A stretch of DNA of 64,000 nt from Candidatus Helarchaeota archaeon (GTDB lineage Archaea > Asgardarchaeota > Lokiarchaeia > Helarchaeales > RDOG01). The notes under the pieces were generated by a model. That model saw nothing but the letters and a program-made list of their open reading frames with translations. It did not search any database and was not told the DNA's origin. The DNA lies in NCBI GenBank assembly GCA_019058315.1, contig JAHPZH010000005.1:256001-320000 (forward strand), in the 5' to 3' direction. Shown here piece by piece: positions 1-64,000 of this stretch (positions are counted from its first letter, which is position 1; the number at the start of each line of letters is the position of its first letter). The position numbers and the translations under genes were made by a program.

Positions 1-1850
1 TTCAATAAATTAGCTATTGTCGGAGCTATATCGATTAAATTTGCTGGATCTTTTAATTCATAACCTTTTTTTATCCCTGGTCCATTAATTATAAGAGGAA
101 CACTAATAGAATAATTTCCAAGTGTAGCATCAGGAAGATAATAAGCATGAGCAGCATAATTTACTACTGCATTATAGGCTTCTGGTTTAACTAAAAGATC
201 AGGCGGTTGTTCAGCCGCATTAAGTTGTTCCATTCTAGCATCGAATAACATATATGGGGGGTTAAGAAAATAAACCACGTCACCTACTTTTTCTCCATTC
301 TGCCCTAGATGATCAGCTTCTTCTTTTCGAAGTGCAAGGTGAACGATTTTATTTCCTGTTTCAGGATCCCTCATTTGATACAGCGTCTGAATTATCTTAT
401 CTCTCACTGATTCATATTCTGAAGGACTTACAATTCCATGAGGATCTCTCCCCTTAAGATTGACCCATATATATGAAGGCTCTAAATAAGGAAATGCAAC
501 TGTATTTTTCCAATCAACAACAAATTTTTGATCATTTTTATTCCATTTATAAGTTAAAAGATTTGATCTAACGAAAGCTAATGGAATATTCACAACTCTC
601 CAAGCGGGAAGTGCGCCATGGTCTGATAAAAAAATGACAATTGTCTCTTTATCAACACAATTTTTCAATAGATCTCCAACAAGATCATCAATTATATGGT
701 AAGCGGTTTGTACATGTTCCCAAGCTCTTTCAGCAGCTTTTTCAGTAAAAAAAGGAGATTTTTCATAAAGTTGAGCAAGAGTTCTATGGTTGACACTATC
801 AAGGATATGGATATGAAAGATACATAAATCCCAGTCTAATTTTTTCTTAGAATACTCTATAGCTCGCGTGAGAGTATATGTTTCTCTCCCAGCATATGAT
901 AAAAATGATTTGACTTTTCCTTCTATCATGTAGTCAACTTTTTGTTGCTTCACAAAGTCGTATATATCGTAGACCATTGCATTCCTAATAATTTCTTCAC
1001 CAAATTTCTCAGAAGTTGTCCAACCTTTAGTGTTATAAACACTTGTAAGTTGAAACCTTAATTGACTACCATCACGTGCTAATTCTAGTAATTGAATTTT
1101 TAAGAGACAAGGTAATATTCCATGAATTGTTGAAACATCAAAGGAGATCCAATCACTCCATCCTTCGACCTTAATATTTTGCCATTTTTCTTCAAAATTT
1201 ATAGGCAAAGTTAGAGAATCAAACCCCTTTCCACTGCTATCTATTAAATAAGCATTAAATTTAATGGCTTCTTTTATATTTTCATTTTTAATCTCAATAG
1301 TAATTTGAAATAATGGAGATTTACTATCAAATTTATTCGGTTCTTCTGACCTAATGATCTGGGTAGAGGGATTTGGGGAATCTTTAGTATAAGTAAATTT
1401 ATTTGGATAAGTTATTGTTCTTGGGAGTGATTCTGGAAGAGGCCAAGTAAGTAGACTCATGACACCATTTTTAAAATTACTGGGCCAACCTCCCGGATAA
1501 TTCAAAACAAAAGGAGTTAGTCCATGTTTATCTGCAACATCCCAAATATACTCAGCACCACAATGACGTGAGAGTGAAGACCTTGATCTAATCTTGAGAC
1601 CATAGTCAAATGGTTCACCTGGAATATGTAAATAAAAACTGGTTGCTCCATGAACAGCAGTGGTAGCCCCAGTGGCTATAGTGGTCCAGTTTGTAGGAGT
1701 ATCACATGGTGGACATGAAAGTCCTTCTCCTATTACTCCACCTTCAACTAACTTACTAATATTAGGTAAGGATCCTTCTCCAATAAATTTTCTAATTAAA
1801 TAAGGTATTGCTTGATCTACTCCAATTAATAAAACCTTGTTAGAAGTCAA
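1..1850 (-). CDS. Alkaline-phosphatase-superfamily type I phosphodiesterase/nucleotide pyrophosphatase (3' end runs off the window)
   Basis: Not in the ORF track. Manual translation from TTG at 1850 gives MTSNKVLLIGVDQAIPYLIRKFIGEGSLPNISKL...CDTPTNWTTIATG...HG; the window-edge end reads ...DPANLIDIAPTIANLL. These are typical NPP/AP motifs. Confidence 0.85.
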   Translation of the reverse strand, partial: MTSNKVLLIGVDQAIPYLIRKFIGEGSLPNISKLVEGGVIGEGLSCPPCDTPTNWTTIATGATTAVHGATSFYLHIPGEPFDYGLKIRSRSSLSRHCGAEYIWDVADKHGLTPFVLNYPGGWPSNFKNGVMSLLTWPLPESLPRTITYPNKFTYTKDSPNPSTQIIRSEEPNKFDSKSPLFQITIEIKNENIKEAIKFNAYLIDSSGKGFDSLTLPINFEEKWQNIKVEGWSDWISFDVSTIHGILPCLLKIQLLELARDGSQLRFQLTSVYNTKGWTTSEKFGEEIIRNAMVYDIYDFVKQQKVDYMIEGKVKSFLSYAGRETYTLTRAIEYSKKKLDWDLCIFHIHILDSVNHRTLAQLYEKSPFFTEKAAERAWEHVQTAYHIIDDLVGDLLKNCVDKETIVIFLSDHGALPAWRVVNIPLAFVRSNLLTYKWNKNDQKFVVDWKNTVAFPYLEPSYIWVNLKGRDPHGIVSPSEYESVRDKIIQTLYQMRDPETGNKIVHLALRKEEADHLGQNGEKVGDVVYFLNPPYMLFDARMEQLNAAEQPPDLLVKPEAYNAVVNYAAHAYYLPDATLGNYSISVPLIINGPGIKKGYELKDPANLIDIAPTIANLL

Positions 1851-1855
1851 CTTTT

Positions 1856-2638
1856 TTACCGTGAAACCCATCCACCATCTACTAAAATATCTGCTCCGGT
1901 CATATACGATGAATCCTCACTTGCTAGAAATAAAATAACTTTCGCAACTTCCATAGGATCTGCCCAACGTCCCATGACACCCTCTTCTTCAAACTCCTTT
2001 TTAACAACTTCAAAATCTACGCCCCTTTCGCGAGCATTTTTTGCAACATCACTTCTTAGCATTGGAGTGTCTGTGGCACCAGGACTAACAGAATTAACGC
2101 GAACATTAAATGGTGCTAAGTCTAATGCCAAGGCTCTGGTCATCCCGAGAACTCCTGCTTTTGTAGAACAATAATTGGCATGATTAACTTGTCCAATATG
2201 TCCTGCCACAGATGCAAGATTTACTATTACACCAGATTTTTGTTTTTTAAAAGTTGGTATAGTATATTTACAGCAAAAAAAGGTTCCCTTTAAATTAACA
2301 TTAATAAGTAAATCATAATCTTCTTCATTGAATTCTTCTGGCAGCCCTACGCGTACAACTCCTGCATTATTGATCAATAGATCTATACGTCCATATTTTT
2401 TCAATATTTGTTCAATAGCATCAGCTACAGCGCTAGATTTAGAAACATCAAGATTAATAAATTCAGCTTTTGCGCTTGGAACTTCATTTTTAATTAAATT
2501 GACTGTTTCTTCTCCACCCTTTTGATCTATATCTGCAAGTATTTGAATAGCACCCTCTTTTGCAAATAAGATGGCAGTTGCACGTCCAATACCTGAAGAA
2601 GCACCTGTCAAAAGAGTAATTTTATCTTTTAATTTCAT
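1856..2638 (-). CDS. SDR family NAD(P)-dependent oxidoreductase
   Basis: TGASSGIG, NNAG, YCSTK (YxxxK) and VNSVSPG motifs. Confidence 0.95.
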   Translation of the reverse strand: MKLKDKITLLTGASSGIGRATAILFAKEGAIQILADIDQKGGEETVNLIKNEVPSAKAEFINLDVSKSSAVADAIEQILKKYGRIDLLINNAGVVRVGLPEEFNEEDYDLLINVNLKGTFFCCKYTIPTFKKQKSGVIVNLASVAGHIGQVNHANYCSTKAGVLGMTRALALDLAPFNVRVNSVSPGATDTPMLRSDVAKNARERGVDFEVVKKEFEEEGVMGRWADPMEVAKVILFLASEDSSYMTGADILVDGGWVSR

Positions 2639-2768
2639 AATTTTTACTCCTAATCAAATATCTTAATCATTTATATTTAATTTTTTCAAGATAGATTATC
2701 TGATTTGAACTTTTAATTGTCTATCTAGGACTTATTTAAATCCAAAATCTTCTTTATCCATGAACATT

Positions 2769-3941
2769 CTATTTGAAAATACTAAAAATCAAATTTTTCA
2801 TTTTTTCAGTTTCAAATAAACCAACATTACCTCTCCAATTCTCAAGTTCCTTTTTATAAGTTGATTCAAACATATCAATAAATTTGATTAATTTCTCATG
2901 AATTAAAGGTGTTTGCTCAGCTACGAATAATACTCCAAAAACATGTTTTCCATGTTTAAATAATAAAATTAAATCCCCAAAATCTACTGTATTTACAGTC
3001 TTACCCAAAACATAAGAATCCTCCAGACCGTAAGCTATTGAATAAATAAAACCACCTAATAAAAGTTTTTTTGAAGAAAAGGTTTCAGAATATTGACCTT
3101 TCTTAAAGTCAATATCATATATCAATTGTCCATTATTTCTAATCAAGTAGAGAGATTTAACACTAAAGTAAGCAGTTATTGATTCAATATAATCTGGGAA
3201 TATAATAGTGAAAGAAGCTGCAAAAACCAAGATAAATGCAACAAAAAATAAGTCAACTGTAAATAATTCTACAGTATTTGGGGAAGTAAAGTAAATTCCA
3301 ATAATTAAAAATCTTTCTACTATAATTGTACAAAAAATAAAACAAAATTGAGCAAATACTATTAATAACCGCTTATTTTTGATTTCTTTTAAAAAATTGA
3401 TGGTAAGGTAAATTAGATAGATGGCAAAAAAAATAACAAAAAAGAAAATAATAAGATATTGAGTTTGGTCGGTTTGATAGGTATAAAATCCAATCTCATT
3501 GGGTGAAATTTCATAAATACCAAACATATTTACTAGGAAAAAAAATCCTGATAAAAATACATAAAAAAATACTATTGTGTATATTAAAAATTCTTTTTTT
3601 AATTCATGACCACTCAATTTATTTATAACAACGACCATTTGAAATGTTATAGGGACACTAAGATAAATAAGGGCTATTTTTACAATATAATTAAATTTAT
3701 CCATAAATTCTGGAACAAAACCTATAAGATGAATTGTGAGTATCCTATAACAATCAAAAACAATCCCATATCCAACACTAAATAAAAATAACATTAAATA
3801 TTGATTGATCTGGGTAATATGCTTTAAATTCTGTATAAAACTATTTATAATAATTATTGAATAGGAAATTAAAATCGTAATGGTTAAGCTTAAGATAAAT
3901 ATATTCAAATACAAACACCATAAAATGTTAAATTGTCCCAA
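2769..3941 (-). CDS. Multi-pass membrane protein with C-terminal longin-like domain
   Basis: About 7 hydrophobic segments, then SLYLIRNNGQLIY...LLGGFIYSI...GKHVFGVLFV...FIDMFESTY...W, resembling Asgard longin-like domains. Confidence 0.65.
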   Translation of the reverse strand: MGQFNILWCLYLNIFILSLTITILISYSIIIINSFIQNLKHITQINQYLMLFLFSVGYGIVFDCYRILTIHLIGFVPEFMDKFNYIVKIALIYLSVPITFQMVVVINKLSGHELKKEFLIYTIVFFYVFLSGFFFLVNMFGIYEISPNEIGFYTYQTDQTQYLIIFFFVIFFAIYLIYLTINFLKEIKNKRLLIVFAQFCFIFCTIIVERFLIIGIYFTSPNTVELFTVDLFFVAFILVFAASFTIIFPDYIESITAYFSVKSLYLIRNNGQLIYDIDFKKGQYSETFSSKKLLLGGFIYSIAYGLEDSYVLGKTVNTVDFGDLILLFKHGKHVFGVLFVAEQTPLIHEKLIKFIDMFESTYKKELENWRGNVGLFETEKMKNLIFSIFK

Positions 3942-4098
3942 TTCAATAATTTTTTAAATAACGAATCTCCTTATGACCAGATTTCTCATAAAATAACCTA
4001 TCAAATTTTAATATTAATTTTATAATTTATTTAATTTTACAATCAATTTAAAAAAAATTCAAATTCCTTATTCAATAAAATTTAGAATGTGAATAACC

Positions 4099-4338
4099 AT
4101 GAAACCCCCAATTTGTGAAATATGTGATAAGAGAATGGACGAATTTGACGATTGTGGACTAGTATATTTCAAAAAGCGACCAAGTGATCTTGAGTGGGAC
4201 AAGAAGGCAGAACAACCAGGTTTTGTAGGCCATCCACCGTACGCTGCATGGTTTTGCAAAGAGCACTACGAAGAGGCAAAAAAATTTGAACATTTAACAA
4301 TTTCAGAAGCACTGCAAAAGATAAAAGAGAAAACTTAA
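4099..4338 (+). CDS. Small putative Zn-binding protein
   Basis: 79 aa with CEIC ... WFCKEH; fills the intergenic gap. Confidence 0.75.
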   Translation: MKPPICEICDKRMDEFDDCGLVYFKKRPSDLEWDKKAEQPGFVGHPPYAAWFCKEHYEEAKKFEHLTISEALQKIKEKT

Positions 4339-4342
4339 ATTA

Positions 4343-4801
4343 TTAAATATCCTTCTCAAATAATACTTTTTCTTCAAATCCTAATTTTTTATAAAATCTA
4401 ATTGCTTTCTTATTCTCAAGCTCTGTACTAACTTCAATTTCACAACAGCCAAGTTTCTTACATTGTTCAATAACCCCTTCTACCAGATATTGACCAATCC
4501 CTTTATTTTGATAATCTTGACTAACAATCAGCTCATCAATTAATCCAGATAAACCCGAATGTAGGAGTGTTTTCCGGATTATAAAGGTAATAAAACCTAC
4601 TACCCTGTTATCAATTTCAGCAATTAAAAATTTGGAATTTGAATCCTTTAACATATCTTTAAAATTATTAATAGCTATGTCTTTCTCAATGCCTTCCTTG
4701 TTGTTTAGAGAAGCAATAAGTTCATTTATTAAATTTTCAACAAATAGTAGGTCTTTTTCTACTGCATTTCTAATTACTATGTTATTCATACAAATCAACA
4801 A
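4343..4801 (-). CDS. GNAT family N-acetyltransferase
   Basis: VSQDYQNKGIG motif A and NKKAIRFYKKLGF. Confidence 0.92.
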   Translation of the reverse strand: MLICMNNIVIRNAVEKDLLFVENLINELIASLNNKEGIEKDIAINNFKDMLKDSNSKFLIAEIDNRVVGFITFIIRKTLLHSGLSGLIDELIVSQDYQNKGIGQYLVEGVIEQCKKLGCCEIEVSTELENKKAIRFYKKLGFEEKVLFEKDI

Positions 4802-4807
4802 ATTATT

Positions 4808-5239
4808 TTAAATTTCTAATTCCATGATATAACTTGAAATTTTGAACTTGAATTTTTCATATAATTTTATGGCAGTTTCGTTCCGTTTTTGGACAGTTAA
4901 TCTAATTAGACCTCCTCCCTCCTTTTTTATATAATTTAAACTCTCTTCCAGTAATTTTTCACCTATTTTTCTATTTCTCCATTTCTCATTAACTGCAATC
5001 GGTCCGAAATACCAATGGCCTTTTAATATAAAACTCGCGAAACCAACTATTTCATCCTTTTCTAAAGCTACTAAAATATCCCCAGGAATATTTAGTTTCG
5101 TGAATCTTTTAACATCTTTTTTGAATTTATTAGTAGTATATTCAATATTATCTGTTTTATCTTTAAAATTTTCAATATAAATATTAATTATTTCATCTAA
5201 TTCTTCCATTTTAAAAGCTCGAATGGTAACCATATTCAT
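4808..5239 (-). CDS. GNAT family N-acetyltransferase
   Basis: AVNEKWRNRKIG and NETAIKLYEKFKF. Confidence 0.92.
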   Translation of the reverse strand: MNMVTIRAFKMEELDEIINIYIENFKDKTDNIEYTTNKFKKDVKRFTKLNIPGDILVALEKDEIVGFASFILKGHWYFGPIAVNEKWRNRKIGEKLLEESLNYIKKEGGGLIRLTVQKRNETAIKLYEKFKFKISSYIMELEI

Positions 5240-5251
5240 TCAACTCGAAAA

Positions 5252-5725
5252 TCAGATATGTTTAAAATATTGACTCCAATCGATAGATTTGACTGTGGAA
5301 TGAAGCATATGGTCATCATCCACAAGATGATAAGTTAAATTAGTAAAAAGCTCCTCGGCACGTTTACGAGTGGCTTCAATTGAAACTATCTGATCATTTT
5401 TACCATGATAAAGGACCACAGGAATATTTATAGACTTACAAGATTGGAGTTTTGAATGAGTCAATACTGGTGCAAGAAGAATTAGCCGATCTACGCTATC
5501 AGGATTTTCACATGTATAAAGTGTACCCATAAATCCCCCATAACTCGAACCTATAATGATCCAATGCTTTTTTTCACTTAGAATATTCTTTAATTGGTTT
5601 ATTTTTTCTTCTTCAGTTCCTACAAAATCTGGTGTAAGACAAGTGGGTAAGATACTTCGAAAGAAATTCCCCTTAAATCCTTGTCCTGAGGAAATTAGAC
5701 CATGTACAAAAATTACATTTAGCAT
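5252..5725 (-). CDS. Alpha/beta hydrolase (YqiA-like esterase)
   Basis: VHG, GSSYGG nucleophile elbow, HGKND and DDDH. Confidence 0.88.
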   Translation of the reverse strand: MLNVIFVHGLISSGQGFKGNFFRSILPTCLTPDFVGTEEEKINQLKNILSEKKHWIIIGSSYGGFMGTLYTCENPDSVDRLILLAPVLTHSKLQSCKSINIPVVLYHGKNDQIVSIEATRKRAEELFTNLTYHLVDDDHMLHSTVKSIDWSQYFKHI

Positions 5726-5836
5726 ATGGTATTATTACAATTAAATTATTTAAAAAATGGATTAATTAAAAATCAATTATTATATCTTATTGGTATTTGT
5801 TATTCATACAATTTTACTTTTGATGAGGAAAAATTC

Positions 5837-6982
5837 ATGGATATTGTAAAATTTGGTATAATTGGATGTGGAATGGCGGCGAGGTTTCATATTTTAGGAA
5901 TGAGAAATGTTTCTAATCCCCCTTTGAAATTTGTAGCTGCCCATGATATTAATGAGAAAATATTAACCCGATTTTCAAAAGCACATAAATTAACTCCTTA
6001 TAATAAATTAGAAGATTTGCTTCAAAGTGATATTGACGCTGTGTTGATATTACTTCCACATTATTTGCATGCCAGAGTAACTAAAGCAGCTGCGGAAGCT
6101 GGGAAACATGTATTGTGTGAAAAGCCCATGGCACCTACACTTGAAGAATGTGATGAAATGATAACAGTTACAAAAAAAGCTGGTGTAGAATTCATGATTG
6201 CAGAAAATCACCGTTTTCTCCCTGCTCACCTGTATATAAAAGATTTACTAGAGCGGGATTTTATTGGAGATGTTTTTCTCATTAATACTTATGAAGGTGC
6301 ATATGACGATCCCGAACATTTCCTCAATCCCGATATTTGGCATTTTACTTACGATAAGGGGGGCGGTGGAGTCTTAGCGGATCAGGGAGCTCATAAATTT
6401 GCTTTATTAAATTGGTTACTTGATGATACAGTTGAATCAGCACAGGCATGGTGTGCAAAGACATTAAATAGTCCTCCAAATAAAGGTGAAGATAATGCAA
6501 TAATTTTTTTACGATTTAGAAAAGGTGCTATTGCAGAAATTACAGTTTCAACAAGTGCTATCCATACACCATATAATTCAACAGAATTACATGGAACTAA
6601 AGGTTCTATAATCGAAAATCACCAATGGGAGAATCCAGTTAAGATATTTTCATCACATAAGGAAGCAGAGACAAAAGGTTTTTTTTACGGACCAAAAGAA
6701 CCTCCAGAACATGGTCCATTTCCAAAATATTACATAATATCTGCTCGAAATGAAGATTCACATTTTGCCGAATGTGTATTAAACAATAAAAAACCAGAAT
6801 TTACTCCTGAAAATGCCAAAGAAGCAGTCGCTTCAATACTACTTGCTTATCTTTCAGTTAAAAAAGGTACTATGACTAAAATGGATGAATTAAAAAAAAT
6901 GGCCAAAATGGAAGGAACTAAAAGCATTTTAAATGGTTTAGAAGAATTTATGCAAAAGAATTATGAAAATTTGAATTGGTAA
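5837..6982 (+). CDS. Gfo/Idh/MocA family oxidoreductase
   Basis: GIIGCG, GKHVLCEKP and GGGVLADQGAH. Start moved to ATG 5837, which follows a GAGG SD. Confidence 0.93.
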   Translation: MDIVKFGIIGCGMAARFHILGMRNVSNPPLKFVAAHDINEKILTRFSKAHKLTPYNKLEDLLQSDIDAVLILLPHYLHARVTKAAAEAGKHVLCEKPMAPTLEECDEMITVTKKAGVEFMIAENHRFLPAHLYIKDLLERDFIGDVFLINTYEGAYDDPEHFLNPDIWHFTYDKGGGGVLADQGAHKFALLNWLLDDTVESAQAWCAKTLNSPPNKGEDNAIIFLRFRKGAIAEITVSTSAIHTPYNSTELHGTKGSIIENHQWENPVKIFSSHKEAETKGFFYGPKEPPEHGPFPKYYIISARNEDSHFAECVLNNKKPEFTPENAKEAVASILLAYLSVKKGTMTKMDELKKMAKMEGTKSILNGLEEFMQKNYENLNW

Positions 6983-6996
6983 GGGATTAAGAATTT

Positions 6997-7725
6997 ATGA
7001 ATAAACGCTATTCTTTCATCTGTGCTCACCCAGACGATCTGGAAATGATGGTAGGAGCTTTTATTCGACACGCTGTGAATAAAGGTAATGATGTAGAAAT
7101 AGCTTCTATGACAAAGGGAGAATGGGGAACATTAATTCCAGAATTAAAAGGGGAAAAATTAGCAAAAATTCGTGAGCGAGAACTTCAAAATGCTGCCAAG
7201 TTACATGGAATCCCCAAAAATAAAGTAAAATTTCTAGGGCTTATTGATGGAAATGTAACAGTTCCAAAAGCCATAAAAGTTCTTCGAAAATATTTCAAAG
7301 ATCGCAAACCTGATGTAATTTTTGTTCCTGAATATAATTTTTCTACTTATGTTCATGAAGATCATTTAAATACGGGGAAAGCCGCTTGCATACTTCTTAA
7401 AAAGGAGTTCGAATCCCAAAGACCGCTCATGTTTACATATCATTCATATAAAAATAATGTTTTTTTACGCACAAATATGCGTTCTACAGGAAAAGCCCTT
7501 GCAGAACATAAAACTCAATTTCAAGTCATTGGTTTTTTATTACCCTTTCGATATTTAATTGATTTATATCATGGGTTTCATTACCACCGACTCATGTTCA
7601 TGGAGGCATGTCGTCAAGTTTTTTTCAATAAAAAGATAAAAGTCACACTTTGGGATAGAATTCTTCATGCAGCTTTTAACCTCGGTAAATTTGTCTTTAA
7701 AGCTTGGAAACCAGAAAATATTTAA
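6997..7725 (+). CDS. PIG-L/LmbE family deacetylase
   Basis: AHPDD, T.GE.G, R..E...AA and H.DH motifs. Confidence 0.9.
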   Translation: MNKRYSFICAHPDDLEMMVGAFIRHAVNKGNDVEIASMTKGEWGTLIPELKGEKLAKIRERELQNAAKLHGIPKNKVKFLGLIDGNVTVPKAIKVLRKYFKDRKPDVIFVPEYNFSTYVHEDHLNTGKAACILLKKEFESQRPLMFTYHSYKNNVFLRTNMRSTGKALAEHKTQFQVIGFLLPFRYLIDLYHGFHYHRLMFMEACRQVFFNKKIKVTLWDRILHAAFNLGKFVFKAWKPENI

Positions 7726-7783
7726 TTTTATGAGATATTGAATTAAGGGCATTTTAAGAGTAAATGATGATTTTAAAACATTG

Positions 7784-8410
7784 TTAGTCAAGCATAAGAG
7801 TTGATATTTTACCATTTTTAATAGTAAATAAAGCACCTTTAGGTCCTACATTGCAAACCATAGAAGAGCCGATATATGCGATTTTTTGAACTTCTTCATG
7901 AACATGACCACAAATTACTAACAAAGGTTGGATTTTAGCAACTAAGTCTCTATATTCTGCAACACCAATATTTCTTCCATCATTACATAGATCAACAGTC
8001 TCAAATGGTGGAACATGAGAAATAATAATTAAATTTTCATTCTTTGGAACATTTTTTGAAATAATTCCATGTATCTCCGGGATATCCCGTTTAACATCAA
8101 ATTCATCTCCTCCCAATCCAATAAAATGAATTCCATTAAAAACCTTGATCTTTAGATGAATGTTTATCGCATTCTTAAGTTCAGTATTAGGATTCAGTTG
8201 TTCTTCAGAATTACCCCAAACAAATAATATAGGGGAATATTCCAGATTTTGAATCCTATTTTCAAGAAGTTTGATAGACCCACGATCTTGCAAGTCTCCA
8301 CATAATAAGAGAAGATCTGGTTTATATTGTTCTAGCTTTTTCTTTACATCGATATAATGATCTTTAAGGCCAAATAAACCATGAAAATCAGAAAAAGTTA
8401 AAATTTTCAT
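7784..8410 (-). CDS. Calcineurin-like metallophosphoesterase
   Basis: SDFHG, CGD, GNSE, SHVPP and CGHVHE; likely start ATG 8410. Confidence 0.9.
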   Translation of the reverse strand: MKILTFSDFHGLFGLKDHYIDVKKKLEQYKPDLLLLCGDLQDRGSIKLLENRIQNLEYSPILFVWGNSEEQLNPNTELKNAINIHLKIKVFNGIHFIGLGGDEFDVKRDIPEIHGIISKNVPKNENLIIISHVPPFETVDLCNDGRNIGVAEYRDLVAKIQPLLVICGHVHEEVQKIAYIGSSMVCNVGPKGALFTIKNGKISTLMLD

Positions 8411-8423
8411 ACTTAACTCAATT

Positions 8424-9362
8424 TTATTTAATTTTTTCAAGTTCTGCCTGTCTTTTTGCAAGTGTATACGAACTAATAAGAACTAGTCCTATTCCGACTG
8501 TTAAAAATATAATTGAAAGTAAATTAGGAATGGGTAGTAGATATACAATAATAAAATAAAATGGGGGCACTATTTGGATAGGAACTTGTTGAATTGGAAC
8601 CATATGGCTTGCTTTGGCAACCCTGAATGCCTCTTGGATTTTGGCAATACCTAACATATTCACTAAAACCAAAATAATACTAGCAGTGGTAAATATTAAC
8701 AATTCATCTAGAATAAATCTGCCACTTAGCACATGAGCAATCGTACCTAAAAGTGGGCTTATCCAAAAATTTGAGAGTGCGAACATAGTTCCAGAAAGAT
8801 TTGCCAAAAAAATTCCCTTATATATTCCTTTTCTTTGTAAAAGCTCACAAATTAATGCAAATAAAAATAAGATAATGGTAAAGATTGTAATCCTAATAAT
8901 TAAATCGATATTTAGAAAGTCTATTAAAGCAATTTTTATATCCATTCCACTAAATCCAATAAAAGCAATGGCTCCAATCATTAAAAAAATTCCAATTATT
9001 TCAGAAACTTCTAGTTCTTCTCCTAAAATTTTAATAGACCCTATTGCTAGTACTATTAAACCAGCAGCCATAAGACCAGGAATTAATGTCGGACCAATGT
9101 AGAGCTGTGCAAGCATAAAGAGTGCAGCTCCAACCCCCATTCCTGAAATTAATCCTAATAACCATATTGGATTTTTAATTAGGCTTCTCATTAATTTCGC
9201 CTCATCTGGAACTTTATTTACAACTATTTTTTGTAAGACTGCTCCTATATTGGAAAAAATGCCTGATAATATCGCCAAAAAAACTCCTATCCAATAATCC
9301 ATTAAATTTTTACCGAAAATTTCAGATAAAGTCTCAATAATTGCTTCTGCTAAATTTATCAT
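8424..9362 (-). CDS. DMT-superfamily (NIPA/EamA-like) membrane protein
   Basis: About 9 TM segments; G..LQK, NPIWLLG and ILGEEL patterns. Confidence 0.7.
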   Translation of the reverse strand: MINLAEAIIETLSEIFGKNLMDYWIGVFLAILSGIFSNIGAVLQKIVVNKVPDEAKLMRSLIKNPIWLLGLISGMGVGAALFMLAQLYIGPTLIPGLMAAGLIVLAIGSIKILGEELEVSEIIGIFLMIGAIAFIGFSGMDIKIALIDFLNIDLIIRITIFTIILFLFALICELLQRKGIYKGIFLANLSGTMFALSNFWISPLLGTIAHVLSGRFILDELLIFTTASIILVLVNMLGIAKIQEAFRVAKASHMVPIQQVPIQIVPPFYFIIVYLLPIPNLLSIIFLTVGIGLVLISSYTLAKRQAELEKIK

Positions 9363-9463
9363 TTATACGCATCCATTTCTTTTTCTTATCCTAAAAAGAA
9401 ATTAAATACTTAAGAAGTGAGATTCAAATTTCTCCTTTAAAACCGCTGTTTATACCAAATGAA

Positions 9464-10249
9464 TTATTTACCCTTAAATTTTCCTTGCCTTTTTTGAAAG
9501 AAAGCTGAAACTCCTTCGTTAAAATCTCTAGTTCCATGAGTAAGCAGAAGTTGGTCACCATCCATATGCATAATCGATTGATCTAATGCCGAAACAACAT
9601 TATTAATACTTTTTTTAATCATTTGGGCAGGTATTGGTGGCATTGCAGCATATTTCTTGGCAATTTCAATCGCTCGCTCTAATAAATTATTCTTAGGAAC
9701 CACTTCGCTTAAAAATCCCCATTTCAATAGCGTTTGTGCATCGTTATTATTTCCAAGAATTATCATTTCTTTTGCATATGTAGGACCGATTAAATGAACT
9801 ACTAATGGTAGACTGACCCAGCTTAGGCTCATACCTAACCTACTTTCTGGAAATCCTACAGAGCAATCTTCTGTACCAATTCGAAAATCTAGTGCAGTGA
9901 CAATACATGCAGCTCCCCCAAGAGCAAATCCATTTATTGCTGCAATTGTGATCTGGTCCATCTCATAGAGACAACGAACCATTTTTGGACCAAAATAATA
10001 ATCCCGTTGTCTACCAAGAAGTGTTTTCGGAGTTTGCGGTTCTTTTAAATCTACACCAACGCTAAAATTCTTACCTGCGCCCGTGAAAATTACTACACGA
10101 GTCTCTGTATCTTCATGGAACTCCTCTGTGACTTTAATAATCTCCTTCCTAAGAGTACTATTAAGTGCATTCAGTTTATCTGGACGATTTAAGGTTACAA
10201 TGGCTATGTGGTCATCTCTTCGTTCGATAAGGATATTTTCATATTTCAT
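9464..10249 (-). CDS. Enoyl-CoA hydratase/isomerase family protein
   Basis: TLNRPDKLNAL, FSVGVDL, AAINGFALGG, PESRLG and DFNEGVSAF. Confidence 0.93.
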   Translation of the reverse strand: MKYENILIERRDDHIAIVTLNRPDKLNALNSTLRKEIIKVTEEFHEDTETRVVIFTGAGKNFSVGVDLKEPQTPKTLLGRQRDYYFGPKMVRCLYEMDQITIAAINGFALGGAACIVTALDFRIGTEDCSVGFPESRLGMSLSWVSLPLVVHLIGPTYAKEMIILGNNNDAQTLLKWGFLSEVVPKNNLLERAIEIAKKYAAMPPIPAQMIKKSINNVVSALDQSIMHMDGDQLLLTHGTRDFNEGVSAFFQKRQGKFKGK

Positions 10250-10367
10250 AGCTTTAGCTTTAGATTAAAATTTATAAATTTTTGTGAAAAGGTTAAAAAA
10301 TAAGATAATATTGGGGGTTTTTTTTCCTTTTACCATCGTTTTTTAATACCAGAATATATTCTAGCAA

Positions 10368-11537
10368 TTATACAAATTCGGTATTGATTCCTATACCTTT
10401 TGAAATAATATGAGAGGATGTAGCTTTTATATTTTTGGGTGTTTGATGGTCTATGTCTAGATATATTCCAGCACAAGTTTCCTCAACTGTCATCCCTAAA
10501 GAATCAGGGGTTATCCAGTCTCCTTTTGGAAAATCATAACTAAATTGTTCTCGTTCATAAGTTGATTTCTTTTTATAGTTTGGTAATTTACGGTCTAAGG
10601 TTTGCCAAGGATAGGGGACTCCCTCTTGTCGTGGTATCGCAACTGCATGTTCCCAAAGCTCTGGAAAATTTTCTACAACCCATTTTACACCGTCTTCTTC
10701 TAAGGCCATCAAATACATCTTGTGTTCAGTTGTAATTCCAGTTAAACCTAAGGTCCATTTGTTTCTACCAGCTAACATGAAAGCATTAAGCATTGGAGGC
10801 CAAGGGATATATCCAAAGTAATTATCTGGAAGCCCTAAGTTTTTTGCGTTGATTCCATCATGAATCCAAGCAAATTGTTCATAATTAGAAGCTTCTCCCA
10901 TTAAATTGATAATTCCACTAATCCATACCATACAAATAATATAAGAACTGTCCGACCATTGAGGACTTCTCTCGTTTCTAACATCTTTAAGGACGTCAAT
11001 TAACCTTTCTCCTGCTTTGAAAAGGCCTTTGGTCTTGCTGGTCATTTCTCGTAACTTTAGTCCATATTTTAAATGACGTCTTTCTAAAATTTCATCTTCT
11101 GGACCTACAAGCCACCAATCTACTGGGACTCCATCCTCACAGTGTCCATTAAGAAGACCAATAACTTCTTGGTCGATATCATTAACAACAACAAATGTCA
11201 AATCACAAGACTCACCATATATAAGCTTAAGTGATCCTTGGCTTAGATCCCCCCTAATCGGAAGAATTGGAGGAAATAAAAGGTAGGACAAAACTTTATC
11301 TGGATTTTTAAGTGACCCATCAATTACAGCTTTAGCAGTTCTGATTGATTCGTCTAACCTAAGCTTTAACAAATCATATACAAATTCTGTAGAAAATTCA
11401 GCGATAGCCTCTTCGTAATAATCTAAGCCTAATTCTTGATACATTCTCCATAGATGACGTCCAAATGGTATGAAACGCTTTGTTTTCATCGTATCTGGAA
11501 TTTCTGAATATGTATGCATTTTTAATATCTCCCTCAT
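10368..11537 (-). CDS. Hypothetical soluble protein (about 385 aa)
   Basis: Long ORF with normal composition and no recognised family; start may be ATG 11519 after GGGAG. Confidence 0.8.
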   Translation of the reverse strand: MREILKMHTYSEIPDTMKTKRFIPFGRHLWRMYQELGLDYYEEAIAEFSTEFVYDLLKLRLDESIRTAKAVIDGSLKNPDKVLSYLLFPPILPIRGDLSQGSLKLIYGESCDLTFVVVNDIDQEVIGLLNGHCEDGVPVDWWLVGPEDEILERRHLKYGLKLREMTSKTKGLFKAGERLIDVLKDVRNERSPQWSDSSYIICMVWISGIINLMGEASNYEQFAWIHDGINAKNLGLPDNYFGYIPWPPMLNAFMLAGRNKWTLGLTGITTEHKMYLMALEEDGVKWVVENFPELWEHAVAIPRQEGVPYPWQTLDRKLPNYKKKSTYEREQFSYDFPKGDWITPDSLGMTVEETCAGIYLDIDHQTPKNIKATSSHIISKGIGINTEFV

Positions 11538-11639
11538 AGAATTTTTAAAATCAAATTATTAAGATCTTAAATTTTATTGATTTGAAATTAATGACCAATT
11601 TTATTTAATTTCTATATTTATAAATCTCGTCCTTTACTT

Positions 11640-12974
11640 TCATGAATTATTGCATATTTGCTTTGGAAATTTTGCGAAACTGATTAATGCAATTAACATA
11701 GCAGCAAAGGCTATTCCACCAATCATTAAGATTGGACCTAATGGATTATAAGTATTGGCTATATTCCAACTTTCATCAATTATTATTCCGATCCAGAAAA
11801 AGCTCAATATTGCCCCCTCCAACCCTATAGCTCCTGAAATTGCTAGTTTTTCTAACATTTCTTGCATTGAATAATACATACTTTCCCTTCTAAGCCCCGT
11901 CCTTTTTTCTTCATCATCAATAATATCAGCAATTAGCACTGGCGAAATTATCCATATTCCTCCCATACCGATTCCTCCAAAAACTGCGAAAAAGATGCCA
12001 AAAATAATTTTTGCTAAGCCGAAAAGGATGAGGAAAAACCAAGATAAACCTAAAGGTATTGTAAAAAAAATCATTGTTAAAATGTAGGTAATTTTCTTTC
12101 CATATTTAATACTTAATTTTTCCCATAATATAATACTTGAAAATGCCCCTACAAATAGAAAGGCGGATATTATAAAAACTTCAGAGAGTTTCAGTCCTAT
12201 AACGCTTACGATTAAAAATGGTAATATTGCAGAAAGGATACGGAATGCAAATTCAATAGCTGTTTTGTTAATTAGAAATAATTGATAAGGAGGATTTTGA
12301 AAAGAGATTTTTAATGCTTCTTTAAAGGAAGTTTTTTCGATTTCTTGATATTCAGGATTTTCTTTGATGGATAACAGGGGTAAAATGGTAAGCACAATAA
12401 TAATAGAAAATATAATAGCTGAAAATGGATATCCGAGACCTTCATATAATATTGGAGCTACTGTAACCGAAATCACTGTAGCTAATACGGCGAATATATT
12501 ACTGTACATCGATACTGATAATCTATCTTCAGAGCTAATAGCGATTTCTGGAAGAAGAGCATAAACTGGCACAACAAGAAATGTAAACATGGCATCAAAA
12601 ATTGAAATTATTATTAGGACATAAATCGAGATAACGGTAGATCCTAGCCCAATGGGAGGAGTCCAAAGTAAAATATATAATATTATTAATGGAATAATTC
12701 CCATAATTATAAATGGCTTCCTTCTTCCAAAACGAGACCTATAATTATCACTTTTGGATCCAACTATTGGATTAAATATAGCATCAACAATTCTTCCAAT
12801 AGCTAATGCTATCCCCATAATGAGTCCACCCGCAGCGAATCCAATAAAGGCTTGATCTAGATAAAAATATAAAATATAACTTAAAAATGTGCCATTAATT
12901 ATGCTAATTCCAAAATTTCCCAGACTATAAATTAATTTAGTTCTTATACTAATTTTTTCCATTGTTCCACCCAT
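11640..12974 (-). CDS. MFS transporter, GPH (glycoside-pentoside-hexuronide) family
   Basis: DAIFNPIVGSKSD..RSRFGRRKPF and ADIIDDEEKRTGLRRE; about 12 TM. Confidence 0.9.
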   Translation of the reverse strand: MGGTMEKISIRTKLIYSLGNFGISIINGTFLSYILYFYLDQAFIGFAAGGLIMGIALAIGRIVDAIFNPIVGSKSDNYRSRFGRRKPFIIMGIIPLIILYILLWTPPIGLGSTVISIYVLIIISIFDAMFTFLVVPVYALLPEIAISSEDRLSVSMYSNIFAVLATVISVTVAPILYEGLGYPFSAIIFSIIIVLTILPLLSIKENPEYQEIEKTSFKEALKISFQNPPYQLFLINKTAIEFAFRILSAILPFLIVSVIGLKLSEVFIISAFLFVGAFSSIILWEKLSIKYGKKITYILTMIFFTIPLGLSWFFLILFGLAKIIFGIFFAVFGGIGMGGIWIISPVLIADIIDDEEKRTGLRRESMYYSMQEMLEKLAISGAIGLEGAILSFFWIGIIIDESWNIANTYNPLGPILMIGGIAFAAMLIALISFAKFPKQICNNS

Positions 12975-13058
12975 ATAAAAGAGGACAATTAGGAATTATT
13001 AATAAAAAATACTTTTTGGACCTTTTTGGATTTAATTAAGAAGAAAATATATTATGTA

Positions 13059-13412
13059 CTATTCTCCTTCTCCTACAGGTTCTTTACCTGTGTATACACT
13101 ATTGGAACTGGGGTGTGTACTGCTAACATATATGTAAACTGGTTTTTCATTTCGAAGTATATCTATATACCAACTAAATTGGTAGGCTTGTTCATGTGGG
13201 ATGTAGAGCATTGCTTTTTTTATAACGGGATCGTATGAATTATTAGGGATAACGCTATCTGGATGTAAGAATTTTATAGTAAGTTCATGTTCATCATCAC
13301 CAGTAATTACAATATAGGCATAAAAATCTAATTTTTTATCATCAATTGTAGAACTTAATTTTCTCCCAAGAAAAACCTCATAGCTTCTGGCTTTAAATGT
13401 ATGAGTTACCAT
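13059..13412 (-). CDS. Hypothetical protein
   Basis: 117-aa ORF with AGGATG SD-like sequence upstream; C-terminus DILRNEKPVY...TGKEPVGEGE. Confidence 0.75.
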   Translation of the reverse strand: MVTHTFKARSYEVFLGRKLSSTIDDKKLDFYAYIVITGDDEHELTIKFLHPDSVIPNNSYDPVIKKAMLYIPHEQAYQFSWYIDILRNEKPVYIYVSSTHPSSNSVYTGKEPVGEGE

Positions 13413-13532
13413 ATATTTTCATCCTACTATTAATTTATAAGATTATTAATTATCAAATCTAAAGGATTTAATATTTTTTTATTTTTGATGATATTAACAA
13501 TTTAATCAAAAAAAAAAAGAAAATAAGTTAAA

Positions 13533-15074
13533 TTATTTACGTTTTCTATATATTAATACCACAATAATTAGTAACGTAACTCCTATAGCAATGCTGACAA
13601 TTATTAAGGGAAGTGTCAGATCAGATTCTGGAGAAAGAGTCATAATTAGAAGGATTATATCTACTAGGCTTTCTTTGGTAGAGGTTTTATTGTTTGAATA
13701 CATTATTTCTATATCTATTCCCCAGATACCATTCGTATGATCTTCCCATACAACATGCACTACTCCATTTTCGTCCGTCAATATAGTGGGATTTATACTT
13801 GTATCATCATTCCAACCAGAACTATCATCCGAAATCACTTCTATATTCGACCAACCCGTCACAGTGTATTTTGAATACATTATTTCCTGATCCGTTCCCC
13901 AAGTACCGTCAGTACTGTCTTGCCAAACTACATGTATTATCCCATCTTTATCTACAGTAATATCAGGTTGTTCACTGAGACCATCATTCCAACCCGTATT
14001 ATCATCCGAAATCACTGATGCGTTTGACCAGCCAGTAGAGGTATGATTCATGTACATAATTTCTCTATCATTTCCCCATTCACCATTTGTGTCATCAAAC
14101 CAAACGACGTGGACTGTTCCGTTACTATCTGTTGCTATATCAGGCCAAAAACTACTTTGATCATTCCATCCATAAATATCTGAAATCGCTGTTGCATTTG
14201 ACCAACTAGTAGAAGTAGTGTAGTTTGCATACATTATTTCCCAATCCGTTCCCCATTTACCATTTGTGTCATCATACCAAACAACATGGACAGTTCCATT
14301 AATATCTGTAGCTATTTTTGGCACTAATGATTGATCATCATTCCAACCTGTATAATCATCCGATATCACAGTCGCATTCGACCAGCCAGAAGTTGTATAA
14401 TTTGTATACATTATTTCTGTATCAACCCCCCATTCACCATTTGTATTATCATGCCAGACTACATGTATTACATCATTATTGTCAATTGCAATACTTGGAT
14501 ATTGACTACTCTCATTATTCCATAAATTTTGATCATCAGAAATGACTATCGGATTTGACCATCCAACACCAGTATTATTAATATAAAATATTTCTTGATC
14601 GTTTCCAAAGCCAATATCTGAAGAATCTTGCCAGATCACATGAATTACTCCGTTATTATCGATTGCAATATCAGGATTTTCACTAATACCCGTATTCCAA
14701 TTGCTGCTATTGTCTGATATTACTGTTGCGTTTGTCCAGGCGCCGGATTCACATTTAGCATACATAATCTCTGAATCCGTTCCCCACTCGCCATCAGTGT
14801 CATCCCTCCAAACAACATGGATGACGCTATTGTTATCAATGGCAATAGAACAAGCGTAACTATTACCGTCGTTTCAATTAGTATTATCATCAGATATTAC
14901 CTTTCCTTTAGACCAACCGGAACTATTTAAAGCTAAAGAACTATTTCCACAAGTCTTTAAAGGTATTTGAATGTTAGAATTGGATAAGACCAAACAGAAT
15001 GTCGAAAAGAATAATATTTGTGATATTAAAATATATAATTTTAATTTACGGTTCAAATTGTAACTCTCCTTCAT
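13533..15074 (-). pseudogene. Secreted, membrane-anchored 7-blade beta-propeller protein interrupted by an in-frame TGA at 14874-14876
   Basis: ORFs 14874..15074 and 13533..14765 are in the same frame. The interval reads DDNTN*NDGNSYACSIAIDNNSVIHVVWRDDTDGEWGTDSEIMY, with TGA where the other repeats have Trp. N-terminal signal-like segment; C-terminal TM followed by RKRK. Confidence 0.8.
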
Positions 15075-15229
15075 TTTTTTTGAAGTTACTTTAATTTTAA
15101 AATAATTATTTATAAAAGTTTATTAATTAATCTTTTTTAGAATCCATTTTTAAATTAACAATAGCACTGAGTCTTTCGAATAATAATTCTCTTCTTTTTG
15201 TTATTATGGAATTGCCAAGGATTCTTAAT

Positions 15230-15814
15230 CTATTTTTTCTTTCTTAATTTCAGTTCTATATTCTTCATTTTAGCAAATTTATTAAGGAACTCTTTTAGAA
15301 TTTTGGCTTTATTTTTTATATCTCCATCGTCTATCTTTTCATTTTTAATTTTTTGTTCTATTTCCTCCAATGACTTCTCAATATCTTCAATTGGTAATAG
15401 AGTTGCAGCAATACAAAAAAAATTCTTTGACCTTCCATCATTATAATCTTTTAATATCGTATTAAGCAGATTAATTCGCCTTTCTTGTTGTTCTATAAAT
15501 GCTTTAATACCATTTTTTTTGATGAATTCAAAATTAGGCTTGACTTTTTTATAGGTTAGAAAAGAGTCATATTTTGTTGTCAAATTTTTTTCTAATTTAA
15601 TACATGGAAATTCGTCACACTGAGCACAAACTTCAAGATTCTTTTTCTTTACACAACATGTTATAAATGAACATGATGGATGCTTATTGGAGAAATTAGG
15701 ACCACAACATCCAGGGCATTTTGAACTACCTTCTGTGTTATATCTTGGACATAATCCACAATCAAGGCCACAACAGCCAAGGGTGGGATGATCTTTCACA
15801 GAGTGTTTACTCAA
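15230..15814 (-). CDS. DUF3795-like Cys-rich protein
   Basis: CGLDCGLC, CPGC and C....CC...K....CAQCDEFPC. Confidence 0.8.
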   Translation of the reverse strand: MSKHSVKDHPTLGCCGLDCGLCPRYNTEGSSKCPGCCGPNFSNKHPSCSFITCCVKKKNLEVCAQCDEFPCIKLEKNLTTKYDSFLTYKKVKPNFEFIKKNGIKAFIEQQERRINLLNTILKDYNDGRSKNFFCIAATLLPIEDIEKSLEEIEQKIKNEKIDDGDIKNKAKILKEFLNKFAKMKNIELKLRKKK

Positions 15815-15871
15815 ATCATTTCACGAAAAGAAGGTCTATTGATTTTTAAAATGTAAAAGAAATAATAATTT

Positions 15872-16498
15872 CTATTTTTTCAGCTTTTTACCACATTTAA
15901 CACAAAATGTAGAATCAGATGTATTAAATTCGCCACAAATTGGACAAGGTTTTTCTATTAATAAATCAATTTTTTTTCCACATTTAGGACAAAAATTCTT
16001 TGGCTCTTTAATTACATTTCCACAATCTGGACATTTATATTGAACAGTTGGTTTTGTTATTACCACCTTCATTGGTTTAACTGGTTCTGGAATTGTTTCA
16101 TTTTCAGCAGATTCAAGCGGTTCCAAACTTATTCCCTTTTCGGTTGATGGGTTCTCAAATATACTATCATCAATTGCGGCTAATGAAGATATGTCTTTGA
16201 TTTCTTCTGCAATTTTTATACCTCTTGAAGTTAATGAAAGCAAGTTATTTTTAATTTCGATTAAACCTTGATCTTCCAATTCATTAATTGCACCTTGCAC
16301 GTCAGCTGCTGTCGCTATTCCCCTATCTAATAGCTTAAAGGGATTTATATTTTTAGTTAAAAATACCCCTTCTAGTTTGCGATATTCTTCAGCTTCATTG
16401 GGTGTTCCGAGATACTTATTTTTCTTTTTTAATAATCTTTTTAGTGTATAAACCTTAATTTCCTTAAATATTTTAGGATTAATTCTTTCTACTGGCAT
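15872..16498 (-). CDS. Winged-helix-like N-domain plus double zinc ribbon protein
   Basis: ELEDQGLIE...LTSRG, then CPDCG/CPKCG/CPICG/CVKCG. Confidence 0.75.
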   Translation of the reverse strand: MPVERINPKIFKEIKVYTLKRLLKKKNKYLGTPNEAEEYRKLEGVFLTKNINPFKLLDRGIATAADVQGAINELEDQGLIEIKNNLLSLTSRGIKIAEEIKDISSLAAIDDSIFENPSTEKGISLEPLESAENETIPEPVKPMKVVITKPTVQYKCPDCGNVIKEPKNFCPKCGKKIDLLIEKPCPICGEFNTSDSTFCVKCGKKLKK

Positions 16499-16641
16499 GA
16501 ATTTTCCTCTTATTATTAAATTTCTTATTTTATCTAAACTACATTTAACTTAAAAATTTCATTTTTGAGGCGAATAAAAAGACATAAAAAAACTTAATTT
16601 TCAAAATTAAAACATTAAAAATGTATGTTTTAATTTAGAAG

Positions 16642-17451
16642 GTGCATAATGAAATGGAGAATGAAAAAAAACTAATTATTACAGTTACTACAGCAAATTC
16701 TTGGATATATCCCGAATTAAAGAATTGGCCGGAAACATTAGATGATCTCATAGAAACAATTGTCCAATGTCATAAAGCCGGTGCAGCTATTGCACATATT
16801 CACCTGATTAGAGGTAAAGAAAAAGAGATAGTTCAAAGAATTCGTGAACAATGTGATATTATAATTCAGGCAGGTATGTCAAGTGATCCCATAGAAAAAA
16901 GAAAACCATTATTTGATTCAAAACCAGACATGGTCTCCATAATCTTAAATCATCATGATGAACGTTTTACAAGTGTTGAATTACATCAGCTTCATCCAAG
17001 GGAGGAGTTAGAAAAATATTGTAAAACTTGCAAGGAATATAAAATAAAACCAGAATGGGAAGTCTGGCATCATGGGTCCATTTGGAATTTAAACTATTTA
17101 ATTAAGAAAAATCTAATTGATGGACCCCATTTTTTATCAGTTTTTTTTAATTGGCCTGGAGGTGCATGGAGTCCCCCCGAACCAGGAGAATATTTACACC
17201 GTATTAAATATTTTCCAAAAGATTCTTTACATACAGTAAGTATTATGGGGTCAGAGCAAGTAAAAATTGCTACATTAGCAGTCTCAATGGGTGGACATAT
17301 TCGTGTCGGGACTGAAGACTACCCGTTTATTAAAGAAGGAGTTCCTGCTAAAAATAATGCAGAAATTGTTAAAAATTGGGTTTTAATCAGCGAAAAAATG
17401 GGAAGATCTGTTGCCACACCTTCAGAGGCTCGTAATATGATTGGTATTTAG
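16642..17451 (+). CDS. 3-keto-5-aminohexanoate cleavage enzyme family (BKACE/DUF849)
   Basis: AGAAIAHIH, KPEWE, GGHIRVGTED and GRSVATPSEAR. Confidence 0.92.
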   Translation: MHNEMENEKKLIITVTTANSWIYPELKNWPETLDDLIETIVQCHKAGAAIAHIHLIRGKEKEIVQRIREQCDIIIQAGMSSDPIEKRKPLFDSKPDMVSIILNHHDERFTSVELHQLHPREELEKYCKTCKEYKIKPEWEVWHHGSIWNLNYLIKKNLIDGPHFLSVFFNWPGGAWSPPEPGEYLHRIKYFPKDSLHTVSIMGSEQVKIATLAVSMGGHIRVGTEDYPFIKEGVPAKNNAEIVKNWVLISEKMGRSVATPSEARNMIGI

Positions 17452-17459
17452 GAAGTAAT

Positions 17460-18212
17460 ATGATGAAATTAAAAGGAAAAGTAGCTTTAATTACCGGAGG
17501 AACAGCCGGGATTGGTAAAGCAACAGCTATACTGTTTGCTAAGGAAGGAGCAAGAATAGCAATAAATGGAAGAAATGAAAAAAAAGGAGAAGAAACTTTA
17601 AAAGCTTTGAAAAATATGGGTGCTGAAGCAATTTTTATCCAAGGTGATGTTTCAAAGGCAATTGATGCAAAAAAAATGGTTGAAGAGATAATAAAGAAAT
17701 TTAAGAAATTAGATATTTTGTTTAATAATGCAGGGATAGTGACACCAGGGACAATTGAATCTCTTACAGAAGAACAATGGGATAGAGAAATGGCAATTAA
17801 TGTAAAAGGAGTATTTTTAGTTACAAAATCAGCACTTCCTGAACTTCGAAAAACTAAAGGATGTATAATTAATAACGCTTCGGTAATCGCAGTTAAAGGA
17901 GTAAAAAATAGAGCTGTTTATTCCGCTTCAAAAGGAGCAGTTTTAACTTTAACAAAAGCTATGGCTGCAGAATTTTTAGACTATGGTATTAGGGTTAATG
18001 CAATTCTACCAGGAGTGACAGATACTCCATCACTTCATGTTCGATTGTCAAAATCTCTTGATCCAGAAGCTACTAGAGCGGAATTAATTGCGCGACAGCC
18101 ATTAAAACGTATGGCAAAGCCTGAGGAAATAGCTGAGGCAGTTTTATTCTTAGCTACTAATGAATTTAGCACAGGAACTGCCTTGTTTATTGATGGTGGA
18201 ATGACCATATAA
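17460..18212 (+). CDS. SDR family oxidoreductase
   Basis: TGGTAGIG, NNAG and YSASK. Confidence 0.95.
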   Translation: MMKLKGKVALITGGTAGIGKATAILFAKEGARIAINGRNEKKGEETLKALKNMGAEAIFIQGDVSKAIDAKKMVEEIIKKFKKLDILFNNAGIVTPGTIESLTEEQWDREMAINVKGVFLVTKSALPELRKTKGCIINNASVIAVKGVKNRAVYSASKGAVLTLTKAMAAEFLDYGIRVNAILPGVTDTPSLHVRLSKSLDPEATRAELIARQPLKRMAKPEEIAEAVLFLATNEFSTGTALFIDGGMTI

Positions 18213-18375
18213 AATATATCTTTCAAAGGCATTTAATTCAATTTATAGTGCCACTAAGGGAATTTTGTCGGAAAATATGAAATACTCCATCAATAATATT
18301 TTTTGCCTTTTTGAAATTTTATACAAAATGTTTAAAAATAATGTTTCTTAAATTCTGATCGTAAGTTTAAAAAAC

Positions 18376-18481
18376 CCACAGTGTAAGAAGTGAAAATATT
18401 GAGGGATTTTGTTCACCATTGTTTTGGAAAACTTTAAAACAGTGAACTGTGGAAATACTCAAACTAACAATTCTGTTTTTT
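18376..18481 (+). promoter_or_regulatory. Structured his-operon leader (candidate attenuator)
   Basis: Hairpin GTTCAC/GTGAAC plus TGTTTT/AAAACA with outer TTGAG/CTCAA; alternative pairing CCACAGT (18376-82) with ACTGTGG (18446-52); T-tract at 18476-81. Confidence 0.45.
18390..18437 (+). CDS. Candidate His-His leader peptide (MKILRDFVHHCFGKL, or MRDFVHHCFGKL from TTG 18399)
   Basis: GTG AAA ATA TTG AGG GAT TTT GTT CAC CAT TGT TTT GGA AAA CTT TAA; SD-like GAAGTGA 5 nt before the TTG. Confidence 0.4.
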   Translation: MKILRDFVHHCFGKL

Positions 18482-18511
18482 ATATCAAATTAAATTATTA
18501 TAGTTTTAGAT

Positions 18512-19501
18512 TTGGAGGTTTTTAAAATAAAAAAAATAAGATTCGTTATACCAAAGGGTTCACTAGAAAAAGACACCATGGATCTTCTTAAACAAGCGGG
18601 ATACAGCCTAGTCGGAACAGACAGATCTTATCGTCCGCTTATTAATGATCCAGAGATTGAATTGAAAATTCTTAGACCTCAAGAAATACCTAATTTAATT
18701 GCCCAAGACGCACATGATATCGGTATTTCTGGAATCGATTGGACAGAAGAATCTGGAGTAATTGATGAAGTAGAGGACATATTGGATTTGGAATATGGAA
18801 AAGTAGAATTGGTTGTTGCAGTCCCGAGGGATTGGGACGATGTAAAGAGCTTTTCAGACTTATTGAAGAAATTTCTAAATAAAAACAAGCCCGTACGAAT
18901 TTTCACAGAATTAATAGCAACAACTAAGAAATATATTATGAACAATCCTGTGTATAAACAAAAATTTCAAGATAAAGTCCCTGAAATAATCACTCCTTGG
19001 TCTAGGAATGGAGAAAATCCCCAAGTTAAAATCATCCTTTCTTTTGGAGCAACCGAAGCCAAACCACCCGAAGATGCGGAAGCTATTATTGACCTTACTG
19101 CAACTGGAAAAACCATCGAGGAAAATAAATTAAAAATTATTGATAGTTTAGTTTCCTCAACTGCACGGTTATTAGCTAACCGTAACGCCTTAAAAGATCC
19201 ATGGAAAAAAGGAAAAATTCAAGATATCAAGATGATATTGAAAGGTGTTGTAGAAGCTAGAAAAAAACTACATATATTCATGAATATTAAGAATGAGAAT
19301 CTACCAAAGATGCTTAAAGAACTTCCTGCTTTGAAGCGACCTACAATATCCCCTCTTTCAGGAATTGAAGGCTGGAGTGCAATTAATACTATCATACCCA
19401 AAGATACTTTTATGAAACTAATGCCGATTTTGAGAAAATATGCTCAAGGAATCGTAATACATGAACCAAGACAAATAATACCTTCTGAAGAAGAAGAATA
19501 A
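18512..19501 (+). CDS. hisG: ATP phosphoribosyltransferase, long form
   Basis: IPKGSL, LRPQEIP, DIGISGIDW, SFGATE and C-terminal regulatory domain PTISPL. Confidence 0.96.
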   Translation: MEVFKIKKIRFVIPKGSLEKDTMDLLKQAGYSLVGTDRSYRPLINDPEIELKILRPQEIPNLIAQDAHDIGISGIDWTEESGVIDEVEDILDLEYGKVELVVAVPRDWDDVKSFSDLLKKFLNKNKPVRIFTELIATTKKYIMNNPVYKQKFQDKVPEIITPWSRNGENPQVKIILSFGATEAKPPEDAEAIIDLTATGKTIEENKLKIIDSLVSSTARLLANRNALKDPWKKGKIQDIKMILKGVVEARKKLHIFMNIKNENLPKMLKELPALKRPTISPLSGIEGWSAINTIIPKDTFMKLMPILRKYAQGIVIHEPRQIIPSEEEE

Positions 19502-19523
19502 AATTCAATGTGTGAGTTAAGAT

Positions 19524-20822
19524 ATGTTAGAAACAATAACCATTAAGGATTTTAAAAAACAATACTTAGAGAAGGTAATTAATAGAGGCAAAGTTCAATT
19601 CGAGGACGTCTCATTTGCAGTTTCAAAGATAATCAGTGAAGTAAAACAAAGAGGTGACGCAGCACTTCTCAGTTTTACTGATAAATTTGATGGTGTTAAG
19701 TTAAGTAAGGATAAGTTAGCAGTAGATAAAGACGAAATTAAAGAAGCTTATAAAAAAATTGATTCAAATTTCCTAGATGTCATTAAGATTGCTAAAAATA
19801 ATATAGCAAAATATCATCAAGCTCAATTTAGAGAGCCTTGGTTTGTTGAAACTTCAAAAGGAGTGTCAGTTGGACAAATTATGAAGCCTTATAAAAGAGT
19901 TGGGCTTTATATCCCTGGAGGAAGAGCCCCATATCCTTCTACAGTATTGATGACAGCTGTTCCAGCAAAAGTTGCAAATGTTAAGGAAATTATACTATGT
20001 ACACCACCTCAAAAAAATGGCAATATAGACCCCTATATTTTAGTTGCTGCAAATGAAGTAGGAATTGATAAAATCTATAAAGTAGGTGGAGCCCAAGCAA
20101 TCGCTGCAATGGCTTATGGGACTTCTTCTATTCCAAAGGTTGAAAAAATTGTTGGTCCTGGAAATATTTATGTTCAAGCAGCAAAACAAATTGTAAGTGT
20201 TGATGTTAGAATCGATTTACCAGCGGGACCAAGCGAAGTACTTATCATTTCTGATGAAAATAGTAATCCGAATTTTATTGCTGCTGATATTTTATCTCAA
20301 GCAGAACATGAACCGGGAACATTTTGTTTTCTACTAACAACATCGCCGGAAATTGTGGAAGCAACTATTTTAGAGTTGAAGAAATTAATCCCGGAGTTAC
20401 CTAAAAAAGAATTTGCAAGTGAAGCATTAGAAAAAAATGGATTTTTCATCCTCGTTGAATCAATTGAGGAAGCTATACAACTGACAAATAAGATTGCGCC
20501 TGAACACTTAGAAATCCAAATTAAAAACCCTAAGTCGGTTTTAGATAAGATTGAAAATGCCGGATCAATCTTTCTTGGTGATTTTGCGCCTGTTCCATTA
20601 GGTGATTTTGCAGCAGGTTCTAACCATGTCTTACCATCTGGTGGAGCTGCGAAATATTATTCAGGTTTATCTATTATGGATTATGTTAAACTAATAGATG
20701 TTATTCAAAGTACAAAAGAAGGTTTAAATGGGCTGAAAGAATGCATTGTGAACTTTGCACAGGTCGAAGGATTTCAAGCTCACGCCCAAAGTATTTTAAA
20801 GAGGTTTGATACTGGTGAGTAA
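19524..20822 (+). CDS. hisD: Histidinol dehydrogenase
   Basis: GLYIPGG, GGAQAIAA, GPGNIYV, PAGPSE, SQAEH, APEHLE and GSNHVLP. Confidence 0.98.
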   Translation: MLETITIKDFKKQYLEKVINRGKVQFEDVSFAVSKIISEVKQRGDAALLSFTDKFDGVKLSKDKLAVDKDEIKEAYKKIDSNFLDVIKIAKNNIAKYHQAQFREPWFVETSKGVSVGQIMKPYKRVGLYIPGGRAPYPSTVLMTAVPAKVANVKEIILCTPPQKNGNIDPYILVAANEVGIDKIYKVGGAQAIAAMAYGTSSIPKVEKIVGPGNIYVQAAKQIVSVDVRIDLPAGPSEVLIISDENSNPNFIAADILSQAEHEPGTFCFLLTTSPEIVEATILELKKLIPELPKKEFASEALEKNGFFILVESIEEAIQLTNKIAPEHLEIQIKNPKSVLDKIENAGSIFLGDFAPVPLGDFAAGSNHVLPSGGAAKYYSGLSIMDYVKLIDVIQSTKEGLNGLKECIVNFAQVEGFQAHAQSILKRFDTGE

Positions 20823-21597
20823 AGAAGAAGGAGAAAAAGATTTAGAAAAAAATAAGGTTGATAGATCTAGAGATGATAATAGCTTGGTTTTTAGATCAGA
20901 TCAAGTTGTATCTTTGCTTGAAAAGGGAATAGAATTAGTACAATTAGGTAAAGCAGAAGAAGCTATTACTTATTTTGATCAAGTTATTGAAATTAATCCC
21001 GAAGATCCTTCTGGATGGTATAGTAAAGGTTCAGCTTTATTTAATTTAGGAAAGTTAGAAAAAGCCATATCATGTTATGATAAAGCTATTGAATTAAATC
21101 CAAAATTAAGTATCGCATGGTATATGAAAGGGAGTGTTTTATCTCAACTAAATAAATTTGAAGAAGCTATATCATGTATTGATAAAGCAATTGAAATAGA
21201 TCCAAAAAATCATTTTCCATGGTTATTAAAAGCTCGTACATTAGTCGAATTAGGTAAATTAAATGATGGAATATCATGTTACGATAAAGTAATTGAAATT
21301 GATCAGAGAAATCAAGCTGCTTGGAACGATAAGGGAGTAGTATTAATTAAATTAAAGGAATACGAGGAAGCAAATAACTGTTTTAATACAGTATTAGAAT
21401 TAAATCCAAATTCAGCTTTTGCCAATTATAATAAGGCTTGTGTGAGTTCTCTTCAAAATAAAAAAGATGAGGCTTTAAAACTATTAGAAATCGCGATTAA
21501 ATTAGATCCGTATGCTAAAGTGCTAATGGAAACAGATTCTGATTTAGATAATATTAGAGAATCAAAAAAATTTCAAGAATTACTTAAAGATGAATGA
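20806..21597 (+). CDS. TPR-repeat protein with C-terminal YNKAC...DSDLDNIR capping domain
   Basis: Consecutive 34-aa W..KG..L..LG...EAI.C.DKAIE..P repeats; start may be GTG 20815. Confidence 0.93.
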   Translation: MILVSKEEGEKDLEKNKVDRSRDDNSLVFRSDQVVSLLEKGIELVQLGKAEEAITYFDQVIEINPEDPSGWYSKGSALFNLGKLEKAISCYDKAIELNPKLSIAWYMKGSVLSQLNKFEEAISCIDKAIEIDPKNHFPWLLKARTLVELGKLNDGISCYDKVIEIDQRNQAAWNDKGVVLIKLKEYEEANNCFNTVLELNPNSAFANYNKACVSSLQNKKDEALKLLEIAIKLDPYAKVLMETDSDLDNIRESKKFQELLKDE

Positions 21598-21636
21598 TTT
21601 AGGATTAGACTATAATGAAATCGAGGTTTAAACCAA

Positions 21637-22425
21637 ATGAGTAGAAAGAAAGACGAAGTCGAAATGGATTCGGAAAATTCTGATAATACCAGTTCTAGAA
21701 ATACTCATGTATCTTTTTCTGAGAAAGATCAAATTAAAAATTTAAATATAGAAGGATTTAATTTAATCCGAACAGGAAAAGCCGAAGATGCAATCCTAAA
21801 TTTTGAAAAAATCATTGAAATCGATCCAAAGAATTCTATTGGATGGTATGGTAAAGGATCAGCTTTATTTGATTTAGGAAAATTAGATGATGCAATATTG
21901 TGTTTTGATAAAGCTGTTGAATTAGATCCATCTAATCCTGATGTTTGGTATGTAAAGGCGTCAGAATTAAAAGAATTTGGAAAATTTGAAGATGCAATAT
22001 CATGTTTTGATAAAGCAATTGAAATAAATCCAGATTTGATCGATATATGGTTAGATAAAGCAAGTACATTATTCAATTGGGGAAAAATAGATGATGCTTT
22101 ATTGTGTTATGATAATGCACTAGAAATTAATCCTAAGAATCAGGACACTTGGAACGAAAAGGGGATTTTATTATTAAAAATAAAGAAATACAAAGGAGCT
22201 CTAATCTGTTTTAATGAAGTATTAAAAATTAATCCCAATTCGGCTTATGCTTATTATAATAAAGCTTGCGTGGCTTCTCTTCAAAATAAGAAAGATGAGA
22301 CCTTAAGACTATTAAAAATTGCGATTAAATTAGATCCCTCTGATAAAGAGTCGATTAAAACAGATTCTGATTTTGATAACATCAGAGAATCAAAAGAATT
22401 TCAAGAATTGTTTAAAGAAGAATGA
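21637..22425 (+). CDS. TPR-repeat protein, tandem paralog of 20806..21597
   Basis: Same repeat layout and near-identical C-terminus. Confidence 0.93.
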   Translation: MSRKKDEVEMDSENSDNTSSRNTHVSFSEKDQIKNLNIEGFNLIRTGKAEDAILNFEKIIEIDPKNSIGWYGKGSALFDLGKLDDAILCFDKAVELDPSNPDVWYVKASELKEFGKFEDAISCFDKAIEINPDLIDIWLDKASTLFNWGKIDDALLCYDNALEINPKNQDTWNEKGILLLKIKKYKGALICFNEVLKINPNSAYAYYNKACVASLQNKKDETLRLLKIAIKLDPSDKESIKTDSDFDNIRESKEFQELFKEE

Positions 22426-22439
22426 TTTAGGTTATAAAT

Positions 22440-23561
22440 ATGGTTAAAAAAAGAGATTATAAGAAATTGCTCAGCAAAAATTTGAAGAACTTCGAAATAT
22501 ATCAATCAGGTGCCTCACTCCCAGATACTATAAAAAAATTTGGGTTAGAAATTGAAGATATTATTAAAATTGACGCTAATGAAAATGTATTTATTGAGCG
22601 TTCCTGGATGCAAGAGCAATTAAAAAAATGTTTGCAAAAGATAAATCTGGCACGTTATCCGGACCCTCTTTATATAGAAACTCGGAAAAGTCTCGCACAA
22701 TATTTTGGATTAGATTATAATGAAATTATCGTTGGAAATGGTTCAGATGACGTTTTTATGACGATTTTTCATACGATTATAGATAATCAAAGTGAAGTAT
22801 TAGTGGCTGAACCTACATTCTCGATGTATAAATTTTTTACAGATATTTTAGGAGCGAAATATTCTTATGTCCTCCTTAATGATGACTTTACCCTAGATGT
22901 TAAGAGTTTGCTCTCTAAAGTATCAAAAAACACAAAGTTAATGATAATAGCATCGCCAAATAATCCTACTGGTAACACATTTGAAACAGATAAGATTAAA
23001 TTTCTCATTGAAAACTTCGAAGGAATTTTTATTTTAGATGAGGCTTACGCTGCTTATTCTAATGTTTCTTTAATTGATTGGATACATAAATATAATAATT
23101 TAATAGTTATAAGAACATTCAGTAAATCCTTAGGATTAGCAGGTTTGCGCGTAGGAATAATGGCTCTAAATAAAGAATTAGCCGATATTCTTAGACCTAT
23201 TCAAATTCCTTACAGTTTAAACGTCGTTGCACAGTATTTAGTTCCTCAACTCCTCAAAGAAAAAGAATATTTTCAGAAAAAGATTGAGGAAGTTAAAAAA
23301 GAACGTGAATGGTTATTCTCAAAGCTAACTGAAATAAAACAATTAAAAGTCTATCCGTCTAATACTAATTTTATTTTAGTAAAAGTGTTGAAAGATGGTT
23401 TAAATGCAAATAAAGTATGCGAAGAATTAATTAAAAGTGGAATAATTATTCGCGACCGAAGTAAAGTCCCCTTGCTATCCAATTGTGTTCGAATAACTGT
23501 AGGAACAAGAGAAATTAATTTAAATTTACTGGAACAATTAAAACGAATTCTTGGAGATTAA
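22440..23561 (+). CDS. hisC: Histidinol-phosphate aminotransferase
   Basis: DANEN, GNGSDD, SPNNPTG, DEAY and RTFSKSLGLAGLRVG. Confidence 0.96.
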   Translation: MVKKRDYKKLLSKNLKNFEIYQSGASLPDTIKKFGLEIEDIIKIDANENVFIERSWMQEQLKKCLQKINLARYPDPLYIETRKSLAQYFGLDYNEIIVGNGSDDVFMTIFHTIIDNQSEVLVAEPTFSMYKFFTDILGAKYSYVLLNDDFTLDVKSLLSKVSKNTKLMIIASPNNPTGNTFETDKIKFLIENFEGIFILDEAYAAYSNVSLIDWIHKYNNLIVIRTFSKSLGLAGLRVGIMALNKELADILRPIQIPYSLNVVAQYLVPQLLKEKEYFQKKIEEVKKEREWLFSKLTEIKQLKVYPSNTNFILVKVLKDGLNANKVCEELIKSGIIIRDRSKVPLLSNCVRITVGTREINLNLLEQLKRILGD

Positions 23562-23655
23562 TTTAAGTGAATTATTTGATTATTAAAATTCTTAAAATGT
23601 ATTAATACAAAATATGAATTATAGTATTTATTTGAAAAAATTGGAGGAAATAATT

Positions 23656-24249
23656 ATGAGAACCGCAGAAAATCATCGTAAAACTAAAGAAACGGATATA
23701 AAAATTGAAATAAATTTGGATGGAACAGGAATATATAAAAATGAATCTAAAACCTTTACCGAAGGTTATAAATTTTTATCTCATATGCTTGAAAATTTTT
23801 CTAAACATTCTTTAATCGATATAAAAATCGAAGGAGATGGAGATCTTCAACATCATATGGTTGAGGATGTTGCGATATGTTTAGCAGAGGTTCTAAAAAA
23901 AGCTCTAGGAGATAAAAAAGGAATAAAAAGATTTGGTTCTGCATTTGCTCCTATGGATGAGGTACTAGCGCGTGTTGTTGTTGATGTGAGTGGGCGTGGA
24001 TATTCAAATATAGAATTGGGATTAAAAATAGAAGAAGTTGATGGGCTTCCAGTTAGTTTATTAAAACATTTCTTGACTACTTTCGTTAAAGTATCTGAAA
24101 TAGCACTTCATGGAAAGGTTTTATACGGCGAAGACGATCATCATAAGATCGAAGGTTTTTTCAAAGCGCTTGCTCTAGCGTTAAGACAGGCGGTTTCCAT
24201 AGATGAAAGAATAAAAGATATAATTCCAAGTACAAAAGGCACAATATAA
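23656..24249 (+). CDS. hisB: Imidazoleglycerol-phosphate dehydratase
   Basis: RKTKETDI, HHMVED, PMDE, HHKIE and PSTKG; start ATG 23656 after GGAGG. Confidence 0.96.
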   Translation: MRTAENHRKTKETDIKIEINLDGTGIYKNESKTFTEGYKFLSHMLENFSKHSLIDIKIEGDGDLQHHMVEDVAICLAEVLKKALGDKKGIKRFGSAFAPMDEVLARVVVDVSGRGYSNIELGLKIEEVDGLPVSLLKHFLTTFVKVSEIALHGKVLYGEDDHHKIEGFFKALALALRQAVSIDERIKDIIPSTKGTI

Positions 24250-24405
24250 AACATTTTTTTTCGTTTATTTAATATTTATTTTTTAATTGCTGATATATTA
24301 GTTTAATTATGCTAAATATTAATATTTTTAAGAGAGTAAATAATAAAATTTTATACCAATAGAATTATTTCAATACAAAAAAAATTATTCTTTGAGGTTT
24401 ATAAC

Positions 24406-25917
24406 ATGGATGAGACAACTAGGAAGAAATTATTGAACAAAGTTTCTAGTAAAGAATCAACACAAGCAAAATTGAACAAATATAATGTAAGTATAGGAAG
24501 GTTATTATTATATTTAGTTCCCTTGACTCTAGTGGTTTTAACAGTTTTAAACATTGTTACATCGGGCAACTTGTTTGGATTATTACTCATTGTATTCATT
24601 TGTATTTTAGCTATCTATGCAGTAAATTCTTTGCTGCTTATGATGGGAGCTCTTACTACAGGACAAGCATTTCAAATGAGATTGGATTTTGAGAGACAAA
24701 TTGGTAGACCTTTAGATAGTCTAAGAGGATTTAGTACAATTCAGAAAAAAATTGGAATGACTTTAAACTTATTAAAAATTATAGCACTCGTAAGTTTTGC
24801 AGCTTTGGGTATATACGCAGTTTGGATTGTACTATCCATGCAAGGAGCTCCGGCAAGCGATATTTTAAGCTATGCGGGAATAGGTTTTACTCTTGTTACA
24901 GCAGGTCTTGCTCTATTAGTAAAGAGTGTAAAGATGGATATTACTGACGTTACCGGTCTATCAGATTATTATAAGCCAAGTAATCATGATTTATTCATTG
25001 ACAACTTTTTTGGAGACATATTTTATGGTTCCCTTGATCCAATCGTAAAACTGAAATGGGATGAATTTACAGATGTTCTCGCAAATAATTTAAAGCCAGA
25101 ATATGTGGCAGAGATTAAATCTAAAGAAGAAACAGAGGTTCCAGTTAAATTTGCAATCGAAAAAATTCTATATTTAAGCTATTTAGAATCGCAAGGTGTT
25201 ATTGATAGGGAAACGGTAACAAATGAAATTAGCGAAATTATGAACTTTGGTGAAGAATATACTTATGAACGAGGAGCTATGATTGAAGGTCGGTATTATT
25301 TCGGTGTAAGTGATTTACATAAAATATTTCTAAATATTGAAAAGCATATTCCCGCCTTTTTTGACGCAGTAGATAGATTGCAATTAGAACTGATAGATAA
25401 CATCAAAATTTTGAGTGACGATCCGATTTACTTAGATGTCTGTGCAGAGGAAATGGTTGCAAAAGATGGTGAAATTAATATTATATTATTTCTATATAAT
25501 AATAAACCTGCTAATGATAAATATAAGATTAAGATTTTTGCTCCTGGATTTCAACCTGAAGAACTAATTGTAGATGTTATGTGTGAAGGTAGAGGCGACT
25601 TTGAAATTCCCAAAAGTGAAATTCCGTTAACTTCAGATACAGAAACAGATGTTGTTGGTGTAATGAGTACAATGCTTAAGAACGGAGATGCGGTATGGTT
25701 AACGCTAGAACCAAGAGAAAAAGGAGAACAGACAATCCAAGTTTTCTTAATGGAACCAGATGGAACTGTTATAGAAGGCAAAACTATGACTGTAGATATT
25801 TTCACAAATTTCTTCTATTTAATTAAAAAATTAACAGGTTCAAGTTCAGTGCTCGGTGGAGTAGCAACTCCGGTACTTCGTACCGTAATGGGTGGCAATA
25901 GCGGACTTGGAGGATAA
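24406..25917 (+). CDS. Hypothetical membrane protein (4 N-terminal TM, large soluble region, beta-rich C-domain)
   Basis: Hydrophobicity pattern; GAGGT SD. Confidence 0.8.
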   Translation: MDETTRKKLLNKVSSKESTQAKLNKYNVSIGRLLLYLVPLTLVVLTVLNIVTSGNLFGLLLIVFICILAIYAVNSLLLMMGALTTGQAFQMRLDFERQIGRPLDSLRGFSTIQKKIGMTLNLLKIIALVSFAALGIYAVWIVLSMQGAPASDILSYAGIGFTLVTAGLALLVKSVKMDITDVTGLSDYYKPSNHDLFIDNFFGDIFYGSLDPIVKLKWDEFTDVLANNLKPEYVAEIKSKEETEVPVKFAIEKILYLSYLESQGVIDRETVTNEISEIMNFGEEYTYERGAMIEGRYYFGVSDLHKIFLNIEKHIPAFFDAVDRLQLELIDNIKILSDDPIYLDVCAEEMVAKDGEINIILFLYNNKPANDKYKIKIFAPGFQPEELIVDVMCEGRGDFEIPKSEIPLTSDTETDVVGVMSTMLKNGDAVWLTLEPREKGEQTIQVFLMEPDGTVIEGKTMTVDIFTNFFYLIKKLTGSSSVLGGVATPVLRTVMGGNSGLGG

Positions 25918-25937
25918 TACTTTTTTTCTTTTTTTTA

Positions 25938-26930
25938 TTACGGATCTTGAATCCCTTGCTCATTTATTAAAAATACTGCTTCGGTCTCAGGTAAACAAGG
26001 CGAATCAACTAGCCTAGCTATTCTTTTATTAGCTTTGGATTTTCTTAAATAGATTCTATAAGTGCTAGCATGTGCTAAAACGTGTCCTCCAACTGGTTGC
26101 GTCGGGTCCCCAAAGAATAGTCCTGGAGCAGCCATAACTTGATTTGTTATATATATTGCTAAATTATACGCTTCACCAAGTCGTAAAAGTTTATGAAGAA
26201 GTCTGTTTAATTTTTGTTGTCTGTCAGCTAAAGTCCCTCTACCAATGTATTCTGATCTAAAATGACTAATTATAGAATCCACAACGATAAGTTTAATGTT
26301 ATGTTCTTGTAAGAAATTTGGAAGTTTATCTACTATAAGTTGTAGATGGTCGGAATTGAAAGATCTAATATAAACTACACGCTCTAACATAGTTTTAGGA
26401 TCCAGATCAGGATATTTTTCAACTATTTCTAGTAAACGTTCTGGTCTAAAAGTACCTTCTGCGTCGATATACAACGCTTCAGCCCCTAGACCACCTTTTT
26501 CCCTCGGGAGTTGAACAGTAACACAAAGTTGATGGGCGATTTGTGTTTTTCCAGTTCTAAATTCCCCATAAACTTCAATTAATGTCCTTGTTTCAACACC
26601 ACCACCTAACATGGCATCAATTTGTTCTGAACCACTCGTAAATTTTTCCATTGATTTTCTACGTTCTAATAATTCGGCAGCGGATTCGAAACCAATATCT
26701 AAACTGTCTCTTGCAGCAGCAATTATCTTTCCTATAGTAGCTTCTCCTATTGAAGTTATTGAGCTTATTTCGTTTGGAGAGGCTACCGCTAAAGCTTCTA
26801 AAGAACTATAACCAGCCTCCCGCAACTTTTCTGCAATTGCAGGACCTACCCCACTTAAATTTTCAATATTTATACTAGCCGAGCTTTTGGTCTCAATTTT
26901 TTTCTCTTTACTATTTTTTGTTGTAGACAT
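25938..26930 (-). CDS. radA: DNA repair and recombination protein RadA
   Basis: HhH GVGP, FESA oligomerisation motif, GEFRTGKTQ, YIDAEGTFRPER, LIVVDS and RLVDSPCLPE; ATG 26930 after GGTGA. Confidence 0.97.
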   Translation of the reverse strand: MSTTKNSKEKKIETKSSASINIENLSGVGPAIAEKLREAGYSSLEALAVASPNEISSITSIGEATIGKIIAAARDSLDIGFESAAELLERRKSMEKFTSGSEQIDAMLGGGVETRTLIEVYGEFRTGKTQIAHQLCVTVQLPREKGGLGAEALYIDAEGTFRPERLLEIVEKYPDLDPKTMLERVVYIRSFNSDHLQLIVDKLPNFLQEHNIKLIVVDSIISHFRSEYIGRGTLADRQQKLNRLLHKLLRLGEAYNLAIYITNQVMAAPGLFFGDPTQPVGGHVLAHASTYRIYLRKSKANKRIARLVDSPCLPETEAVFLINEQGIQDP

Positions 26931-27121
26931 AATAATCACCAAATAATTACTATTAACTTCAAAAGCATCTTATTAAAGCACACAGAGGGAGGTATTGAGA
27001 GGTATTATAAATAAAAAAATAAAAAACATAAAGTTATAGATAATAATTCTTGTATAAATAAATCAAAATATTAATAACTTTCATCATTCAAAATTAACAA
27101 TGTAAATAAGTTATTACGGGA

Positions 27122-27130
27122 TTTTGTCGG
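27122..27130. promoter_or_regulatory. TTTTGTCGG box in the radA / luxE-like divergent intergenic region
   Basis: Same motif as upstream of polB2 and the RadA paralog. Confidence 0.45.
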
Positions 27131-27249
27131 AAATTTGTTAAATTTAGATCTTTGAAAAAAAATACTTTAAAAAAATATTCGTAATTAAAATTGAATTAAT
27201 ATCAATTGAAGAGATCAATATTAACTATTATGATTAAAGGCGAAAATAT

Positions 27250-28443
27250 TTGTCTAATTCAACTTTATTTGAAAATTTAAGGTCAGAGGTTATCAATACC
27301 TCAAAAGATTGTAAATTTTACCATGACATATGTGTTAAAGAAGAATATGACTTTGATCAAACGGTTAATGAGTCAAATTTAGAAGAAATTCCTTATATTA
27401 ATTGGTCTTATTTTAAAGCATCTAATGGACAATTTAGTAAATTACTTCGATTTCCATTTGACAAGTTAGCCTATTGGACTTTAAGCTCCTCCACTTCTGG
27501 AGATCCTAGTTTGGTTGGTAGAGGTCCTGAAGATATAGAAGTCTTTAAAAATAACTTTAAGCGAGTTTTTGAAGAATATTCAAACATGAGCCAGATAAAA
27601 CGGCTCATTTTATTTGCCCCACATATGAGATTTATGAATAGAATGCCTGGAGAGTGGGAGGGAAAGCGTGGGTTTCTTTTTTATCGTGATATTACCCAAA
27701 TTTGGGAAGATTATAAGATAGATTATTTATTGAAATTTAAATTTTGGAAAACAGTTGGTTACACTATAACTCATTTTAAACCCAAAGTATTTATTGAAAT
27801 AGACGGAAAATTACTTAAAAGAAGTCTTAATCAGGTAGAGAAGGAACATATTCCTGCATTAATTGCCAATTCTGCTCCTTTAATGTACAAAAATTTCATG
27901 GATTATCGAAAAAAACGTAAATCGGGCTTTAATATGGCTGAAACTTTTCGTGTTCAAACAGGAGGGGGAGGTTGGTCGGGAAAAAAAGGCCGAGTAAAAC
28001 TAGATTATGAGATAAATAAAGCGGATTTTATAGAACAACTATCTGATTTTTTTAATATTCCATTCGAAAATTTTGCAGATTTATATGGTGCAACGGAAAC
28101 ACCTATAGCATGTGGGGGTCATTGGAGTAAAAAATATGAGGATTTTATTTTGCATCTCGATAAAAGCAATGCGCGATTCGTTATCCGCTCAATTGGCACT
28201 CTAGAAAGAATTAAAAAAACCAAAGAACCAGGAGTCCTTGAAATATTAACACCATACGGTGTACAGTCATATGCAGGAGTCGCTATTTTATTAGATGACA
28301 TCATAGAAATATTAGATTTTAATAAGTGTAGTGAATGTGGTAGAGAAGGAATTATATTCAGAGTGGTTGGTAAATTAACCCCAGATATTGGAAAAGGATG
28401 TATTTCTTTTACTAATTTATTTCCTTTTGAAAAGGAAACTTAA
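27250..28443 (+). CDS. LuxE/PaaK-like acyl-protein synthetase
   Basis: SSSTSGDPS, TGGGGW.G, DLYGATE, ILLDDI and C-terminal GKGC. Confidence 0.75.
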   Translation: MSNSTLFENLRSEVINTSKDCKFYHDICVKEEYDFDQTVNESNLEEIPYINWSYFKASNGQFSKLLRFPFDKLAYWTLSSSTSGDPSLVGRGPEDIEVFKNNFKRVFEEYSNMSQIKRLILFAPHMRFMNRMPGEWEGKRGFLFYRDITQIWEDYKIDYLLKFKFWKTVGYTITHFKPKVFIEIDGKLLKRSLNQVEKEHIPALIANSAPLMYKNFMDYRKKRKSGFNMAETFRVQTGGGGWSGKKGRVKLDYEINKADFIEQLSDFFNIPFENFADLYGATETPIACGGHWSKKYEDFILHLDKSNARFVIRSIGTLERIKKTKEPGVLEILTPYGVQSYAGVAILLDDIIEILDFNKCSECGREGIIFRVVGKLTPDIGKGCISFTNLFPFEKET

Positions 28444-28449
28444 TCTTTT

Positions 28450-29922
28450 CTAATTTTGCCTTTGAAGATAATTGTAATATTGATTTAAACGATAATAGAC
28501 TTTAGCACCTCGTGTAATAGAAGAAAATGTTGGAATTTTTAAATCATTTAAGTTCTTAATAAGATGAATTCTAGTATCCTCAATTTCTAAATTGGTTTCA
28601 ATAATTCTCGGAATAATGCAAATTAATGGTTTTGTTATAAATCGTTTTATTTTTTTATAGGCTTTAACAATTTCTGTTCCATAATCAAATCTAGAGAGAC
28701 CAGAAGCTCTAATTCTTTCATTAAACCAATAGAATCGTTCTGGCATTTGATAAGTAATGAGTGCGTCAATTTTTGAGTCATTACTTACATATTTGATAAT
28801 TCTTCTGAAAATATCTGGAAAGAAACCCATACCTCCCATATCTACGGGATTTTTTACACTAGTATTTACATCAGGTAAGATCTTTGAGATTTTATTTTTA
28901 GTTTCCTCAGATAATTGGGGTAAATATAATCCTTCTTTCGCACAAGCATCTGTCATTTCCACCGAAGATCCTCCACCACCCACTATTATCCCGATATTTT
29001 TACCTTTAGGTAATTTATTGCCAAGCAAAAGACAACTATGCAAAACATCCCCCAATTCATCGATAGATTCAGTCAGGATAATACCAGTTTGTTTCATAAT
29101 GGATCGCCAAAGATTATTATCCATAGCTAAAGCTCCAGTGTGGCTAAATGCAGCTCTTTTTCCATCTTCAGTAACTCCACCTTTCCAAACAACAACTGGC
29201 TTTTTTATAGTTACCTTTTTAATTTTTTCATAGAAATTATTCCGTTTTACATCCTCAATATATACCCCAACTGCCCTAATTTCATTATCATTTCCAAAAT
29301 ATTCTATAAAATCTTGAATTGTTAAGTCACATTGATTACCTATACTTACGGTTTTGTTAAACTTTATTCCTTTTCCATTTGCTAACAAAGTGAATGTTCC
29401 AGCATGACCTCCGGATTGAGAAATAAATCCAACATTACCGATATCTCCTACCTCTTGTCCCGGCATAAAAGCTAATCTACTTTTATTACAGTGGATACCT
29501 AGACAATTTGGACCAATTAGTCTTATTTTACCCTTTTTAGCTATCTCTACTATTTCATCTTCCAATTTTTTATTACCCACTTCACTAAATCCTGAACTAA
29601 ATATAACAGCATATTTTACCTTTCCAGAACATTGTTTTAATATCTCAGGACATTTTCTCGCAGGAACAGCTATAATTGCTAAATCAATTAGTTCAGGTAC
29701 ATCCAATATTGTGGGAATTACTTTCCTTCCATATATTTCTGAGCGATTTGGATTAATATAATAAATAGTTTTAGGAAATTTTGAGTTATCTAAAGCGGTT
29801 ACGAAACCCCCACCTTTTATTGGTTGATTTGAAACCCCTATTATTGCTACATTATTAGGATAAAATAACTCATTCATATCTATCAAATTTATGCCTCTTG
29901 GTTTCATAACCAACATAACCAA
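28450..29922 (-). CDS. Acyl-CoA synthetase (ADP-forming), alpha subunit
   Basis: VAIIGVS, SSGFSE, IGPNCLG, SQSGG, SHTGAL (phospho-His) and NPVD. Confidence 0.93.
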   Translation of the reverse strand: MVMLVMKPRGINLIDMNELFYPNNVAIIGVSNQPIKGGGFVTALDNSKFPKTIYYINPNRSEIYGRKVIPTILDVPELIDLAIIAVPARKCPEILKQCSGKVKYAVIFSSGFSEVGNKKLEDEIVEIAKKGKIRLIGPNCLGIHCNKSRLAFMPGQEVGDIGNVGFISQSGGHAGTFTLLANGKGIKFNKTVSIGNQCDLTIQDFIEYFGNDNEIRAVGVYIEDVKRNNFYEKIKKVTIKKPVVVWKGGVTEDGKRAAFSHTGALAMDNNLWRSIMKQTGIILTESIDELGDVLHSCLLLGNKLPKGKNIGIIVGGGGSSVEMTDACAKEGLYLPQLSEETKNKISKILPDVNTSVKNPVDMGGMGFFPDIFRRIIKYVSNDSKIDALITYQMPERFYWFNERIRASGLSRFDYGTEIVKAYKKIKRFITKPLICIIPRIIETNLEIEDTRIHLIKNLNDLKIPTFSSITRGAKVYYRLNQYYNYLQRQN

Positions 29923-30032
29923 AGGAAAAATAAAAATTTTTCATTTAAATTGAAAAATTCGTTTTTATAAAAAAGAGGGGGATGGAGTTTCTTTGTTGAA
30001 CGCGATAATTTGAATAATTAGTTTTTAATTAT

Positions 30033-30164
30033 TTATACACTTGCTATACTATTTATCTCTACTAACTTTTTTTGATTATTTTTTAATTTACATTTATCGC
30101 ATTCCTTAACGAAGTTAAATTTCCGTTTTAATCCAAATTCTTCTCCACAGGTTAAACAAATCAA
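30033..30164 (-). CDS. Unannotated 43-aa CxxC...CxxC zinc-finger microprotein (MICLTCGEEFGLKRKFNFVKECDKCKLKNNQKKLVEINSIASV)
   Basis: TTG start with AGGAGA SD upstream; CLTCG and CDKC; T-rich terminator-like run downstream at about 29957-29964. Confidence 0.65.
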   Translation of the reverse strand: MICLTCGEEFGLKRKFNFVKECDKCKLKNNQKKLVEINSIASV

Positions 30165-30338
30165 AATATCGTTCTCCTATTTTTGTCGGATTAGACAATA
30201 GGATTTCTAATTGTAAGAATTGTATGAACTTCAAAATAAATCTCCCCTTTTTTTGTCGAGACCGACAAAAATATATTCTAAAATTAAATATTTCTTTAAT
30301 ACCAAAATAAGAAATTCGGTTTTTTGTCGAATTAACAA
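30162..30338. repeat. Three degenerate units with 70/71-bp period, each carrying CAAAATA...TTTTGTCG...ACAA
   Basis: TGTCG at 30184, 30254 and 30325; CAAAATA at 30162, 30232 and 30303; perfect palindrome at 30250-30271. Confidence 0.65.
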
Positions 30339-30411
30339 TTTTAGATAATAGGAAAGTCCATGTCCTTAACGCTCATTTAATCAATTGAATAGATGAATTA
30401 TTGATGATTAA

Positions 30412-30675
30412 TTAATTAATATTTTGTTTTGCTTTCTCTAATTTATCACAAGGCAAACAAGGACATTTTTTATTACGAACCGCCCGTTTGCAAACAAAAG
30501 GATACCCTTTACCATTCTTTATAATTTCTTCACATAATCTTATTTCATCTTCAGTCAAAGGTTGGGCATTTTTTTCCATTATATTCGGAAGTATATACGT
30601 TATAAAGATAATTATTACTATAATTACAGCGATAATAATTCCAATTATTATTAAAATAATCCAAAGGTCAGACAT
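30412..30675 (-). CDS. Small membrane-anchored Cys-rich protein
   Basis: N-terminal TM then C...C...CPCLPC; GGTGAGG SD. Confidence 0.75.
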   Translation of the reverse strand: MSDLWIILIIIGIIIAVIIVIIIFITYILPNIMEKNAQPLTEDEIRLCEEIIKNGKGYPFVCKRAVRNKKCPCLPCDKLEKAKQNIN

Positions 30676-30772
30676 TATATCCTCACCATTAAAAATTGAA
30701 TATATATGCTTTAAAAGTCTTTAGTTCAAGTTTAAGGTTCTGGTTGAAAAAATTCGATCTTTTATCACTTAT

Positions 30773-32983
30773 TCAAATCATATCAACCTTATACGGAACT
30801 AAGTTTCGAAATGCTCTCTTCAGTAATTTAGTGTACTCTTCCACATCACATCGACTGGAGTGTTTAAGTAAGTGGGATACAAGCACGCGATTTATTGGAG
30901 TTTTCGAATTTGCGTTGGTTATGATATATCTTACTTTTTGTCCAGGGTGAATTTCAATTCCTAGATTGGTGAGCTGCTTCGCAGCAATAGCTTGCCGTGA
31001 GTTGTTCTTATATTGATGCGGGTATCTAGTGATACGGGTGGTAATCAACAGATCTTCAGGGTTATAATCTCTATTTCGTATCTTATCAATATATTTTTTT
31101 AAAACCTTGTTGTAGACTTTCGGAACTAGTTGCTTAAATTCGAAACTGTTATTCGCGTGTTTTGCAAAATAGTCAATCATCTCACTCTGTGCGTCTTTCA
31201 CTATCTTAGGAGCATCATGTCTCCTCAGTTCTATACCCCTCACTTTCATCTTTCCGTTTTTGAACACACCATAGTAATGATTTAGAGTCCCAATTTCGGG
31301 ATTGGCTTGAGTTGGAAGGAAAACAATGAACTTGTAGCAACCATCATAATCCATAGGAATTTTGGTTTCCTGTTCTATTTCCTCACAATACTCTACATAT
31401 TTATCAATTGAATTATCAGTATATTCATCCTCATCCTGTAGCCAGAGTGAGTCCACAATACCATGGAGCACGTGAAGCTTTTTTTTGCGTGCAATTTCCG
31501 CAGCTCGTAAGAGGAGCTCCCGAGAATAAGCCGTTACTGCTTGATGCCCTTCCACACGTCCAAATCGAGCATTTCGGAACCCCATATAGCCAAAACACAC
31601 GACTAATATCCATTTTAGTGCACGCTGCCTCTTGGCATACACCTCGCTATTTGGGTTTTTTGCTTTGATTAGACGCTTGTATTGGAGTCTTTTCTCTAAT
31701 ACTGTTTTTAAGGAAATCGGTACGATACCCACACGCTTCTCACAAATTCGAAACTTGATTTGAGGCACAATTCTTGATGAATTTGGACAACATTTACAAA
31801 GAAGAGTCTCTGGTGAAATGTTATATTCTTTCATTAACGTTGGATACATACTTGTGAAGTCAAATTCATGGACATCATCAAAAATGCCGATTTTCGGTTC
31901 AAAGATAAAACCACCCTTGTCTGCTTCTAGTAGTGTGAGTGCAGGTTTGAAGCATTCTGCATTTCTTTTTACGGGAGGGATGAGTATATCGTTCTTTATT
32001 GCATTGTACATTTGAATCGCTTGAAGTGCACCCCCGATTGTTATCCTTGTGAGACGCTGTATGGGAATAAAGGAGACTCTTGCAACCTCTATGATCCCTT
32101 CTAGTCCTCCGCTCCAAAAATGACCAGCAACCTTATCCAGATGAAGCCTTCCTGTCAAATAAAACTGGGAAGGAGCCCTGTAATAGACTATTCCATAGGA
32201 AAAGTAATGGGAATCTCCACTCAAGATCATCTGGCATTTTTCTAATGAGTAATTGTTTCGTGAAAGGGTCAGAGACCCGTTCAATCCATGATATGACGCC
32301 CGTGCCACAAGATAAGGAAATAAGAAATTGTCTCCAGAATTGGAATAAATAATATCAGGGTCGAGTTTTCGAACTGTATCTGATAGAGCAATCAATTTAT
32401 CGACTTCGGTGGCTCCATCAATCGTGATATCTTCTTCGTTGAGGGTTACTTTTAGCTTTCGGATGGGGTCGTTCAAACTTGGAACTATGTAACTGGCACC
32501 AATATCCGCGTCGAGATGTAAAATACGAAAATCTGGCAAAGTATAATCAATTTGATCTTGCGAATCTGCCAGCTTGAGATTTAAATGCCCATTTTTTTTG
32601 GTATAATCGCCAAATGCAAGCGGAAAAAGATTGTTGTCATATAAAAACATCTGAGAAAGTGGAATATCTATGTTAAATACTGCACTGTTCTCAAGAGATA
32701 CAACATCCCTAACCGTTCTTTTAAAATCTCGCACATTTACCTTTACCTCTATCACTTTTTTCTTTCGCTTGTGATTTATGTTGACGTACTTGTCAAGGGT
32801 CTTTACATCTTCCACGCAATCATGATACCTTAATGCTCTTTTTAACTCGTATAAATTCTTGGAATACACATAAAATCTTGGATAATAATCAACGTGCATT
32901 TTCTCTACTTGACCGTTCGGTTTCTTCAACCAAAGCGCTATTCCTCGATTTTCCACGTTCAGATCCAACAACCATGCTTTCAA
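30773..32983 (-). CDS. polB2: Family B DNA polymerase, PolB2/Dpo2 group
   Basis: Motif A DFTSMYP, motif B QRALKWILVVCFGY, altered motif C HGIVDS, KVRGIELRR, and a degenerate exonuclease domain. Confidence 0.92.
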   Translation of the reverse strand: MKAWLLDLNVENRGIALWLKKPNGQVEKMHVDYYPRFYVYSKNLYELKRALRYHDCVEDVKTLDKYVNINHKRKKKVIEVKVNVRDFKRTVRDVVSLENSAVFNIDIPLSQMFLYDNNLFPLAFGDYTKKNGHLNLKLADSQDQIDYTLPDFRILHLDADIGASYIVPSLNDPIRKLKVTLNEEDITIDGATEVDKLIALSDTVRKLDPDIIYSNSGDNFLFPYLVARASYHGLNGSLTLSRNNYSLEKCQMILSGDSHYFSYGIVYYRAPSQFYLTGRLHLDKVAGHFWSGGLEGIIEVARVSFIPIQRLTRITIGGALQAIQMYNAIKNDILIPPVKRNAECFKPALTLLEADKGGFIFEPKIGIFDDVHEFDFTSMYPTLMKEYNISPETLLCKCCPNSSRIVPQIKFRICEKRVGIVPISLKTVLEKRLQYKRLIKAKNPNSEVYAKRQRALKWILVVCFGYMGFRNARFGRVEGHQAVTAYSRELLLRAAEIARKKKLHVLHGIVDSLWLQDEDEYTDNSIDKYVEYCEEIEQETKIPMDYDGCYKFIVFLPTQANPEIGTLNHYYGVFKNGKMKVRGIELRRHDAPKIVKDAQSEMIDYFAKHANNSFEFKQLVPKVYNKVLKKYIDKIRNRDYNPEDLLITTRITRYPHQYKNNSRQAIAAKQLTNLGIEIHPGQKVRYIITNANSKTPINRVLVSHLLKHSSRCDVEEYTKLLKRAFRNLVPYKVDMI

Positions 32984-33047
32984 TCTTGGAGCCTCTTATG
33001 TTCGCTTCTCATTGATCAAAAGATCATAATCTCTTAAAATTAGAAAC

Positions 33048-33084
33048 GGAGGGAGAGATAACTGAAAGAAAGTTAATTTGTCGG
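33048..33084. promoter_or_regulatory. Composite element upstream of polB2: GGAGGGAGA...TGAAAG...TTTGTCGG (as read on +)
   Basis: Same three blocks in the same order at 54393-54434, upstream of the RadA paralog. Confidence 0.55.
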
Positions 33085-33193
33085 TTTGCTTTTTGATTAA
33101 AATATTGAAAAATAGAATAAGTTTAAGGAGAATTTTTTCCCAGTTAAATTGTCAATTATACTATTAGAATTCAATTTTAAAGGATTGATTAAC

Positions 33194-33694
33194 ATGACAG
33201 ATATTGAAGAAGTAGATAAAAGATTTGAGTCAAAAATTAAAGAATTAAAAGAGATTCTACCAGAACATTATAAGAAAGATATGAGCTCACCGAGAAATTG
33301 CGCTGCTTGGACTGTTGCAAGTATTTTAGATATTTTAGGAATTGATAACCTTAACATTATTAACATGGCTACACCCTTAGCCGTAGTTGGTGGAAATTGT
33401 GGCGCATTGGAAGGCGGCTTAATGATGGTGGGCTTAATTCTCGGGAAAAAAGGAAAAAAACCCTTTAATCATTTGGTTGCAACTATAGAAGGATTAAAAT
33501 TTGTGAAAGCATTTGAAAAAGAGTTTGGTTCAATTAAATGTAAAGATTTAACCGGTCTTGATTTATTGACTGAAGAGGGACAAAAAGCTTATGTTAATGA
33601 AAATATCTGGGAACAAAAATGCTATAAACATGTTATTGGTGCAGTAAAGACCATTAGAGATTTATATAAACGAAAAATTGCTAAAATAATTTAA
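33194..33694 (+). CDS. C_GCAxxG_C_C family putative redox protein
   Basis: NCA, CGALEG, FGSIKCKDLTG and KC; start ATG 33194. Confidence 0.85.
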   Translation: MTDIEEVDKRFESKIKELKEILPEHYKKDMSSPRNCAAWTVASILDILGIDNLNIINMATPLAVVGGNCGALEGGLMMVGLILGKKGKKPFNHLVATIEGLKFVKAFEKEFGSIKCKDLTGLDLLTEEGQKAYVNENIWEQKCYKHVIGAVKTIRDLYKRKIAKII

Positions 33695-33766
33695 TAAGAT
33701 TATTATTAAATACAAATTTTCAATTATTTATTTAAAAATTTAATAGACTTTAATGGACGAATAATT

Positions 33767-34285
33767 TTGGTCACAGTTGAGGAAGTAGAGAGACATTTTG
33801 AACTAAAAATTAAAGAATTAAAAGAAAATTTACCTTTGAAATATAAAAAGGAAAAAATTCAACCCCGAAATTGTGCTGCTTGGACTATGGCTAGTTTATT
33901 AGATATTCTGAACATTGAAGATACCAAAATTAATACTAATTTTATAAATATGGCATCCCCTTTAGCTGGAATTACTAGAATTTGTGGGGCTATTGGGGCT
34001 GGATTAATGATTATAGGATTAATTGTAGGAGAGAGGGGAGAAAGAGAAATTCCTCAATGGACAGCGGCAGCCGAGGGGATGAAGTTTGTAAGGCGTTTTG
34101 AAAAAAAATTTGAATCAATACAATGTCCTGTTCTAACAGGTCATGATTTACTAACATCAGAGGGAATGAAAGCATATATAAAGGAAGATGTTTGGGGAAA
34201 AAAGTGCTACTTGCATGTAACAAACGCAATTGAAATAATCGGTAGATTATATAAAAAAAAGATTGTAAATATCATTAAAATTTAA
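33767..34285 (+). CDS. C_GCAxxG_C_C family putative redox protein (tandem paralog)
   Basis: NCA, CGAIGA, IQCPVLTG and KC. Confidence 0.85.
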   Translation: MVTVEEVERHFELKIKELKENLPLKYKKEKIQPRNCAAWTMASLLDILNIEDTKINTNFINMASPLAGITRICGAIGAGLMIIGLIVGERGEREIPQWTAAAEGMKFVRRFEKKFESIQCPVLTGHDLLTSEGMKAYIKEDVWGKKCYLHVTNAIEIIGRLYKKKIVNIIKI

Positions 34286-34929
34286 TCTTTAGATTCTAAC
34301 TTTTTAGCTTCCTTTTCGGCTTCTATCTTTTTTGCCTCTTTCAATATTAGAATACCAATTATAGCACCTATGATGAATGGTATCGTTAATTGGAAAGGGA
34401 ATAGCCAAAAAGGCAGTAATAATGCGGGTGGGGGGTGTTGTTTATTTGGATCCCAAGTTCCTTGAATTACAGTTCTTAAATAGTAAGATATGGCAGCAGT
34501 TAACCAAGTATAAGCCCATGCTATAAATGTAGCAATACCTAACCATTTCGCTCGTTGTTTTCGATACAAATAAGATTTTTTGAAATAAGATAGATATGTT
34601 TTAAGTGTAATAATAACTACTACCGCAAAGGATGGCCAAACATGAATATTAAAAGACGGATCTTCTATTTCAAATGGTGGTGTACCAAATAATATCCCTC
34701 CAATAAAGCCCATCATTCCAGCCCACAGACCGAGATAGTATAGCGTCGTAGCAAAGCCACCAAATGCTCGATGTGATCTGAATATTACATCATTTAACTT
34801 TAAAAGAGCAAGTTTTTTCTTATGAAATCCAATCCAGTAACCAGTGAAGATTTGGACTGTTGCACAAAGGCAGCCTAGCAAGGTGACAATCGTATTATAC
34901 TCAGCTAATGCTATTGCCATAAAATACAC
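34282..34929 (-). CDS. Membrane protein, possibly heme-b binding (cytochrome b561/DUF6529-like)
   Basis: About 5 TM with His at helix starts (FRSHRAFG, FNIHVWP). Confidence 0.55.
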   Translation of the reverse strand: MYFMAIALAEYNTIVTLLGCLCATVQIFTGYWIGFHKKKLALLKLNDVIFRSHRAFGGFATTLYYLGLWAGMMGFIGGILFGTPPFEIEDPSFNIHVWPSFAVVVIITLKTYLSYFKKSYLYRKQRAKWLGIATFIAWAYTWLTAAISYYLRTVIQGTWDPNKQHPPPALLLPFWLFPFQLTIPFIIGAIIGILILKEAKKIEAEKEAKKLESKD

Positions 34930-35059
34930 CTCTTAAAATATTTACAATTTTTCCCGGTTTATTGACACTTAACATAAGTAATTTTAAAATTTAATATTAT
35001 TTTTATTAATTTTATAAATAAAAAAATTTTTTGGACATTCTAATTCATTTTTTCTATTT

Positions 35060-35800
35060 TTAAAGAATCCATCCAAGAAAAATAAAACCTGTCGCAACCG
35101 TAACCCAGATATACCAAAAGCTAATACGAGGCCAAGGTCTATTCTTGATATTATAACCCATTTTAAATTGTTCATATCCAAAAAGTATCGCTAATATGAT
35201 TAAATTAATATCAAATACATAAGTCACCAATTCTCTTCTTTCAGGAGGTAAATAAGTCAAAAAGGCCAGATTTTGACCTAACCATGTTCCTATATGATCT
35301 AATTGAGCTTCAAATGGAAGACGAACAAAGAAAAATAAAAGCCCCATATGAGCAACTAAAATCCAAGAAAAAATCATAGAATGCATAATTACCCACTGCC
35401 AAGTACGTTTGGAAATACGTTCTTCAAAAAATAATCTACCTGATCTCCGCTCTATAAAAACAACAACAGCCCAAATTGAAAAAATTATTACGGTTAAAAT
35501 TGCCATTAATAATGTATTTACCAATCCACTAGCAGTTAACGGCATCATGAAGGATTGTATGAGAGAAATTATTCTACTGGTTATCGATTTATGATGAAAT
35601 GATGCACCTATTGTTATTATAATAATTGCATAAGCCCAGTTATGGGCCCACCTGGGGTCTTCTGCGAAGGCTCCTAATGCAAAGGGCATAAGCCAGAATA
35701 TTAAATATATTAATCCTAATAAAAAAAATCCAAAACCGGGACCAACTTGATATTTATTTGGTCTCCCCATTTCAATATCTTCTGAAGACAAATTAATCAC
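35060..35800 (-). CDS. Hypothetical multi-pass membrane protein
   Basis: About 7 TM; several membrane-proximal His (WAHNWAY, MHS, AHMG). Confidence 0.75.
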   Translation of the reverse strand: MINLSSEDIEMGRPNKYQVGPGFGFFLLGLIYLIFWLMPFALGAFAEDPRWAHNWAYAIIIITIGASFHHKSITSRIISLIQSFMMPLTASGLVNTLLMAILTVIIFSIWAVVVFIERRSGRLFFEERISKRTWQWVIMHSMIFSWILVAHMGLLFFFVRLPFEAQLDHIGTWLGQNLAFLTYLPPERRELVTYVFDINLIILAILFGYEQFKMGYNIKNRPWPRISFWYIWVTVATGFIFLGWIL

Positions 35801-35851
35801 CCATAAAATAAAAAGAGTCTTCTCTTTCGAATTTTTGATTCTTTTGGTATA

Positions 35852-35880
35852 AAGGAAAGTTAATTTATTAGACTTTCTTT
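35852..35880. promoter_or_regulatory. Inverted repeat between divergent genes (AAGGAAAGTTAAT-TT-ATTAGACTTTCTTT)
   Basis: GAAAGT/ACTTTC and TAAT/ATTA arms. Confidence 0.4.
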
Positions 35881-35962
35881 CATATTTTTTTGAACTTTAT
35901 ATTTTTTTATGATAAATTTAAGGATTATATATTCAATTAAAACATGACTAGAAATCTAAAAT

Positions 35963-36475
35963 GTGAAGAAAGTGGAAAAAAATAATAAAGAAATTTTAGA
36001 AAAAGCATTTAAATTAGGTCAAAAATACGAAAAAAGAAATACTGGATGTGCTCAAACAGCTATTGCAGCAATATTTGATGCTTTAGATATTTGGAATGAT
36101 GATGTATTTAAAGCTGCAAGCGGACTAGCTGATGGTTTAGGATTAACAGGAGATGGAAGCTGTGGTGCACTTGTAGGAGCTTCCATGGTAATTGGTTATT
36201 TATTCGGTAGGGAGAAAAAAGATTTTAACAATCCAATGAAACCTATGAAGTCTTATGAACTGGTTAAAAAATTACATGACCAATATGTAGAAAAATATGG
36301 CACATGTCGCTGTTATGATGTTCAAAAATCTCTTTGCGGAAGAACATTCGATTTATGGGATCCTAAACAAATGCAAGAAGCTTTTCAGTCAGGAATGTTA
36401 GAACATTGTTCCAAACTTGTTGGTACTATTGCACAAATGGCTACAAAAATAATTTTAGAAGAAAAAAAGAGTTAA
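35963..36475 (+). CDS. C_GCAxxG_C_C family putative redox protein
   Basis: GCAQ, GSCGALVGA, YGTCRC and HC. Confidence 0.9.
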   Translation: MKKVEKNNKEILEKAFKLGQKYEKRNTGCAQTAIAAIFDALDIWNDDVFKAASGLADGLGLTGDGSCGALVGASMVIGYLFGREKKDFNNPMKPMKSYELVKKLHDQYVEKYGTCRCYDVQKSLCGRTFDLWDPKQMQEAFQSGMLEHCSKLVGTIAQMATKIILEEKKS

Positions 36476-36503
36476 TATTTTAAGGATTTTTTTCCGACCT
36501 ATC

Positions 36504-39500
36504 TTACTCTTCTTCAATATTTTCCATTGCTTTTAGAAATTCTTCTCTCTCTTCAGGAGAGAGTCCAGCGAGTTCTTCCAGTATTACCAATTTTTCAATT
36601 TCTGGAATTTTTAAATCGAATATTCTGTCCATTTCGCTCTTGGATAAGATTGTAAATTCACCTTGGAAATATTCCTTAAGATAGGTCTGTTTAATTGATT
36701 TTATAGGCATTCTCCAATGAATTACATCCTTAATATCTTCATTTAAGGATTCACTACTTACTACACGTTTTGAAATTGATTTTTGCCTTTTTCTTAATAA
36801 AATAGCACTCGTGCTGATTCCAACACCTGCTGCTACTACCCCTATGATTATTATAATAATTATTATATTATCATAAGGAGGGAAGAATGGAGGAATCTTA
36901 AAGGGTCCATAAATTTTTATAGTAATATATAATGATTCACCAGTGTTATTTGCTTCATCAACTGGTCTTATTTCATAACTGTATTTTCCAGATGTTAAAT
37001 TTATAAGATCTGAGTAAAAATTCGATGTTGTATTTCCTAAACATTGTCCATTACGCCAGATTTGGTAATAAACAGTGCTATAATCAAAAGATGCTGTCCA
37101 TGAAATTGTTACATTACCTTGTTGAATGATAATTCCAGGATTTAAAGGTTTTGTAGGTGGTGTATTGTCTTGGACCGTTATGGAAGAAAAGAAAAAAGGC
37201 CCCCAATTATTAAAAGTATCATTGGCAATAATTGTATAAGATATTACTCCAAAAGCACTTGGAGTCCAATTATATTCATAAGTATTTCCTCCAATGGGAA
37301 CCATAGTATCATTTACTCCTCCAATTTCTATTATAACCTTCGAAATACCATCGGCATCATAAGCATCAATCCGAATCGAAGCTTCTTGCCCCAATTCTAA
37401 AGGATCTGTAATTTCAGTCAAATTTTCAAGCCAAGGTTCAATTGTAATAATTATTGATACATTAATATCTCCACTAACCGAATTCCAATTATTTAGATTA
37501 TCAGACATGTATACAGTATAAGGATAAATACCAATAGCACTAGGCTGCCAATCAGTCCATCTCCAAGTATTTCCACTTATATAATTCATTGTGTGGTTTG
37601 ATCCTTCATATTCTAATAATACTTGATTTATTCCTGAAAGATCAGATACATTGATAGTTATAGTTTCATTTTGACCCAAATCCAAAGGATCTGCGCTTTC
37701 TGTTAAGTTGCCATAAGTTGGAGAAGTAGTATCAATAACTTCAATTGTAGCTCCTCGTGAGTTCCAATTATTTGCACCATCTTCAGCCCAAATGGTATAA
37801 GGATAGTTGCCTATACTATTGGGTGTCCAATTATCGTATCTCCAATAATTTCCACCAATATTGGTCATGGTATGGTTAGATCCTTCAAATTCAATTAAGA
37901 CTTGAATAATACTTGACAAATCATAAACAACAGCATCTATTATTTTAGGTTGACCTAATTCCAGCGGATATATGGATTCGAGTACCGAATACATTATTTC
38001 CTCATCTGTTCCCCATTCACCATTAGTGTAATCATGCCATACCACATGGATACTGCTATTATTATCAGAAGTAATGCTTGCTGCAATACTATGATCATTA
38101 TTCCATCCATAATAATCGGATATACAAATTACATTAGACCAACCCGCGGTTGTATAGCTAGCATACTTTATATGATCTGCTGGACCTCCAAAATTAATCG
38201 AATCCTCCCAAACTACGTGGATATTATCATTTTTATCCGTGATAATACTGGGTCTAAAACTCCAATAATCATTCAATCCATAAATATCTGAAATACAAGT
38301 TGCATTAGACCAACCCGCAGCTGTATAGTTTACATAAAAAATTTCTCTATCTGTTCCCCATTCACCATCAGTTTCATCATCCCAAACTACTTGTAGATTT
38401 CCAGTCTTATCAACAGTGATGCAAGGGAGAAAACTGTCACCATCATTCCAACCATAAATATCTGAAATGCAAGTTGCATTAGACCAGCCTGCTGCTGTAC
38501 AATTTGCATAAAATATTTCTCTATCTGTTCCCCATTCTCCGTATGTATAATCCATCCAGACCACGTGTACATTTCCATTAATATCAGTAGAGATTCTAGG
38601 ATAATAACTACTATTATCATTCCAACCATAATAATCGGATATACAAGTTACATTAGACCACCCAGTAGCAGTATAATTTACATACATTATTTCAACATCA
38701 GTTCCCCATTCACCATCGGTATCATCATACCAAACCACATGAACATTTCCATTATTATCCACAGCGATATCTGGGTTAAGACTATTATGTACATTCCATC
38801 CGGTATAGTCATCTGAAATCACAGTTGCATTAGACCACCCAGCAGCAGTATAATTTACATACATTATTTCTATATCATTTCCATATTCCCCATTGGTACT
38901 ATCATACCAAACAACATGTATATTTCCATTATTATCCACAGCAATTCTAGGCCTCCGACTTGAATCATCATTCCACCCTGTATAATCGTCTGAAATCACT
39001 GTTACATTAGACCATCCAGCAACAGTATAATTTACATACATTATTTCAACATCAGTTCCCCATTCACCATCTGTATTATCCTCCCAGACCACGTGTATAT
39101 TTCCATTATTATCAGTAGCTATGGCTGGGTACCAACTAGTCCAATCATTCCACCCCGAACTGTCATCTGAAATCACTGTTGCATTAGACCAATTCATAGT
39201 TAGATTAATTATTGATGGAGGAGTGGTGTCTACCACTGTCACCGTCACGTTGTCCGTTGCCCAGTTGCCCGCAGTGTCGTTCACGCTGCACCTATAATCG
39301 TATGTGCCGATTCCCAGTGCAGGAAGGGTATACGTTATATTGGTTCCGACAGACCAGGTGCCGTCAGCCAGATAAGTGCCAACAAGTGTGATATTATACT
39401 CGTTAGGTGATATATCATTCCACTCCCATTCCAAGGTATACCCCGCAACTGCTCCCAGCTCCAATGTAATATCCGGTGCCCCTGCCAAAAGAGTTGGAGG

Positions 39501-42500
39501 AGCTGGAGGAATTAGCACCGTCACCGTAACGTTGTCCGATGACGAGTAGCCGAAAGTGTCGTTCACGCCGCATATATATACATATACGCCCATTCCCAGT
39601 GCAGGTAGGGTATATGTTACATTGGTCCCGACTGACCAAGTGCCGTCAGCTAGATAAGTGCTAATAATTGTAATATTATACTCATTAGGAGTTGCATCAG
39701 TCCAATTCCATTGTAGCTGATACCCCGCAACCGAGCCCTCATATAAATTGATATCTGGTGCGCCCGCCAGTAAATTCGGAGGTATGCTTTCCAGCACCGT
39801 CACCGTCACGTTGTCCCATGCCCAGTTGCCCGATGTGTCATTCACGCCGCACATATATTCATATACACCTGGTCCCAGCATAGGAAGGGTATACGTTATA
39901 TTGGTTCCGACTGACCAGGTGCCGTCACCCATATAAATGCCAATAAGGGTGATATTATACTCATTAGGTAATAAATCATTCCAATTCCATTCTAAGTTAT
40001 ACCCCGCAACCGAGCCCTCAGATAAGGTGATGTCTGGTGCGCCTGTAACTAAATTCGGGTTCATGCTGTCTACCACCGTCACCGTTACGTTGTCCGTTGC
40101 CCAGAGATCCGTAGTATCGTTCACGGCGCACATGTAATTGTATGTACCTAGTCCCAACGCCGGAAGGGTGTAGGTTATATTGGTCCCGACCGACCAGGTG
40201 CCGTCAGCAAGATAAGTGTAAATAAGGGTGATGTTATACTCGTTAGGATTTAAATCATTCCAAGCCCATTGCAATTGGTATCCCGCAACTGCTCCCAGCT
40301 CCAACGTGATATCCATTGCACCTGCTAGTAAAGTTGGAGGTATATTAAAAGGTTCAACTGTCACCGTCACATTGTCCCATGCCCAGTTGCCCGACGTGTC
40401 GTTTACGCCGCACATATAATCGTATATACCGGGTCCCAATGCAGGAAGGGTGTACGTTACATTGGTCCCGACAGACCACGTGCCGTCAGTAAGATAAGTG
40501 TCAATAAGGGTGATGTTATACTCGTTCGGTAATAAATCGTTCCAATCCCATTCTAATGTATAACCTGCAACCGCTCCCAGCTCCAGGGTGATGTCCAGTG
40601 CACCAGCAAGTAAATTCGGAGCCGTTCTGTCTACCACCGTCACCGTCACGTTGTCCCATGCCCAGTTGCCAAATGTGTCGTTCACGCTGCACATATATTC
40701 ATATACGCCTAGTCCCAGCACAGGAAGGGTATACGTTACATTAGTCCCGACCAACCACGTACCATCAGCTAAATAATTATCGACAAGAGTGATATTATAC
40801 TCGTTAGGATTAGTATCAGTCCAATTCCATTGCAGCTGATATCCTGCAACTGCTCCCAGCTCCAAGGTGATGTCAGGGGTAACCGCCGAAAGAAATGGAA
40901 TAAGTGGAAGATTTGCCACTGCCACCGTAAGGTTGTCCCATGCCCAGTTGCCCGACGTATCGTTCACGCCGCACATGAACTCATATACGCCTAGTCCCAA
41001 TGCAGGCAGGGTATAAGTTACATTGGTTCCGACTGACCAGGTGCCGTCAGCTAGATAACTCCCGATTAGAGTGATGTTATACTCATTCGGTAATAAATCA
41101 TTCCACGCCCATTCTAAGGTATACCCCGCAACAAAACCTTCATTTAGAATGATGTCAGGTGCTCCCGCTACTAAATTCGGAGGCGTAGTGTCTACCACCG
41201 TCACTGTCACGTTGTCAGATGCCCATGTGCTGTAGCCGAAAGTCTCATTCACGGTGCACATGTAATTGTATGTGCCTAGTCCTAACACCGGAAGGGTATA
41301 TGTTATATTTATACCAGAAACCCATCCACCACTATCTACCACACTGCCTACCAAAGTGATATTATACCGATCAGGTTTATAAGTAGACCAATTCCACTCT
41401 AAAACATAACCTGCAACTGCTCCCAGCTCTAATGTAACATCAGGTGCACCCGCCAGTAATAACGGAAGACAATTACAATCCACCGTTACCGTCACGTTGG
41501 CCCATGCCCAGTTGCCAGAACTGTCGTTCACGCCGCACATATACTCATATGTGCCCAGTGCCAAAGCCGGAAGGGTATACGTTACATTGGTCCCGACAGA
41601 CCAGCTGCCGTCAGCTATATAACTGCCAATAAGGGTGATATTATACTCGTTAGGAGCTACATCATTCCAATCCCATTCCAACATATAACCTGCAACAGAA
41701 CCCTCCAAAAATATAACATTAGGTGCACCCGCTACTAAGTTCGGAGGCGTGCTGTCTTCCACCGTCACCATCACGTTGTCCCATGCCCAGTTGCCCGCAG
41801 TGTCGTTCACGTTGCACCTATAATCGTATGTGCCTATTCCTAGCGCAGGAAGGGTATATGTTATATTGGTCCCGACTGACCAGCTGCCGTCAGCCAGATA
41901 AGTGCCAATAAGTGTGATATTATACTTGCTAGGATCAACATCAGTCCAAGCCCATTCCAACACATAACCCGCAACACTGCCCAGCTCTAAGGTTACATCA
42001 GGAGCACCTGCCAATAAATCTGGTTTTGGGTCGGGGTCTGGCACCGTTACCGTCACGTTATCCCATGCCCAGTTGCCCGCAGTGTCGTTCACGCCGCACA
42101 TATACTCGTATACGCCCGGTCCCAAGGCGGGAAGGGTATATGTTATATTAGTCCCGACAGCCCAAGTCCCGTCAACTACAACACTACCAAAAAGTGTGAT
42201 ATTATACTCGTTAGGTAATAAATCATTCCAATCCCATTCTAGGACATAACCTGCAACAGATCCCAAAGGTAACCAGGCATCAGGTGCACCCGCCAGTAAA
42301 TTAGGAGGCGTGCTGTCTACCACCGTCACTGTCACATTGTCAGTTCCCCAGTCGCCCGATGTGTCGTTCACACCGCACATATACTCATATACGCCTAGTC
42401 CCAACGCAGGAAGAGTATACGTTATATTGGTTCCCACCGACCACGTGCCGTCAGCTAAATAAGTGCTGACAAGTGTAATGTTATACAAGTTAGGTTCTAA

Positions 42501-45500
42501 ATCATTCCAATCCCATTGCAGCTGATACCCCGCAACTGCTCCTAGCTCCAACGTGATGTCCGGTGCGCCTGCTAATAAATTCGGAGGGGAGGGGTCTGGC
42601 ACCGTAACCGTCACGTTATCCGATACCCAGTTGCCCGAAGTGTCGTTCACGCCGCACATATACTCGTATGTGCCGATTCCCAAAGCTGGAAGGGTATATG
42701 TTATATTAGTCCCGACAGACCAGGTCCCGTCAGCTAAATAAGTGCCAATAAGGGTAATGTTATACTCATTAGGAAATAAATCATTCCAATCCCATTCTAA
42801 GGTATACCCCGCAACTGCTCCCAACTCCAACGTGATATCAGGTGCACCTGCAAGTAAATTGGGTGGCGTAATATCTTGAACAGTAATAGAATTATTTAAA
42901 AAATTCCAATAGCCATCTATAGTATCATTAGCAAAAATGGTATATTCAATAACCCCAATTAAGCTTGGTGTCCAATTATACTCGTAAGTATTACCACCAA
43001 TGGGATTCATTGTATAATTGGCATTAATTATTTTAATTATTACTGTATCTACACTGGTTTCATTATCATAAGCATCAATTCGGATACATGCTTCTTGTCC
43101 AAATTCTACAGGATCTGTAATTTCAGTTAAGTTTTCTAATCTTGGTGGAAAATAAACAGTCGTCCAAACTTCAGAAGATGTGCTAACAAATCCTACCTTG
43201 TCAAAAGTTTCAAGTACATAGTAATACGTATCCCCATCTTGTATATTATTATCAAGAACTGATGTATTTATTGTACCTGAAGTATTTGTTACTAAAGTAG
43301 TATAGGGTCCCCCAGAACTCGTACTCCGCCACAGTACATAATAATCAATGCCGCTACCAGTAGCGTTTCCAATTCCAGGATCATCATAACCTGGATTTCC
43401 AGACCAATCAATTAAAATTGATCTTGCTCTAGTTATTGGAGGTAGTGCAATTGGTTGAGCAGCAGTTGGTGGGGTGTTATCCAGTTCTAAATAAACATGA
43501 GAATAGACAGATATACCAGAAGTTTCATTTTTTGCAGTTATGTTTACTAAATAGTTAGAATCAAAACGAGTATTAGACATTGAAATTGTGTGGTTATTAA
43601 TATACTGTGTATTACCTAAATCAGTTGTAGATTCTGCTGTCCCTCCATTACTATCGATCCTCGACCAATCAACAGTGACGTTAAGCCCCGCAAAATTCGT
43701 ATCAATAATTAAATCGATAGTTGATCCATTTTTACAACTTAATGATGAAGGGGTTACGTATTCAAAGATAGGGTATGGAATTGGGGGAGCAGATTGTAAT
43801 TTGTAGCTAATAGGGGTGGTTGCAGGATTACTTAGATCTGTTTTATATCTTCTATATTCGAGTTCTGCCCGATCCACATCTGAAACGTTATCAAATAGGT
43901 CGTAAACAATCCTGAAATAGTAAGGATCTGTTGTTAATGTGCTTCCATCAGGTATATCAAATCCAGTAGCACACCATCCTAATTCACCAAATTGCTGAAT
44001 ATCATTTAAATACATATATGGCGTACCTCCATATAATTCAAATGAAGGTATCATCTCTTGTCTTGGCAGATACATCCACATTCCTCCATGAGTTTCAGAA
44101 GTAACCATAATATAATCTGCAATACCTTCATTACCGGAAGGTGGTATTGTGGGTGGGTCAGTTGTCGGATCCCCTCCATTTAACAAATTATCATCTGCAT
44201 CGGTTCCACTAAAATAAATATATTTTTCACTGCCAACCGGATAATCGGGATTGGCATCTGCAGGAACATATCCCGGATATCCGCCCGGATTCCCACCCAG
44301 AATGGCTGAAAAATCAGTTCTCGTTGCATTATCAAACTGAACTGTCGGTAACCACATACCTACATCTAAAAAATTATAACCCCATGCTGTAATAGAGAGT
44401 GCATCTTTATCACCTTGTTCCATATTTTGGTAAAAAATGTGTACAGATTGTTCAATATACCACTCTTCTACATCTCCTACAATAGGTATATTAGTTAGAT
44501 AAGCTTGTTCATAGCTATTTTTTTGCAAAATAACTCGGACTGGTCCATTTTTAACTGCCAGACGATCTCCTTCGGTATCCCACCCATTCCAACCCGGTTG
44601 ATTAGGTGGCAGGGATAGTTGTATTGCGTATTCATTTGGATTATCAATTCCAGTTCCGCGGGTATTATAATATGTTCCACCCCATGTTCCGTAGGTCATA
44701 ATATCTTTGTAAATATCGATAGCATCCAAACTTAAAATCGAACATGCTCTTTCTAAATGTAATCCCGTAAAACCTTTGTCCATTTCATAGACAACATCCA
44801 CTCCATCACTACCCGGAGCTATAATTTTCAAACTGTCAATTATATCAGGATCATTATTATTAAACCGTTTTTGGTAAATTGGTGTCGTGACGGTTAAATT
44901 GCTTGGATCCCAACTCACTTTAGTTTGAAATGTCGGTATTTCTTGTTTTGTTATATTATTAAAATAAATATACATGAAAGATACTCCCCCATCAATTGGA
45001 TCTGAAATGTTAATTTCCAATCTCCAAGGAAAATTTTGCCTATCCCACCACGTATTTTCTCCAACATACCTTCCATTTTCCATATAAAAACAAATTTCAT
45101 CATCATAGTCAATGGCATATGGTACTTGAGTTCCAGTATCCCTCCCGTATAGATCAATTGGTTCGTAGTTATCTGTTCCATTTTTAGAAACATATGTATG
45201 AGTCGAATTAAATATAGGATCATATAGGGGATTACCTAAAGGTCCAGATAACATTCCCCAATCCCACATTAATGGCCATCCCTTCTCATCTATTTGATAT
45301 GGCACTTCAACCCATTGGTTTGAAGCGTTATAATATAGAACACGAATATAACTTTCATTCAATCCCCCTAGTGCACTGAACACGTATGGACTCTCATTCA
45401 TTCTAATGATTAATGGGTAACCTACCCTAGTCAAATTTGGTTCATTTGCGACTTTTGAAGTTAATGGAAACTTAATGTCATAAATCTCATTGGGAATTCT

Positions 45501-45650
45501 AATTTCATTAAGGCTAATATATATGTTAATATCAGGATTATACGTTATTTTATCATCCAAATCAAAGAAAGAGCTAATACCAATAGAATTTAATAATATT
45601 AAAGTTGATATTAGAATTATTAATCCACATTTTAACCTTTTACTCTTCAT
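36504..45650 (-). CDS. Giant (3048 aa) single-pass cell-surface glycoprotein: signal peptide, N-domain, FN3/Ig-like domains, 13 tandem Ig-like repeats, 7-blade propeller, further Ig/FN3, TM and cytoplasmic tail
   Basis: Repeats visible in protein and DNA; many NxT/S sequons; IIIIIIIIGVVAAGVGI TM followed by RKRQK. Confidence 0.9.
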   Translation of the reverse strand: MKSKRLKCGLIILISTLILLNSIGISSFFDLDDKITYNPDINIYISLNEIRIPNEIYDIKFPLTSKVANEPNLTRVGYPLIIRMNESPYVFSALGGLNESYIRVLYYNASNQWVEVPYQIDEKGWPLMWDWGMLSGPLGNPLYDPIFNSTHTYVSKNGTDNYEPIDLYGRDTGTQVPYAIDYDDEICFYMENGRYVGENTWWDRQNFPWRLEINISDPIDGGVSFMYIYFNNITKQEIPTFQTKVSWDPSNLTVTTPIYQKRFNNNDPDIIDSLKIIAPGSDGVDVVYEMDKGFTGLHLERACSILSLDAIDIYKDIMTYGTWGGTYYNTRGTGIDNPNEYAIQLSLPPNQPGWNGWDTEGDRLAVKNGPVRVILQKNSYEQAYLTNIPIVGDVEEWYIEQSVHIFYQNMEQGDKDALSITAWGYNFLDVGMWLPTVQFDNATRTDFSAILGGNPGGYPGYVPADANPDYPVGSEKYIYFSGTDADDNLLNGGDPTTDPPTIPPSGNEGIADYIMVTSETHGGMWMYLPRQEMIPSFELYGGTPYMYLNDIQQFGELGWCATGFDIPDGSTLTTDPYYFRIVYDLFDNVSDVDRAELEYRRYKTDLSNPATTPISYKLQSAPPIPYPIFEYVTPSSLSCKNGSTIDLIIDTNFAGLNVTVDWSRIDSNGGTAESTTDLGNTQYINNHTISMSNTRFDSNYLVNITAKNETSGISVYSHVYLELDNTPPTAAQPIALPPITRARSILIDWSGNPGYDDPGIGNATGSGIDYYVLWRSTSSGGPYTTLVTNTSGTINTSVLDNNIQDGDTYYYVLETFDKVGFVSTSSEVWTTVYFPPRLENLTEITDPVEFGQEACIRIDAYDNETSVDTVIIKIINANYTMNPIGGNTYEYNWTPSLIGVIEYTIFANDTIDGYWNFLNNSITVQDITPPNLLAGAPDITLELGAVAGYTLEWDWNDLFPNEYNITLIGTYLADGTWSVGTNITYTLPALGIGTYEYMCGVNDTSGNWVSDNVTVTVPDPSPPNLLAGAPDITLELGAVAGYQLQWDWNDLEPNLYNITLVSTYLADGTWSVGTNITYTLPALGLGVYEYMCGVNDTSGDWGTDNVTVTVVDSTPPNLLAGAPDAWLPLGSVAGYVLEWDWNDLLPNEYNITLFGSVVVDGTWAVGTNITYTLPALGPGVYEYMCGVNDTAGNWAWDNVTVTVPDPDPKPDLLAGAPDVTLELGSVAGYVLEWAWTDVDPSKYNITLIGTYLADGSWSVGTNITYTLPALGIGTYDYRCNVNDTAGNWAWDNVMVTVEDSTPPNLVAGAPNVIFLEGSVAGYMLEWDWNDVAPNEYNITLIGSYIADGSWSVGTNVTYTLPALALGTYEYMCGVNDSSGNWAWANVTVTVDCNCLPLLLAGAPDVTLELGAVAGYVLEWNWSTYKPDRYNITLVGSVVDSGGWVSGINITYTLPVLGLGTYNYMCTVNETFGYSTWASDNVTVTVVDTTPPNLVAGAPDIILNEGFVAGYTLEWAWNDLLPNEYNITLIGSYLADGTWSVGTNVTYTLPALGLGVYEFMCGVNDTSGNWAWDNLTVAVANLPLIPFLSAVTPDITLELGAVAGYQLQWNWTDTNPNEYNITLVDNYLADGTWLVGTNVTYTLPVLGLGVYEYMCSVNDTFGNWAWDNVTVTVVDRTAPNLLAGALDITLELGAVAGYTLEWDWNDLLPNEYNITLIDTYLTDGTWSVGTNVTYTLPALGPGIYDYMCGVNDTSGNWAWDNVTVTVEPFNIPPTLLAGAMDITLELGAVAGYQLQWAWNDLNPNEYNITLIYTYLADGTWSVGTNITYTLPALGLGTYNYMCAVNDTTDLWATDNVTVTVVDSMNPNLVTGAPDITLSEGSVAGYNLEWNWNDLLPNEYNITLIGIYMGDGTWSVGTNITYTLPMLGPGVYEYMCGVNDTSGNWAWDNVTVTVLESIPPNLLAGAPDINLYEGSVAGYQLQWNWTDATPNEYNITIISTYLADGTWSVGTNVTYTLPALGMGVYVYICGVNDTFGYSSSDNVTVTVLIPPAPPTLLAGAPDITLELGAVAGYTLEWEWNDISPNEYNITLVGTYLADGTWSVGTNITYTLPALGIGTYDYRCSVNDTAGNWATDNVTVTVVDTTPPSIINLTMNWSNATVISDDSSGWNDWTSWYPAIATDNNGNIHVVWEDNTDGEWGTDVEIMYVNYTVAGWSNVTVISDDYTGWNDDSSRRPRIAVDNNGNIHVVWYDSTNGEYGNDIEIMYVNYTAAGWSNATVISDDYTGWNVHNSLNPDIAVDNNGNVHVVWYDDTDGEWGTDVEIMYVNYTATGWSNVTCISDYYGWNDNSSYYPRISTDINGNVHVVWMDYTYGEWGTDREIFYANCTAAGWSNATCISDIYGWNDGDSFLPCITVDKTGNLQVVWDDETDGEWGTDREIFYVNYTAAGWSNATCISDIYGLNDYWSFRPSIITDKNDNIHVVWEDSINFGGPADHIKYASYTTAGWSNVICISDYYGWNNDHSIAASITSDNNSSIHVVWHDYTNGEWGTDEEIMYSVLESIYPLELGQPKIIDAVVYDLSSIIQVLIEFEGSNHTMTNIGGNYWRYDNWTPNSIGNYPYTIWAEDGANNWNSRGATIEVIDTTSPTYGNLTESADPLDLGQNETITINVSDLSGINQVLLEYEGSNHTMNYISGNTWRWTDWQPSAIGIYPYTVYMSDNLNNWNSVSGDINVSIIITIEPWLENLTEITDPLELGQEASIRIDAYDADGISKVIIEIGGVNDTMVPIGGNTYEYNWTPSAFGVISYTIIANDTFNNWGPFFFSSITVQDNTPPTKPLNPGIIIQQGNVTISWTASFDYSTVYYQIWRNGQCLGNTTSNFYSDLINLTSGKYSYEIRPVDEANNTGESLYITIKIYGPFKIPPFFPPYDNIIIIIIIIGVVAAGVGISTSAILLRKRQKSISKRVVSSESLNEDIKDVIHWRMPIKSIKQTYLKEYFQGEFTILSKSEMDRIFDLKIPEIEKLVILEELAGLSPEEREEFLKAMENIEEE
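37980..39197 (-). repeat. Seven 58-59-aa beta-propeller blade repeats
   Basis: WSN.T.ISD..GWND..S..P.I..D.NGN.HVVW.D.T.GEWGTD.EI.Y repeated 7 times. Confidence 0.88.
39230..42870 (-). repeat. 13 tandem repeats of about 280 bp (about 93 aa) encoding Ig-like domains
   Basis: Unit PPNLLAGAPDITLELGAVAGY.LEW.WND..PNEYNITL..TYLADGTWSVGTNITYTLPALG.G.YEYMCGVNDTSGNWAWDNVTVTV; high DNA identity and visibly higher GC. Confidence 0.92.
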
Positions 45651-45925
45651 TTTTCTTCACGACTTAGAAAAATTAAATTAGGGCAAATAAAAATAACTTA
45701 AACGTTTTAATTTCCCAAATTACATTAAAAATGATTTAATAAACCCAAAATTATAATTATTTTTTTCATTCCAAATTTTATAAAGGCGTTAGGTCCATTC
45801 TAAAAACTCTTATTTTAAAGAATTATGAGGTTAACCATATGAAATTAAGCAATTTATAAAAAAACGAAATGGTAAAAATTCAATAGTTTTAATTTCAAAG
45901 TTTAAAAAAGGTTGTTAGAATATTT

Positions 45926-46606
45926 TTAGATTTTAAATGACTCAATTTTATTTTTTCTGGATGAAATTCTTTCAGACTCTATATATATGTCTATTTTTAG
46001 TTTTGGTATCTTTAATATTTTAAGAATAGGAATTATGAATTTTAAATTGCCAAAGTATTTTGGAGATTTTCTATCATTTTCTATAAGTACAAATTCAAAT
46101 TTTGCTAGATTTGAAATAATTTCTTCAACTTTTTCTGAATTAATTTTGACTTTTTTTGCCAGTTCATTTAAAAAGATTCCAGGTTCAAGCAAGATATTTT
46201 CTAGAATTTTAAAATTCTTTGAATCCCTTATTAGAACTATTTTCTCATCTAAAATCGGATCGATGTAAGAATTAAAATAGATAATTTTGTTCTTTATTCT
46301 ATTTTTTCTAATAAAGTCAAATTTTTCCAGCATCTTTAGGTGCCAAATGGCTAATTGAGGGTTTATGTTTAAGTTTTCTCGAATCTCTCTCTGATGAGAA
46401 CCGGGATTTTTGGATATGTATCTATAAATATTTTTTCGTTTAATATTTTGAAGAACGGAATCCTTTGTTAGTTTAGTGCCTCTGATTATAATTTTTTTAG
46501 CGATTAACTGATAAATCGCTTCATTAATTTTTTTTTCACTTTCAATTTCATTTTTGAATATTTTTAGAGTTTTAATTGATACATTATAAAGTTCTTCAAT
46601 TGACAA
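45926..46606 (-). CDS. Winged helix-turn-helix transcriptional regulator
   Basis: RKNIYRYISKNPGSHQREI...WHLKMLEKF, with a second HTH at ILLEPGIFLNELAKKV. Confidence 0.85.
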   Translation of the reverse strand: MSIEELYNVSIKTLKIFKNEIESEKKINEAIYQLIAKKIIIRGTKLTKDSVLQNIKRKNIYRYISKNPGSHQREIRENLNINPQLAIWHLKMLEKFDFIRKNRIKNKIIYFNSYIDPILDEKIVLIRDSKNFKILENILLEPGIFLNELAKKVKINSEKVEEIISNLAKFEFVLIENDRKSPKYFGNLKFIIPILKILKIPKLKIDIYIESERISSRKNKIESFKI

Positions 46607-46750
46607 TGGACCTTTTTTTACTAGTTTCTTAGCAATTTCTAAGACTGATTCCTCAACTGGAGGTTTTTTCGTTATTTTAAATGAAATCCTTCCCCAATTT
46701 ACTTTATTATATGTCTAATAACAATATAATTTATTTCCCTTATATCTTTT

Positions 46751-47425
46751 TTGAAGATGAAAATTCTTTTTAAAAAAGTAGAGAAAGAAATATTGAAAAT
46801 GCAAAATGATAGATTATTAAGAATCAGTGGGATTGTCGCTTCACTACTTGGATTAATATTAATTTTATTTGGAAATATTAAAACTCCAGCAAATTTTAGA
46901 ATTTTGGGTGATATTATTCAAAATATCTTGTTATTTAATATTATATTACTGTTATTTTTACCTGAACAAAGAAAGTTGGAGAATGCACTCATTTTGGGTT
47001 TATTTACGATGATCTTTGATTTCTTACTAGAAACTATTGCAGTTTATCTCAATTGGTGGTATCCAAAGGGAGGGTTTCAAGCCCGACCCTTTTTAATAAT
47101 ACCTTTAGAGATGGTGATTAGTTTTATGCTTATAGGGACTACGGTAGGAATAATTCTAGGTATTCCCGAAAAAATTCGAAATATGGACTTTAGACCTTTT
47201 AATTGGTTGAAATTTTTTGTAAAAAATCCAAGATATGATTTGATGTGGAGAATTTTATTTATTTTCGTTAATGCTGTAGTAGGAACTAATGGGGATTACA
47301 CTGCGGGATACGATATTTGGGTTCCAGGGCCAAATTGGCACTGGATTTATACGTTTTTTGTTTGGTTTGGCGGCGGGATGATCATTTTATCGGTATTTTA
47401 CTACCTTGAAAAAAAAAGGGAATAA
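46751..47425 (+). CDS. Hypothetical membrane protein
   Basis: About 6 TM; FDFLLET...WWYP pattern; start likely ATG 46799. Confidence 0.75.
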   Translation: MKMKILFKKVEKEILKMQNDRLLRISGIVASLLGLILILFGNIKTPANFRILGDIIQNILLFNIILLLFLPEQRKLENALILGLFTMIFDFLLETIAVYLNWWYPKGGFQARPFLIIPLEMVISFMLIGTTVGIILGIPEKIRNMDFRPFNWLKFFVKNPRYDLMWRILFIFVNAVVGTNGDYTAGYDIWVPGPNWHWIYTFFVWFGGGMIILSVFYYLEKKRE

Positions 47426-48334
47426 TTATTCAACAAAATTAATCTTGGGTTTATTTCTAGGAACTAGATACTTGAAATTTGTATCTTTTCTACCTAAAGC
47501 TAAACAATAACGGGCTTTATGATCTTTAGGAATTCCTATTAATTTTCTGACCTTTCTTGAATAATATATAGCAAACATTAGCATGCCCAAAGAGACAGTC
47601 CCAAGACCCATTGCTTCTGCCATGAGCATTAAATATGCCGCTGTAAGTGTAGTATTTTCAATAATCATGGTATTTACAGTATATTTTTTATTTGCTGTAA
47701 TAATGATAAGAGCTGGGGCACCCCAAAATAATACATCTTTTCCACCTTTTTCCATTTCTGCAAATATTCTCTTCATTGGGTCAATCGTTGAAAGCATTGC
47801 GTTAACCATATTTGCTGGGACAAAATTCTCTAGTATTTTGACCATTTTTTCTGGATCCTCTGGAAGTGAATTAACAATCATTGAAATTTCTTTTACAATA
47901 GCATTTCTGATTTCTTTAACTTTCTCGCCAGTAATTACCGTGAATTCAGATGGTTGGTCATTGTGTCCGGAGGGAGCATATCTTGCAGCATCGATTAGGC
48001 GTTCCAATTCAGATTTTGATATCGGATCAGGTTTGAATAATCTTGTAGATCTTCTAGACCTCATAAAATTCATGAGAGTTTCGGGATCTATTTTAAATTT
48101 AGGAATAGGTATCTTTTCAGATATATCATAACGGGCAATAGTAACTGCATCTTCGGGACATACACCCATACAATGTGCACATCTAATACATTGCGTCTTC
48201 GCCAGTTTACTTACCAAAATGCTTCCATTTTTTTCATATAAAGTTGCTGTAGGACAAGTCCTTACACATTCCATACATTGAATACATTTGTCTTGATCAA
48301 TTGAAACAGGACTGGTTTCACTCATATAATTCAT
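47426..48334 (-). CDS. Nitroreductase family protein with N-terminal 2x[4Fe-4S] domain
   Basis: CIQCMECVRTCP, CIRCAHCMGVCP, RSRRSTRLF, APSGHNDQP and AEAMGLGT. Confidence 0.93.
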   Translation of the reverse strand: MNYMSETSPVSIDQDKCIQCMECVRTCPTATLYEKNGSILVSKLAKTQCIRCAHCMGVCPEDAVTIARYDISEKIPIPKFKIDPETLMNFMRSRRSTRLFKPDPISKSELERLIDAARYAPSGHNDQPSEFTVITGEKVKEIRNAIVKEISMIVNSLPEDPEKMVKILENFVPANMVNAMLSTIDPMKRIFAEMEKGGKDVLFWGAPALIIITANKKYTVNTMIIENTTLTAAYLMLMAEAMGLGTVSLGMLMFAIYYSRKVRKLIGIPKDHKARYCLALGRKDTNFKYLVPRNKPKINFVE

Positions 48335-48355
48335 TCCTTCTTATTATATTTCATT

Positions 48356-48952
48356 TTAATTTTTATACATACCACGTAAACGAACTATATCCGCAAAAGC
48401 GGTTCCGTGAGGTATTCCCAACTGTGCTACATATTGGGCGAAAGTACCTACACTCTGGTCGGTATATTTATCCAAAAGAGCATTTAATCCTGCATTAAAC
48501 TCAGCCACTTTTTTCATATGGTCATTACTTCCTTGTTTCCCATCCTCAATGCCCACCATACATTCAATAAACAGTTTTCGTACGGCTATTACTTCCTCCT
48601 CAAATGTCTTTTCCACTTTATGCTCTTTGAAATTTGCTACTGCATAATACCATCGCCCCTTCTTGATTATGAAATCAACCTTGCCATCTTCTTCGGCGAG
48701 TTTCAAAGCTAGGGCTGGAACTTCTTCTTGTTTAACATCTTCGATAACCCCTCGGTCTCCCCACCTTTTAAATTTTCGAGTATCGTCCATATATTTTCCC
48801 ACTGCATATAAATTTGCTTCCGCCACTAATGTAAAATCCGCCTTATGCCATTGTACACGTTCATATTCCTCGTTTATTTGTACTTGTTTAACACCTAATG
48901 AGTCAAGTTTTTTTTGGATTTCATCTCTTGGAAAATAAGTTATATCAACCAT
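48356..48952 (-). CDS. Hypothetical soluble protein
   Basis: About 198-aa ORF starting MVDITY; no family recognised. Confidence 0.75.
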   Translation of the reverse strand: MVDITYFPRDEIQKKLDSLGVKQVQINEEYERVQWHKADFTLVAEANLYAVGKYMDDTRKFKRWGDRGVIEDVKQEEVPALALKLAEEDGKVDFIIKKGRWYYAVANFKEHKVEKTFEEEVIAVRKLFIECMVGIEDGKQGSNDHMKKVAEFNAGLNALLDKYTDQSVGTFAQYVAQLGIPHGTAFADIVRLRGMYKN

Positions 48953-49025
48953 AAAAAAAAAGGAGATTTCTGAAATTAAAATTGAATGCAATACTATAGA
49001 AAAAACATATTTAGATTGTTGAATG

Positions 49026-49793
49026 CTAACTTATTAATCCTAACATATATGGGATTGCCAAATATGGAACATAAGCTAATACAATCTCTACAACTACATC
49101 ATAAGCAAGTGCTCCGAATTCAATTAATGGAGGGGCTCGACTCAAGAAAGGATATAAACCAACTTCAATCCAGCGTGTTCCAGCTAACCATTCCGATAAT
49201 GTCCAGACGCTTATAAATGTTAACATTACAAATAATAAATAAAATCCTCTTTTTCGCTGTTCTGGTTCCGCTCTAATAAAGAAAATTATATTTATTACAA
49301 TCATTAAACTCATAAAAATCACTGCTATAATTGGAAACATATCTCTTATTGAAGGTACAAATAATCCAACAAATGGGAATTTGACGCTATCCCTAAGAGT
49401 GCTAAACACCAAAACTAAAAGTATAACTACAAATATTATGATTGAAGATTTCCTTGTTTCTTCATCCCTAATTTTGTCAGCTCCAAATGTTCCCAATACT
49501 GCCACTGCACTTCCTTCTGAAATTCCTTGTAATGGGGCGGAAATCCATAAGGGAATCTCGATTCCAAATAGGTATTTGGCCTGTATTATACGAGTGCCAC
49601 CTATTTGTAAAGACACCTCAACTAATGACCAAATTATTGTTCCAAATAGAAAGATCCAAAAATAATCTAGTCTTTCATTCTTTTTCCAATCATAAATTAC
49701 TAGAATAACTATGATGATAGATAGAAATAATTTGGTATTCCAATTAGTGCCAAAACTGCCACCTCTAATCATAAAAATACTTTCAATAACCAT
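49026..49793 (-). CDS. Hypothetical multi-pass membrane protein
   Basis: About 7 TM; two similar W..(V/S)E....GTR.I segments. Confidence 0.75.
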   Translation of the reverse strand: MVIESIFMIRGGSFGTNWNTKLFLSIIIVILVIYDWKKNERLDYFWIFLFGTIIWSLVEVSLQIGGTRIIQAKYLFGIEIPLWISAPLQGISEGSAVAVLGTFGADKIRDEETRKSSIIIFVVILLVLVFSTLRDSVKFPFVGLFVPSIRDMFPIIAVIFMSLMIVINIIFFIRAEPEQRKRGFYLLFVMLTFISVWTLSEWLAGTRWIEVGLYPFLSRAPPLIEFGALAYDVVVEIVLAYVPYLAIPYMLGLIS

Positions 49794-49942
49794 ATTCTCA
49801 CTTCTAGATATTGAATATAATTCCAGCTGAACACTTTGAATATATTTTTAATTATTTTTACAATCAATTAAATAATCTATGGAACTATTTTGAGAATTTT
49901 ATTATTTTTCATATTTCGTTTAATTTAAATTTGAGATGTGTA

Positions 49943-51316
49943 ATGATGAAGGATGATTTGAAATCTCAAATAAGCAAATTTTTTTACCCAAAATCTGTTG
50001 CCATTATTGGTGCATCCCGTAGTCCCACTAAATTTGGGAACTTGTTTCTTAGATCTTTTATAACTAATAAATTCCCTGGTAAAATTTATCCGATTAATCC
50101 TAAAGCAGATGAAATTCTAGGAGTTGAAGCTCATAAAAATTTGATTGATATTCAAGATCCTATAGATTTAGCAATTATTACAACTCATCCTGCTGAAAAT
50201 ATAAAGTTGGTCAAAGATTGTGTTAAAAAAGGTATTGAAGCAATAATTATATTCTCTGCAGGTTATGCTGAAATTGGGGAAGCTGGAAGAGAGAGGGAAA
50301 AAGAGTTATTATCAATCATAAAGGGAAAAGCTAGAGTAATAGGTCCAAATTGTGTTGGAATTCATTCTGCTCCTGGTAGAGTTTCTTCCTTTCCTGCAAC
50401 CTCTTTCGATTTAGATGCCGAAGTGGCCGTATTATCTCAAAGCGGATATTTAACATCCCTTTTAACAAGAATTTTAACACTTCGTGGAATTCCTGTAACA
50501 TTTGCAGTTAGTTTAGGCAATTCTATTGATTTGAATATCTGTGATTTTCTTGAATATTTTAAAGAGGAAAATAATACGAAATATATAGGAATGTATCTGG
50601 AGGGTGTTTCTCAAGGAGACCGGTTTATAAAATTATGTAAAGACATGAGGGGCAAAAAACAATTAATAATTTGGAAACCGGGAAGAACTAATATAGGAAA
50701 AAAAGCTATATCAACCCATACAGCAAGTATTACTGGGGAAGATAAGATATGGAATGCTATTTTTAGTCAATATAGTATATTCCGAGTTAATTCAGCCGAA
50801 GAAATATTGAATCAAGTTATCGCATTAAAATTTTCAGAAACTATGAAAGGACCAAAAGTTGGTATTGTTGGTTCTCAAGGGGGATTAACCGTAACTACTG
50901 CTGAAAATTGCGAATATTATGGTATTGAATTAGCTAAATTAACTGATCACACTAAGGAACAACTAAGAAAAGCAATTCCGGAATTTGGCACTAGCGTTAA
51001 TAATCCAGTAGACATTTCAATTGCTGCAGCGATGAATTCAAAGCTTTATGCAGATGCTGGTAAAATAGTACTTAAGGATAAGAATGTAGACATTCTGTTA
51101 ATTAATGGAACTTGGATGTTAGACAGTCTATTCATAAAATATTTATTAAGTCTTAGAAAAGTAAACGATAAACCTATTTTTTTTATAGAACCATCAATTC
51201 CAGAGAGATTAAGATCTTATAGAAAACTCTTAAACAATAAAATTGGGGTTACTTTTACTTCATTTTCATTTTTAAGATTTTTAAAAAGCGCAATTGATTC
51301 CAAATTTAAAATGTAA
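49943..51316 (+). CDS. Acyl-CoA synthetase (ADP-forming), alpha subunit
   Basis: PKSVAIIGAS, SAGYAE, IGPNCVG, SQSG, THTAS and NPVD; start ATG 49943. Confidence 0.92.
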   Translation: MMKDDLKSQISKFFYPKSVAIIGASRSPTKFGNLFLRSFITNKFPGKIYPINPKADEILGVEAHKNLIDIQDPIDLAIITTHPAENIKLVKDCVKKGIEAIIIFSAGYAEIGEAGREREKELLSIIKGKARVIGPNCVGIHSAPGRVSSFPATSFDLDAEVAVLSQSGYLTSLLTRILTLRGIPVTFAVSLGNSIDLNICDFLEYFKEENNTKYIGMYLEGVSQGDRFIKLCKDMRGKKQLIIWKPGRTNIGKKAISTHTASITGEDKIWNAIFSQYSIFRVNSAEEILNQVIALKFSETMKGPKVGIVGSQGGLTVTTAENCEYYGIELAKLTDHTKEQLRKAIPEFGTSVNNPVDISIAAAMNSKLYADAGKIVLKDKNVDILLINGTWMLDSLFIKYLLSLRKVNDKPIFFIEPSIPERLRSYRKLLNNKIGVTFTSFSFLRFLKSAIDSKFKM

Positions 51317-51465
51317 AATTCAAAAAATTTTACCGATTTTAAAATATTATAAGTCAAATATATCATAAATTAGTCAAGAAATCTTATTTTAGTTAATGAG
51401 TTTGTGAAAAAAATTCTTATTACTTTTCTTAATTGTATTTTAAAAAGAATGTGAAGTTGATTAAA

Positions 51466-52794
51466 ATGACTGAAAGAAAAAACGTAGTTGTAGTTTCTGC
51501 AAAAAGGGCTCCAATGGGAAAAAGTTCTTGGAATCCCGCTGCTAAACCAGGAATTTTTTATTGGGCTAATGCTCAAGACTTTGGTGGACAGATTTTTAGA
51601 AATATTTGGGAAGATGCTAAGAAGAAAGCACCTGATCTCAAGCCAGAGGAGCTTGAAGCGATTGCGTATGGTTGTTCAGGGCAGTATGGAGCACAATCTG
51701 GAGATATAGCTCGGCTTTCCGCAGTGGTCCAAAAATCAAAAGATTTTTACCCGGTATTTGGGGTTACTTGTGATTCCTACTGTAATGCTGGAACTTCTGC
51801 AATACAATATATTAATAACATGCTAGCCCTCGGTCAAGGTGAAGTGGGAGTAGCCGGGGGACAAGAATTACTATCTCTTTTCCCTTTAGGCTCTTCAATG
51901 ATGGCGCACATACAAGATAAGAAAACAGGGAAACCCACTCATAAAAGAGTACTTGAAATGCATAAATTATTCATGAAACGAACATTAGGTCTTGGACCTG
52001 CAGGTGAAAAAATTGCTTGGATGTGGAATTTAAAGAGAGAAGATTTAGATGAATTTGCCGCTCGTAGTCACCGGAATATGATTAAAGTTCAAAGACAAAA
52101 AGATAAATACGAACCTAGAATAATGCCAATAACTATGCCGGTCTGTAATGAAAAAGGCAAACCAATAAAAGATCCTGAAACAAGAAAAATAAAAACAATT
52201 ACGCATACAGTTGATGAGACTCCACGAGCTGTTTATTTAGATAATCCTGAAAAAGCAATGGAAAAAATGAAAAGCCTTAAAGCACGATTTAGTGATGGAG
52301 AACATTTTCCCCCAAAGTACATACATGCTGGAAACGCTAGTGCGATATCGGATGGTGGAGCTGCGATGCTTTTAATGACCGAAGAAAAGGCATCACAATT
52401 AGGCGCTAAACCTCTTGCTAGAATTGTTGATATCTCTAATTCAGCATCGGATCCTTCAGTTGTTCTTACAGGACCTATTCCAGCTACAAAGAAAATATTA
52501 AAAAGAAATGGATTAAAATTTGATGATTTTGATTTGATACACATTAACGAGGCGTTTGCGAGTGTCCCATTTGTAGTCATGCACGAATTAGGAAGTAATG
52601 CTTTAACTGATGAGCGTTTAAATACGTCGGGGGGTGCTATAGCTGGGGGACATCCGATAGGAGCATCTGGAGTTGCTTGGGCTGTGGAGTTAATATGGGA
52701 AATGATCCATAATAAGAAAAAGCTTGGACTTTTCACCTTGTGTGCTGGGTTTGGCAATGGAATGTCTGTGGTCTTTGAAAATATGCAAATCTAA
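51466..52794 (+). CDS. Thiolase (acetyl-CoA C-acyltransferase)
   Basis: SYCNAG catalytic Cys, NEAFA, GHPIGASG and LCAGFG. Confidence 0.93.
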   Translation: MTERKNVVVVSAKRAPMGKSSWNPAAKPGIFYWANAQDFGGQIFRNIWEDAKKKAPDLKPEELEAIAYGCSGQYGAQSGDIARLSAVVQKSKDFYPVFGVTCDSYCNAGTSAIQYINNMLALGQGEVGVAGGQELLSLFPLGSSMMAHIQDKKTGKPTHKRVLEMHKLFMKRTLGLGPAGEKIAWMWNLKREDLDEFAARSHRNMIKVQRQKDKYEPRIMPITMPVCNEKGKPIKDPETRKIKTITHTVDETPRAVYLDNPEKAMEKMKSLKARFSDGEHFPPKYIHAGNASAISDGGAAMLLMTEEKASQLGAKPLARIVDISNSASDPSVVLTGPIPATKKILKRNGLKFDDFDLIHINEAFASVPFVVMHELGSNALTDERLNTSGGAIAGGHPIGASGVAWAVELIWEMIHNKKKLGLFTLCAGFGNGMSVVFENMQI

Positions 52795-52890
52795 CATTAA
52801 ATAAAATTTCTACTCTTTTTTTAAACAATTTTTTTTAACCATTTAAAAAAAATTAAGAGATTTTGAAAGATATTTCTCTTTATACCAAAT

Positions 52891-53082
52891 TTATGTATAA
52901 TAAGGTAGGGTAGGTTTATCAAATTCCAGGCCTATAAGAATTTCATAAGTTTCACAACTTGGACATTTGACATCATTTAGAGGGGTTTCGCCCTCTAATC
53001 CAAAAAATATATTGCATTTTATACAATAAAATGACAGCGTTGGTTTTAAATCCGTTTTTTTTAATTCAATTTTTTCCTTCAA
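52891..53082 (-). CDS. Small zinc-finger protein (63 aa)
   Basis: CIKC ... CPSC; GAGG SD upstream of TTG. Confidence 0.65.
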   Translation of the reverse strand: MKEKIELKKTDLKPTLSFYCIKCNIFFGLEGETPLNDVKCPSCETYEILIGLEFDKPTLPYYT

Positions 53083-53241
53083 ATTTTTACTAACCTCTTC
53101 TATAATTTTTTTTCATTTTTTTATAGAATTTAAGGTCAAACTTCAATAATTCTAACATTTTCAGCCATTACTTTAATTATATCATTTTGTCGATTTAAAT
53201 TTTATTAATTTAATTAAATTAATAACTTTAACATTTTTCTT

Positions 53242-53517
53242 TTATTTTGGTGTTTCCGATTCTAAATTTTTTAATTTTTGAACCTCATCCTTCAGTTCTT
53301 GAATTTCTTTTTGTAATTCGAGTAAAATAGAGATGAAGAGAACCTCAGATACCAGTGGTCGTGAGATATAACCTCCAGCATCTGCTCGTAAGCGTGCCGC
53401 ATTCATAATTTTGTCGAAGTTCTTTTTATCTGCTGGACGCAAGGCTCGTCGAAATTCTGCCCAACTCGCAATTTCGTGTTCCAATATCATTCTAAACGTA
53501 GGTATTGTTCGTCCCAT
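53242..53517 (-). CDS. Small helical PolB2-associated protein (arCOG07300-like)
   Basis: MGRTIPTFR...W.EFRRALR..D...FD; its ATG overlaps the upstream stop (TAATG at 53515-19). Confidence 0.8.
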   Translation of the reverse strand: MGRTIPTFRMILEHEIASWAEFRRALRPADKKNFDKIMNAARLRADAGGYISRPLVSEVLFISILLELQKEIQELKDEVQKLKNLESETPK

Positions 53518-54236
53518 TAAGGTTCCCCCAGCCAAAAGTTGAGATTTCTTTGTAGAGGTATCGGGGTTGATTTCCACATGATATTTTTTTGGAAACGACC
53601 TCCTTTGAGTTTATAGAAATCTATACGATTTTGATAATCTAATACATGAACAATTACATCAGCAAAATGACTCATAATCTTGCCTCCTGCTGGTTTAAAC
53701 CGTGAGTTCTGAGCATATCCTGTAGAAACTACAACAACCGCATTTTTTTCAAGCGCAAATTTTTTAAGCTTTCCGAGAATTTTTAAGAGATCTCCAAAGC
53801 AAGACTGTGTTTTGGGGTCGAACATACCAGTCAATCCCGAAATGAGAAGAAGTCGTGCCTCTAATCCTTTCATTTTATTTATGACAATATCGACCGTTTG
53901 TTCCCAAGTGAAGAATCGGGAGATGAGAATACGTGATAAGACATGACGAGGGTTTAGTTTTTTAGTGACGGATTTTTGGGAGATGAAGTAGGGATCAAAG
54001 GAAACATCACCGTCCACATAGATTACTTTCGAATTAAGACCATTAAGTGATCGCGGTAGTTGAGCTGTAACTGATAGCGTTAGAAAAATCTGTCTAATTA
54101 CAGATCTTTGCCCATATAAAAGATAAAGAGTTCTGGGCATAAATCCTCCATCAAGTAAGTCGTCTAATTCTGCATTTTCACTGGTCAATTTAGTTATGTT
54201 TTTTTGTCGATTGTATTCGTGTGAAGCGGAGTTCAT
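53517..54236 (-). CDS. RadA/RecA-fold paralog with degenerate Walker A and C-terminal PIP-like motif
   Basis: LDDLLDGG, LYGQRSVIRQ (no GKT), VIYVDGDVSFDP, GGKIMSHFAD and QRNLNFWL. Confidence 0.85.
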   Translation of the reverse strand: MNSASHEYNRQKNITKLTSENAELDDLLDGGFMPRTLYLLYGQRSVIRQIFLTLSVTAQLPRSLNGLNSKVIYVDGDVSFDPYFISQKSVTKKLNPRHVLSRILISRFFTWEQTVDIVINKMKGLEARLLLISGLTGMFDPKTQSCFGDLLKILGKLKKFALEKNAVVVVSTGYAQNSRFKPAGGKIMSHFADVIVHVLDYQNRIDFYKLKGGRFQKNIMWKSTPIPLQRNLNFWLGEP

Positions 54237-54290
54237 TTCATTACCTCAACAGCACATATTAACTTAAACTACAATATTTGAGTTAAAATT

Positions 54291-54434
54291 CCGACATTTC
54301 GACAGCCTCGGGTAGGAATTTGCCAACATTCGATCAATTCCTCTAGAATTTTAACACCATAGAGAGATACCTTTTGGAAAATATTAATTGTAGGAGGGAG
54401 ATCTGGAAAAGTGAAAGTATTGAATTTTTGTCGG
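54291..54434. promoter_or_regulatory. Upstream region of the RadA paralog: CCGACATTTCGACA, an AGGAATT/AATTCCT hairpin and GGAGGGAGA...TGAAAGT...TTTTTGTCGG
   Basis: Three TGTCG half-sites and block order shared with the polB2 upstream region. Confidence 0.55.
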
Positions 54435-54659
54435 GTTTTTAAGAGAAGTTAAAAAAAACGAAAATGAAATTTGAAATATTTTTTCATGATTTTCTAAGGT
54501 AAAAATGGTTTTACTTGTACATTTATATTTCTAGAGTTGATTAATAAATGAATAAATTGAATTTAATATTATAATCAATAAAAAAGGTTTATATTTTACC
54601 GATGAATTGAAAGATTATTAAATTATAACTCAATTGCATTAAAAATTGGATTTAAAAAA

Positions 54660-55373
54660 ATGTCTTTAAATGGAATTGTTCCAGATTGGATAGGTTATAT
54701 GCAAGCAATAATTTATTTTATTCTTGCAGTATATTTAATTTATTTAACCATGAATACTAAATTGACGCATGTAGATGAATTTAGAAAAAAGTTCGTGTTA
54801 GCCATTCTCATTTTAATAGGCTCTGTTTCAATTTACGTGGTATGTCGAAATTTTTTTCATTTTTCAGAACAATTTTATGAAATTTTACTTGTAATTTTAT
54901 TTATTGGGTTGTTTTGTTTCATTTTAGCAATGTTACTTAGTTATCGAACTTTAGTCGAATATGTATCAGATATAATCGAACTTGAATATAATAATAAGAA
55001 AGAGATTTCAAAGGCTTTATTAATTTCAGTGATAATAGATATGATTTTTTTTGTCACTATTTTAATTTCTAATATTGTCCAATATATTTGGATTGAATTA
55101 GTTATAGGACGAGTTATTTTTATAGGTTTTTTCTTTAGTGCTGTTTATACTTTCGAATTACATCTTAAAATGAAAAACGCAAATATTAACGTAATGATTT
55201 ACTTTGGATTTGGATTTTTAAGTTTCGGTTTTTTAGAATTCGTTTCATTATTTGTTAATTTAATAAAAACTGAGCTTGGATGGGCTTTAGTAAATTTTAT
55301 TGTAAGTTTTATGTTAGCTATTTTTATTATTGGATATTTAAGTTTCAAAAGACATATTTTGACTAATAAATAA
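54660..55373 (+). CDS. Hypothetical 7-TM membrane protein
   Basis: Seven hydrophobic segments. Confidence 0.75.
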   Translation: MSLNGIVPDWIGYMQAIIYFILAVYLIYLTMNTKLTHVDEFRKKFVLAILILIGSVSIYVVCRNFFHFSEQFYEILLVILFIGLFCFILAMLLSYRTLVEYVSDIIELEYNNKKEISKALLISVIIDMIFFVTILISNIVQYIWIELVIGRVIFIGFFFSAVYTFELHLKMKNANINVMIYFGFGFLSFGFLEFVSLFVNLIKTELGWALVNFIVSFMLAIFIIGYLSFKRHILTNK

Positions 55374-55480
55374 TAACTCTATCATAAGATGGAAATAGCA
55401 ATTTGAAAGAGAAGAGACACTATTCATGGAAATACGCTTTCTAAATTCTATTATTACCTGATTAATTTTTATAAACTCAA

Positions 55481-56098
55481 ATGAAACTATATAGAAATTA
55501 TAAAAAAACTTTCAACATTATTATTCTTAAATTAGAAATATTAAGATGTGATGCTTTGTCTTTTTTAAATAAGTTGGATAATTGGCCTTCACCAAATAAG
55601 ATACGACTTATGGCGATTTTTGGTCTCATTTTGACTATTCTGGTTTATATACTTATGGGAATGGTCTTTATGCAAGCAGGATATTCTATGAACTTCTTTG
55701 CAAGTCAGTTATCATTCAATGGATTTTCAATGAAGTTGGAATATTTTCCAATGGTAATTTTTAACGGATTAGGAGCTTATAGAATTGGACAGATTCTGGA
55801 TTATCTATTTATGGTCGGCTATGGGACTTTGATATTCTCTTTAGCTTTGATTATTGGTAGGAAATACGAGTCTACTTCGATTTGGAGAAAATCAAGTTTC
55901 ATTATTGCAGTAGTAGGTATTATAACAGCAATTTTAGATGGGTTAGAAAATGCATTCATATTACTCACACTTACAAACCCATTAGGCTTTCCAGATTGGT
56001 GGACTGTTGCGCATTCATGTTTTGCATTAGTTAAATATATTTGCCTCTTCTCATCAATTATTTGGGCGATTTTAGCAGCAATTAAAATTAAAATTTAA
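55481..56098 (+). CDS. Hypothetical membrane protein
   Basis: About 4 TM; LDYLFM..Y and AILDGLEN motifs; true start probably downstream. Confidence 0.75.
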   Translation: MKLYRNYKKTFNIIILKLEILRCDALSFLNKLDNWPSPNKIRLMAIFGLILTILVYILMGMVFMQAGYSMNFFASQLSFNGFSMKLEYFPMVIFNGLGAYRIGQILDYLFMVGYGTLIFSLALIIGRKYESTSIWRKSSFIIAVVGIITAILDGLENAFILLTLTNPLGFPDWWTVAHSCFALVKYICLFSSIIWAILAAIKIKI

Positions 56099-56147
56099 TT
56101 TTTTTATTTTATTCTATTCTATTTTTCTATAATGGAGAATTTAAAAT

Positions 56148-56864
56148 ATGTTAATTATTCCAGCTGTTGATATTCGTGAAGGTAAATGTGTAAGACTATA
56201 CAAAGGTATTGAAGATCAAATTACAAAATATTTTGACAGCCCCGTTGAAGCTGCACAATTTTGGGCAGATCAAGGTGCCCCTTTAATTCATATTATTGAT
56301 CTGGACTCTGCTCTAGGGTTAGGTGAAAATATAGCTAGCATTAAAAAAATAATAAATGAAGTTTCTGCGAAATTTGAAATCGGAGGAGGGATTCGATCCC
56401 TTGAAAAAGCTGAAAGGATCTTTTCGTGGGGTGCAGAGCGAATTATAGTAGGAACCAAAGCGATTAAAGAACCGAACTTTATTCCAAAACTGGAAAGGGC
56501 GATTGGAAAGGCCCACATTATGGTTGCATTAGATTATCGTAAGGATAAAGTTCTTGTAAATGGTTGGAAAACCTCCACTTCTTATAATGTCTTTGAATTT
56601 GCAAAAATAATGGAAGAAAAAGGTGCTGGTTGGATTCTTTTTTCATCCGCTGAAGCAGATGGCACTCTTACTGGACCCAATATAGAAGCTACTACTCAAA
56701 TGGTCCAATCAACCTCTTTACCCGTTATTGCTGCTGGGGGTATAAGCTCGATTAAAGATATTGAAGCACTCGAAAATACAAAAGTAGCGGGAATTGTTAC
56801 TGGGAAAGCAATCTATGAAGGAAAATTAGATTTAAAAGAAGCATTGAAAAGATTTCAAAAATAA
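56148..56864 (+). CDS. hisA: ProFAR isomerase
   Basis: IIPAVDIREGKCVRL, HIIDLD, GGGIRS, DGTLTGPN, AAGGI and GKAIYEG. Confidence 0.96.
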   Translation: MLIIPAVDIREGKCVRLYKGIEDQITKYFDSPVEAAQFWADQGAPLIHIIDLDSALGLGENIASIKKIINEVSAKFEIGGGIRSLEKAERIFSWGAERIIVGTKAIKEPNFIPKLERAIGKAHIMVALDYRKDKVLVNGWKTSTSYNVFEFAKIMEEKGAGWILFSSAEADGTLTGPNIEATTQMVQSTSLPVIAAGGISSIKDIEALENTKVAGIVTGKAIYEGKLDLKEALKRFQK

Positions 56865-56887
56865 ATCTTTTAAAAATAAAAAATATA

Positions 56888-57598
56888 TTAACCCACATGT
56901 TGATGAGGAAGAGACCTCCAAATCCAAGATATGACTTCAGAAGGTGATCTTGTTTGAAATATGACCTTTCCTGGACCAGTTGCTTCAATTACTAACCCTT
57001 CCTTAGAAAATAATGTAGATTTTAAGCCTCCTACTTTTTTAATATCCCACTTTAAAGAACTTTCCATTGCTACTAAATGTGAATTGTCAATTCGTAATTT
57101 CTCTCCAGGTTCTAAATCTCGTTCCAAAAATCCGCCAAGTGCAGATACAAATAAATCACTATCTTCTTCTGCTTTTGTTAGTAGAAAAAACATTTTTTCT
57201 CCACCGAAAAGACCCTTTTTAAATCCTGAGAATTTTGTTCCAGTATCTAAAGTTGGAGAACTTGCGACAAATCCACCTGAGTAAACCATCCATTCTTCGC
57301 CGGCTTTTAGTTTTATATGCATTATATCACCAGGATACGGAGGGGCTAACCCTAATATTCCATCTCCAGTTTCTGCGGTGAATTCATTGATAAAAAAAGT
57401 CTCTCCCGCGAAAGTTCTTTTTACACTTGCCCAAAAACCCTTGGCGGCCTTTTTTGTATGTATTCCAATCGTTGTATCATGATATATCATGACTCCTGCT
57501 TCTGCATTTATGGTCTGACCTTCTTTAAGTAAAACATTCACTATAGAATAAGATGGGGCAAATAATATTTCGTATTTGTAATGAACTCCGTCTTGCAT
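56888..57598 (-). CDS. AIM24/TIGR00266 family protein
   Basis: AEAGVM, GETFFINEF, DNSHLVA and GPGKVIFQTRS. Confidence 0.92.
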   Translation of the reverse strand: MQDGVHYKYEILFAPSYSIVNVLLKEGQTINAEAGVMIYHDTTIGIHTKKAAKGFWASVKRTFAGETFFINEFTAETGDGILGLAPPYPGDIMHIKLKAGEEWMVYSGGFVASSPTLDTGTKFSGFKKGLFGGEKMFFLLTKAEEDSDLFVSALGGFLERDLEPGEKLRIDNSHLVAMESSLKWDIKKVGGLKSTLFSKEGLVIEATGPGKVIFQTRSPSEVISWIWRSLPHQHVG

Positions 57599-57767
57599 AT
57601 TTTTCTATCTCTTTAATCATTTATTTTGAATATTCAATAATATTCATCTATAAAATTATTAAGTGTTTACATAGCGGCATTTTCAAATAGGGATTGATTT
57701 AAAAGCCCTTACTATTGATTTTATATAGTTTTAAAACAAAGTCTAATTATATATCTGTTAATATTTA

Positions 57768-58988
57768 TCAATCAATTAAATGATTTTCTTCAACTTTAGA
57801 GATGAATGAAAAAACTACCGCTACAATTCCAATAATAATTAAGGTATAACTTAGTGACCAATCTACAAGCAGACCCACGAAAGGATTAAATATTGCACAA
57901 ACCATTTTTTCAAACATTGTTGCTGTGGAGATAACAGTTGCTCGTTTTTCAGAGGGAATATATTTGTTCATATAACTGATTAATAGAGGTCTTCGTGCTA
58001 AACCGAATCCACCAGCTAAAAATATAGCTAATAACACGAATGGAAGAAATGTAGTTAAGCCTCCAATAATGAACCCTATACCTGTTATAATGGAAGTGAG
58101 AAAGACTAATCTTTTTTTGGATCTGAAAATTTTTTCTAAACTTTCATAACTATTCATTATTGCAATTTCGATTATTAACAGAGCTACATTTATAAAACCA
58201 TAGTAAAAAATCTCAACATTTGCTTCTTTTAGCATTGGTTGCCAAAGCCAAATCATCCAATAGGAAACCGAAGCTAAAATAATCATATCAATTGCCAAAA
58301 TTTTTAGGATTTTATGTTCATGTAAATATCTCACTCCTTTTTTTAATATAGTAAAATAACTCATTGATTCTGAGTTTTCTTGTAAAGGTGGTTCTTTGAA
58401 CGTTAAACCTAAAAAAAATGCAAGACCAGTTGGAATAGAAACTAATAACATTGTTGCTCTTAGGTCAAAAATAACTGCGATTAAACTTCCAAATATAGCT
58501 CCAAGCATAATACCTACTAAATTGAAACTTTGCATCCTTCCCATGATTTTTTTAGATTTTTCTGTTTCATTAATCTCCTTTAAGCTATCATAGACAAATG
58601 CTTCGGTCGCACCAGAATATAAGCTCATTGATAATCCCCATAGAAATTCTCCTAACATGAAAATGAAAAAATTTGGAGTACTTCCATAAACGAGCGCCCC
58701 AGCAATATTAATTACACTAGCCAATAAAAGTGAATGCTTTCTTCCTAAAAAATCTGCCACAGTTCCTGTAGGAATTTCTAAAATAAAGAAACAGAAGAGA
58801 AACCAGCTCTGTAAAATCATTATTTGGAAGAAACTTAATCCACCCCAATCTGTGAAGAACGGGATTAATACAGGGGATACGAACATCATATTACGTAGCA
58901 TATTGAATAAGTATATTTTCCAAATATTCGCTTTGAAATTTTTAACCATATTTTTAACCGAATTAACTATTTTTTTAAATAGAAACAA
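57768..58988 (-). CDS. MFS transporter
   Basis: EIPTGTVADFLGRK, SGATEAFVYDSL and SEKRATVIS. Confidence 0.92.
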   Translation of the reverse strand: MFLFKKIVNSVKNMVKNFKANIWKIYLFNMLRNMMFVSPVLIPFFTDWGGLSFFQIMILQSWFLFCFFILEIPTGTVADFLGRKHSLLLASVINIAGALVYGSTPNFFIFMLGEFLWGLSMSLYSGATEAFVYDSLKEINETEKSKKIMGRMQSFNLVGIMLGAIFGSLIAVIFDLRATMLLVSIPTGLAFFLGLTFKEPPLQENSESMSYFTILKKGVRYLHEHKILKILAIDMIILASVSYWMIWLWQPMLKEANVEIFYYGFINVALLIIEIAIMNSYESLEKIFRSKKRLVFLTSIITGIGFIIGGLTTFLPFVLLAIFLAGGFGLARRPLLISYMNKYIPSEKRATVISTATMFEKMVCAIFNPFVGLLVDWSLSYTLIIIGIVAVVFSFISKVEENHLID

Positions 58989-59095
58989 ATAAAATTTAAT
59001 AATTAGAATATAATTACTGATTTAGATAATTTAAAAGAAAGAGAACTTTTAGAGAGGATTATTAGAATTGATTTATCGAAGCTAAATAGCTTTTT

Positions 59096-59623
59096 TTACA
59101 TCAATGCACTATCTTGCTTTTTCCTATCCAAAACAGCTTGGGTTATCAAGCCAAAGACATAGCCTATATTTTGACCAGATTTTGCGCTGCATTCAATGTA
59201 GCTGTTAATATTATTATCTTTGGCAAAACCTTCCGCATCTTCTCTTGTAATTGAACGATTTGGTAAGTCTATTTTAGTCCCAACCAAAACAACAGGAATA
59301 GAATCAGTATTTTTCCTGATTAAACCGAGCCATTCTGGAAGATTATTAAATGAGTAAGGTTTTGTCAAATCAAATACTAGTAAAGCCCCAGATGCTCCGC
59401 GGCAATAACCAGGAAGAATAAATCTAAAACGATCTTCGCCTCCAAAATCCCATAACTGAAGCGTAACTTGTTCTTCACCCAGCATAACCTTCACAGCGCT
59501 GAAGTCTACGCCTATCGTCATTTTGGTTCCCTCAAGGAAGATTCCCTTAGTAAATCGCAGTGTCATTGCTGTTTTACCTACACCGCCTTCACCAGCAATT
59601 ACCAGCTTGAGGATATATGTCAT
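59096..59623 (-). CDS. Rab/Ras-like small GTPase
   Basis: GEGGVGKT, TIGVDF, WDFGGE, TKID and CSAK. Confidence 0.95.
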   Translation of the reverse strand: MTYILKLVIAGEGGVGKTAMTLRFTKGIFLEGTKMTIGVDFSAVKVMLGEEQVTLQLWDFGGEDRFRFILPGYCRGASGALLVFDLTKPYSFNNLPEWLGLIRKNTDSIPVVLVGTKIDLPNRSITREDAEGFAKDNNINSYIECSAKSGQNIGYVFGLITQAVLDRKKQDSALM

Positions 59624-59869
59624 TTTTTAACTTCCCAGTCGAATATACATTAATTCTTTAGTTAACCAGATTTCATTATTTGATATTTCTATAATCAAAA
59701 TTAAACTTTATGATATTTTAATTTAAATTCATTAAAGTATAATATTTTCTTATTTTATGTTTCAAATTATTAATCTGATTATTAAACAATATATTAAATT
59801 TTATTTGTCAACATAATTTAAAATTTTATTGAATTGGTTATTAAAGATAGATTTTTGGGTGTGTGATTT

Positions 59870-60274
59870 TTGGAACGATTTAAAATTAGTGAAAAAGATG
59901 CAGAAGAAATAATTAAAACATTAAATTTTTCTAAATTAAATGGTCTAATCGCCGTTATAGCTCAAGATATTAAAACTAATGAAGTAGTAATGTCTGCATT
60001 TGCTAATGAAGAAGCAATTAAGATGACTTTAACAACCGGATATGCATATTATTGGAGTCGTTCCAGAAATACATTGTGGAAAAAAGGGGAGACTTCAGGT
60101 CACCTACAGATAGTAAAAGAAGTTTATCTTGACTGTGATCAAGATGCAATCTTATTAAAAATAAACCAAATAACAGCAGCCTGTCATACAGGCTATTTTA
60201 GTTGTTTTCACAAAAAAATTATTGATGGAAATGTTGAGATAATTGGTGAACAAATTTTTAAGCCAATTAAATAG
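59870..60274 (+). CDS. hisI: Phosphoribosyl-AMP cyclohydrolase
   Basis: YWSRSR..LWKKGETSGH.Q, DCDQD and ACHTGYFSCF. Confidence 0.96.
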   Translation: MERFKISEKDAEEIIKTLNFSKLNGLIAVIAQDIKTNEVVMSAFANEEAIKMTLTTGYAYYWSRSRNTLWKKGETSGHLQIVKEVYLDCDQDAILLKINQITAACHTGYFSCFHKKIIDGNVEIIGEQIFKPIK

Positions 60275-60319
60275 GATGGATTTTCAATTAAAAGAAAAAT
60301 TGAGTTAAAAAATTTATTC

Positions 60320-60664
60320 TTATCCTTCGATATCATCTAGAAAATCTAATAGATGGTCACGTACAACAACAAATGAAGGTCCTCCACCAAACTCTATTCC
60401 TATAGCAGCAGCTTCTAATACTTCATCTCTTTTTGCTCCAGCTGAAATTGCATTATTTGCATGATTTGCCATACATGGGATACATTTAGTAGCTACTGCT
60501 GCTGCTACCGCCATTAACTCTTTTAATTTCCGGTCTAAAGCTCCAGGTTTATAGTAATATTTGATTAATTCATTAAATCCCTTGTATAGATCTGGTGCTT
60601 CCTTCTCTAATCGCTCTCTATTAGCTTTTCTCTTTTTCAAAATGTCTTTAGCCTTATATTCCAT
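60320..60664 (-). CDS. Carboxymuconolactone decarboxylase/AhpD family protein
   Basis: GALDRKLKELMAV...CIPC...H...A...GA...E...GGGP. Confidence 0.9.
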   Translation of the reverse strand: MEYKAKDILKKRKANRERLEKEAPDLYKGFNELIKYYYKPGALDRKLKELMAVAAAVATKCIPCMANHANNAISAGAKRDEVLEAAAIGIEFGGGPSFVVVRDHLLDFLDDIEG

Positions 60665-60754
60665 TATTACACCTCTTTTTTTTAATACTTTAAGAGAAAA
60701 TTATTAAAATAAAAAAATAACAACAAACACCTTTATCAATTATATGAAAAATAA

Positions 60755-63883
<3,129 letters not shown>

Positions 63884-63967
63884 AAATAGTTATTAATTAA
63901 ATTATAATAAAAAAACTATTGATTTATGATTTATATAATTTTAACAATATTTGAAAAGGTAATTTAA

Positions 63968-64000
63968 ATGATGAGAGATCTTCCAAGATTGAGGAATTAT
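63968..64000 (+). CDS. 5' end of a CDS running off the window (MMRDLPRLRNY...)
   Basis: ATG after an AAGGT SD-like sequence; open to the window end. Confidence 0.4.
   Translation, partial: MMRDLPRLRNY

Follow-up and report, generated by a model that had tools for sequence, protein, structure and literature searches.

The TTTGTCG word of an Asgard archaeon, a putative regulatory element with histone genes and cdc6 as best-conserved targets

The window analyzed here is a stretch of 64,000 nt from a Candidatus Helarchaeota contig (JAHPZH010000005.1), and all positions refer to it. Genes were taken from crude ORF calls, in which some small genes were missed by the caller. The radA gene, the polB2-like gene and the RadA paralog are as given in a preliminary description of the same DNA, and the two small Zn-ribbon ORFs named there exist:

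25938-26942, minus strand: RadA
30033-30164, minus strand: putative 43-aa CxxC...CxxC (Zn-ribbon) ORF, the GGAG and TTG start of which abut the first box of the cluster listed below
30773-32983, minus strand: family-B DNA polymerase of the PolB2 type
52891-53082, minus strand: 63-aa Zn-ribbon gene with three paralogs elsewhere in the genome
53242-54236, minus strand: RadA-paralog operon, in which the RadA paralog (53517-54236) is encoded together with a 111-aa protein (53242-53577)

The DTD, YxDTD and SLYPS motifs were not found in the polB2-like polymerase, and the RadA paralog has a Rad51 fold without the Walker A GKT. For the 43-aa ORF, no homolog was detected by tblastn in its own genome or at the polB loci of relatives. 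In the sister family (f4), the 111-aa gene is located immediately 5′ of polB.

The word TTTGTCG occurs 13 times in the window, compared to 5.3 ± 2.6 times in shuffled sequences, of which one in 100 reached 13 copies. Nine copies are intergenic (18264, 27123, 30182, 30252, 30263 on the minus strand, 30323, 33077, 53186 and 54427) and four lie inside coding sequence (53410, within the 111-aa gene; 54203, at codons 10-12 of the RadA paralog; 57265 and 63073, both on the minus strand). The sites listed in the preliminary description are real, most of its coordinates being one base lower because the preceding T was included; its only other intergenic copy (18263) was found at 18264, and the four coding copies were not listed there. 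The intergenic copies, termed Box A in the following, are distributed as follows:

18264-18270, plus strand: Box A copy (TTTTGTCGG), about 248 nt 5′ of hisG (18512-19501), the sole gene that has it upstream
27123-27129, plus strand: Box A copy between radA and a divergently oriented LuxE-like gene
30182-30329, both strands: cluster of four Box A copies (30182, 30252 and 30323 plus, 30263 minus), upstream of the 43-aa ORF and downstream of the polB2-like gene, containing the inverted pair 30250-30271
33077-33083, plus strand: Box A copy, 35 nt 5′ of the polB TATA-like box (33033-33042, minus strand)
53186-53192, plus strand: Box A copy, about 100 nt 5′ of the 63-aa Zn-ribbon gene
54427-54433, plus strand: Box A copy, 38 nt 5′ of the RadA-paralog TATA-like box

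These positions and gene neighbors were observed directly. Apart from the copy at 18264, the boxes are located upstream of minus-strand genes, as had been claimed, but three of them (27123, 33077 and 54427) lie in divergent regions and are equally upstream of plus-strand genes, i.e., the LuxE-like gene at 27250, a C_GCAxxG gene at 33149 (distance 66 nt) and the unit 54660-56864 (distance 227 nt), the last gene of which is His_biosynth. The box at 27123 is 146 nt away from the TATA-like box of radA (26969-26977) and 36 nt from the TATA-like TTTAAAAAAATA (27167-27178) facing the LuxE-like gene. Within the cluster, the three plus-strand boxes are spaced by 70 and 71 bp, and no array was called there by Tandem Repeats Finder. 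The sequence at 30250-30271, described earlier as a perfect palindrome, has two perfect 9-nt inverted arms around the 4-nt spacer AGAC, which is itself non-palindromic. TTGTCG-GATT-AGACAA at 30183-30198 as well as CCGACA and CGACAG at 54291 and 54300 were confirmed.

Among all intergenic octamers of the genome, TTTTGTCG shows the strongest over-representation, with 73 observed and 18.8 expected copies (order-3 Markov model, z 12.5). The intergenic share amounts to 76% for CCGACAAAWWT and 32% for CCGACAAA, compared to 0-10% for six control words with one letter changed; non-randomness and intergenic bias are thereby direct observations. The 7-mer has 92 intergenic copies, for 30-51 of which composition accounts, depending on the model. 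In tandem gene pairs, 20 sense and 28 antisense copies were counted, i.e., both orientations are used about equally, and the distance to the downstream TATA box ranges from 17 to about 190 bp in either orientation. Box A is not clearly rarer in convergent intergenic regions (11 of 93, about 5 of the 11 being explained by missed small genes), and in the relatives the whole-genome counts are not above those of the reversed-word control.

An origin of Box A without a dedicated regulator, from base composition or as a generic promoter feature (BRE variant, remnant of a T-run terminator, repeat relic), is very unlikely. The T-run that opens the word in DNA of 30% GC, the share of the intergenic copies expected by composition and the many sites without conservation fit such an origin. 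Against it stand the first rank after Markov correction, the control words without intergenic bias and the retention of the box by the same promoters across a class. Since the flanking sequences are diverse, Box A is not a repeat family, and since its distance is variable and both orientations are used, a terminator as well as the BRE variant considered in the preliminary description can be excluded.

An exact box within 350 nt upstream is present at about 3% of all upstream regions and at 6 of the 10 histone genes (PF00808) of this genome. In 14 relatives (G001-G014), 16 of 28 histone genes have Box A upstream, and in 13 aligned sense-oriented cases a TTTAAATA/TTTATATA box follows about 40-110 nt farther downstream. 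For G010, the box was found at 4 or more of 6 histone genes. In the sister family, cdc6 is preceded by Box A in 6 of 8 genomes, at about -190. This conservation is likewise a matter of observation. Control genes in the same genomes of relatives gave 0 of 13 for PolD DP2, 1 of 9 for SSB, 0 of 8 for hisG and 0 of 12 for purH. In the genome analyzed here, Box A neighbors comprise purine genes at four loci (PurL with two sites and together with PurQ, PurC, PurH and PurM), HisG, an Ssb-like OB protein, PolD DP2, a TopoVI-B-like protein, two helicases (XPD-like and DEAD/ResIII) and a radical-SAM+HhH protein. The sites that are not conserved (PolD, SSB, hisG, purH) may be neutral or lineage-specific.

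In the preliminary description, TTTGTCG was interpreted as an SOS-like operator by which a dimeric regulator or an alternative TFB co-induces radA, polB2, the RadA paralog and the Zn-finger microproteins. As in the bacterial LexA/SOS system, one short word recurs in promoters for a recombinase, for an alternative polymerase and for a RecA-like accessory protein: CCGACAAA is present in sense orientation at all three repair loci of the window, and a common GC-containing 8-mer occurs in only 0.08% of upstream-region triples drawn at random. One copy forms a perfect inverted pair, and the helicases, the radical-SAM+HhH protein, SSB and the TopoVI-B-like protein are among the neighbors. Lack of conservation at orthologous repair genes had been named as counting against the claim. 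The box is kept at polB of G001, where CGACAAAAA is located directly upstream of ACTTTC, and upstream of the radA-paralog/111-aa/polB operon in G010 and G032, but it is absent from the radA orthologs of five relatives and from the RadA paralog of G001. NurA and an Orc1/Cdc6 paralog bearing a second element (Box B, see below) also lack Box A in this genome. In contrast to LexA/SOS, most sites are single copies, oriented either way and located 5′ of the core promoter, away from TATA box and start site, and three of those in the window are equally upstream of unrelated plus-strand genes. A search of the genome for an S24 self-cleaving repressor was negative, in agreement with the claim that a LexA-type system is missing; a LexA_DNA_bind match was rejected as a weak generic wHTH. 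Conservation is best at histone genes and cdc6, and the regulon consists mainly of histone and biosynthetic genes, including four purine loci and hisG as well as unrelated genes. An SOS-like operator is therefore considered unlikely; of the shared cis element that had been proposed, the non-random, shared and protein-binding type of the word stands, and its specificity for repair does not.

A second element, ACTTTC...CTCTC (Box B), is shared by the polB2-like and RadA-paralog promoters and adjoins the TATA box of each:

26984-26991, minus strand: CTCCCTCT block, partial Box B, 6 nt 5′ of the radA TATA-like box, without a TTTC half at the standard spacing
33048-33073, minus strand: Box B (DDRE-like) of polB, sense ACTTTC TTTCAG TTAT CTCTCCCTCC, ending 5 nt short of the TATA-like box
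54393-54418, minus strand: Box B (DDRE-like) of the RadA-paralog operon, sense ACTTTC ACTTTTCCAGAT CTCCCTCC, ending 3 nt short of the TATA-like AATTAATATT (54380-54389)

Box B was also found upstream of NurA, an Orc1/Cdc6 paralog, a helicase and a PLD nuclease. The radA paralogs of G004 and G002 have ACTTTT/ACTTAT-N6-CTC(C/T)C(T) adjoining the TATA box, and a Box B-like element is located upstream of the RadA paralogs in f4. In Sulfolobales, Orc1-2 acts as a transcription factor on a damage-response element (DDRE) with ANTTTC within AATAGTTTCRGWDTACTCWS (Sun et al., 2018, PMC6061795). Box B was scored against the 20-bp S. islandicus Orc1-2 consensus (PMC6061795) with a reversed control. One 20/20 and one 19/20 match were obtained and none at ≥19/20 in the control, whereas at scores ≤17/20 real sites are not separated from it, so the likeness consists of one perfect site and weaker ones. 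As in the Orc1-2 regulon, the putative one suggested here by the DNA sequence has such an element, ACTTTC...CTCTC, beside the TATA box of polB2-like and RadA-paralog promoters, and Dpo2, an inactivated-looking PolB2, is among the targets in both; unlike the DDRE, Box B departs from the consensus spacing at both promoters of the window. This likeness belongs to Box B and not to TTTGTCG, and Box B is the better candidate for damage induction. The co-regulation claimed in the preliminary description is retained insofar as the matching polB2-like and RadA-paralog promoters point to it, but Box A does not mark a repair regulon.

The purine and histidine genes raise the question of a PurR-like nucleotide sensor, with Box A as its operator, that ties purine and histidine synthesis to DNA synthesis. 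The box is present at PurL, PurC, PurM, PurH, HisG and the His_biosynth-ending unit, and GCGACAAAATT is retained at purL of G001. As a CCGA-containing, AT-flanked word 5′ of several purine genes, it resembles the B. subtilis PurBox AWWWCCGAACWWT. Unlike in B. subtilis, no PuR_N domain was found in the genome, and the purine link is limited to this genome plus purL of G001, with the box at none of the purH and hisG orthologs. The conserved targets are histone genes, and a purine sensor would leave these and cdc6 unexplained, making this explanation improbable.

Histones, cdc6, polymerases, RadA and nucleotide supply also recall a eukaryote-like G1/S-type program, in which Box A would be bound by an E2F/DP-like winged-helix protein or an Orc1/Cdc6 paralog. 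An E2F_TDP protein of 168 aa, which has an RRRVYD motif and a coiled coil, is encoded in the genome, and the gene content is similar to that of E2F targets (histones, cdc6, polymerases, a Rad51 homolog, nucleotide synthesis). Box A shares with eukaryotic E2F/DP sites (TTTSGCGC) a T-run followed by a CG-containing core, 6 of 8 positions being identical between TTTGTCGG and TTTGGCGC. The GCGC core, which is the contact of RRXYD motifs, is missing in Box A, and MCM lacks the box. A search for E2F_TDP was positive in 6 of 7 genomes of the order vs. 0 of 31 in family f4, the family with the best conservation of Box A (at histone genes and cdc6). For Asgard E2F homologs there are no known targets (PMC7617429), and Orc1-2 of Sulfolobales provides a precedent for the paralog (PMC6061795). 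Overall, we regard this program as a doubtful explanation.

Most probably, though with considerable reservation, Box A, TTTTGTCG(G/A) or CCGACAAAA(A)T on the other strand, is a factor-binding upstream element linked to histone genes and cdc6, and Box B is the likelier damage element. Judged from sequence, TTTGTCG is a real regulatory DNA word in this archaeon, putatively the site of a sequence-specific transcription factor; we infer protein binding as well as the direction of regulation and the physiological signal. The word would act as a usually single, asymmetric site in either orientation, 17 to about 190 bp 5′ of a canonical TATA box, a placement that favors an upstream factor over a repressor occluding the core promoter. 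Its conserved targets in this Asgard class would be histone genes, in the sister family also orc1/cdc6, and in the larger genome analyzed here it would have spread, occupying about 50 places beyond the number expected from composition and taking in purine, histidine and several DNA-metabolism genes, including the three repair loci of the window. Given the conserved targets and this spread, a chromatin, DNA-synthesis or growth-linked regulon that is not damage-specific is most likely, with Box B as a putative second tie between the polB2-like gene and the RadA-paralog operon. The cell-cycle boxes of Sulfolobales (aCcr1 box, TFB2 regulon), which mark division genes and act in repression (bioRxiv 10.64898/2026.09.06.749720), differ from Box A in sequence and targets but are similar in being a short promoter word, sometimes in several copies per promoter, at a chromosome-cycle gene set.

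Within the window (C2:256001-320000; C1, C2, etc. denote contigs of the 5.8 Mb assembly, which has a G + C content of about 30%), the heptamer TTTGTCG occurs 13 times, compared to 5.3 ± 2.6 copies expected from dinucleotide-preserving shuffles. Four copies are located within coding sequences and nine are intergenic, the latter at the places reported in the preliminary description, which had interpreted the box TTTGTCG(G/A) (hereafter Box A) upstream of every repair locus of the window as the mark of an SOS-like damage regulon. The observation of TTTGTCG copies is real and significant, and the genes are also those named before, i.e., RadA, a family-B polymerase, a Rad51-fold paralog and two small Zn-ribbon ORFs.

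18264, 27123, 30182, 30252, 30263 (minus strand), 30323, 33077, 53186, 54427: intergenic TTTGTCG copies (n = 9)
25938-26942 (minus strand): RadA
30773-32983 (minus strand): family-B polymerase (polB2-like gene)
53517-54236 (minus strand): Rad51-fold paralog (RadA paralog), followed by a 111-aa gene

None of the motifs DTD, YxDTD and SLYPS was found in the polymerase (30773-32983), and no Walker A GKT in the paralog (53517-54236). Box A is located 35 nt upstream of the TATA-like box of polB (33077) and 38 nt upstream of that of the RadA paralog (54427). For the copy at 27123, the radA TATA-like box is 146 nt away and a TATA-like box facing a LuxE-like gene 36 nt. As the boxes at 27123, 33077 and 54427 also have partner genes on the plus strand (a LuxE-like synthetase, a C_GCAxxG protein and a unit ending in a His_biosynth gene, respectively), their assignment to the repair genes is uncertain. 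The sole inverted pair of boxes lies at 30250-30271. A 70-bp array of the window boxes was discarded, as Tandem Repeats Finder makes no such call.

Box A is used in both orientations: in tandem gene pairs, 20 sites are in sense and 28 in antisense direction, 34 sites are located in divergent intergenic regions, and 11 in seemingly convergent ones, of which about five belong to small genes missed by the ORF caller. The TATA box follows at a variable distance of 17 to about 190 bp, which excludes a BRE, an initiator element and a T-run terminator. The earlier suggestion that an alternative TFB reads the box as a BRE variant was therefore abandoned, since it needs a fixed position and orientation and neither was seen. 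Nor does the placement match the one that is classic for repressors occluding the promoter.

Based on crude whole-genome ORF calls, 11% of the genome is intergenic, compared to 92-94 of the 408 genomic copies of TTTGTCG; Markov models of orders 1-4 trained on intergenic DNA predict 30-51 intergenic copies. The octamer TTTTGTCG was observed 73 times in intergenic DNA versus 19 expected (z = 12.5), the highest value of about 14,000 octamers and above that of the tRNA T-loop word. In a maximum-order Markov test, the heptamer reaches 92 versus only 69, a small excess because its sub-words carry signal. While six control words with one letter changed are 0-10% intergenic, CCGACAAA is 32% and CCGACAAAWWT 76% intergenic. 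Box A is not a repeat family, since its flanks are diverse save for three or four repeated pairs. The upstream regions of the three window repair genes have CCGACAAA and, independently, CTCCCTC in common, and only 0.08% of random upstream-region triples have any GC-containing 8-mer in common. These counts correct a tempting over-reading: the word found at every repair locus of one window is the commonest specific intergenic word of the genome. In relatives, whole-genome counts of TTTTGTCG and AWWTTTGTCGR showed no excess over the reversed word, counts that say little because coding DNA dominates them.

Neighbouring genes were annotated for every intergenic TTTGTCGG site and for most TTTGTCGA sites. 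Outside the window, the neighbours involved in DNA metabolism encode PolD DP2, a TopoVI-B-like protein, an XPD-like helicase, a DEAD/ResIII helicase, a radical-SAM protein with HhH and an Ssb-like OB protein. Biosynthetic neighbours are PurL (two sites), PurC, PurH, PurM and HisG, and the others comprise a PAN-like ATPase, two Eco57I-type methylases and many unrelated genes. Histones are encoded by two small genes with Box A, and a family search in this genome revealed an exact Box A within 350 nt upstream of six of the ten histone-fold genes, compared to a baseline of about 3% of all upstream regions. MCM has no Box A upstream in this genome. The XPD/Rad3-type helicase gene (C5:324881-326914) has Box A 60-66 nt upstream. 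Twenty relatives yielded no ortholog of it at E ≤ 1e-60; the gene is possibly accessory or acquired.

Among 14 relatives from four families, 16 of the 28 histone genes carry Box A, nearly always as TTTTGTCG in sense direction, and in 13 aligned sense cases a canonical TTTAAATA/TTTATATA box is located about 40-110 nt downstream. Box A and the TATA-type box are 31-65 nt apart in the histone promoters of this genome. In one relative (G010), at least four of six histone genes have Box A, and of the 32 eleven-mer matches in its genome, about six precede histone genes. At orc1/cdc6, CGACAAAA was found at about -190 in six of eight genomes of the sister family f4, and TTTTTGTCGG in the relative G002. 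A replication origin (ORB) was rejected as a reading of the cdc6 box, which is a single upstream box and not an inverted multi-copy array. G001, a genome of the same family, has also retained the box at polB and purL, while G010 and a further relative (G032) have it upstream of the RadA-paralog/111-aa/polB operon. PurL orthologs are mostly located behind purQ in an operon and are not comparable. Box A was found at none of the relatives' PolD DP2 (0/13), hisG (0/8) and purH (0/12) genes and at only one of nine SSB genes, and neither the relatives' radA nor the G001 RadA paralog has it. Due to this pattern of retention and loss, the conserved core of Box A consists of histones and cdc6; the many further sites in this large genome are lineage-specific or neutral. 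Two histone promoters (upstream of C5:1227303 and C5:404064) have a 100-nt architecture in common, in which (C)GACAAAAATCAT, about 30 nt, TTTGTCG(G/A), about 31 nt and TTTATATA follow each other and the boxes form a divergent pair.

Regarding the regulator, the expectation that a LexA/SOS system is lacking agrees with the search for S24 peptidases (PF00717), which gave no match in the 94%-complete genome. A LexA/SOS regulon was rejected, as no repressor combining a DNA-binding domain with a self-cleaving S24 peptidase was found in this genome. PF01726 gave one 27-bit wHTH match, a model that also matches in archaeal control genomes. LexA operators are palindromic and lie over the core promoter or start site, whereas Box A is mostly single, asymmetric, present in both orientations and upstream of the TATA box. 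Repair-dominated content of the SOS type does not apply either, since the Box A genes are mainly histones, cdc6, purine and unrelated genes. For a PurR/PurBox regulon, no PurR-type regulator was found in the genome, where the PuR_N domain (PF09182) has no match. An attractive candidate for the Box A factor is the E2F/DP-family winged-helix protein (168 aa, C3:929701-930207, plus strand), since no targets are known for the E2F homologs of Asgard archaea (PMC7617429). It matches PF02319 with 39-40 bits and has a coiled coil and the motif RRRVYD, in agreement with the RRXYD of the E2F/DP regulon. The link to Box A was rejected on phyletic grounds: the E2F_TDP family was found in six of seven genomes of the order and in none of the 31 f4 genomes (0/34 in f4 and f5), and the box is well conserved in f4. 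In addition, E2F/DP sites need a GCGC core, whereas Box A has TCGG there. Words of the CGCGC/GCGCG type occur upstream of MCM, an RPA-like OB protein, two histone genes and purQ, and likewise upstream of EF-1alpha, L11 and SRP54.

The polB and RadA-paralog promoters have a second element in common (Box B), ACTTTC...CTC(T)CCCTCC, which ends 3-5 nt before the TATA-like box and is similar to the damage-response element (DDRE) of Sulfolobales.

33048-33073 and 54393-54418 (window): DDRE-like element (AATACTTTCAGT.TACTCTC), adjoining the TATA box
C3:1298245, and upstream of C1:143329, C6:65440 and C5:744713 (genome): DDRE-like element

What order-level relatives retain in front of polB, the RadA paralog, radA and cdc6 is Box B and not TTTGTCG, and the same holds for several class-level relatives at the RadA paralog and nurA. 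Genome-wide, the pattern A[CG]TTT[CT]-N4-16-CTC[TC]C[TC] was detected in 18 upstream regions versus eight for the reversed control, including those of NurA, an Orc1/Cdc6 paralog, a DEAD/ResIII helicase and a PLD-like nuclease. The damage-response consensus bound by Orc1-2 in S. islandicus is AATAGTTTCRGWDTACTCWS (PMC6061795). It has one 20/20 match in the genome, 128 nt upstream of the PLD nuclease, and one 19/20 match, compared to none at ≥19/20 for the reversed control; about 0.001 perfect matches are estimated to occur by chance in intergenic DNA. The window polB and RadA-paralog promoters reach 14-15/20 by hand alignment, fitting less well because their spacing deviates, and fixed-spacing scoring at 15-17/20 gave as many matches with the reversed control, so that values up to 17/20 do not discriminate. 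For these two reasons, the relation of Box B to the Orc1-2 DDRE is rated as a strong resemblance and not as proven homology. The Orc1-2/DDRE regulon of Sulfolobales has an ANTTTC-containing 20-bp element in damage-gene promoters, to which TTTGTCG does not fit. Two Orc1/Cdc6 paralogs are encoded in the genome, and the promoter of one of them (C6:65440) contains Box B. Box B is a hint that the Orc1-2 damage circuit, so far known from Sulfolobales alone, could be much more ancient and more widely distributed.

The preliminary interpretation holds in one half: the polB2-like gene and the RadA paralog are very likely co-regulated, and a damage regulon may be present. The other half shifts, as TTTGTCG appears to mark a conserved regulon of wider scope with histone genes at its centre, and the neighbouring DDRE-like element would be the signature of the damage type. 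Binding, direction of control and inducing signal are what we infer for these elements. That Box A is the operator of a Lokiarchaeial chromatin/DNA-synthesis programme and that Box B, jointly, is truly homologous to the damage-response element of crenarchaeal Orc1-2 is a tentative proposal that we consider rather unlikely to hold in full. Two conserved promoter codes would then meet at the polB2/RadA-paralog module, and the Box A programme would cover histones and cdc6, in this genome also nucleotide supply and recombination genes. If true, cell-cycle-like transcription in Asgard archaea would have its first cis-regulatory handle in Box A, and the homology of Box B would mean that the archaeal DNA-damage circuit predates the Thermoproteota/Asgard split. 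No prior regulon, operator or motif described for Asgard archaea was found in the literature; how Asgard genes for replication, chromatin and repair are regulated is relevant to the origin of cell-cycle transcription in eukaryotes (PMC7617429). Box A represents a concrete, short and conserved DNA bait with which a factor could be fished from cultured Lokiarchaeia.

In f4 (loci L006-L030), each of the 24 loci with a detected 111-aa gene has it immediately before polB, and the RadA paralog is often close by; here this module is split 20 kb apart (30773-32983; 53242-54236). With catalytic motifs missing from the polymerase and Walker A from the paralog, the module resembles an archaeal version of the ImuA-ImuB-DnaE2 layout. 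The f4 111-aa/polB promoters (L009-L030) have AAAAAT(C/T)AG(A/T)AAA(T/A)TT in common, which is followed about 10 nt later by a TATA box of the TTCTTTAAA type.

The 63-aa Zn-ribbon protein (52891-53082) belongs to a real small-gene family, since it has three paralogs with 55-62% identity (C2:67177-67335, C10:42612-42761, C3:950287-950400). For the 43-aa ORF (30033-30164) no relative could be detected, and a tblastn search of the window small proteins against G001 and the order-level polB, radA and RadA-paralog loci found nothing. Three paralogous C_GCAxxG_C_C genes, putatively redox-active, are clustered beside polB (33149-33694, 33767-34285, 35963-36475), and a winged-helix regulator gene (HTH_24, HVO_0163-like; 45926-46606, minus strand) adjoins the gene of a 3048-aa surface protein. 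The third most over-represented intergenic octamer is TGCGCATT (29 versus 5.8), e.g., at C6:232333, C6:304395, C7:1368, C7:42015, C10:11209 and C11:793484. It often occurs as ATGCGCA-N~20-TATATATAAAG-N~8-TTTGCG, an arrangement that looks like operators bracketing a TATA box, and it also follows the TATA box of the Orc1/Cdc6 gene that has Box B.

Follow-up and report, generated by a model that had tools for sequence, protein, structure and literature searches.

The association of archaeal polB2 with a recurring set of neighboring genes was described by Makarova, Krupovic & Koonin 2014 (PMC4104785), and was later read as a "PolB2 mutasome", with AlphaFold models in which a PPB2 homotrimer, docked asymmetrically on PolB2-iRadA, completes a PolB2-iRadA-PPB2(3) pentamer (PMC11791011; Timinskas, Timinskas & Venclovas 2025). 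The mutasome is known from Archaea and some Bacteria (PMC4104785, PMC11791011), and neither the trio nor the mutasome idea is new here. The published survey took in only loci whose genes are close together, and its chosen analogy was Pol V (UmuD'2C-RecA) rather than ImuA-ImuB-DnaE2 (PMC11791011). In Sulfolobus, the induction of dpo2 depends on Orc1-2 (PMC6061795), whose footprinted 20-bp consensus, AATAGTTTCRGWDTACTCWS, corresponds to the ANTTTC-containing DDRE of Sulfolobales (Sun et al. 2018, PMC6061795; Le et al. 2017). A damage transcription network of the Orc1-2/DDRE type has so far been shown only in Sulfolobales.

We analyzed a 64,000-nucleotide stretch of a Candidatus Helarchaeota archaeon genome (the window; the genome is G000 below). 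Two of its loci encode the subunits of the known PolB2 mutasome, as a split operon whose parts share an upstream element and probably belong to a small regulon, with DNA damage as the likely trigger.

The PolB2, iRadA, and PPB2 genes

Three coding features, all on the minus strand, make up the two loci:

30773..32983 (-), PolB2, a Dpo2-type family B polymerase (motif A Asp retained, motif C HGIVDS, exonuclease motifs dead)
53517..54236 (-), iRadA, a RadA/Rad51 ATPase-core paralog without Walker A/B residues or N-terminal domain (profile, alignment, and ortholog conservation)
53242..53517 (-), PPB2 (arCOG07300), 91 aa, an MGRTIPTFR N-terminal arm followed by three predicted helices, its start overlapping the iRadA stop

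The PolB2 open reading frame encodes 736 aa from a TTG start and matches both Pfam DNA_pol_B (4.7e-32) and NCBIfam NF004416 (2e-109). When aligned with the genome's own active PolB, it shows DFTSMYPT and HGIVDS where that enzyme has DFASLYPS and YGDTDS; motif C (H507-G-I-V-D511) is unchanged across 31 PolB2 orthologs. The substitution thus affects the first Asp of motif C and spares both the Asp of motif A and the second Asp of motif C, the pattern that defines the PolB2 group. The exonuclease motifs were judged by the same alignment: DIE of ExoI has become DAD (relatives vary at this site, with AIK, EIK, or DIK), the catalytic Asp of ExoII is replaced by Leu (L, A, or V in aligned relatives), and the Yx3D segment of ExoIII is deleted, leaving a proofreading domain that lacks an active site. 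The initial annotation, made from the sequence alone, had proposed a PolB2 with HGIVDS and a dead exonuclease, and the reading frame, profiles, orthologs, and alignment agree with it. PolB2 bears no C-terminal PIP tail. Between ExoII and the deleted ExoIII lies a conserved block in which Y260, Y263, G264, G278, R279, and H281 are invariant and D283, followed here by K284, is nearly so. A PolB2 loop that combines a beta-alpha motif with a conserved D(K/R) contacts iRadA and PPB2 and includes 253-DK-254 in S. islandicus (PMC11791011); the block seen here may be its counterpart.

The 239-aa iRadA protein matches Pfam Rad51 (1.4e-18), and its alignment is confined to the RadA/Rad51 ATPase core (Dmc1 residues 90-222 and core-only RadA constructs), indicating that the N-terminal domain is missing. 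The Walker A pattern GxxxxGKT is absent from all 31 iRadA orthologs, in which Walker B reads LISG instead of hhhhD, in agreement with the initial annotation of a RadA-fold protein without the Walker A GKT. A core fold devoid of catalytic residues and N-terminal domain places the protein in the iRadA class (inactivated RadA; arCOG07763/04294/08101). Members of this class are encoded with PPB2 and PolB2; here iRadA overlaps PPB2 by 1 nt, and PolB2 lies in the same cluster in class-level relatives. The overlap, TAATG, can be read directly (stop TAA at 53519-53517, ATG at 53517-53515), so the junction with a small MGRTIPTFR protein is as first annotated. The C-terminus of iRadA, PLQRNLNFWL, is PIP-like.

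In PPB2, residues M1, G2, R3, T4, P6, F8, and R9 are invariant (13 orthologs). In an AF2 model (mean pLDDT 76), residues 1-6 form an arm and residues 7-25, 28-46, and 56-88 form helices; an N-terminal arm with three helices is the published description of PPB2 (PMC11791011). With about 90 aa, three predicted helices, and an MGRT arm carrying Arg3 and Arg9, the protein is a PPB2.

Complex prediction, a check suggested at the outset, covered the PolB2 and iRadA pair. The pair scored 0.58, compared with 0.00 for the best control; runs agreed in at least 75% of contacts, and partner pLDDT was at least 77. Of 80 solved complexes, 58 attained the pass mark, as did 2 of 110 mismatched pairs; those that passed with scores up to 0.60 were 7 of the 80 solved complexes and both of these mismatches. 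The counts hold roughly, given that our own alignments were used. The model thus passes, weakly, and lends weak support to a PolB2-iRadA interaction.

An ancestral operon and its split

Among 60 class-level relatives, 41 (families f4 and f5) have PPB2 ahead of PolB2 at a distance of 30-55 nt, and in these 41 iRadA is found on the same contig, within 5 kb. All three genes are missing in 4 of the 60, and the remaining gaps are mostly at contig ends. In the Helarchaeota-like order to which this genome belongs, PolB2 never adjoins iRadA-PPB2: it stands apart from the adjacent pair in G000 (by about 21 kb), G001, G003, and G006, and the three genes occupy three different contigs in G002 and G004. 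In G005 the pair is still adjacent, and PolB2 was not found in that 82% complete genome. Family f2 carries the three genes at three loci. The claims that these genes form one module and that its operon has split thus both survived the synteny comparison that had been recommended, and the split is a genuine and old one. In genus g11, PolB2 and PPB2 are present, while iRadA was not found with the query used and the motif described below was not seen; trio and element are therefore not obligatory.

A shared upstream element

Each unit is preceded by a composite element:

33048..33084 (-), upstream of PolB2: CCGACAAA box, ACTTTC/TTTC, 6 nt, CTCTCCCTCC; position weight matrix (PWM) rank 5
54393..54434 (-), upstream of iRadA-PPB2: CCGACAAA box, ACTTTC-ACTTTT, 6 nt, CTCCCTCC; PWM rank 12

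The PolB2 element lies 65-100 nt before the TTG start, inside a 165-nt divergent intergenic region, and is followed by the TATA-like TAATTTTAAG; that of iRadA-PPB2 lies 157-198 nt before the ATG and is followed by the TATA-like AATTAATATTTT. The 5.8-Mb genome contains just two copies of the composite CCGACAAA-N20/25-CTCCCTCC, one ahead of each unit, where we estimate about 0.01 by chance, so that the matching promoters of the initial annotation are borne out. Further, a PWM built only from six promoters of relatives and then scanned over 11.6 M positions of G000 put the promoter of PolB2 in 5th place and that of iRadA in 12th; 7 of the 12 top matches were intergenic, compared with 10% of random positions (P=5e-5).

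The motif shared with relatives is AATA[CG]TTTC-N4-AY-CTCTC. It precedes every detached unit with readable upstream DNA, the iRadA gene of G002 being the one weak match, and on these sequences the co-regulation proposed for the two units is well supported. The element is not described in the literature searched, making the shared promoter motif an addition of this analysis. Of 40 Lokiarchaeia-type iRadA loci, 28 have ACTTTYAATNACCYCTC in the promoter and 38 have AGAAAATTGTCGG, with a fixed spacing of about 117 nt between the two.

Other genes are preceded by the motif as well. The pattern ASTTTCNNNNAYCTCTC gave 18 matches in five same-order genomes and 1 for the backwards control; these include the iRadA and PolB2 promoters and, in two genomes, the radical-SAM repair gene rSAM_link_UDG. 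Among the top 12 PWM matches in G000, the other intergenic ones precede genes for an SSB-like OB protein, a PLD-like nuclease, and Hef (NF010337, 617 bits), as well as an operon that encodes a RadA paralog and a second SSB. The Hef orthologs of relatives lack the motif, and close orthologs of the PLD nuclease and of the RadA paralog are absent from the five same-order genomes; outside the module, regulon membership is not conserved gene by gene.

A literal scan of G000 with AATAGTTTCRGWDTACTCWS found its best match in the PLD-nuclease promoter, with the sole mismatch at the N of ANTTTC; shuffled-column controls gave 0.1 matches at that level. The motif compared is short and degenerate, and this one genome-wide match at no more than one mismatch is only modestly above chance. 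G000 encodes three non-initiator Orc1/Cdc6 paralogs, whose best structural match is 1fnn, which we take to belong to the Orc1-2 class. Neither locus has an orc1/cdc6 gene beside it; the nearest such genes are on other contigs.

Neighboring genes and base composition

Further features of the window, all on the minus strand, are:

30412..30675 (-), protein of 87 aa encoded downstream of PolB2, with a TM helix at its N-terminus and a Cys-rich tail; link to the module uncertain
52891..53082 (-), 63-aa zinc-ribbon-like CxxC...CxxC protein, downstream of PPB2
30033..30330 (-), three palindromic TTGTCG/CGACAA boxes at 30182-30330, then a 43-aa CxxC...CxxC ORF at 30033-30164
25938..26942 (-), canonical recombinase RadA, 3.8 kb downstream of PolB2 (context only)

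Small Cys-rich genes do follow both loci, as the initial annotation stated, but neither the 87-aa nor the 63-aa gene recurs behind the module in same-order relatives, and they are not a conserved part of it. A TCGACAAAA box (53186-53192) lies upstream of the 63-aa gene, and a CCGACAAA box (27124-27130) about 180 nt upstream of canonical RadA. One of the three palindromic boxes is perfect (TTTTGTCG-N4-CGACAAAA), and their CGACAA/TTGTCG half-site also flanks both promoter elements; it occurs 13 times in the window, where 5.4 are expected, and 9 of the 13 are at the two loci. The loci were also said to be GC-richer than their neighbors. This is true of the genes PolB2 (GC 0.389, 97th percentile of 3486 long ORFs; GC3, 99th), iRadA (0.374, 94th; GC3, 98th), and PPB2 (0.384), but one neighbor, a thiolase gene (51433-52794), is GC-rich to the same degree.

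Interpretation

We propose that PolB2 would act as the error-prone, proofreading-dead family B polymerase of a mutasome in which iRadA is an ATPase-dead subunit carrying a C-terminal tail of the PCNA-binding type, and PPB2 is a small helical protein with an MGRT arm that presumably inserts between PolB2 and iRadA. Intact in Lokiarchaeia-type relatives, the ancestral iRadA-PPB2-PolB2 operon was broken in the Helarchaeota-like order, each unit then keeping or regaining the same cis-element (ANTTTC-N6-CTCTC, joined in this genome's family to the CCGACAAA box) just upstream of a TATA-like box. Because this element stands ahead of each unit, the subunits would still be made together, and because it also stands ahead of a handful of other repair genes, the module would be part of a small regulon. 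Its likeliest trigger is DNA damage, perhaps sensed by a non-initiator Orc1/Cdc6 paralog as in Sulfolobus. We infer that the complex forms in this organism, that the motif is a transcription-factor site, and that its reader is such a paralog; damage induction via an Orc1-type regulator would follow by analogy.

The regulator is where this proposal has its strongest competitor, in which the motif is a real regulatory site read by some other factor (such as a TFB paralog or small wHTH protein), maybe in response to a non-damage signal such as replication stress, growth phase, or cell cycle. The distance of the orc1/cdc6 genes from both loci fits this, as does the enrichment of CGACAA/TTGTCG there, perfect palindromes being typical of dimeric repressors; two relatives also have the motif ahead of a gene for an Lrs14-like HTH protein, a potentially autoregulated factor. 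The G000 ortholog of that gene, however, lacks the motif, the ANTTTC + 6 nt + CTC architecture agrees position by position with the Orc1-2 site, and the genes downstream of the motif are overwhelmingly DNA-repair genes. We therefore regard another reader as unlikely.

Control might instead be translational, if the pyrimidine block CUCUCCCUCC were transcribed and, as part of the leader, covered the ribosome-binding site by mimicking an anti-Shine-Dalgarno sequence. This block complements GGAGG-type Shine-Dalgarno sequences, its Lokiarchaeia versions (ATCACCTC) resemble the 16S 3' end, and CCUC of the iRadA leader pairs with the Shine-Dalgarno GAGG in both MFE and centroid structures. Yet that leader is not folded more stably than its shuffles (z=+1.0), Rfam gave no match, and the distance from motif to Shine-Dalgarno ranges from 37 to about 270 nt between sites. 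The TATA-like boxes lie downstream of the motif in both promoters, which puts it upstream of the likely transcription start, and a leader mimic leaves the ANTTTC half, the best-conserved part, without a role; we consider such control very improbable. Least probable of all is functional drift after the split, whereby PolB2 now functions on its own or with different partners, the motif likeness being a relic of old-promoter duplication. Genus g11, which keeps PolB2 and PPB2 and in which iRadA was not found with the query used, would suit such drift, and S. islandicus Dpo2 is reported to be active alone in vitro (PMC8764526, PMC7390963). A relic would nevertheless have decayed in AT-rich intergenic DNA, whereas the motif is kept across families diverged to about 45% PolB2 identity; the PPB2 arm and the PolB2 loop positions remain invariant (D283 nearly so), and the predicted PolB2-iRadA interface passes, weakly, against zero-scoring controls. 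In this order only iRadA carries a PIP-like tail, which suggests that PolB2 depends on it.

Comparison with known systems

The split mutasome we favor resembles Pol V (UmuD'2C-RecA-ATP) and ImuA-ImuB-DnaE2 in that an error-prone polymerase works with a small partner and an accessory protein of RecA/RadA fold, controlled by a damage regulon, the last inferred here. An accessory subunit makes the clamp contact in both, ImuB in the bacterial system and, judging by its PIP-like tail, iRadA here. In contrast to the bacterial systems, the polymerase is of family B rather than Y or C, the small subunit is not homologous, and the regulator is not LexA. The suggested analogy to imuABC stands as a functional resemblance but not as homology. 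With a family B polymerase and PPB2 as partner, the module is not a member of the ImuA-ImuB-DnaE2 system (C-family DnaE2, Y-family-like ImuB, and RecA-like ImuA).

The motif AATA[CG]TTTC-N4-AY-CTCTC can be classed, by its match to the footprinted consensus, as an ANTTTC-core element of the DDRE type. As in Sulfolobales, AATA precedes the core, CTC follows after 6 nt, the element stands ahead of polB2/dpo2 and further repair genes, and the genome has non-initiator Orc1/Cdc6 paralogs. Unlike the Sulfolobales element, it occurs in an Asgard rather than a Thermoproteota host, has a longer 3' block (CTCTC[CC]) and an extra CCGACAA box, and lies 37-270 nt from the start codon instead of 23-55. It is possible, if somewhat short of probable, that Asgard archaea have conserved an Orc1-2/DDRE-type damage network whose core target is the PolB2 mutasome. 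Such a network would be older than the TACK-Asgard split, its motif would be strong enough to keep a fragmented operon together as a regulon, and the motif could be used to read damage regulons out of uncultured Asgard genomes.

With the published PolB2 mutasome this module shares the three protein families, the replacement of the first Asp of DxD by Ile (as in IID of S. islandicus), an exonuclease without active site, an iRadA lacking N-terminal domain and ATPase residues, the PPB2 MGRT arm with Arg3 and Arg9, and a PCNA-type motif on iRadA rather than PolB2. It differs in having no single operon, PolB2 being detached here and all three genes separate in a sister family. The common motif on the detached units and the documented old split are the two additions made here to the known module.

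The PolB2, iRadA and PPB2 proteins

The source genome (5.8 Mb, 30% GC, 12 contigs) encodes the three proteins of the module at two separate places in the window, each preceded by a composite element.

Module genes and their upstream elements
30773-32983 (-), PolB2, a family B polymerase (Pfam DNA_pol_B, 4.7e-32; NCBIfam NF004416, 2e-109)
33048-33084 (-), composite element upstream of PolB2
53242-53517 (-), PPB2 (arCOG07300), the small partner, a 91-aa ORF that overlaps the iRadA stop and starts MGRTIPTFR
53517-54236 (-), iRadA, an inactivated RadA (Rad51/RadA match of 1e-18, ATPase core only)
54393-54434 (-), composite element upstream of iRadA-PPB2

The initial annotation had described a PolB2 with motif C HGIVDS and a dead exonuclease, and a RadA-fold protein without the Walker-A GKT that is coupled through TAATG to a small MGRTIPTFR protein; these observations were confirmed. 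Aligned to the genome's own active PolB and to orthologs, PolB2 retains the motif A Asp (DFTSMYPT) and carries HGIVDS in motif C, as opposed to YGDTDS in the active enzyme, with HGIVD invariant across 31 PolB2 orthologs. In the same alignment the ExoII Asp is replaced by Leu and the ExoIII segment is deleted, while ExoI shows no conservation among orthologs. Neither GxxxxGKT nor the Walker B Asp is present in iRadA or in 30 of its orthologs, and the overlap of its stop with the PPB2 ATG (TAATG) is read directly in the sequence. PPB2 matched no Pfam family; its N-terminal residues M1, G2, R3, T4, P6, F8 and R9 are invariant, and its AF2 model shows an extended arm and, after it, three helices. 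Orthologs of iRadA share a conserved ...TLDYWF tail, which the C-terminus in this genome (PLQRNLNFWL) fits, and this PIP-like end is kept in both Lokiarchaeia and the window's order. Lokiarchaeia PolB2 also has a PIP-like C-terminus, QKDLSCFF (locus L056:5083-7488), which is gone from PolB2 of the window's order (PolB2 alignment, A2).

The proposed GC richness of the module genes also held: PolB2 and iRadA lie at the 97th and 94th percentiles of the genome for GC, and at the 99th and 98th for GC3. PolB2 identity is 58% within the family, approximately 46% within the order and 43-46% in most class-level relatives; because identities fall with taxonomic distance, vertical inheritance is suggested.

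Fragmentation of the operon

Each of the three proteins was used as a query against 60 relatives, and iRadA, PolB2 and PPB2 were recovered from 51, 50 and 52 genomes, respectively. All three genes were missing from four of the 60, and most of the remaining single absences fall at contig ends; in G007, G013, G025 and G035, for example, iRadA lies at most ~1.3 kb from a contig end, on the side expected for PPB2-PolB2. Among the Lokiarchaeia-type, class-level families f4 and f5, 41 genomes have PPB2 30-55 nt upstream of PolB2 and iRadA 0.1-4.5 kb further upstream (intact order, for example, on contig C5 of G032: 106650-107294, 107388-107639 and 107670-109964). The gap between iRadA and PPB2 holds inserted unrelated genes in some relatives, and in genus g8 iRadA is inverted.

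PolB2 is next to PPB2 in no genome of the window's order, and for this reason the split is read as order-wide and the operon split claimed initially as correct. Four same-order relatives (G001, G003, G005 and G006) keep the iRadA-PPB2 adjacency; PolB2 is on a separate contig in G001, G003 and G006, and was not found in G005 (82% complete). In family f2 (G002 and G004) PPB2 stands alone and the three genes occupy three contigs. With the source-genome protein as query, no iRadA was found in genus g11 (G054, G017 and G018), and in the single-contig genome G054, PPB2 and PolB2 are 1.2 Mb apart (C1:3001815-3004241 and 4178575-4178907; loci L171 and L172). The operon of a presumed obligate complex, broken once or twice within one Asgard order, constitutes a natural experiment.

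A shared upstream element

The upstream regions of the two loci carry one element each (AAACCGACAAATTAACTTTCTTTCAGTTATCTCTCCCTCC and AACCCGACAAAAATTCAATACTTTCACTTTTCCAGATCTCCCTCC), and in both an AT-rich TATA-like box comes next. In the source genome, CCGACAAA lies 10-40 nt from CTCCCTCC exactly twice, both times at the module loci, which bears out the matching promoters proposed in the initial annotation. Alone, CCGACAAA occurs 81 times on both strands, approximately the base-composition expectation by our own estimate, and TTTGTCGG was counted 45 times on a single strand; across the genome neither is enriched, their enrichment being local only. Box spacing differs by 5 nt between the two promoters, and a fixed-spacing pattern matched nothing. 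Aligning one upstream region locally with the other returned an AT-rich chance stretch as top match and missed the motif.

In relatives, the core AATA[CG]TTTC-N4-AY-CTCTC is found upstream of iRadA. In genomes with a split operon it also precedes the detached PolB2 and, in G002, the detached PPB2; the G002 iRadA promoter matches the core weakly. The iRadA gene of G003 and the PPB2 gene of G004 are at contig ends, placing their upstream regions outside the motif reading. A position weight matrix (PWM) built from six promoters of relatives only was scanned against the source genome, and ranked the PolB2 promoter fifth and the iRadA promoter 12th among 11.6 million positions; seven of the 12 top positions are intergenic, compared with 10% of random positions (P=5e-5). 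The strict pattern ASTTTCNNNNAYCTCTC yielded 18 matches in five same-order genomes versus one with a backwards control.

Of 40 Lokiarchaeia iRadA promoters, 28 carry ACTTTYAATNACCYCTC, a diverged version, and 38 have a AGAAAATTGTCGG box proximally, the two being a constant ~117 nt apart. The reverse complement of AGAAAATTGTCGG, CCGACAATTTTCT, contains both a CCGACAA box and an ATTTTC, which suggests that the compact element of the source genome is a fusion of the two Lokiarchaeia boxes. The best 80 of ~500 PPB2 loci in a scan of genome contigs were all from Asgard archaea or Thermoplasmata. No motif was found at the Thermoplasmata PolB2 loci L152, L160, L163-165 and L168, and in genus g11 no motif like the Sulfolobales DNA-damage-responsive element (DDRE) was seen upstream of PPB2 or PolB2. 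No known RNA element was found, and the structure of the iRadA leader is not significant.

Every fragment with readable upstream DNA carries the same rare cis-element, which is independent evidence, from sequence alone, that joint production of the three proteins is required. Experiments can start from a delimited 40-bp element and a few candidate regulators.

Other genes preceded by the motif

The five other intergenic sites among the top 12 PWM positions precede further genes of the source genome.

Genes and operons following intergenic PWM sites
Small ORF, Zn-ribbon protein and SSB-like OB-fold protein
PLD-like nuclease
Paralogous small-ORF/Zn-ribbon pair
Hef helicase (NF010337, 617 bits)
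Operon of a 149-aa protein, a Rad51-family paralog and a second SSB

Among the five same-order genomes, ASTTTCNNNNAYCTCTC matches outside the module promoters precede the putative repair protein rSAM_link_UDG in two, an Lrs14-like HTH gene in two (G005 and G006), and a family of ORFs, 47-60 aa long, accompanied by a TGCGCA box. Membership of the regulon did not hold up gene by gene: the source-genome ortholog of the Lrs14-like gene is without the motif, the Hef orthologs of G001, G004 and G005 have none at a PWM score of at least 10, and no orthologs of the PLD nuclease or of the DDRE-linked RadA paralog were recovered from the five same-order genomes with the thresholds applied. The motif nominates as candidate regulon members the small Zn-ribbon and 47-64-aa proteins, the SSB paralogs, Hef, the PLD nuclease and the radical-SAM repair protein.

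A partial second iRadA copy (contig C2:12823-13110(+); locus L064:2309-2719), a 136-aa ORF with 64% identity to residues 122-220, adjoins the motif-preceded operon of the 149-aa protein, Rad51-family paralog and SSB-like protein. A paralogous promoter family combines the TGCGCA box, a DDRE-like motif and TTTAATCTGATC before 47-64-aa ORFs without known family; it occurs in the source genome (C11:638719-639011 and C3:1299368-1299933; L061 and L062), in G006 (C41 and C74; L078 and L082) and in G001 (C64; L081). In the source-genome copies, the 47-64-aa ORFs are followed by small Zn-ribbon proteins.

Neighboring genes and boxes

Small Cys-rich genes had been noted trailing both loci. These genes are real, but their adjacency to the module is not conserved in same-order relatives, and they were rejected as module parts. 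Downstream of PolB2 (30033-30330(-)), a cluster of palindromic TTGTCG/CGACAA boxes accompanies an unannotated 43-aa Zn-ribbon ORF (CxxC...CxxC). Three boxes precede this ORF: TTGTTAATTCGACAA, the perfect TTTTGTCG-GTCT-CGACAAAA, and TTGTCTAATCCGACAA; perfect TTGTCG-N(0-10)-CGACAA palindromes number only two in the whole genome. One Lokiarchaeia relative has a 46-aa CxxC...CxxC ORF immediately upstream of PPB2 (L056:4518-4658(+)).

PolB2 is followed, 3.8 kb downstream and on the same strand, by the gene of the canonical recombinase RadA (25938-26942(-); NF003301, 459 bits), and a CCGACAAA box lies ~180 nt upstream of this RadA gene (27124-27130). Divergent from PolB2, across a common intergenic region, are two tandem C_GCAxxG_C_C family genes (33149-33694 and 33767-34285(+)). 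The PolB2 and iRadA loci each have an acetate-CoA ligase alpha-like paralog nearby (28450-29922(-) and 49811-51316(+)), and between the two loci is a giant 3048-aa ORF (36504-45650(-)) whose center (~39000-43000) has 45-49% GC, compared with 30% for the genome.

Predicted contact between PolB2 and iRadA

The complex prediction proposed initially was run for the PolB2 and iRadA pair (alignments A2 and A3) and gave a weak pass, with a median score of 0.58 against 0.00 for the best of three controls. Contacts agreed between runs to 75% or more, and partner pLDDT was 77 or higher. Of 80 solved complexes, 58 reached the mark, as did two of 110 mismatches, counts that are only rough, our own alignments having been used; at scores up to 0.60, seven of the 80 solved complexes passed, and both passing mismatches fall in this range. 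Forty published models of homologous complexes provide a favorable prior for binding (Timinskas et al. 2025, PMC11791011). The prediction is no more than consistent with the separated PolB2 and iRadA still binding one another.

Comparison with known systems

Predicted operons of PolB2, arCOG07300 and an inactivated RadA were described by Makarova, Krupovic and Koonin (2014, PMC4104785), with arORC2 as a neighbor in archaea and lexA in bacteria. Timinskas et al. (2025, PMC11791011) renamed the partners PPB2 and iRadA, modeled a PolB2-iRadA-PPB2(3) heteropentamer for 40 species with the MGRT arm wedged between PolB2 and iRadA, found that iRadA bears clamp-binding motifs more often than PolB2 does, and likened the assembly to the Pol V mutasome. 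The source-genome trio has the features listed for that mutasome, including PPB2 Arg3 and Arg9. The initial interpretation, an imuABC-like mutasome whose operon had split yet stayed co-regulated, is supported but not new, its essentials being already published in these two papers; the protein module is in the literature and its presence in this genome is ordinary. What is new here is the order-wide fragmentation of the operon, and the conserved, genome-unique DDRE-like element that connects the fragments with one another and with a few repair genes.

The Sulfolobus DDRE is a 20-bp consensus, AATAGTTTCRGWDTACTCWS, derived from NQO-induced promoters; mutation and footprinting showed that Orc1-2 binds its ANTTTC core, and induction of dpo2 was reported to depend on Orc1-2 (Sun et al. 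2018, PMC6061795). In the Asgard motif the arrangement is the same: AATA, ANTTTC, 6 nt and CTC. The best match of the literal AATAGTTTCRGWDTACTCWS in the source genome is the PLD-nuclease promoter, with its sole mismatch at a free N, and shuffled-column controls of this Sulfolobus consensus gave 0.1 matches at that level. The second-best match (C6:37838) is not clearly upstream of any gene. In the literature searched, we found no description of a DDRE-like element outside Sulfolobales. The Orc1/Cdc6 proteins of the source genome, all encoded elsewhere than in the window, comprise one Orc1-1-type initiator and three further paralogs (C6:65440-66642, C11:236319-237509 and C3:1275763-1276953). 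We regard a DDRE-type element in Asgard archaea as a partly supported lead; together with the three non-initiator paralogs as candidate regulators, the element allows the Sulfolobus damage response to be tested in the closest prokaryotic relatives of eukaryotes.
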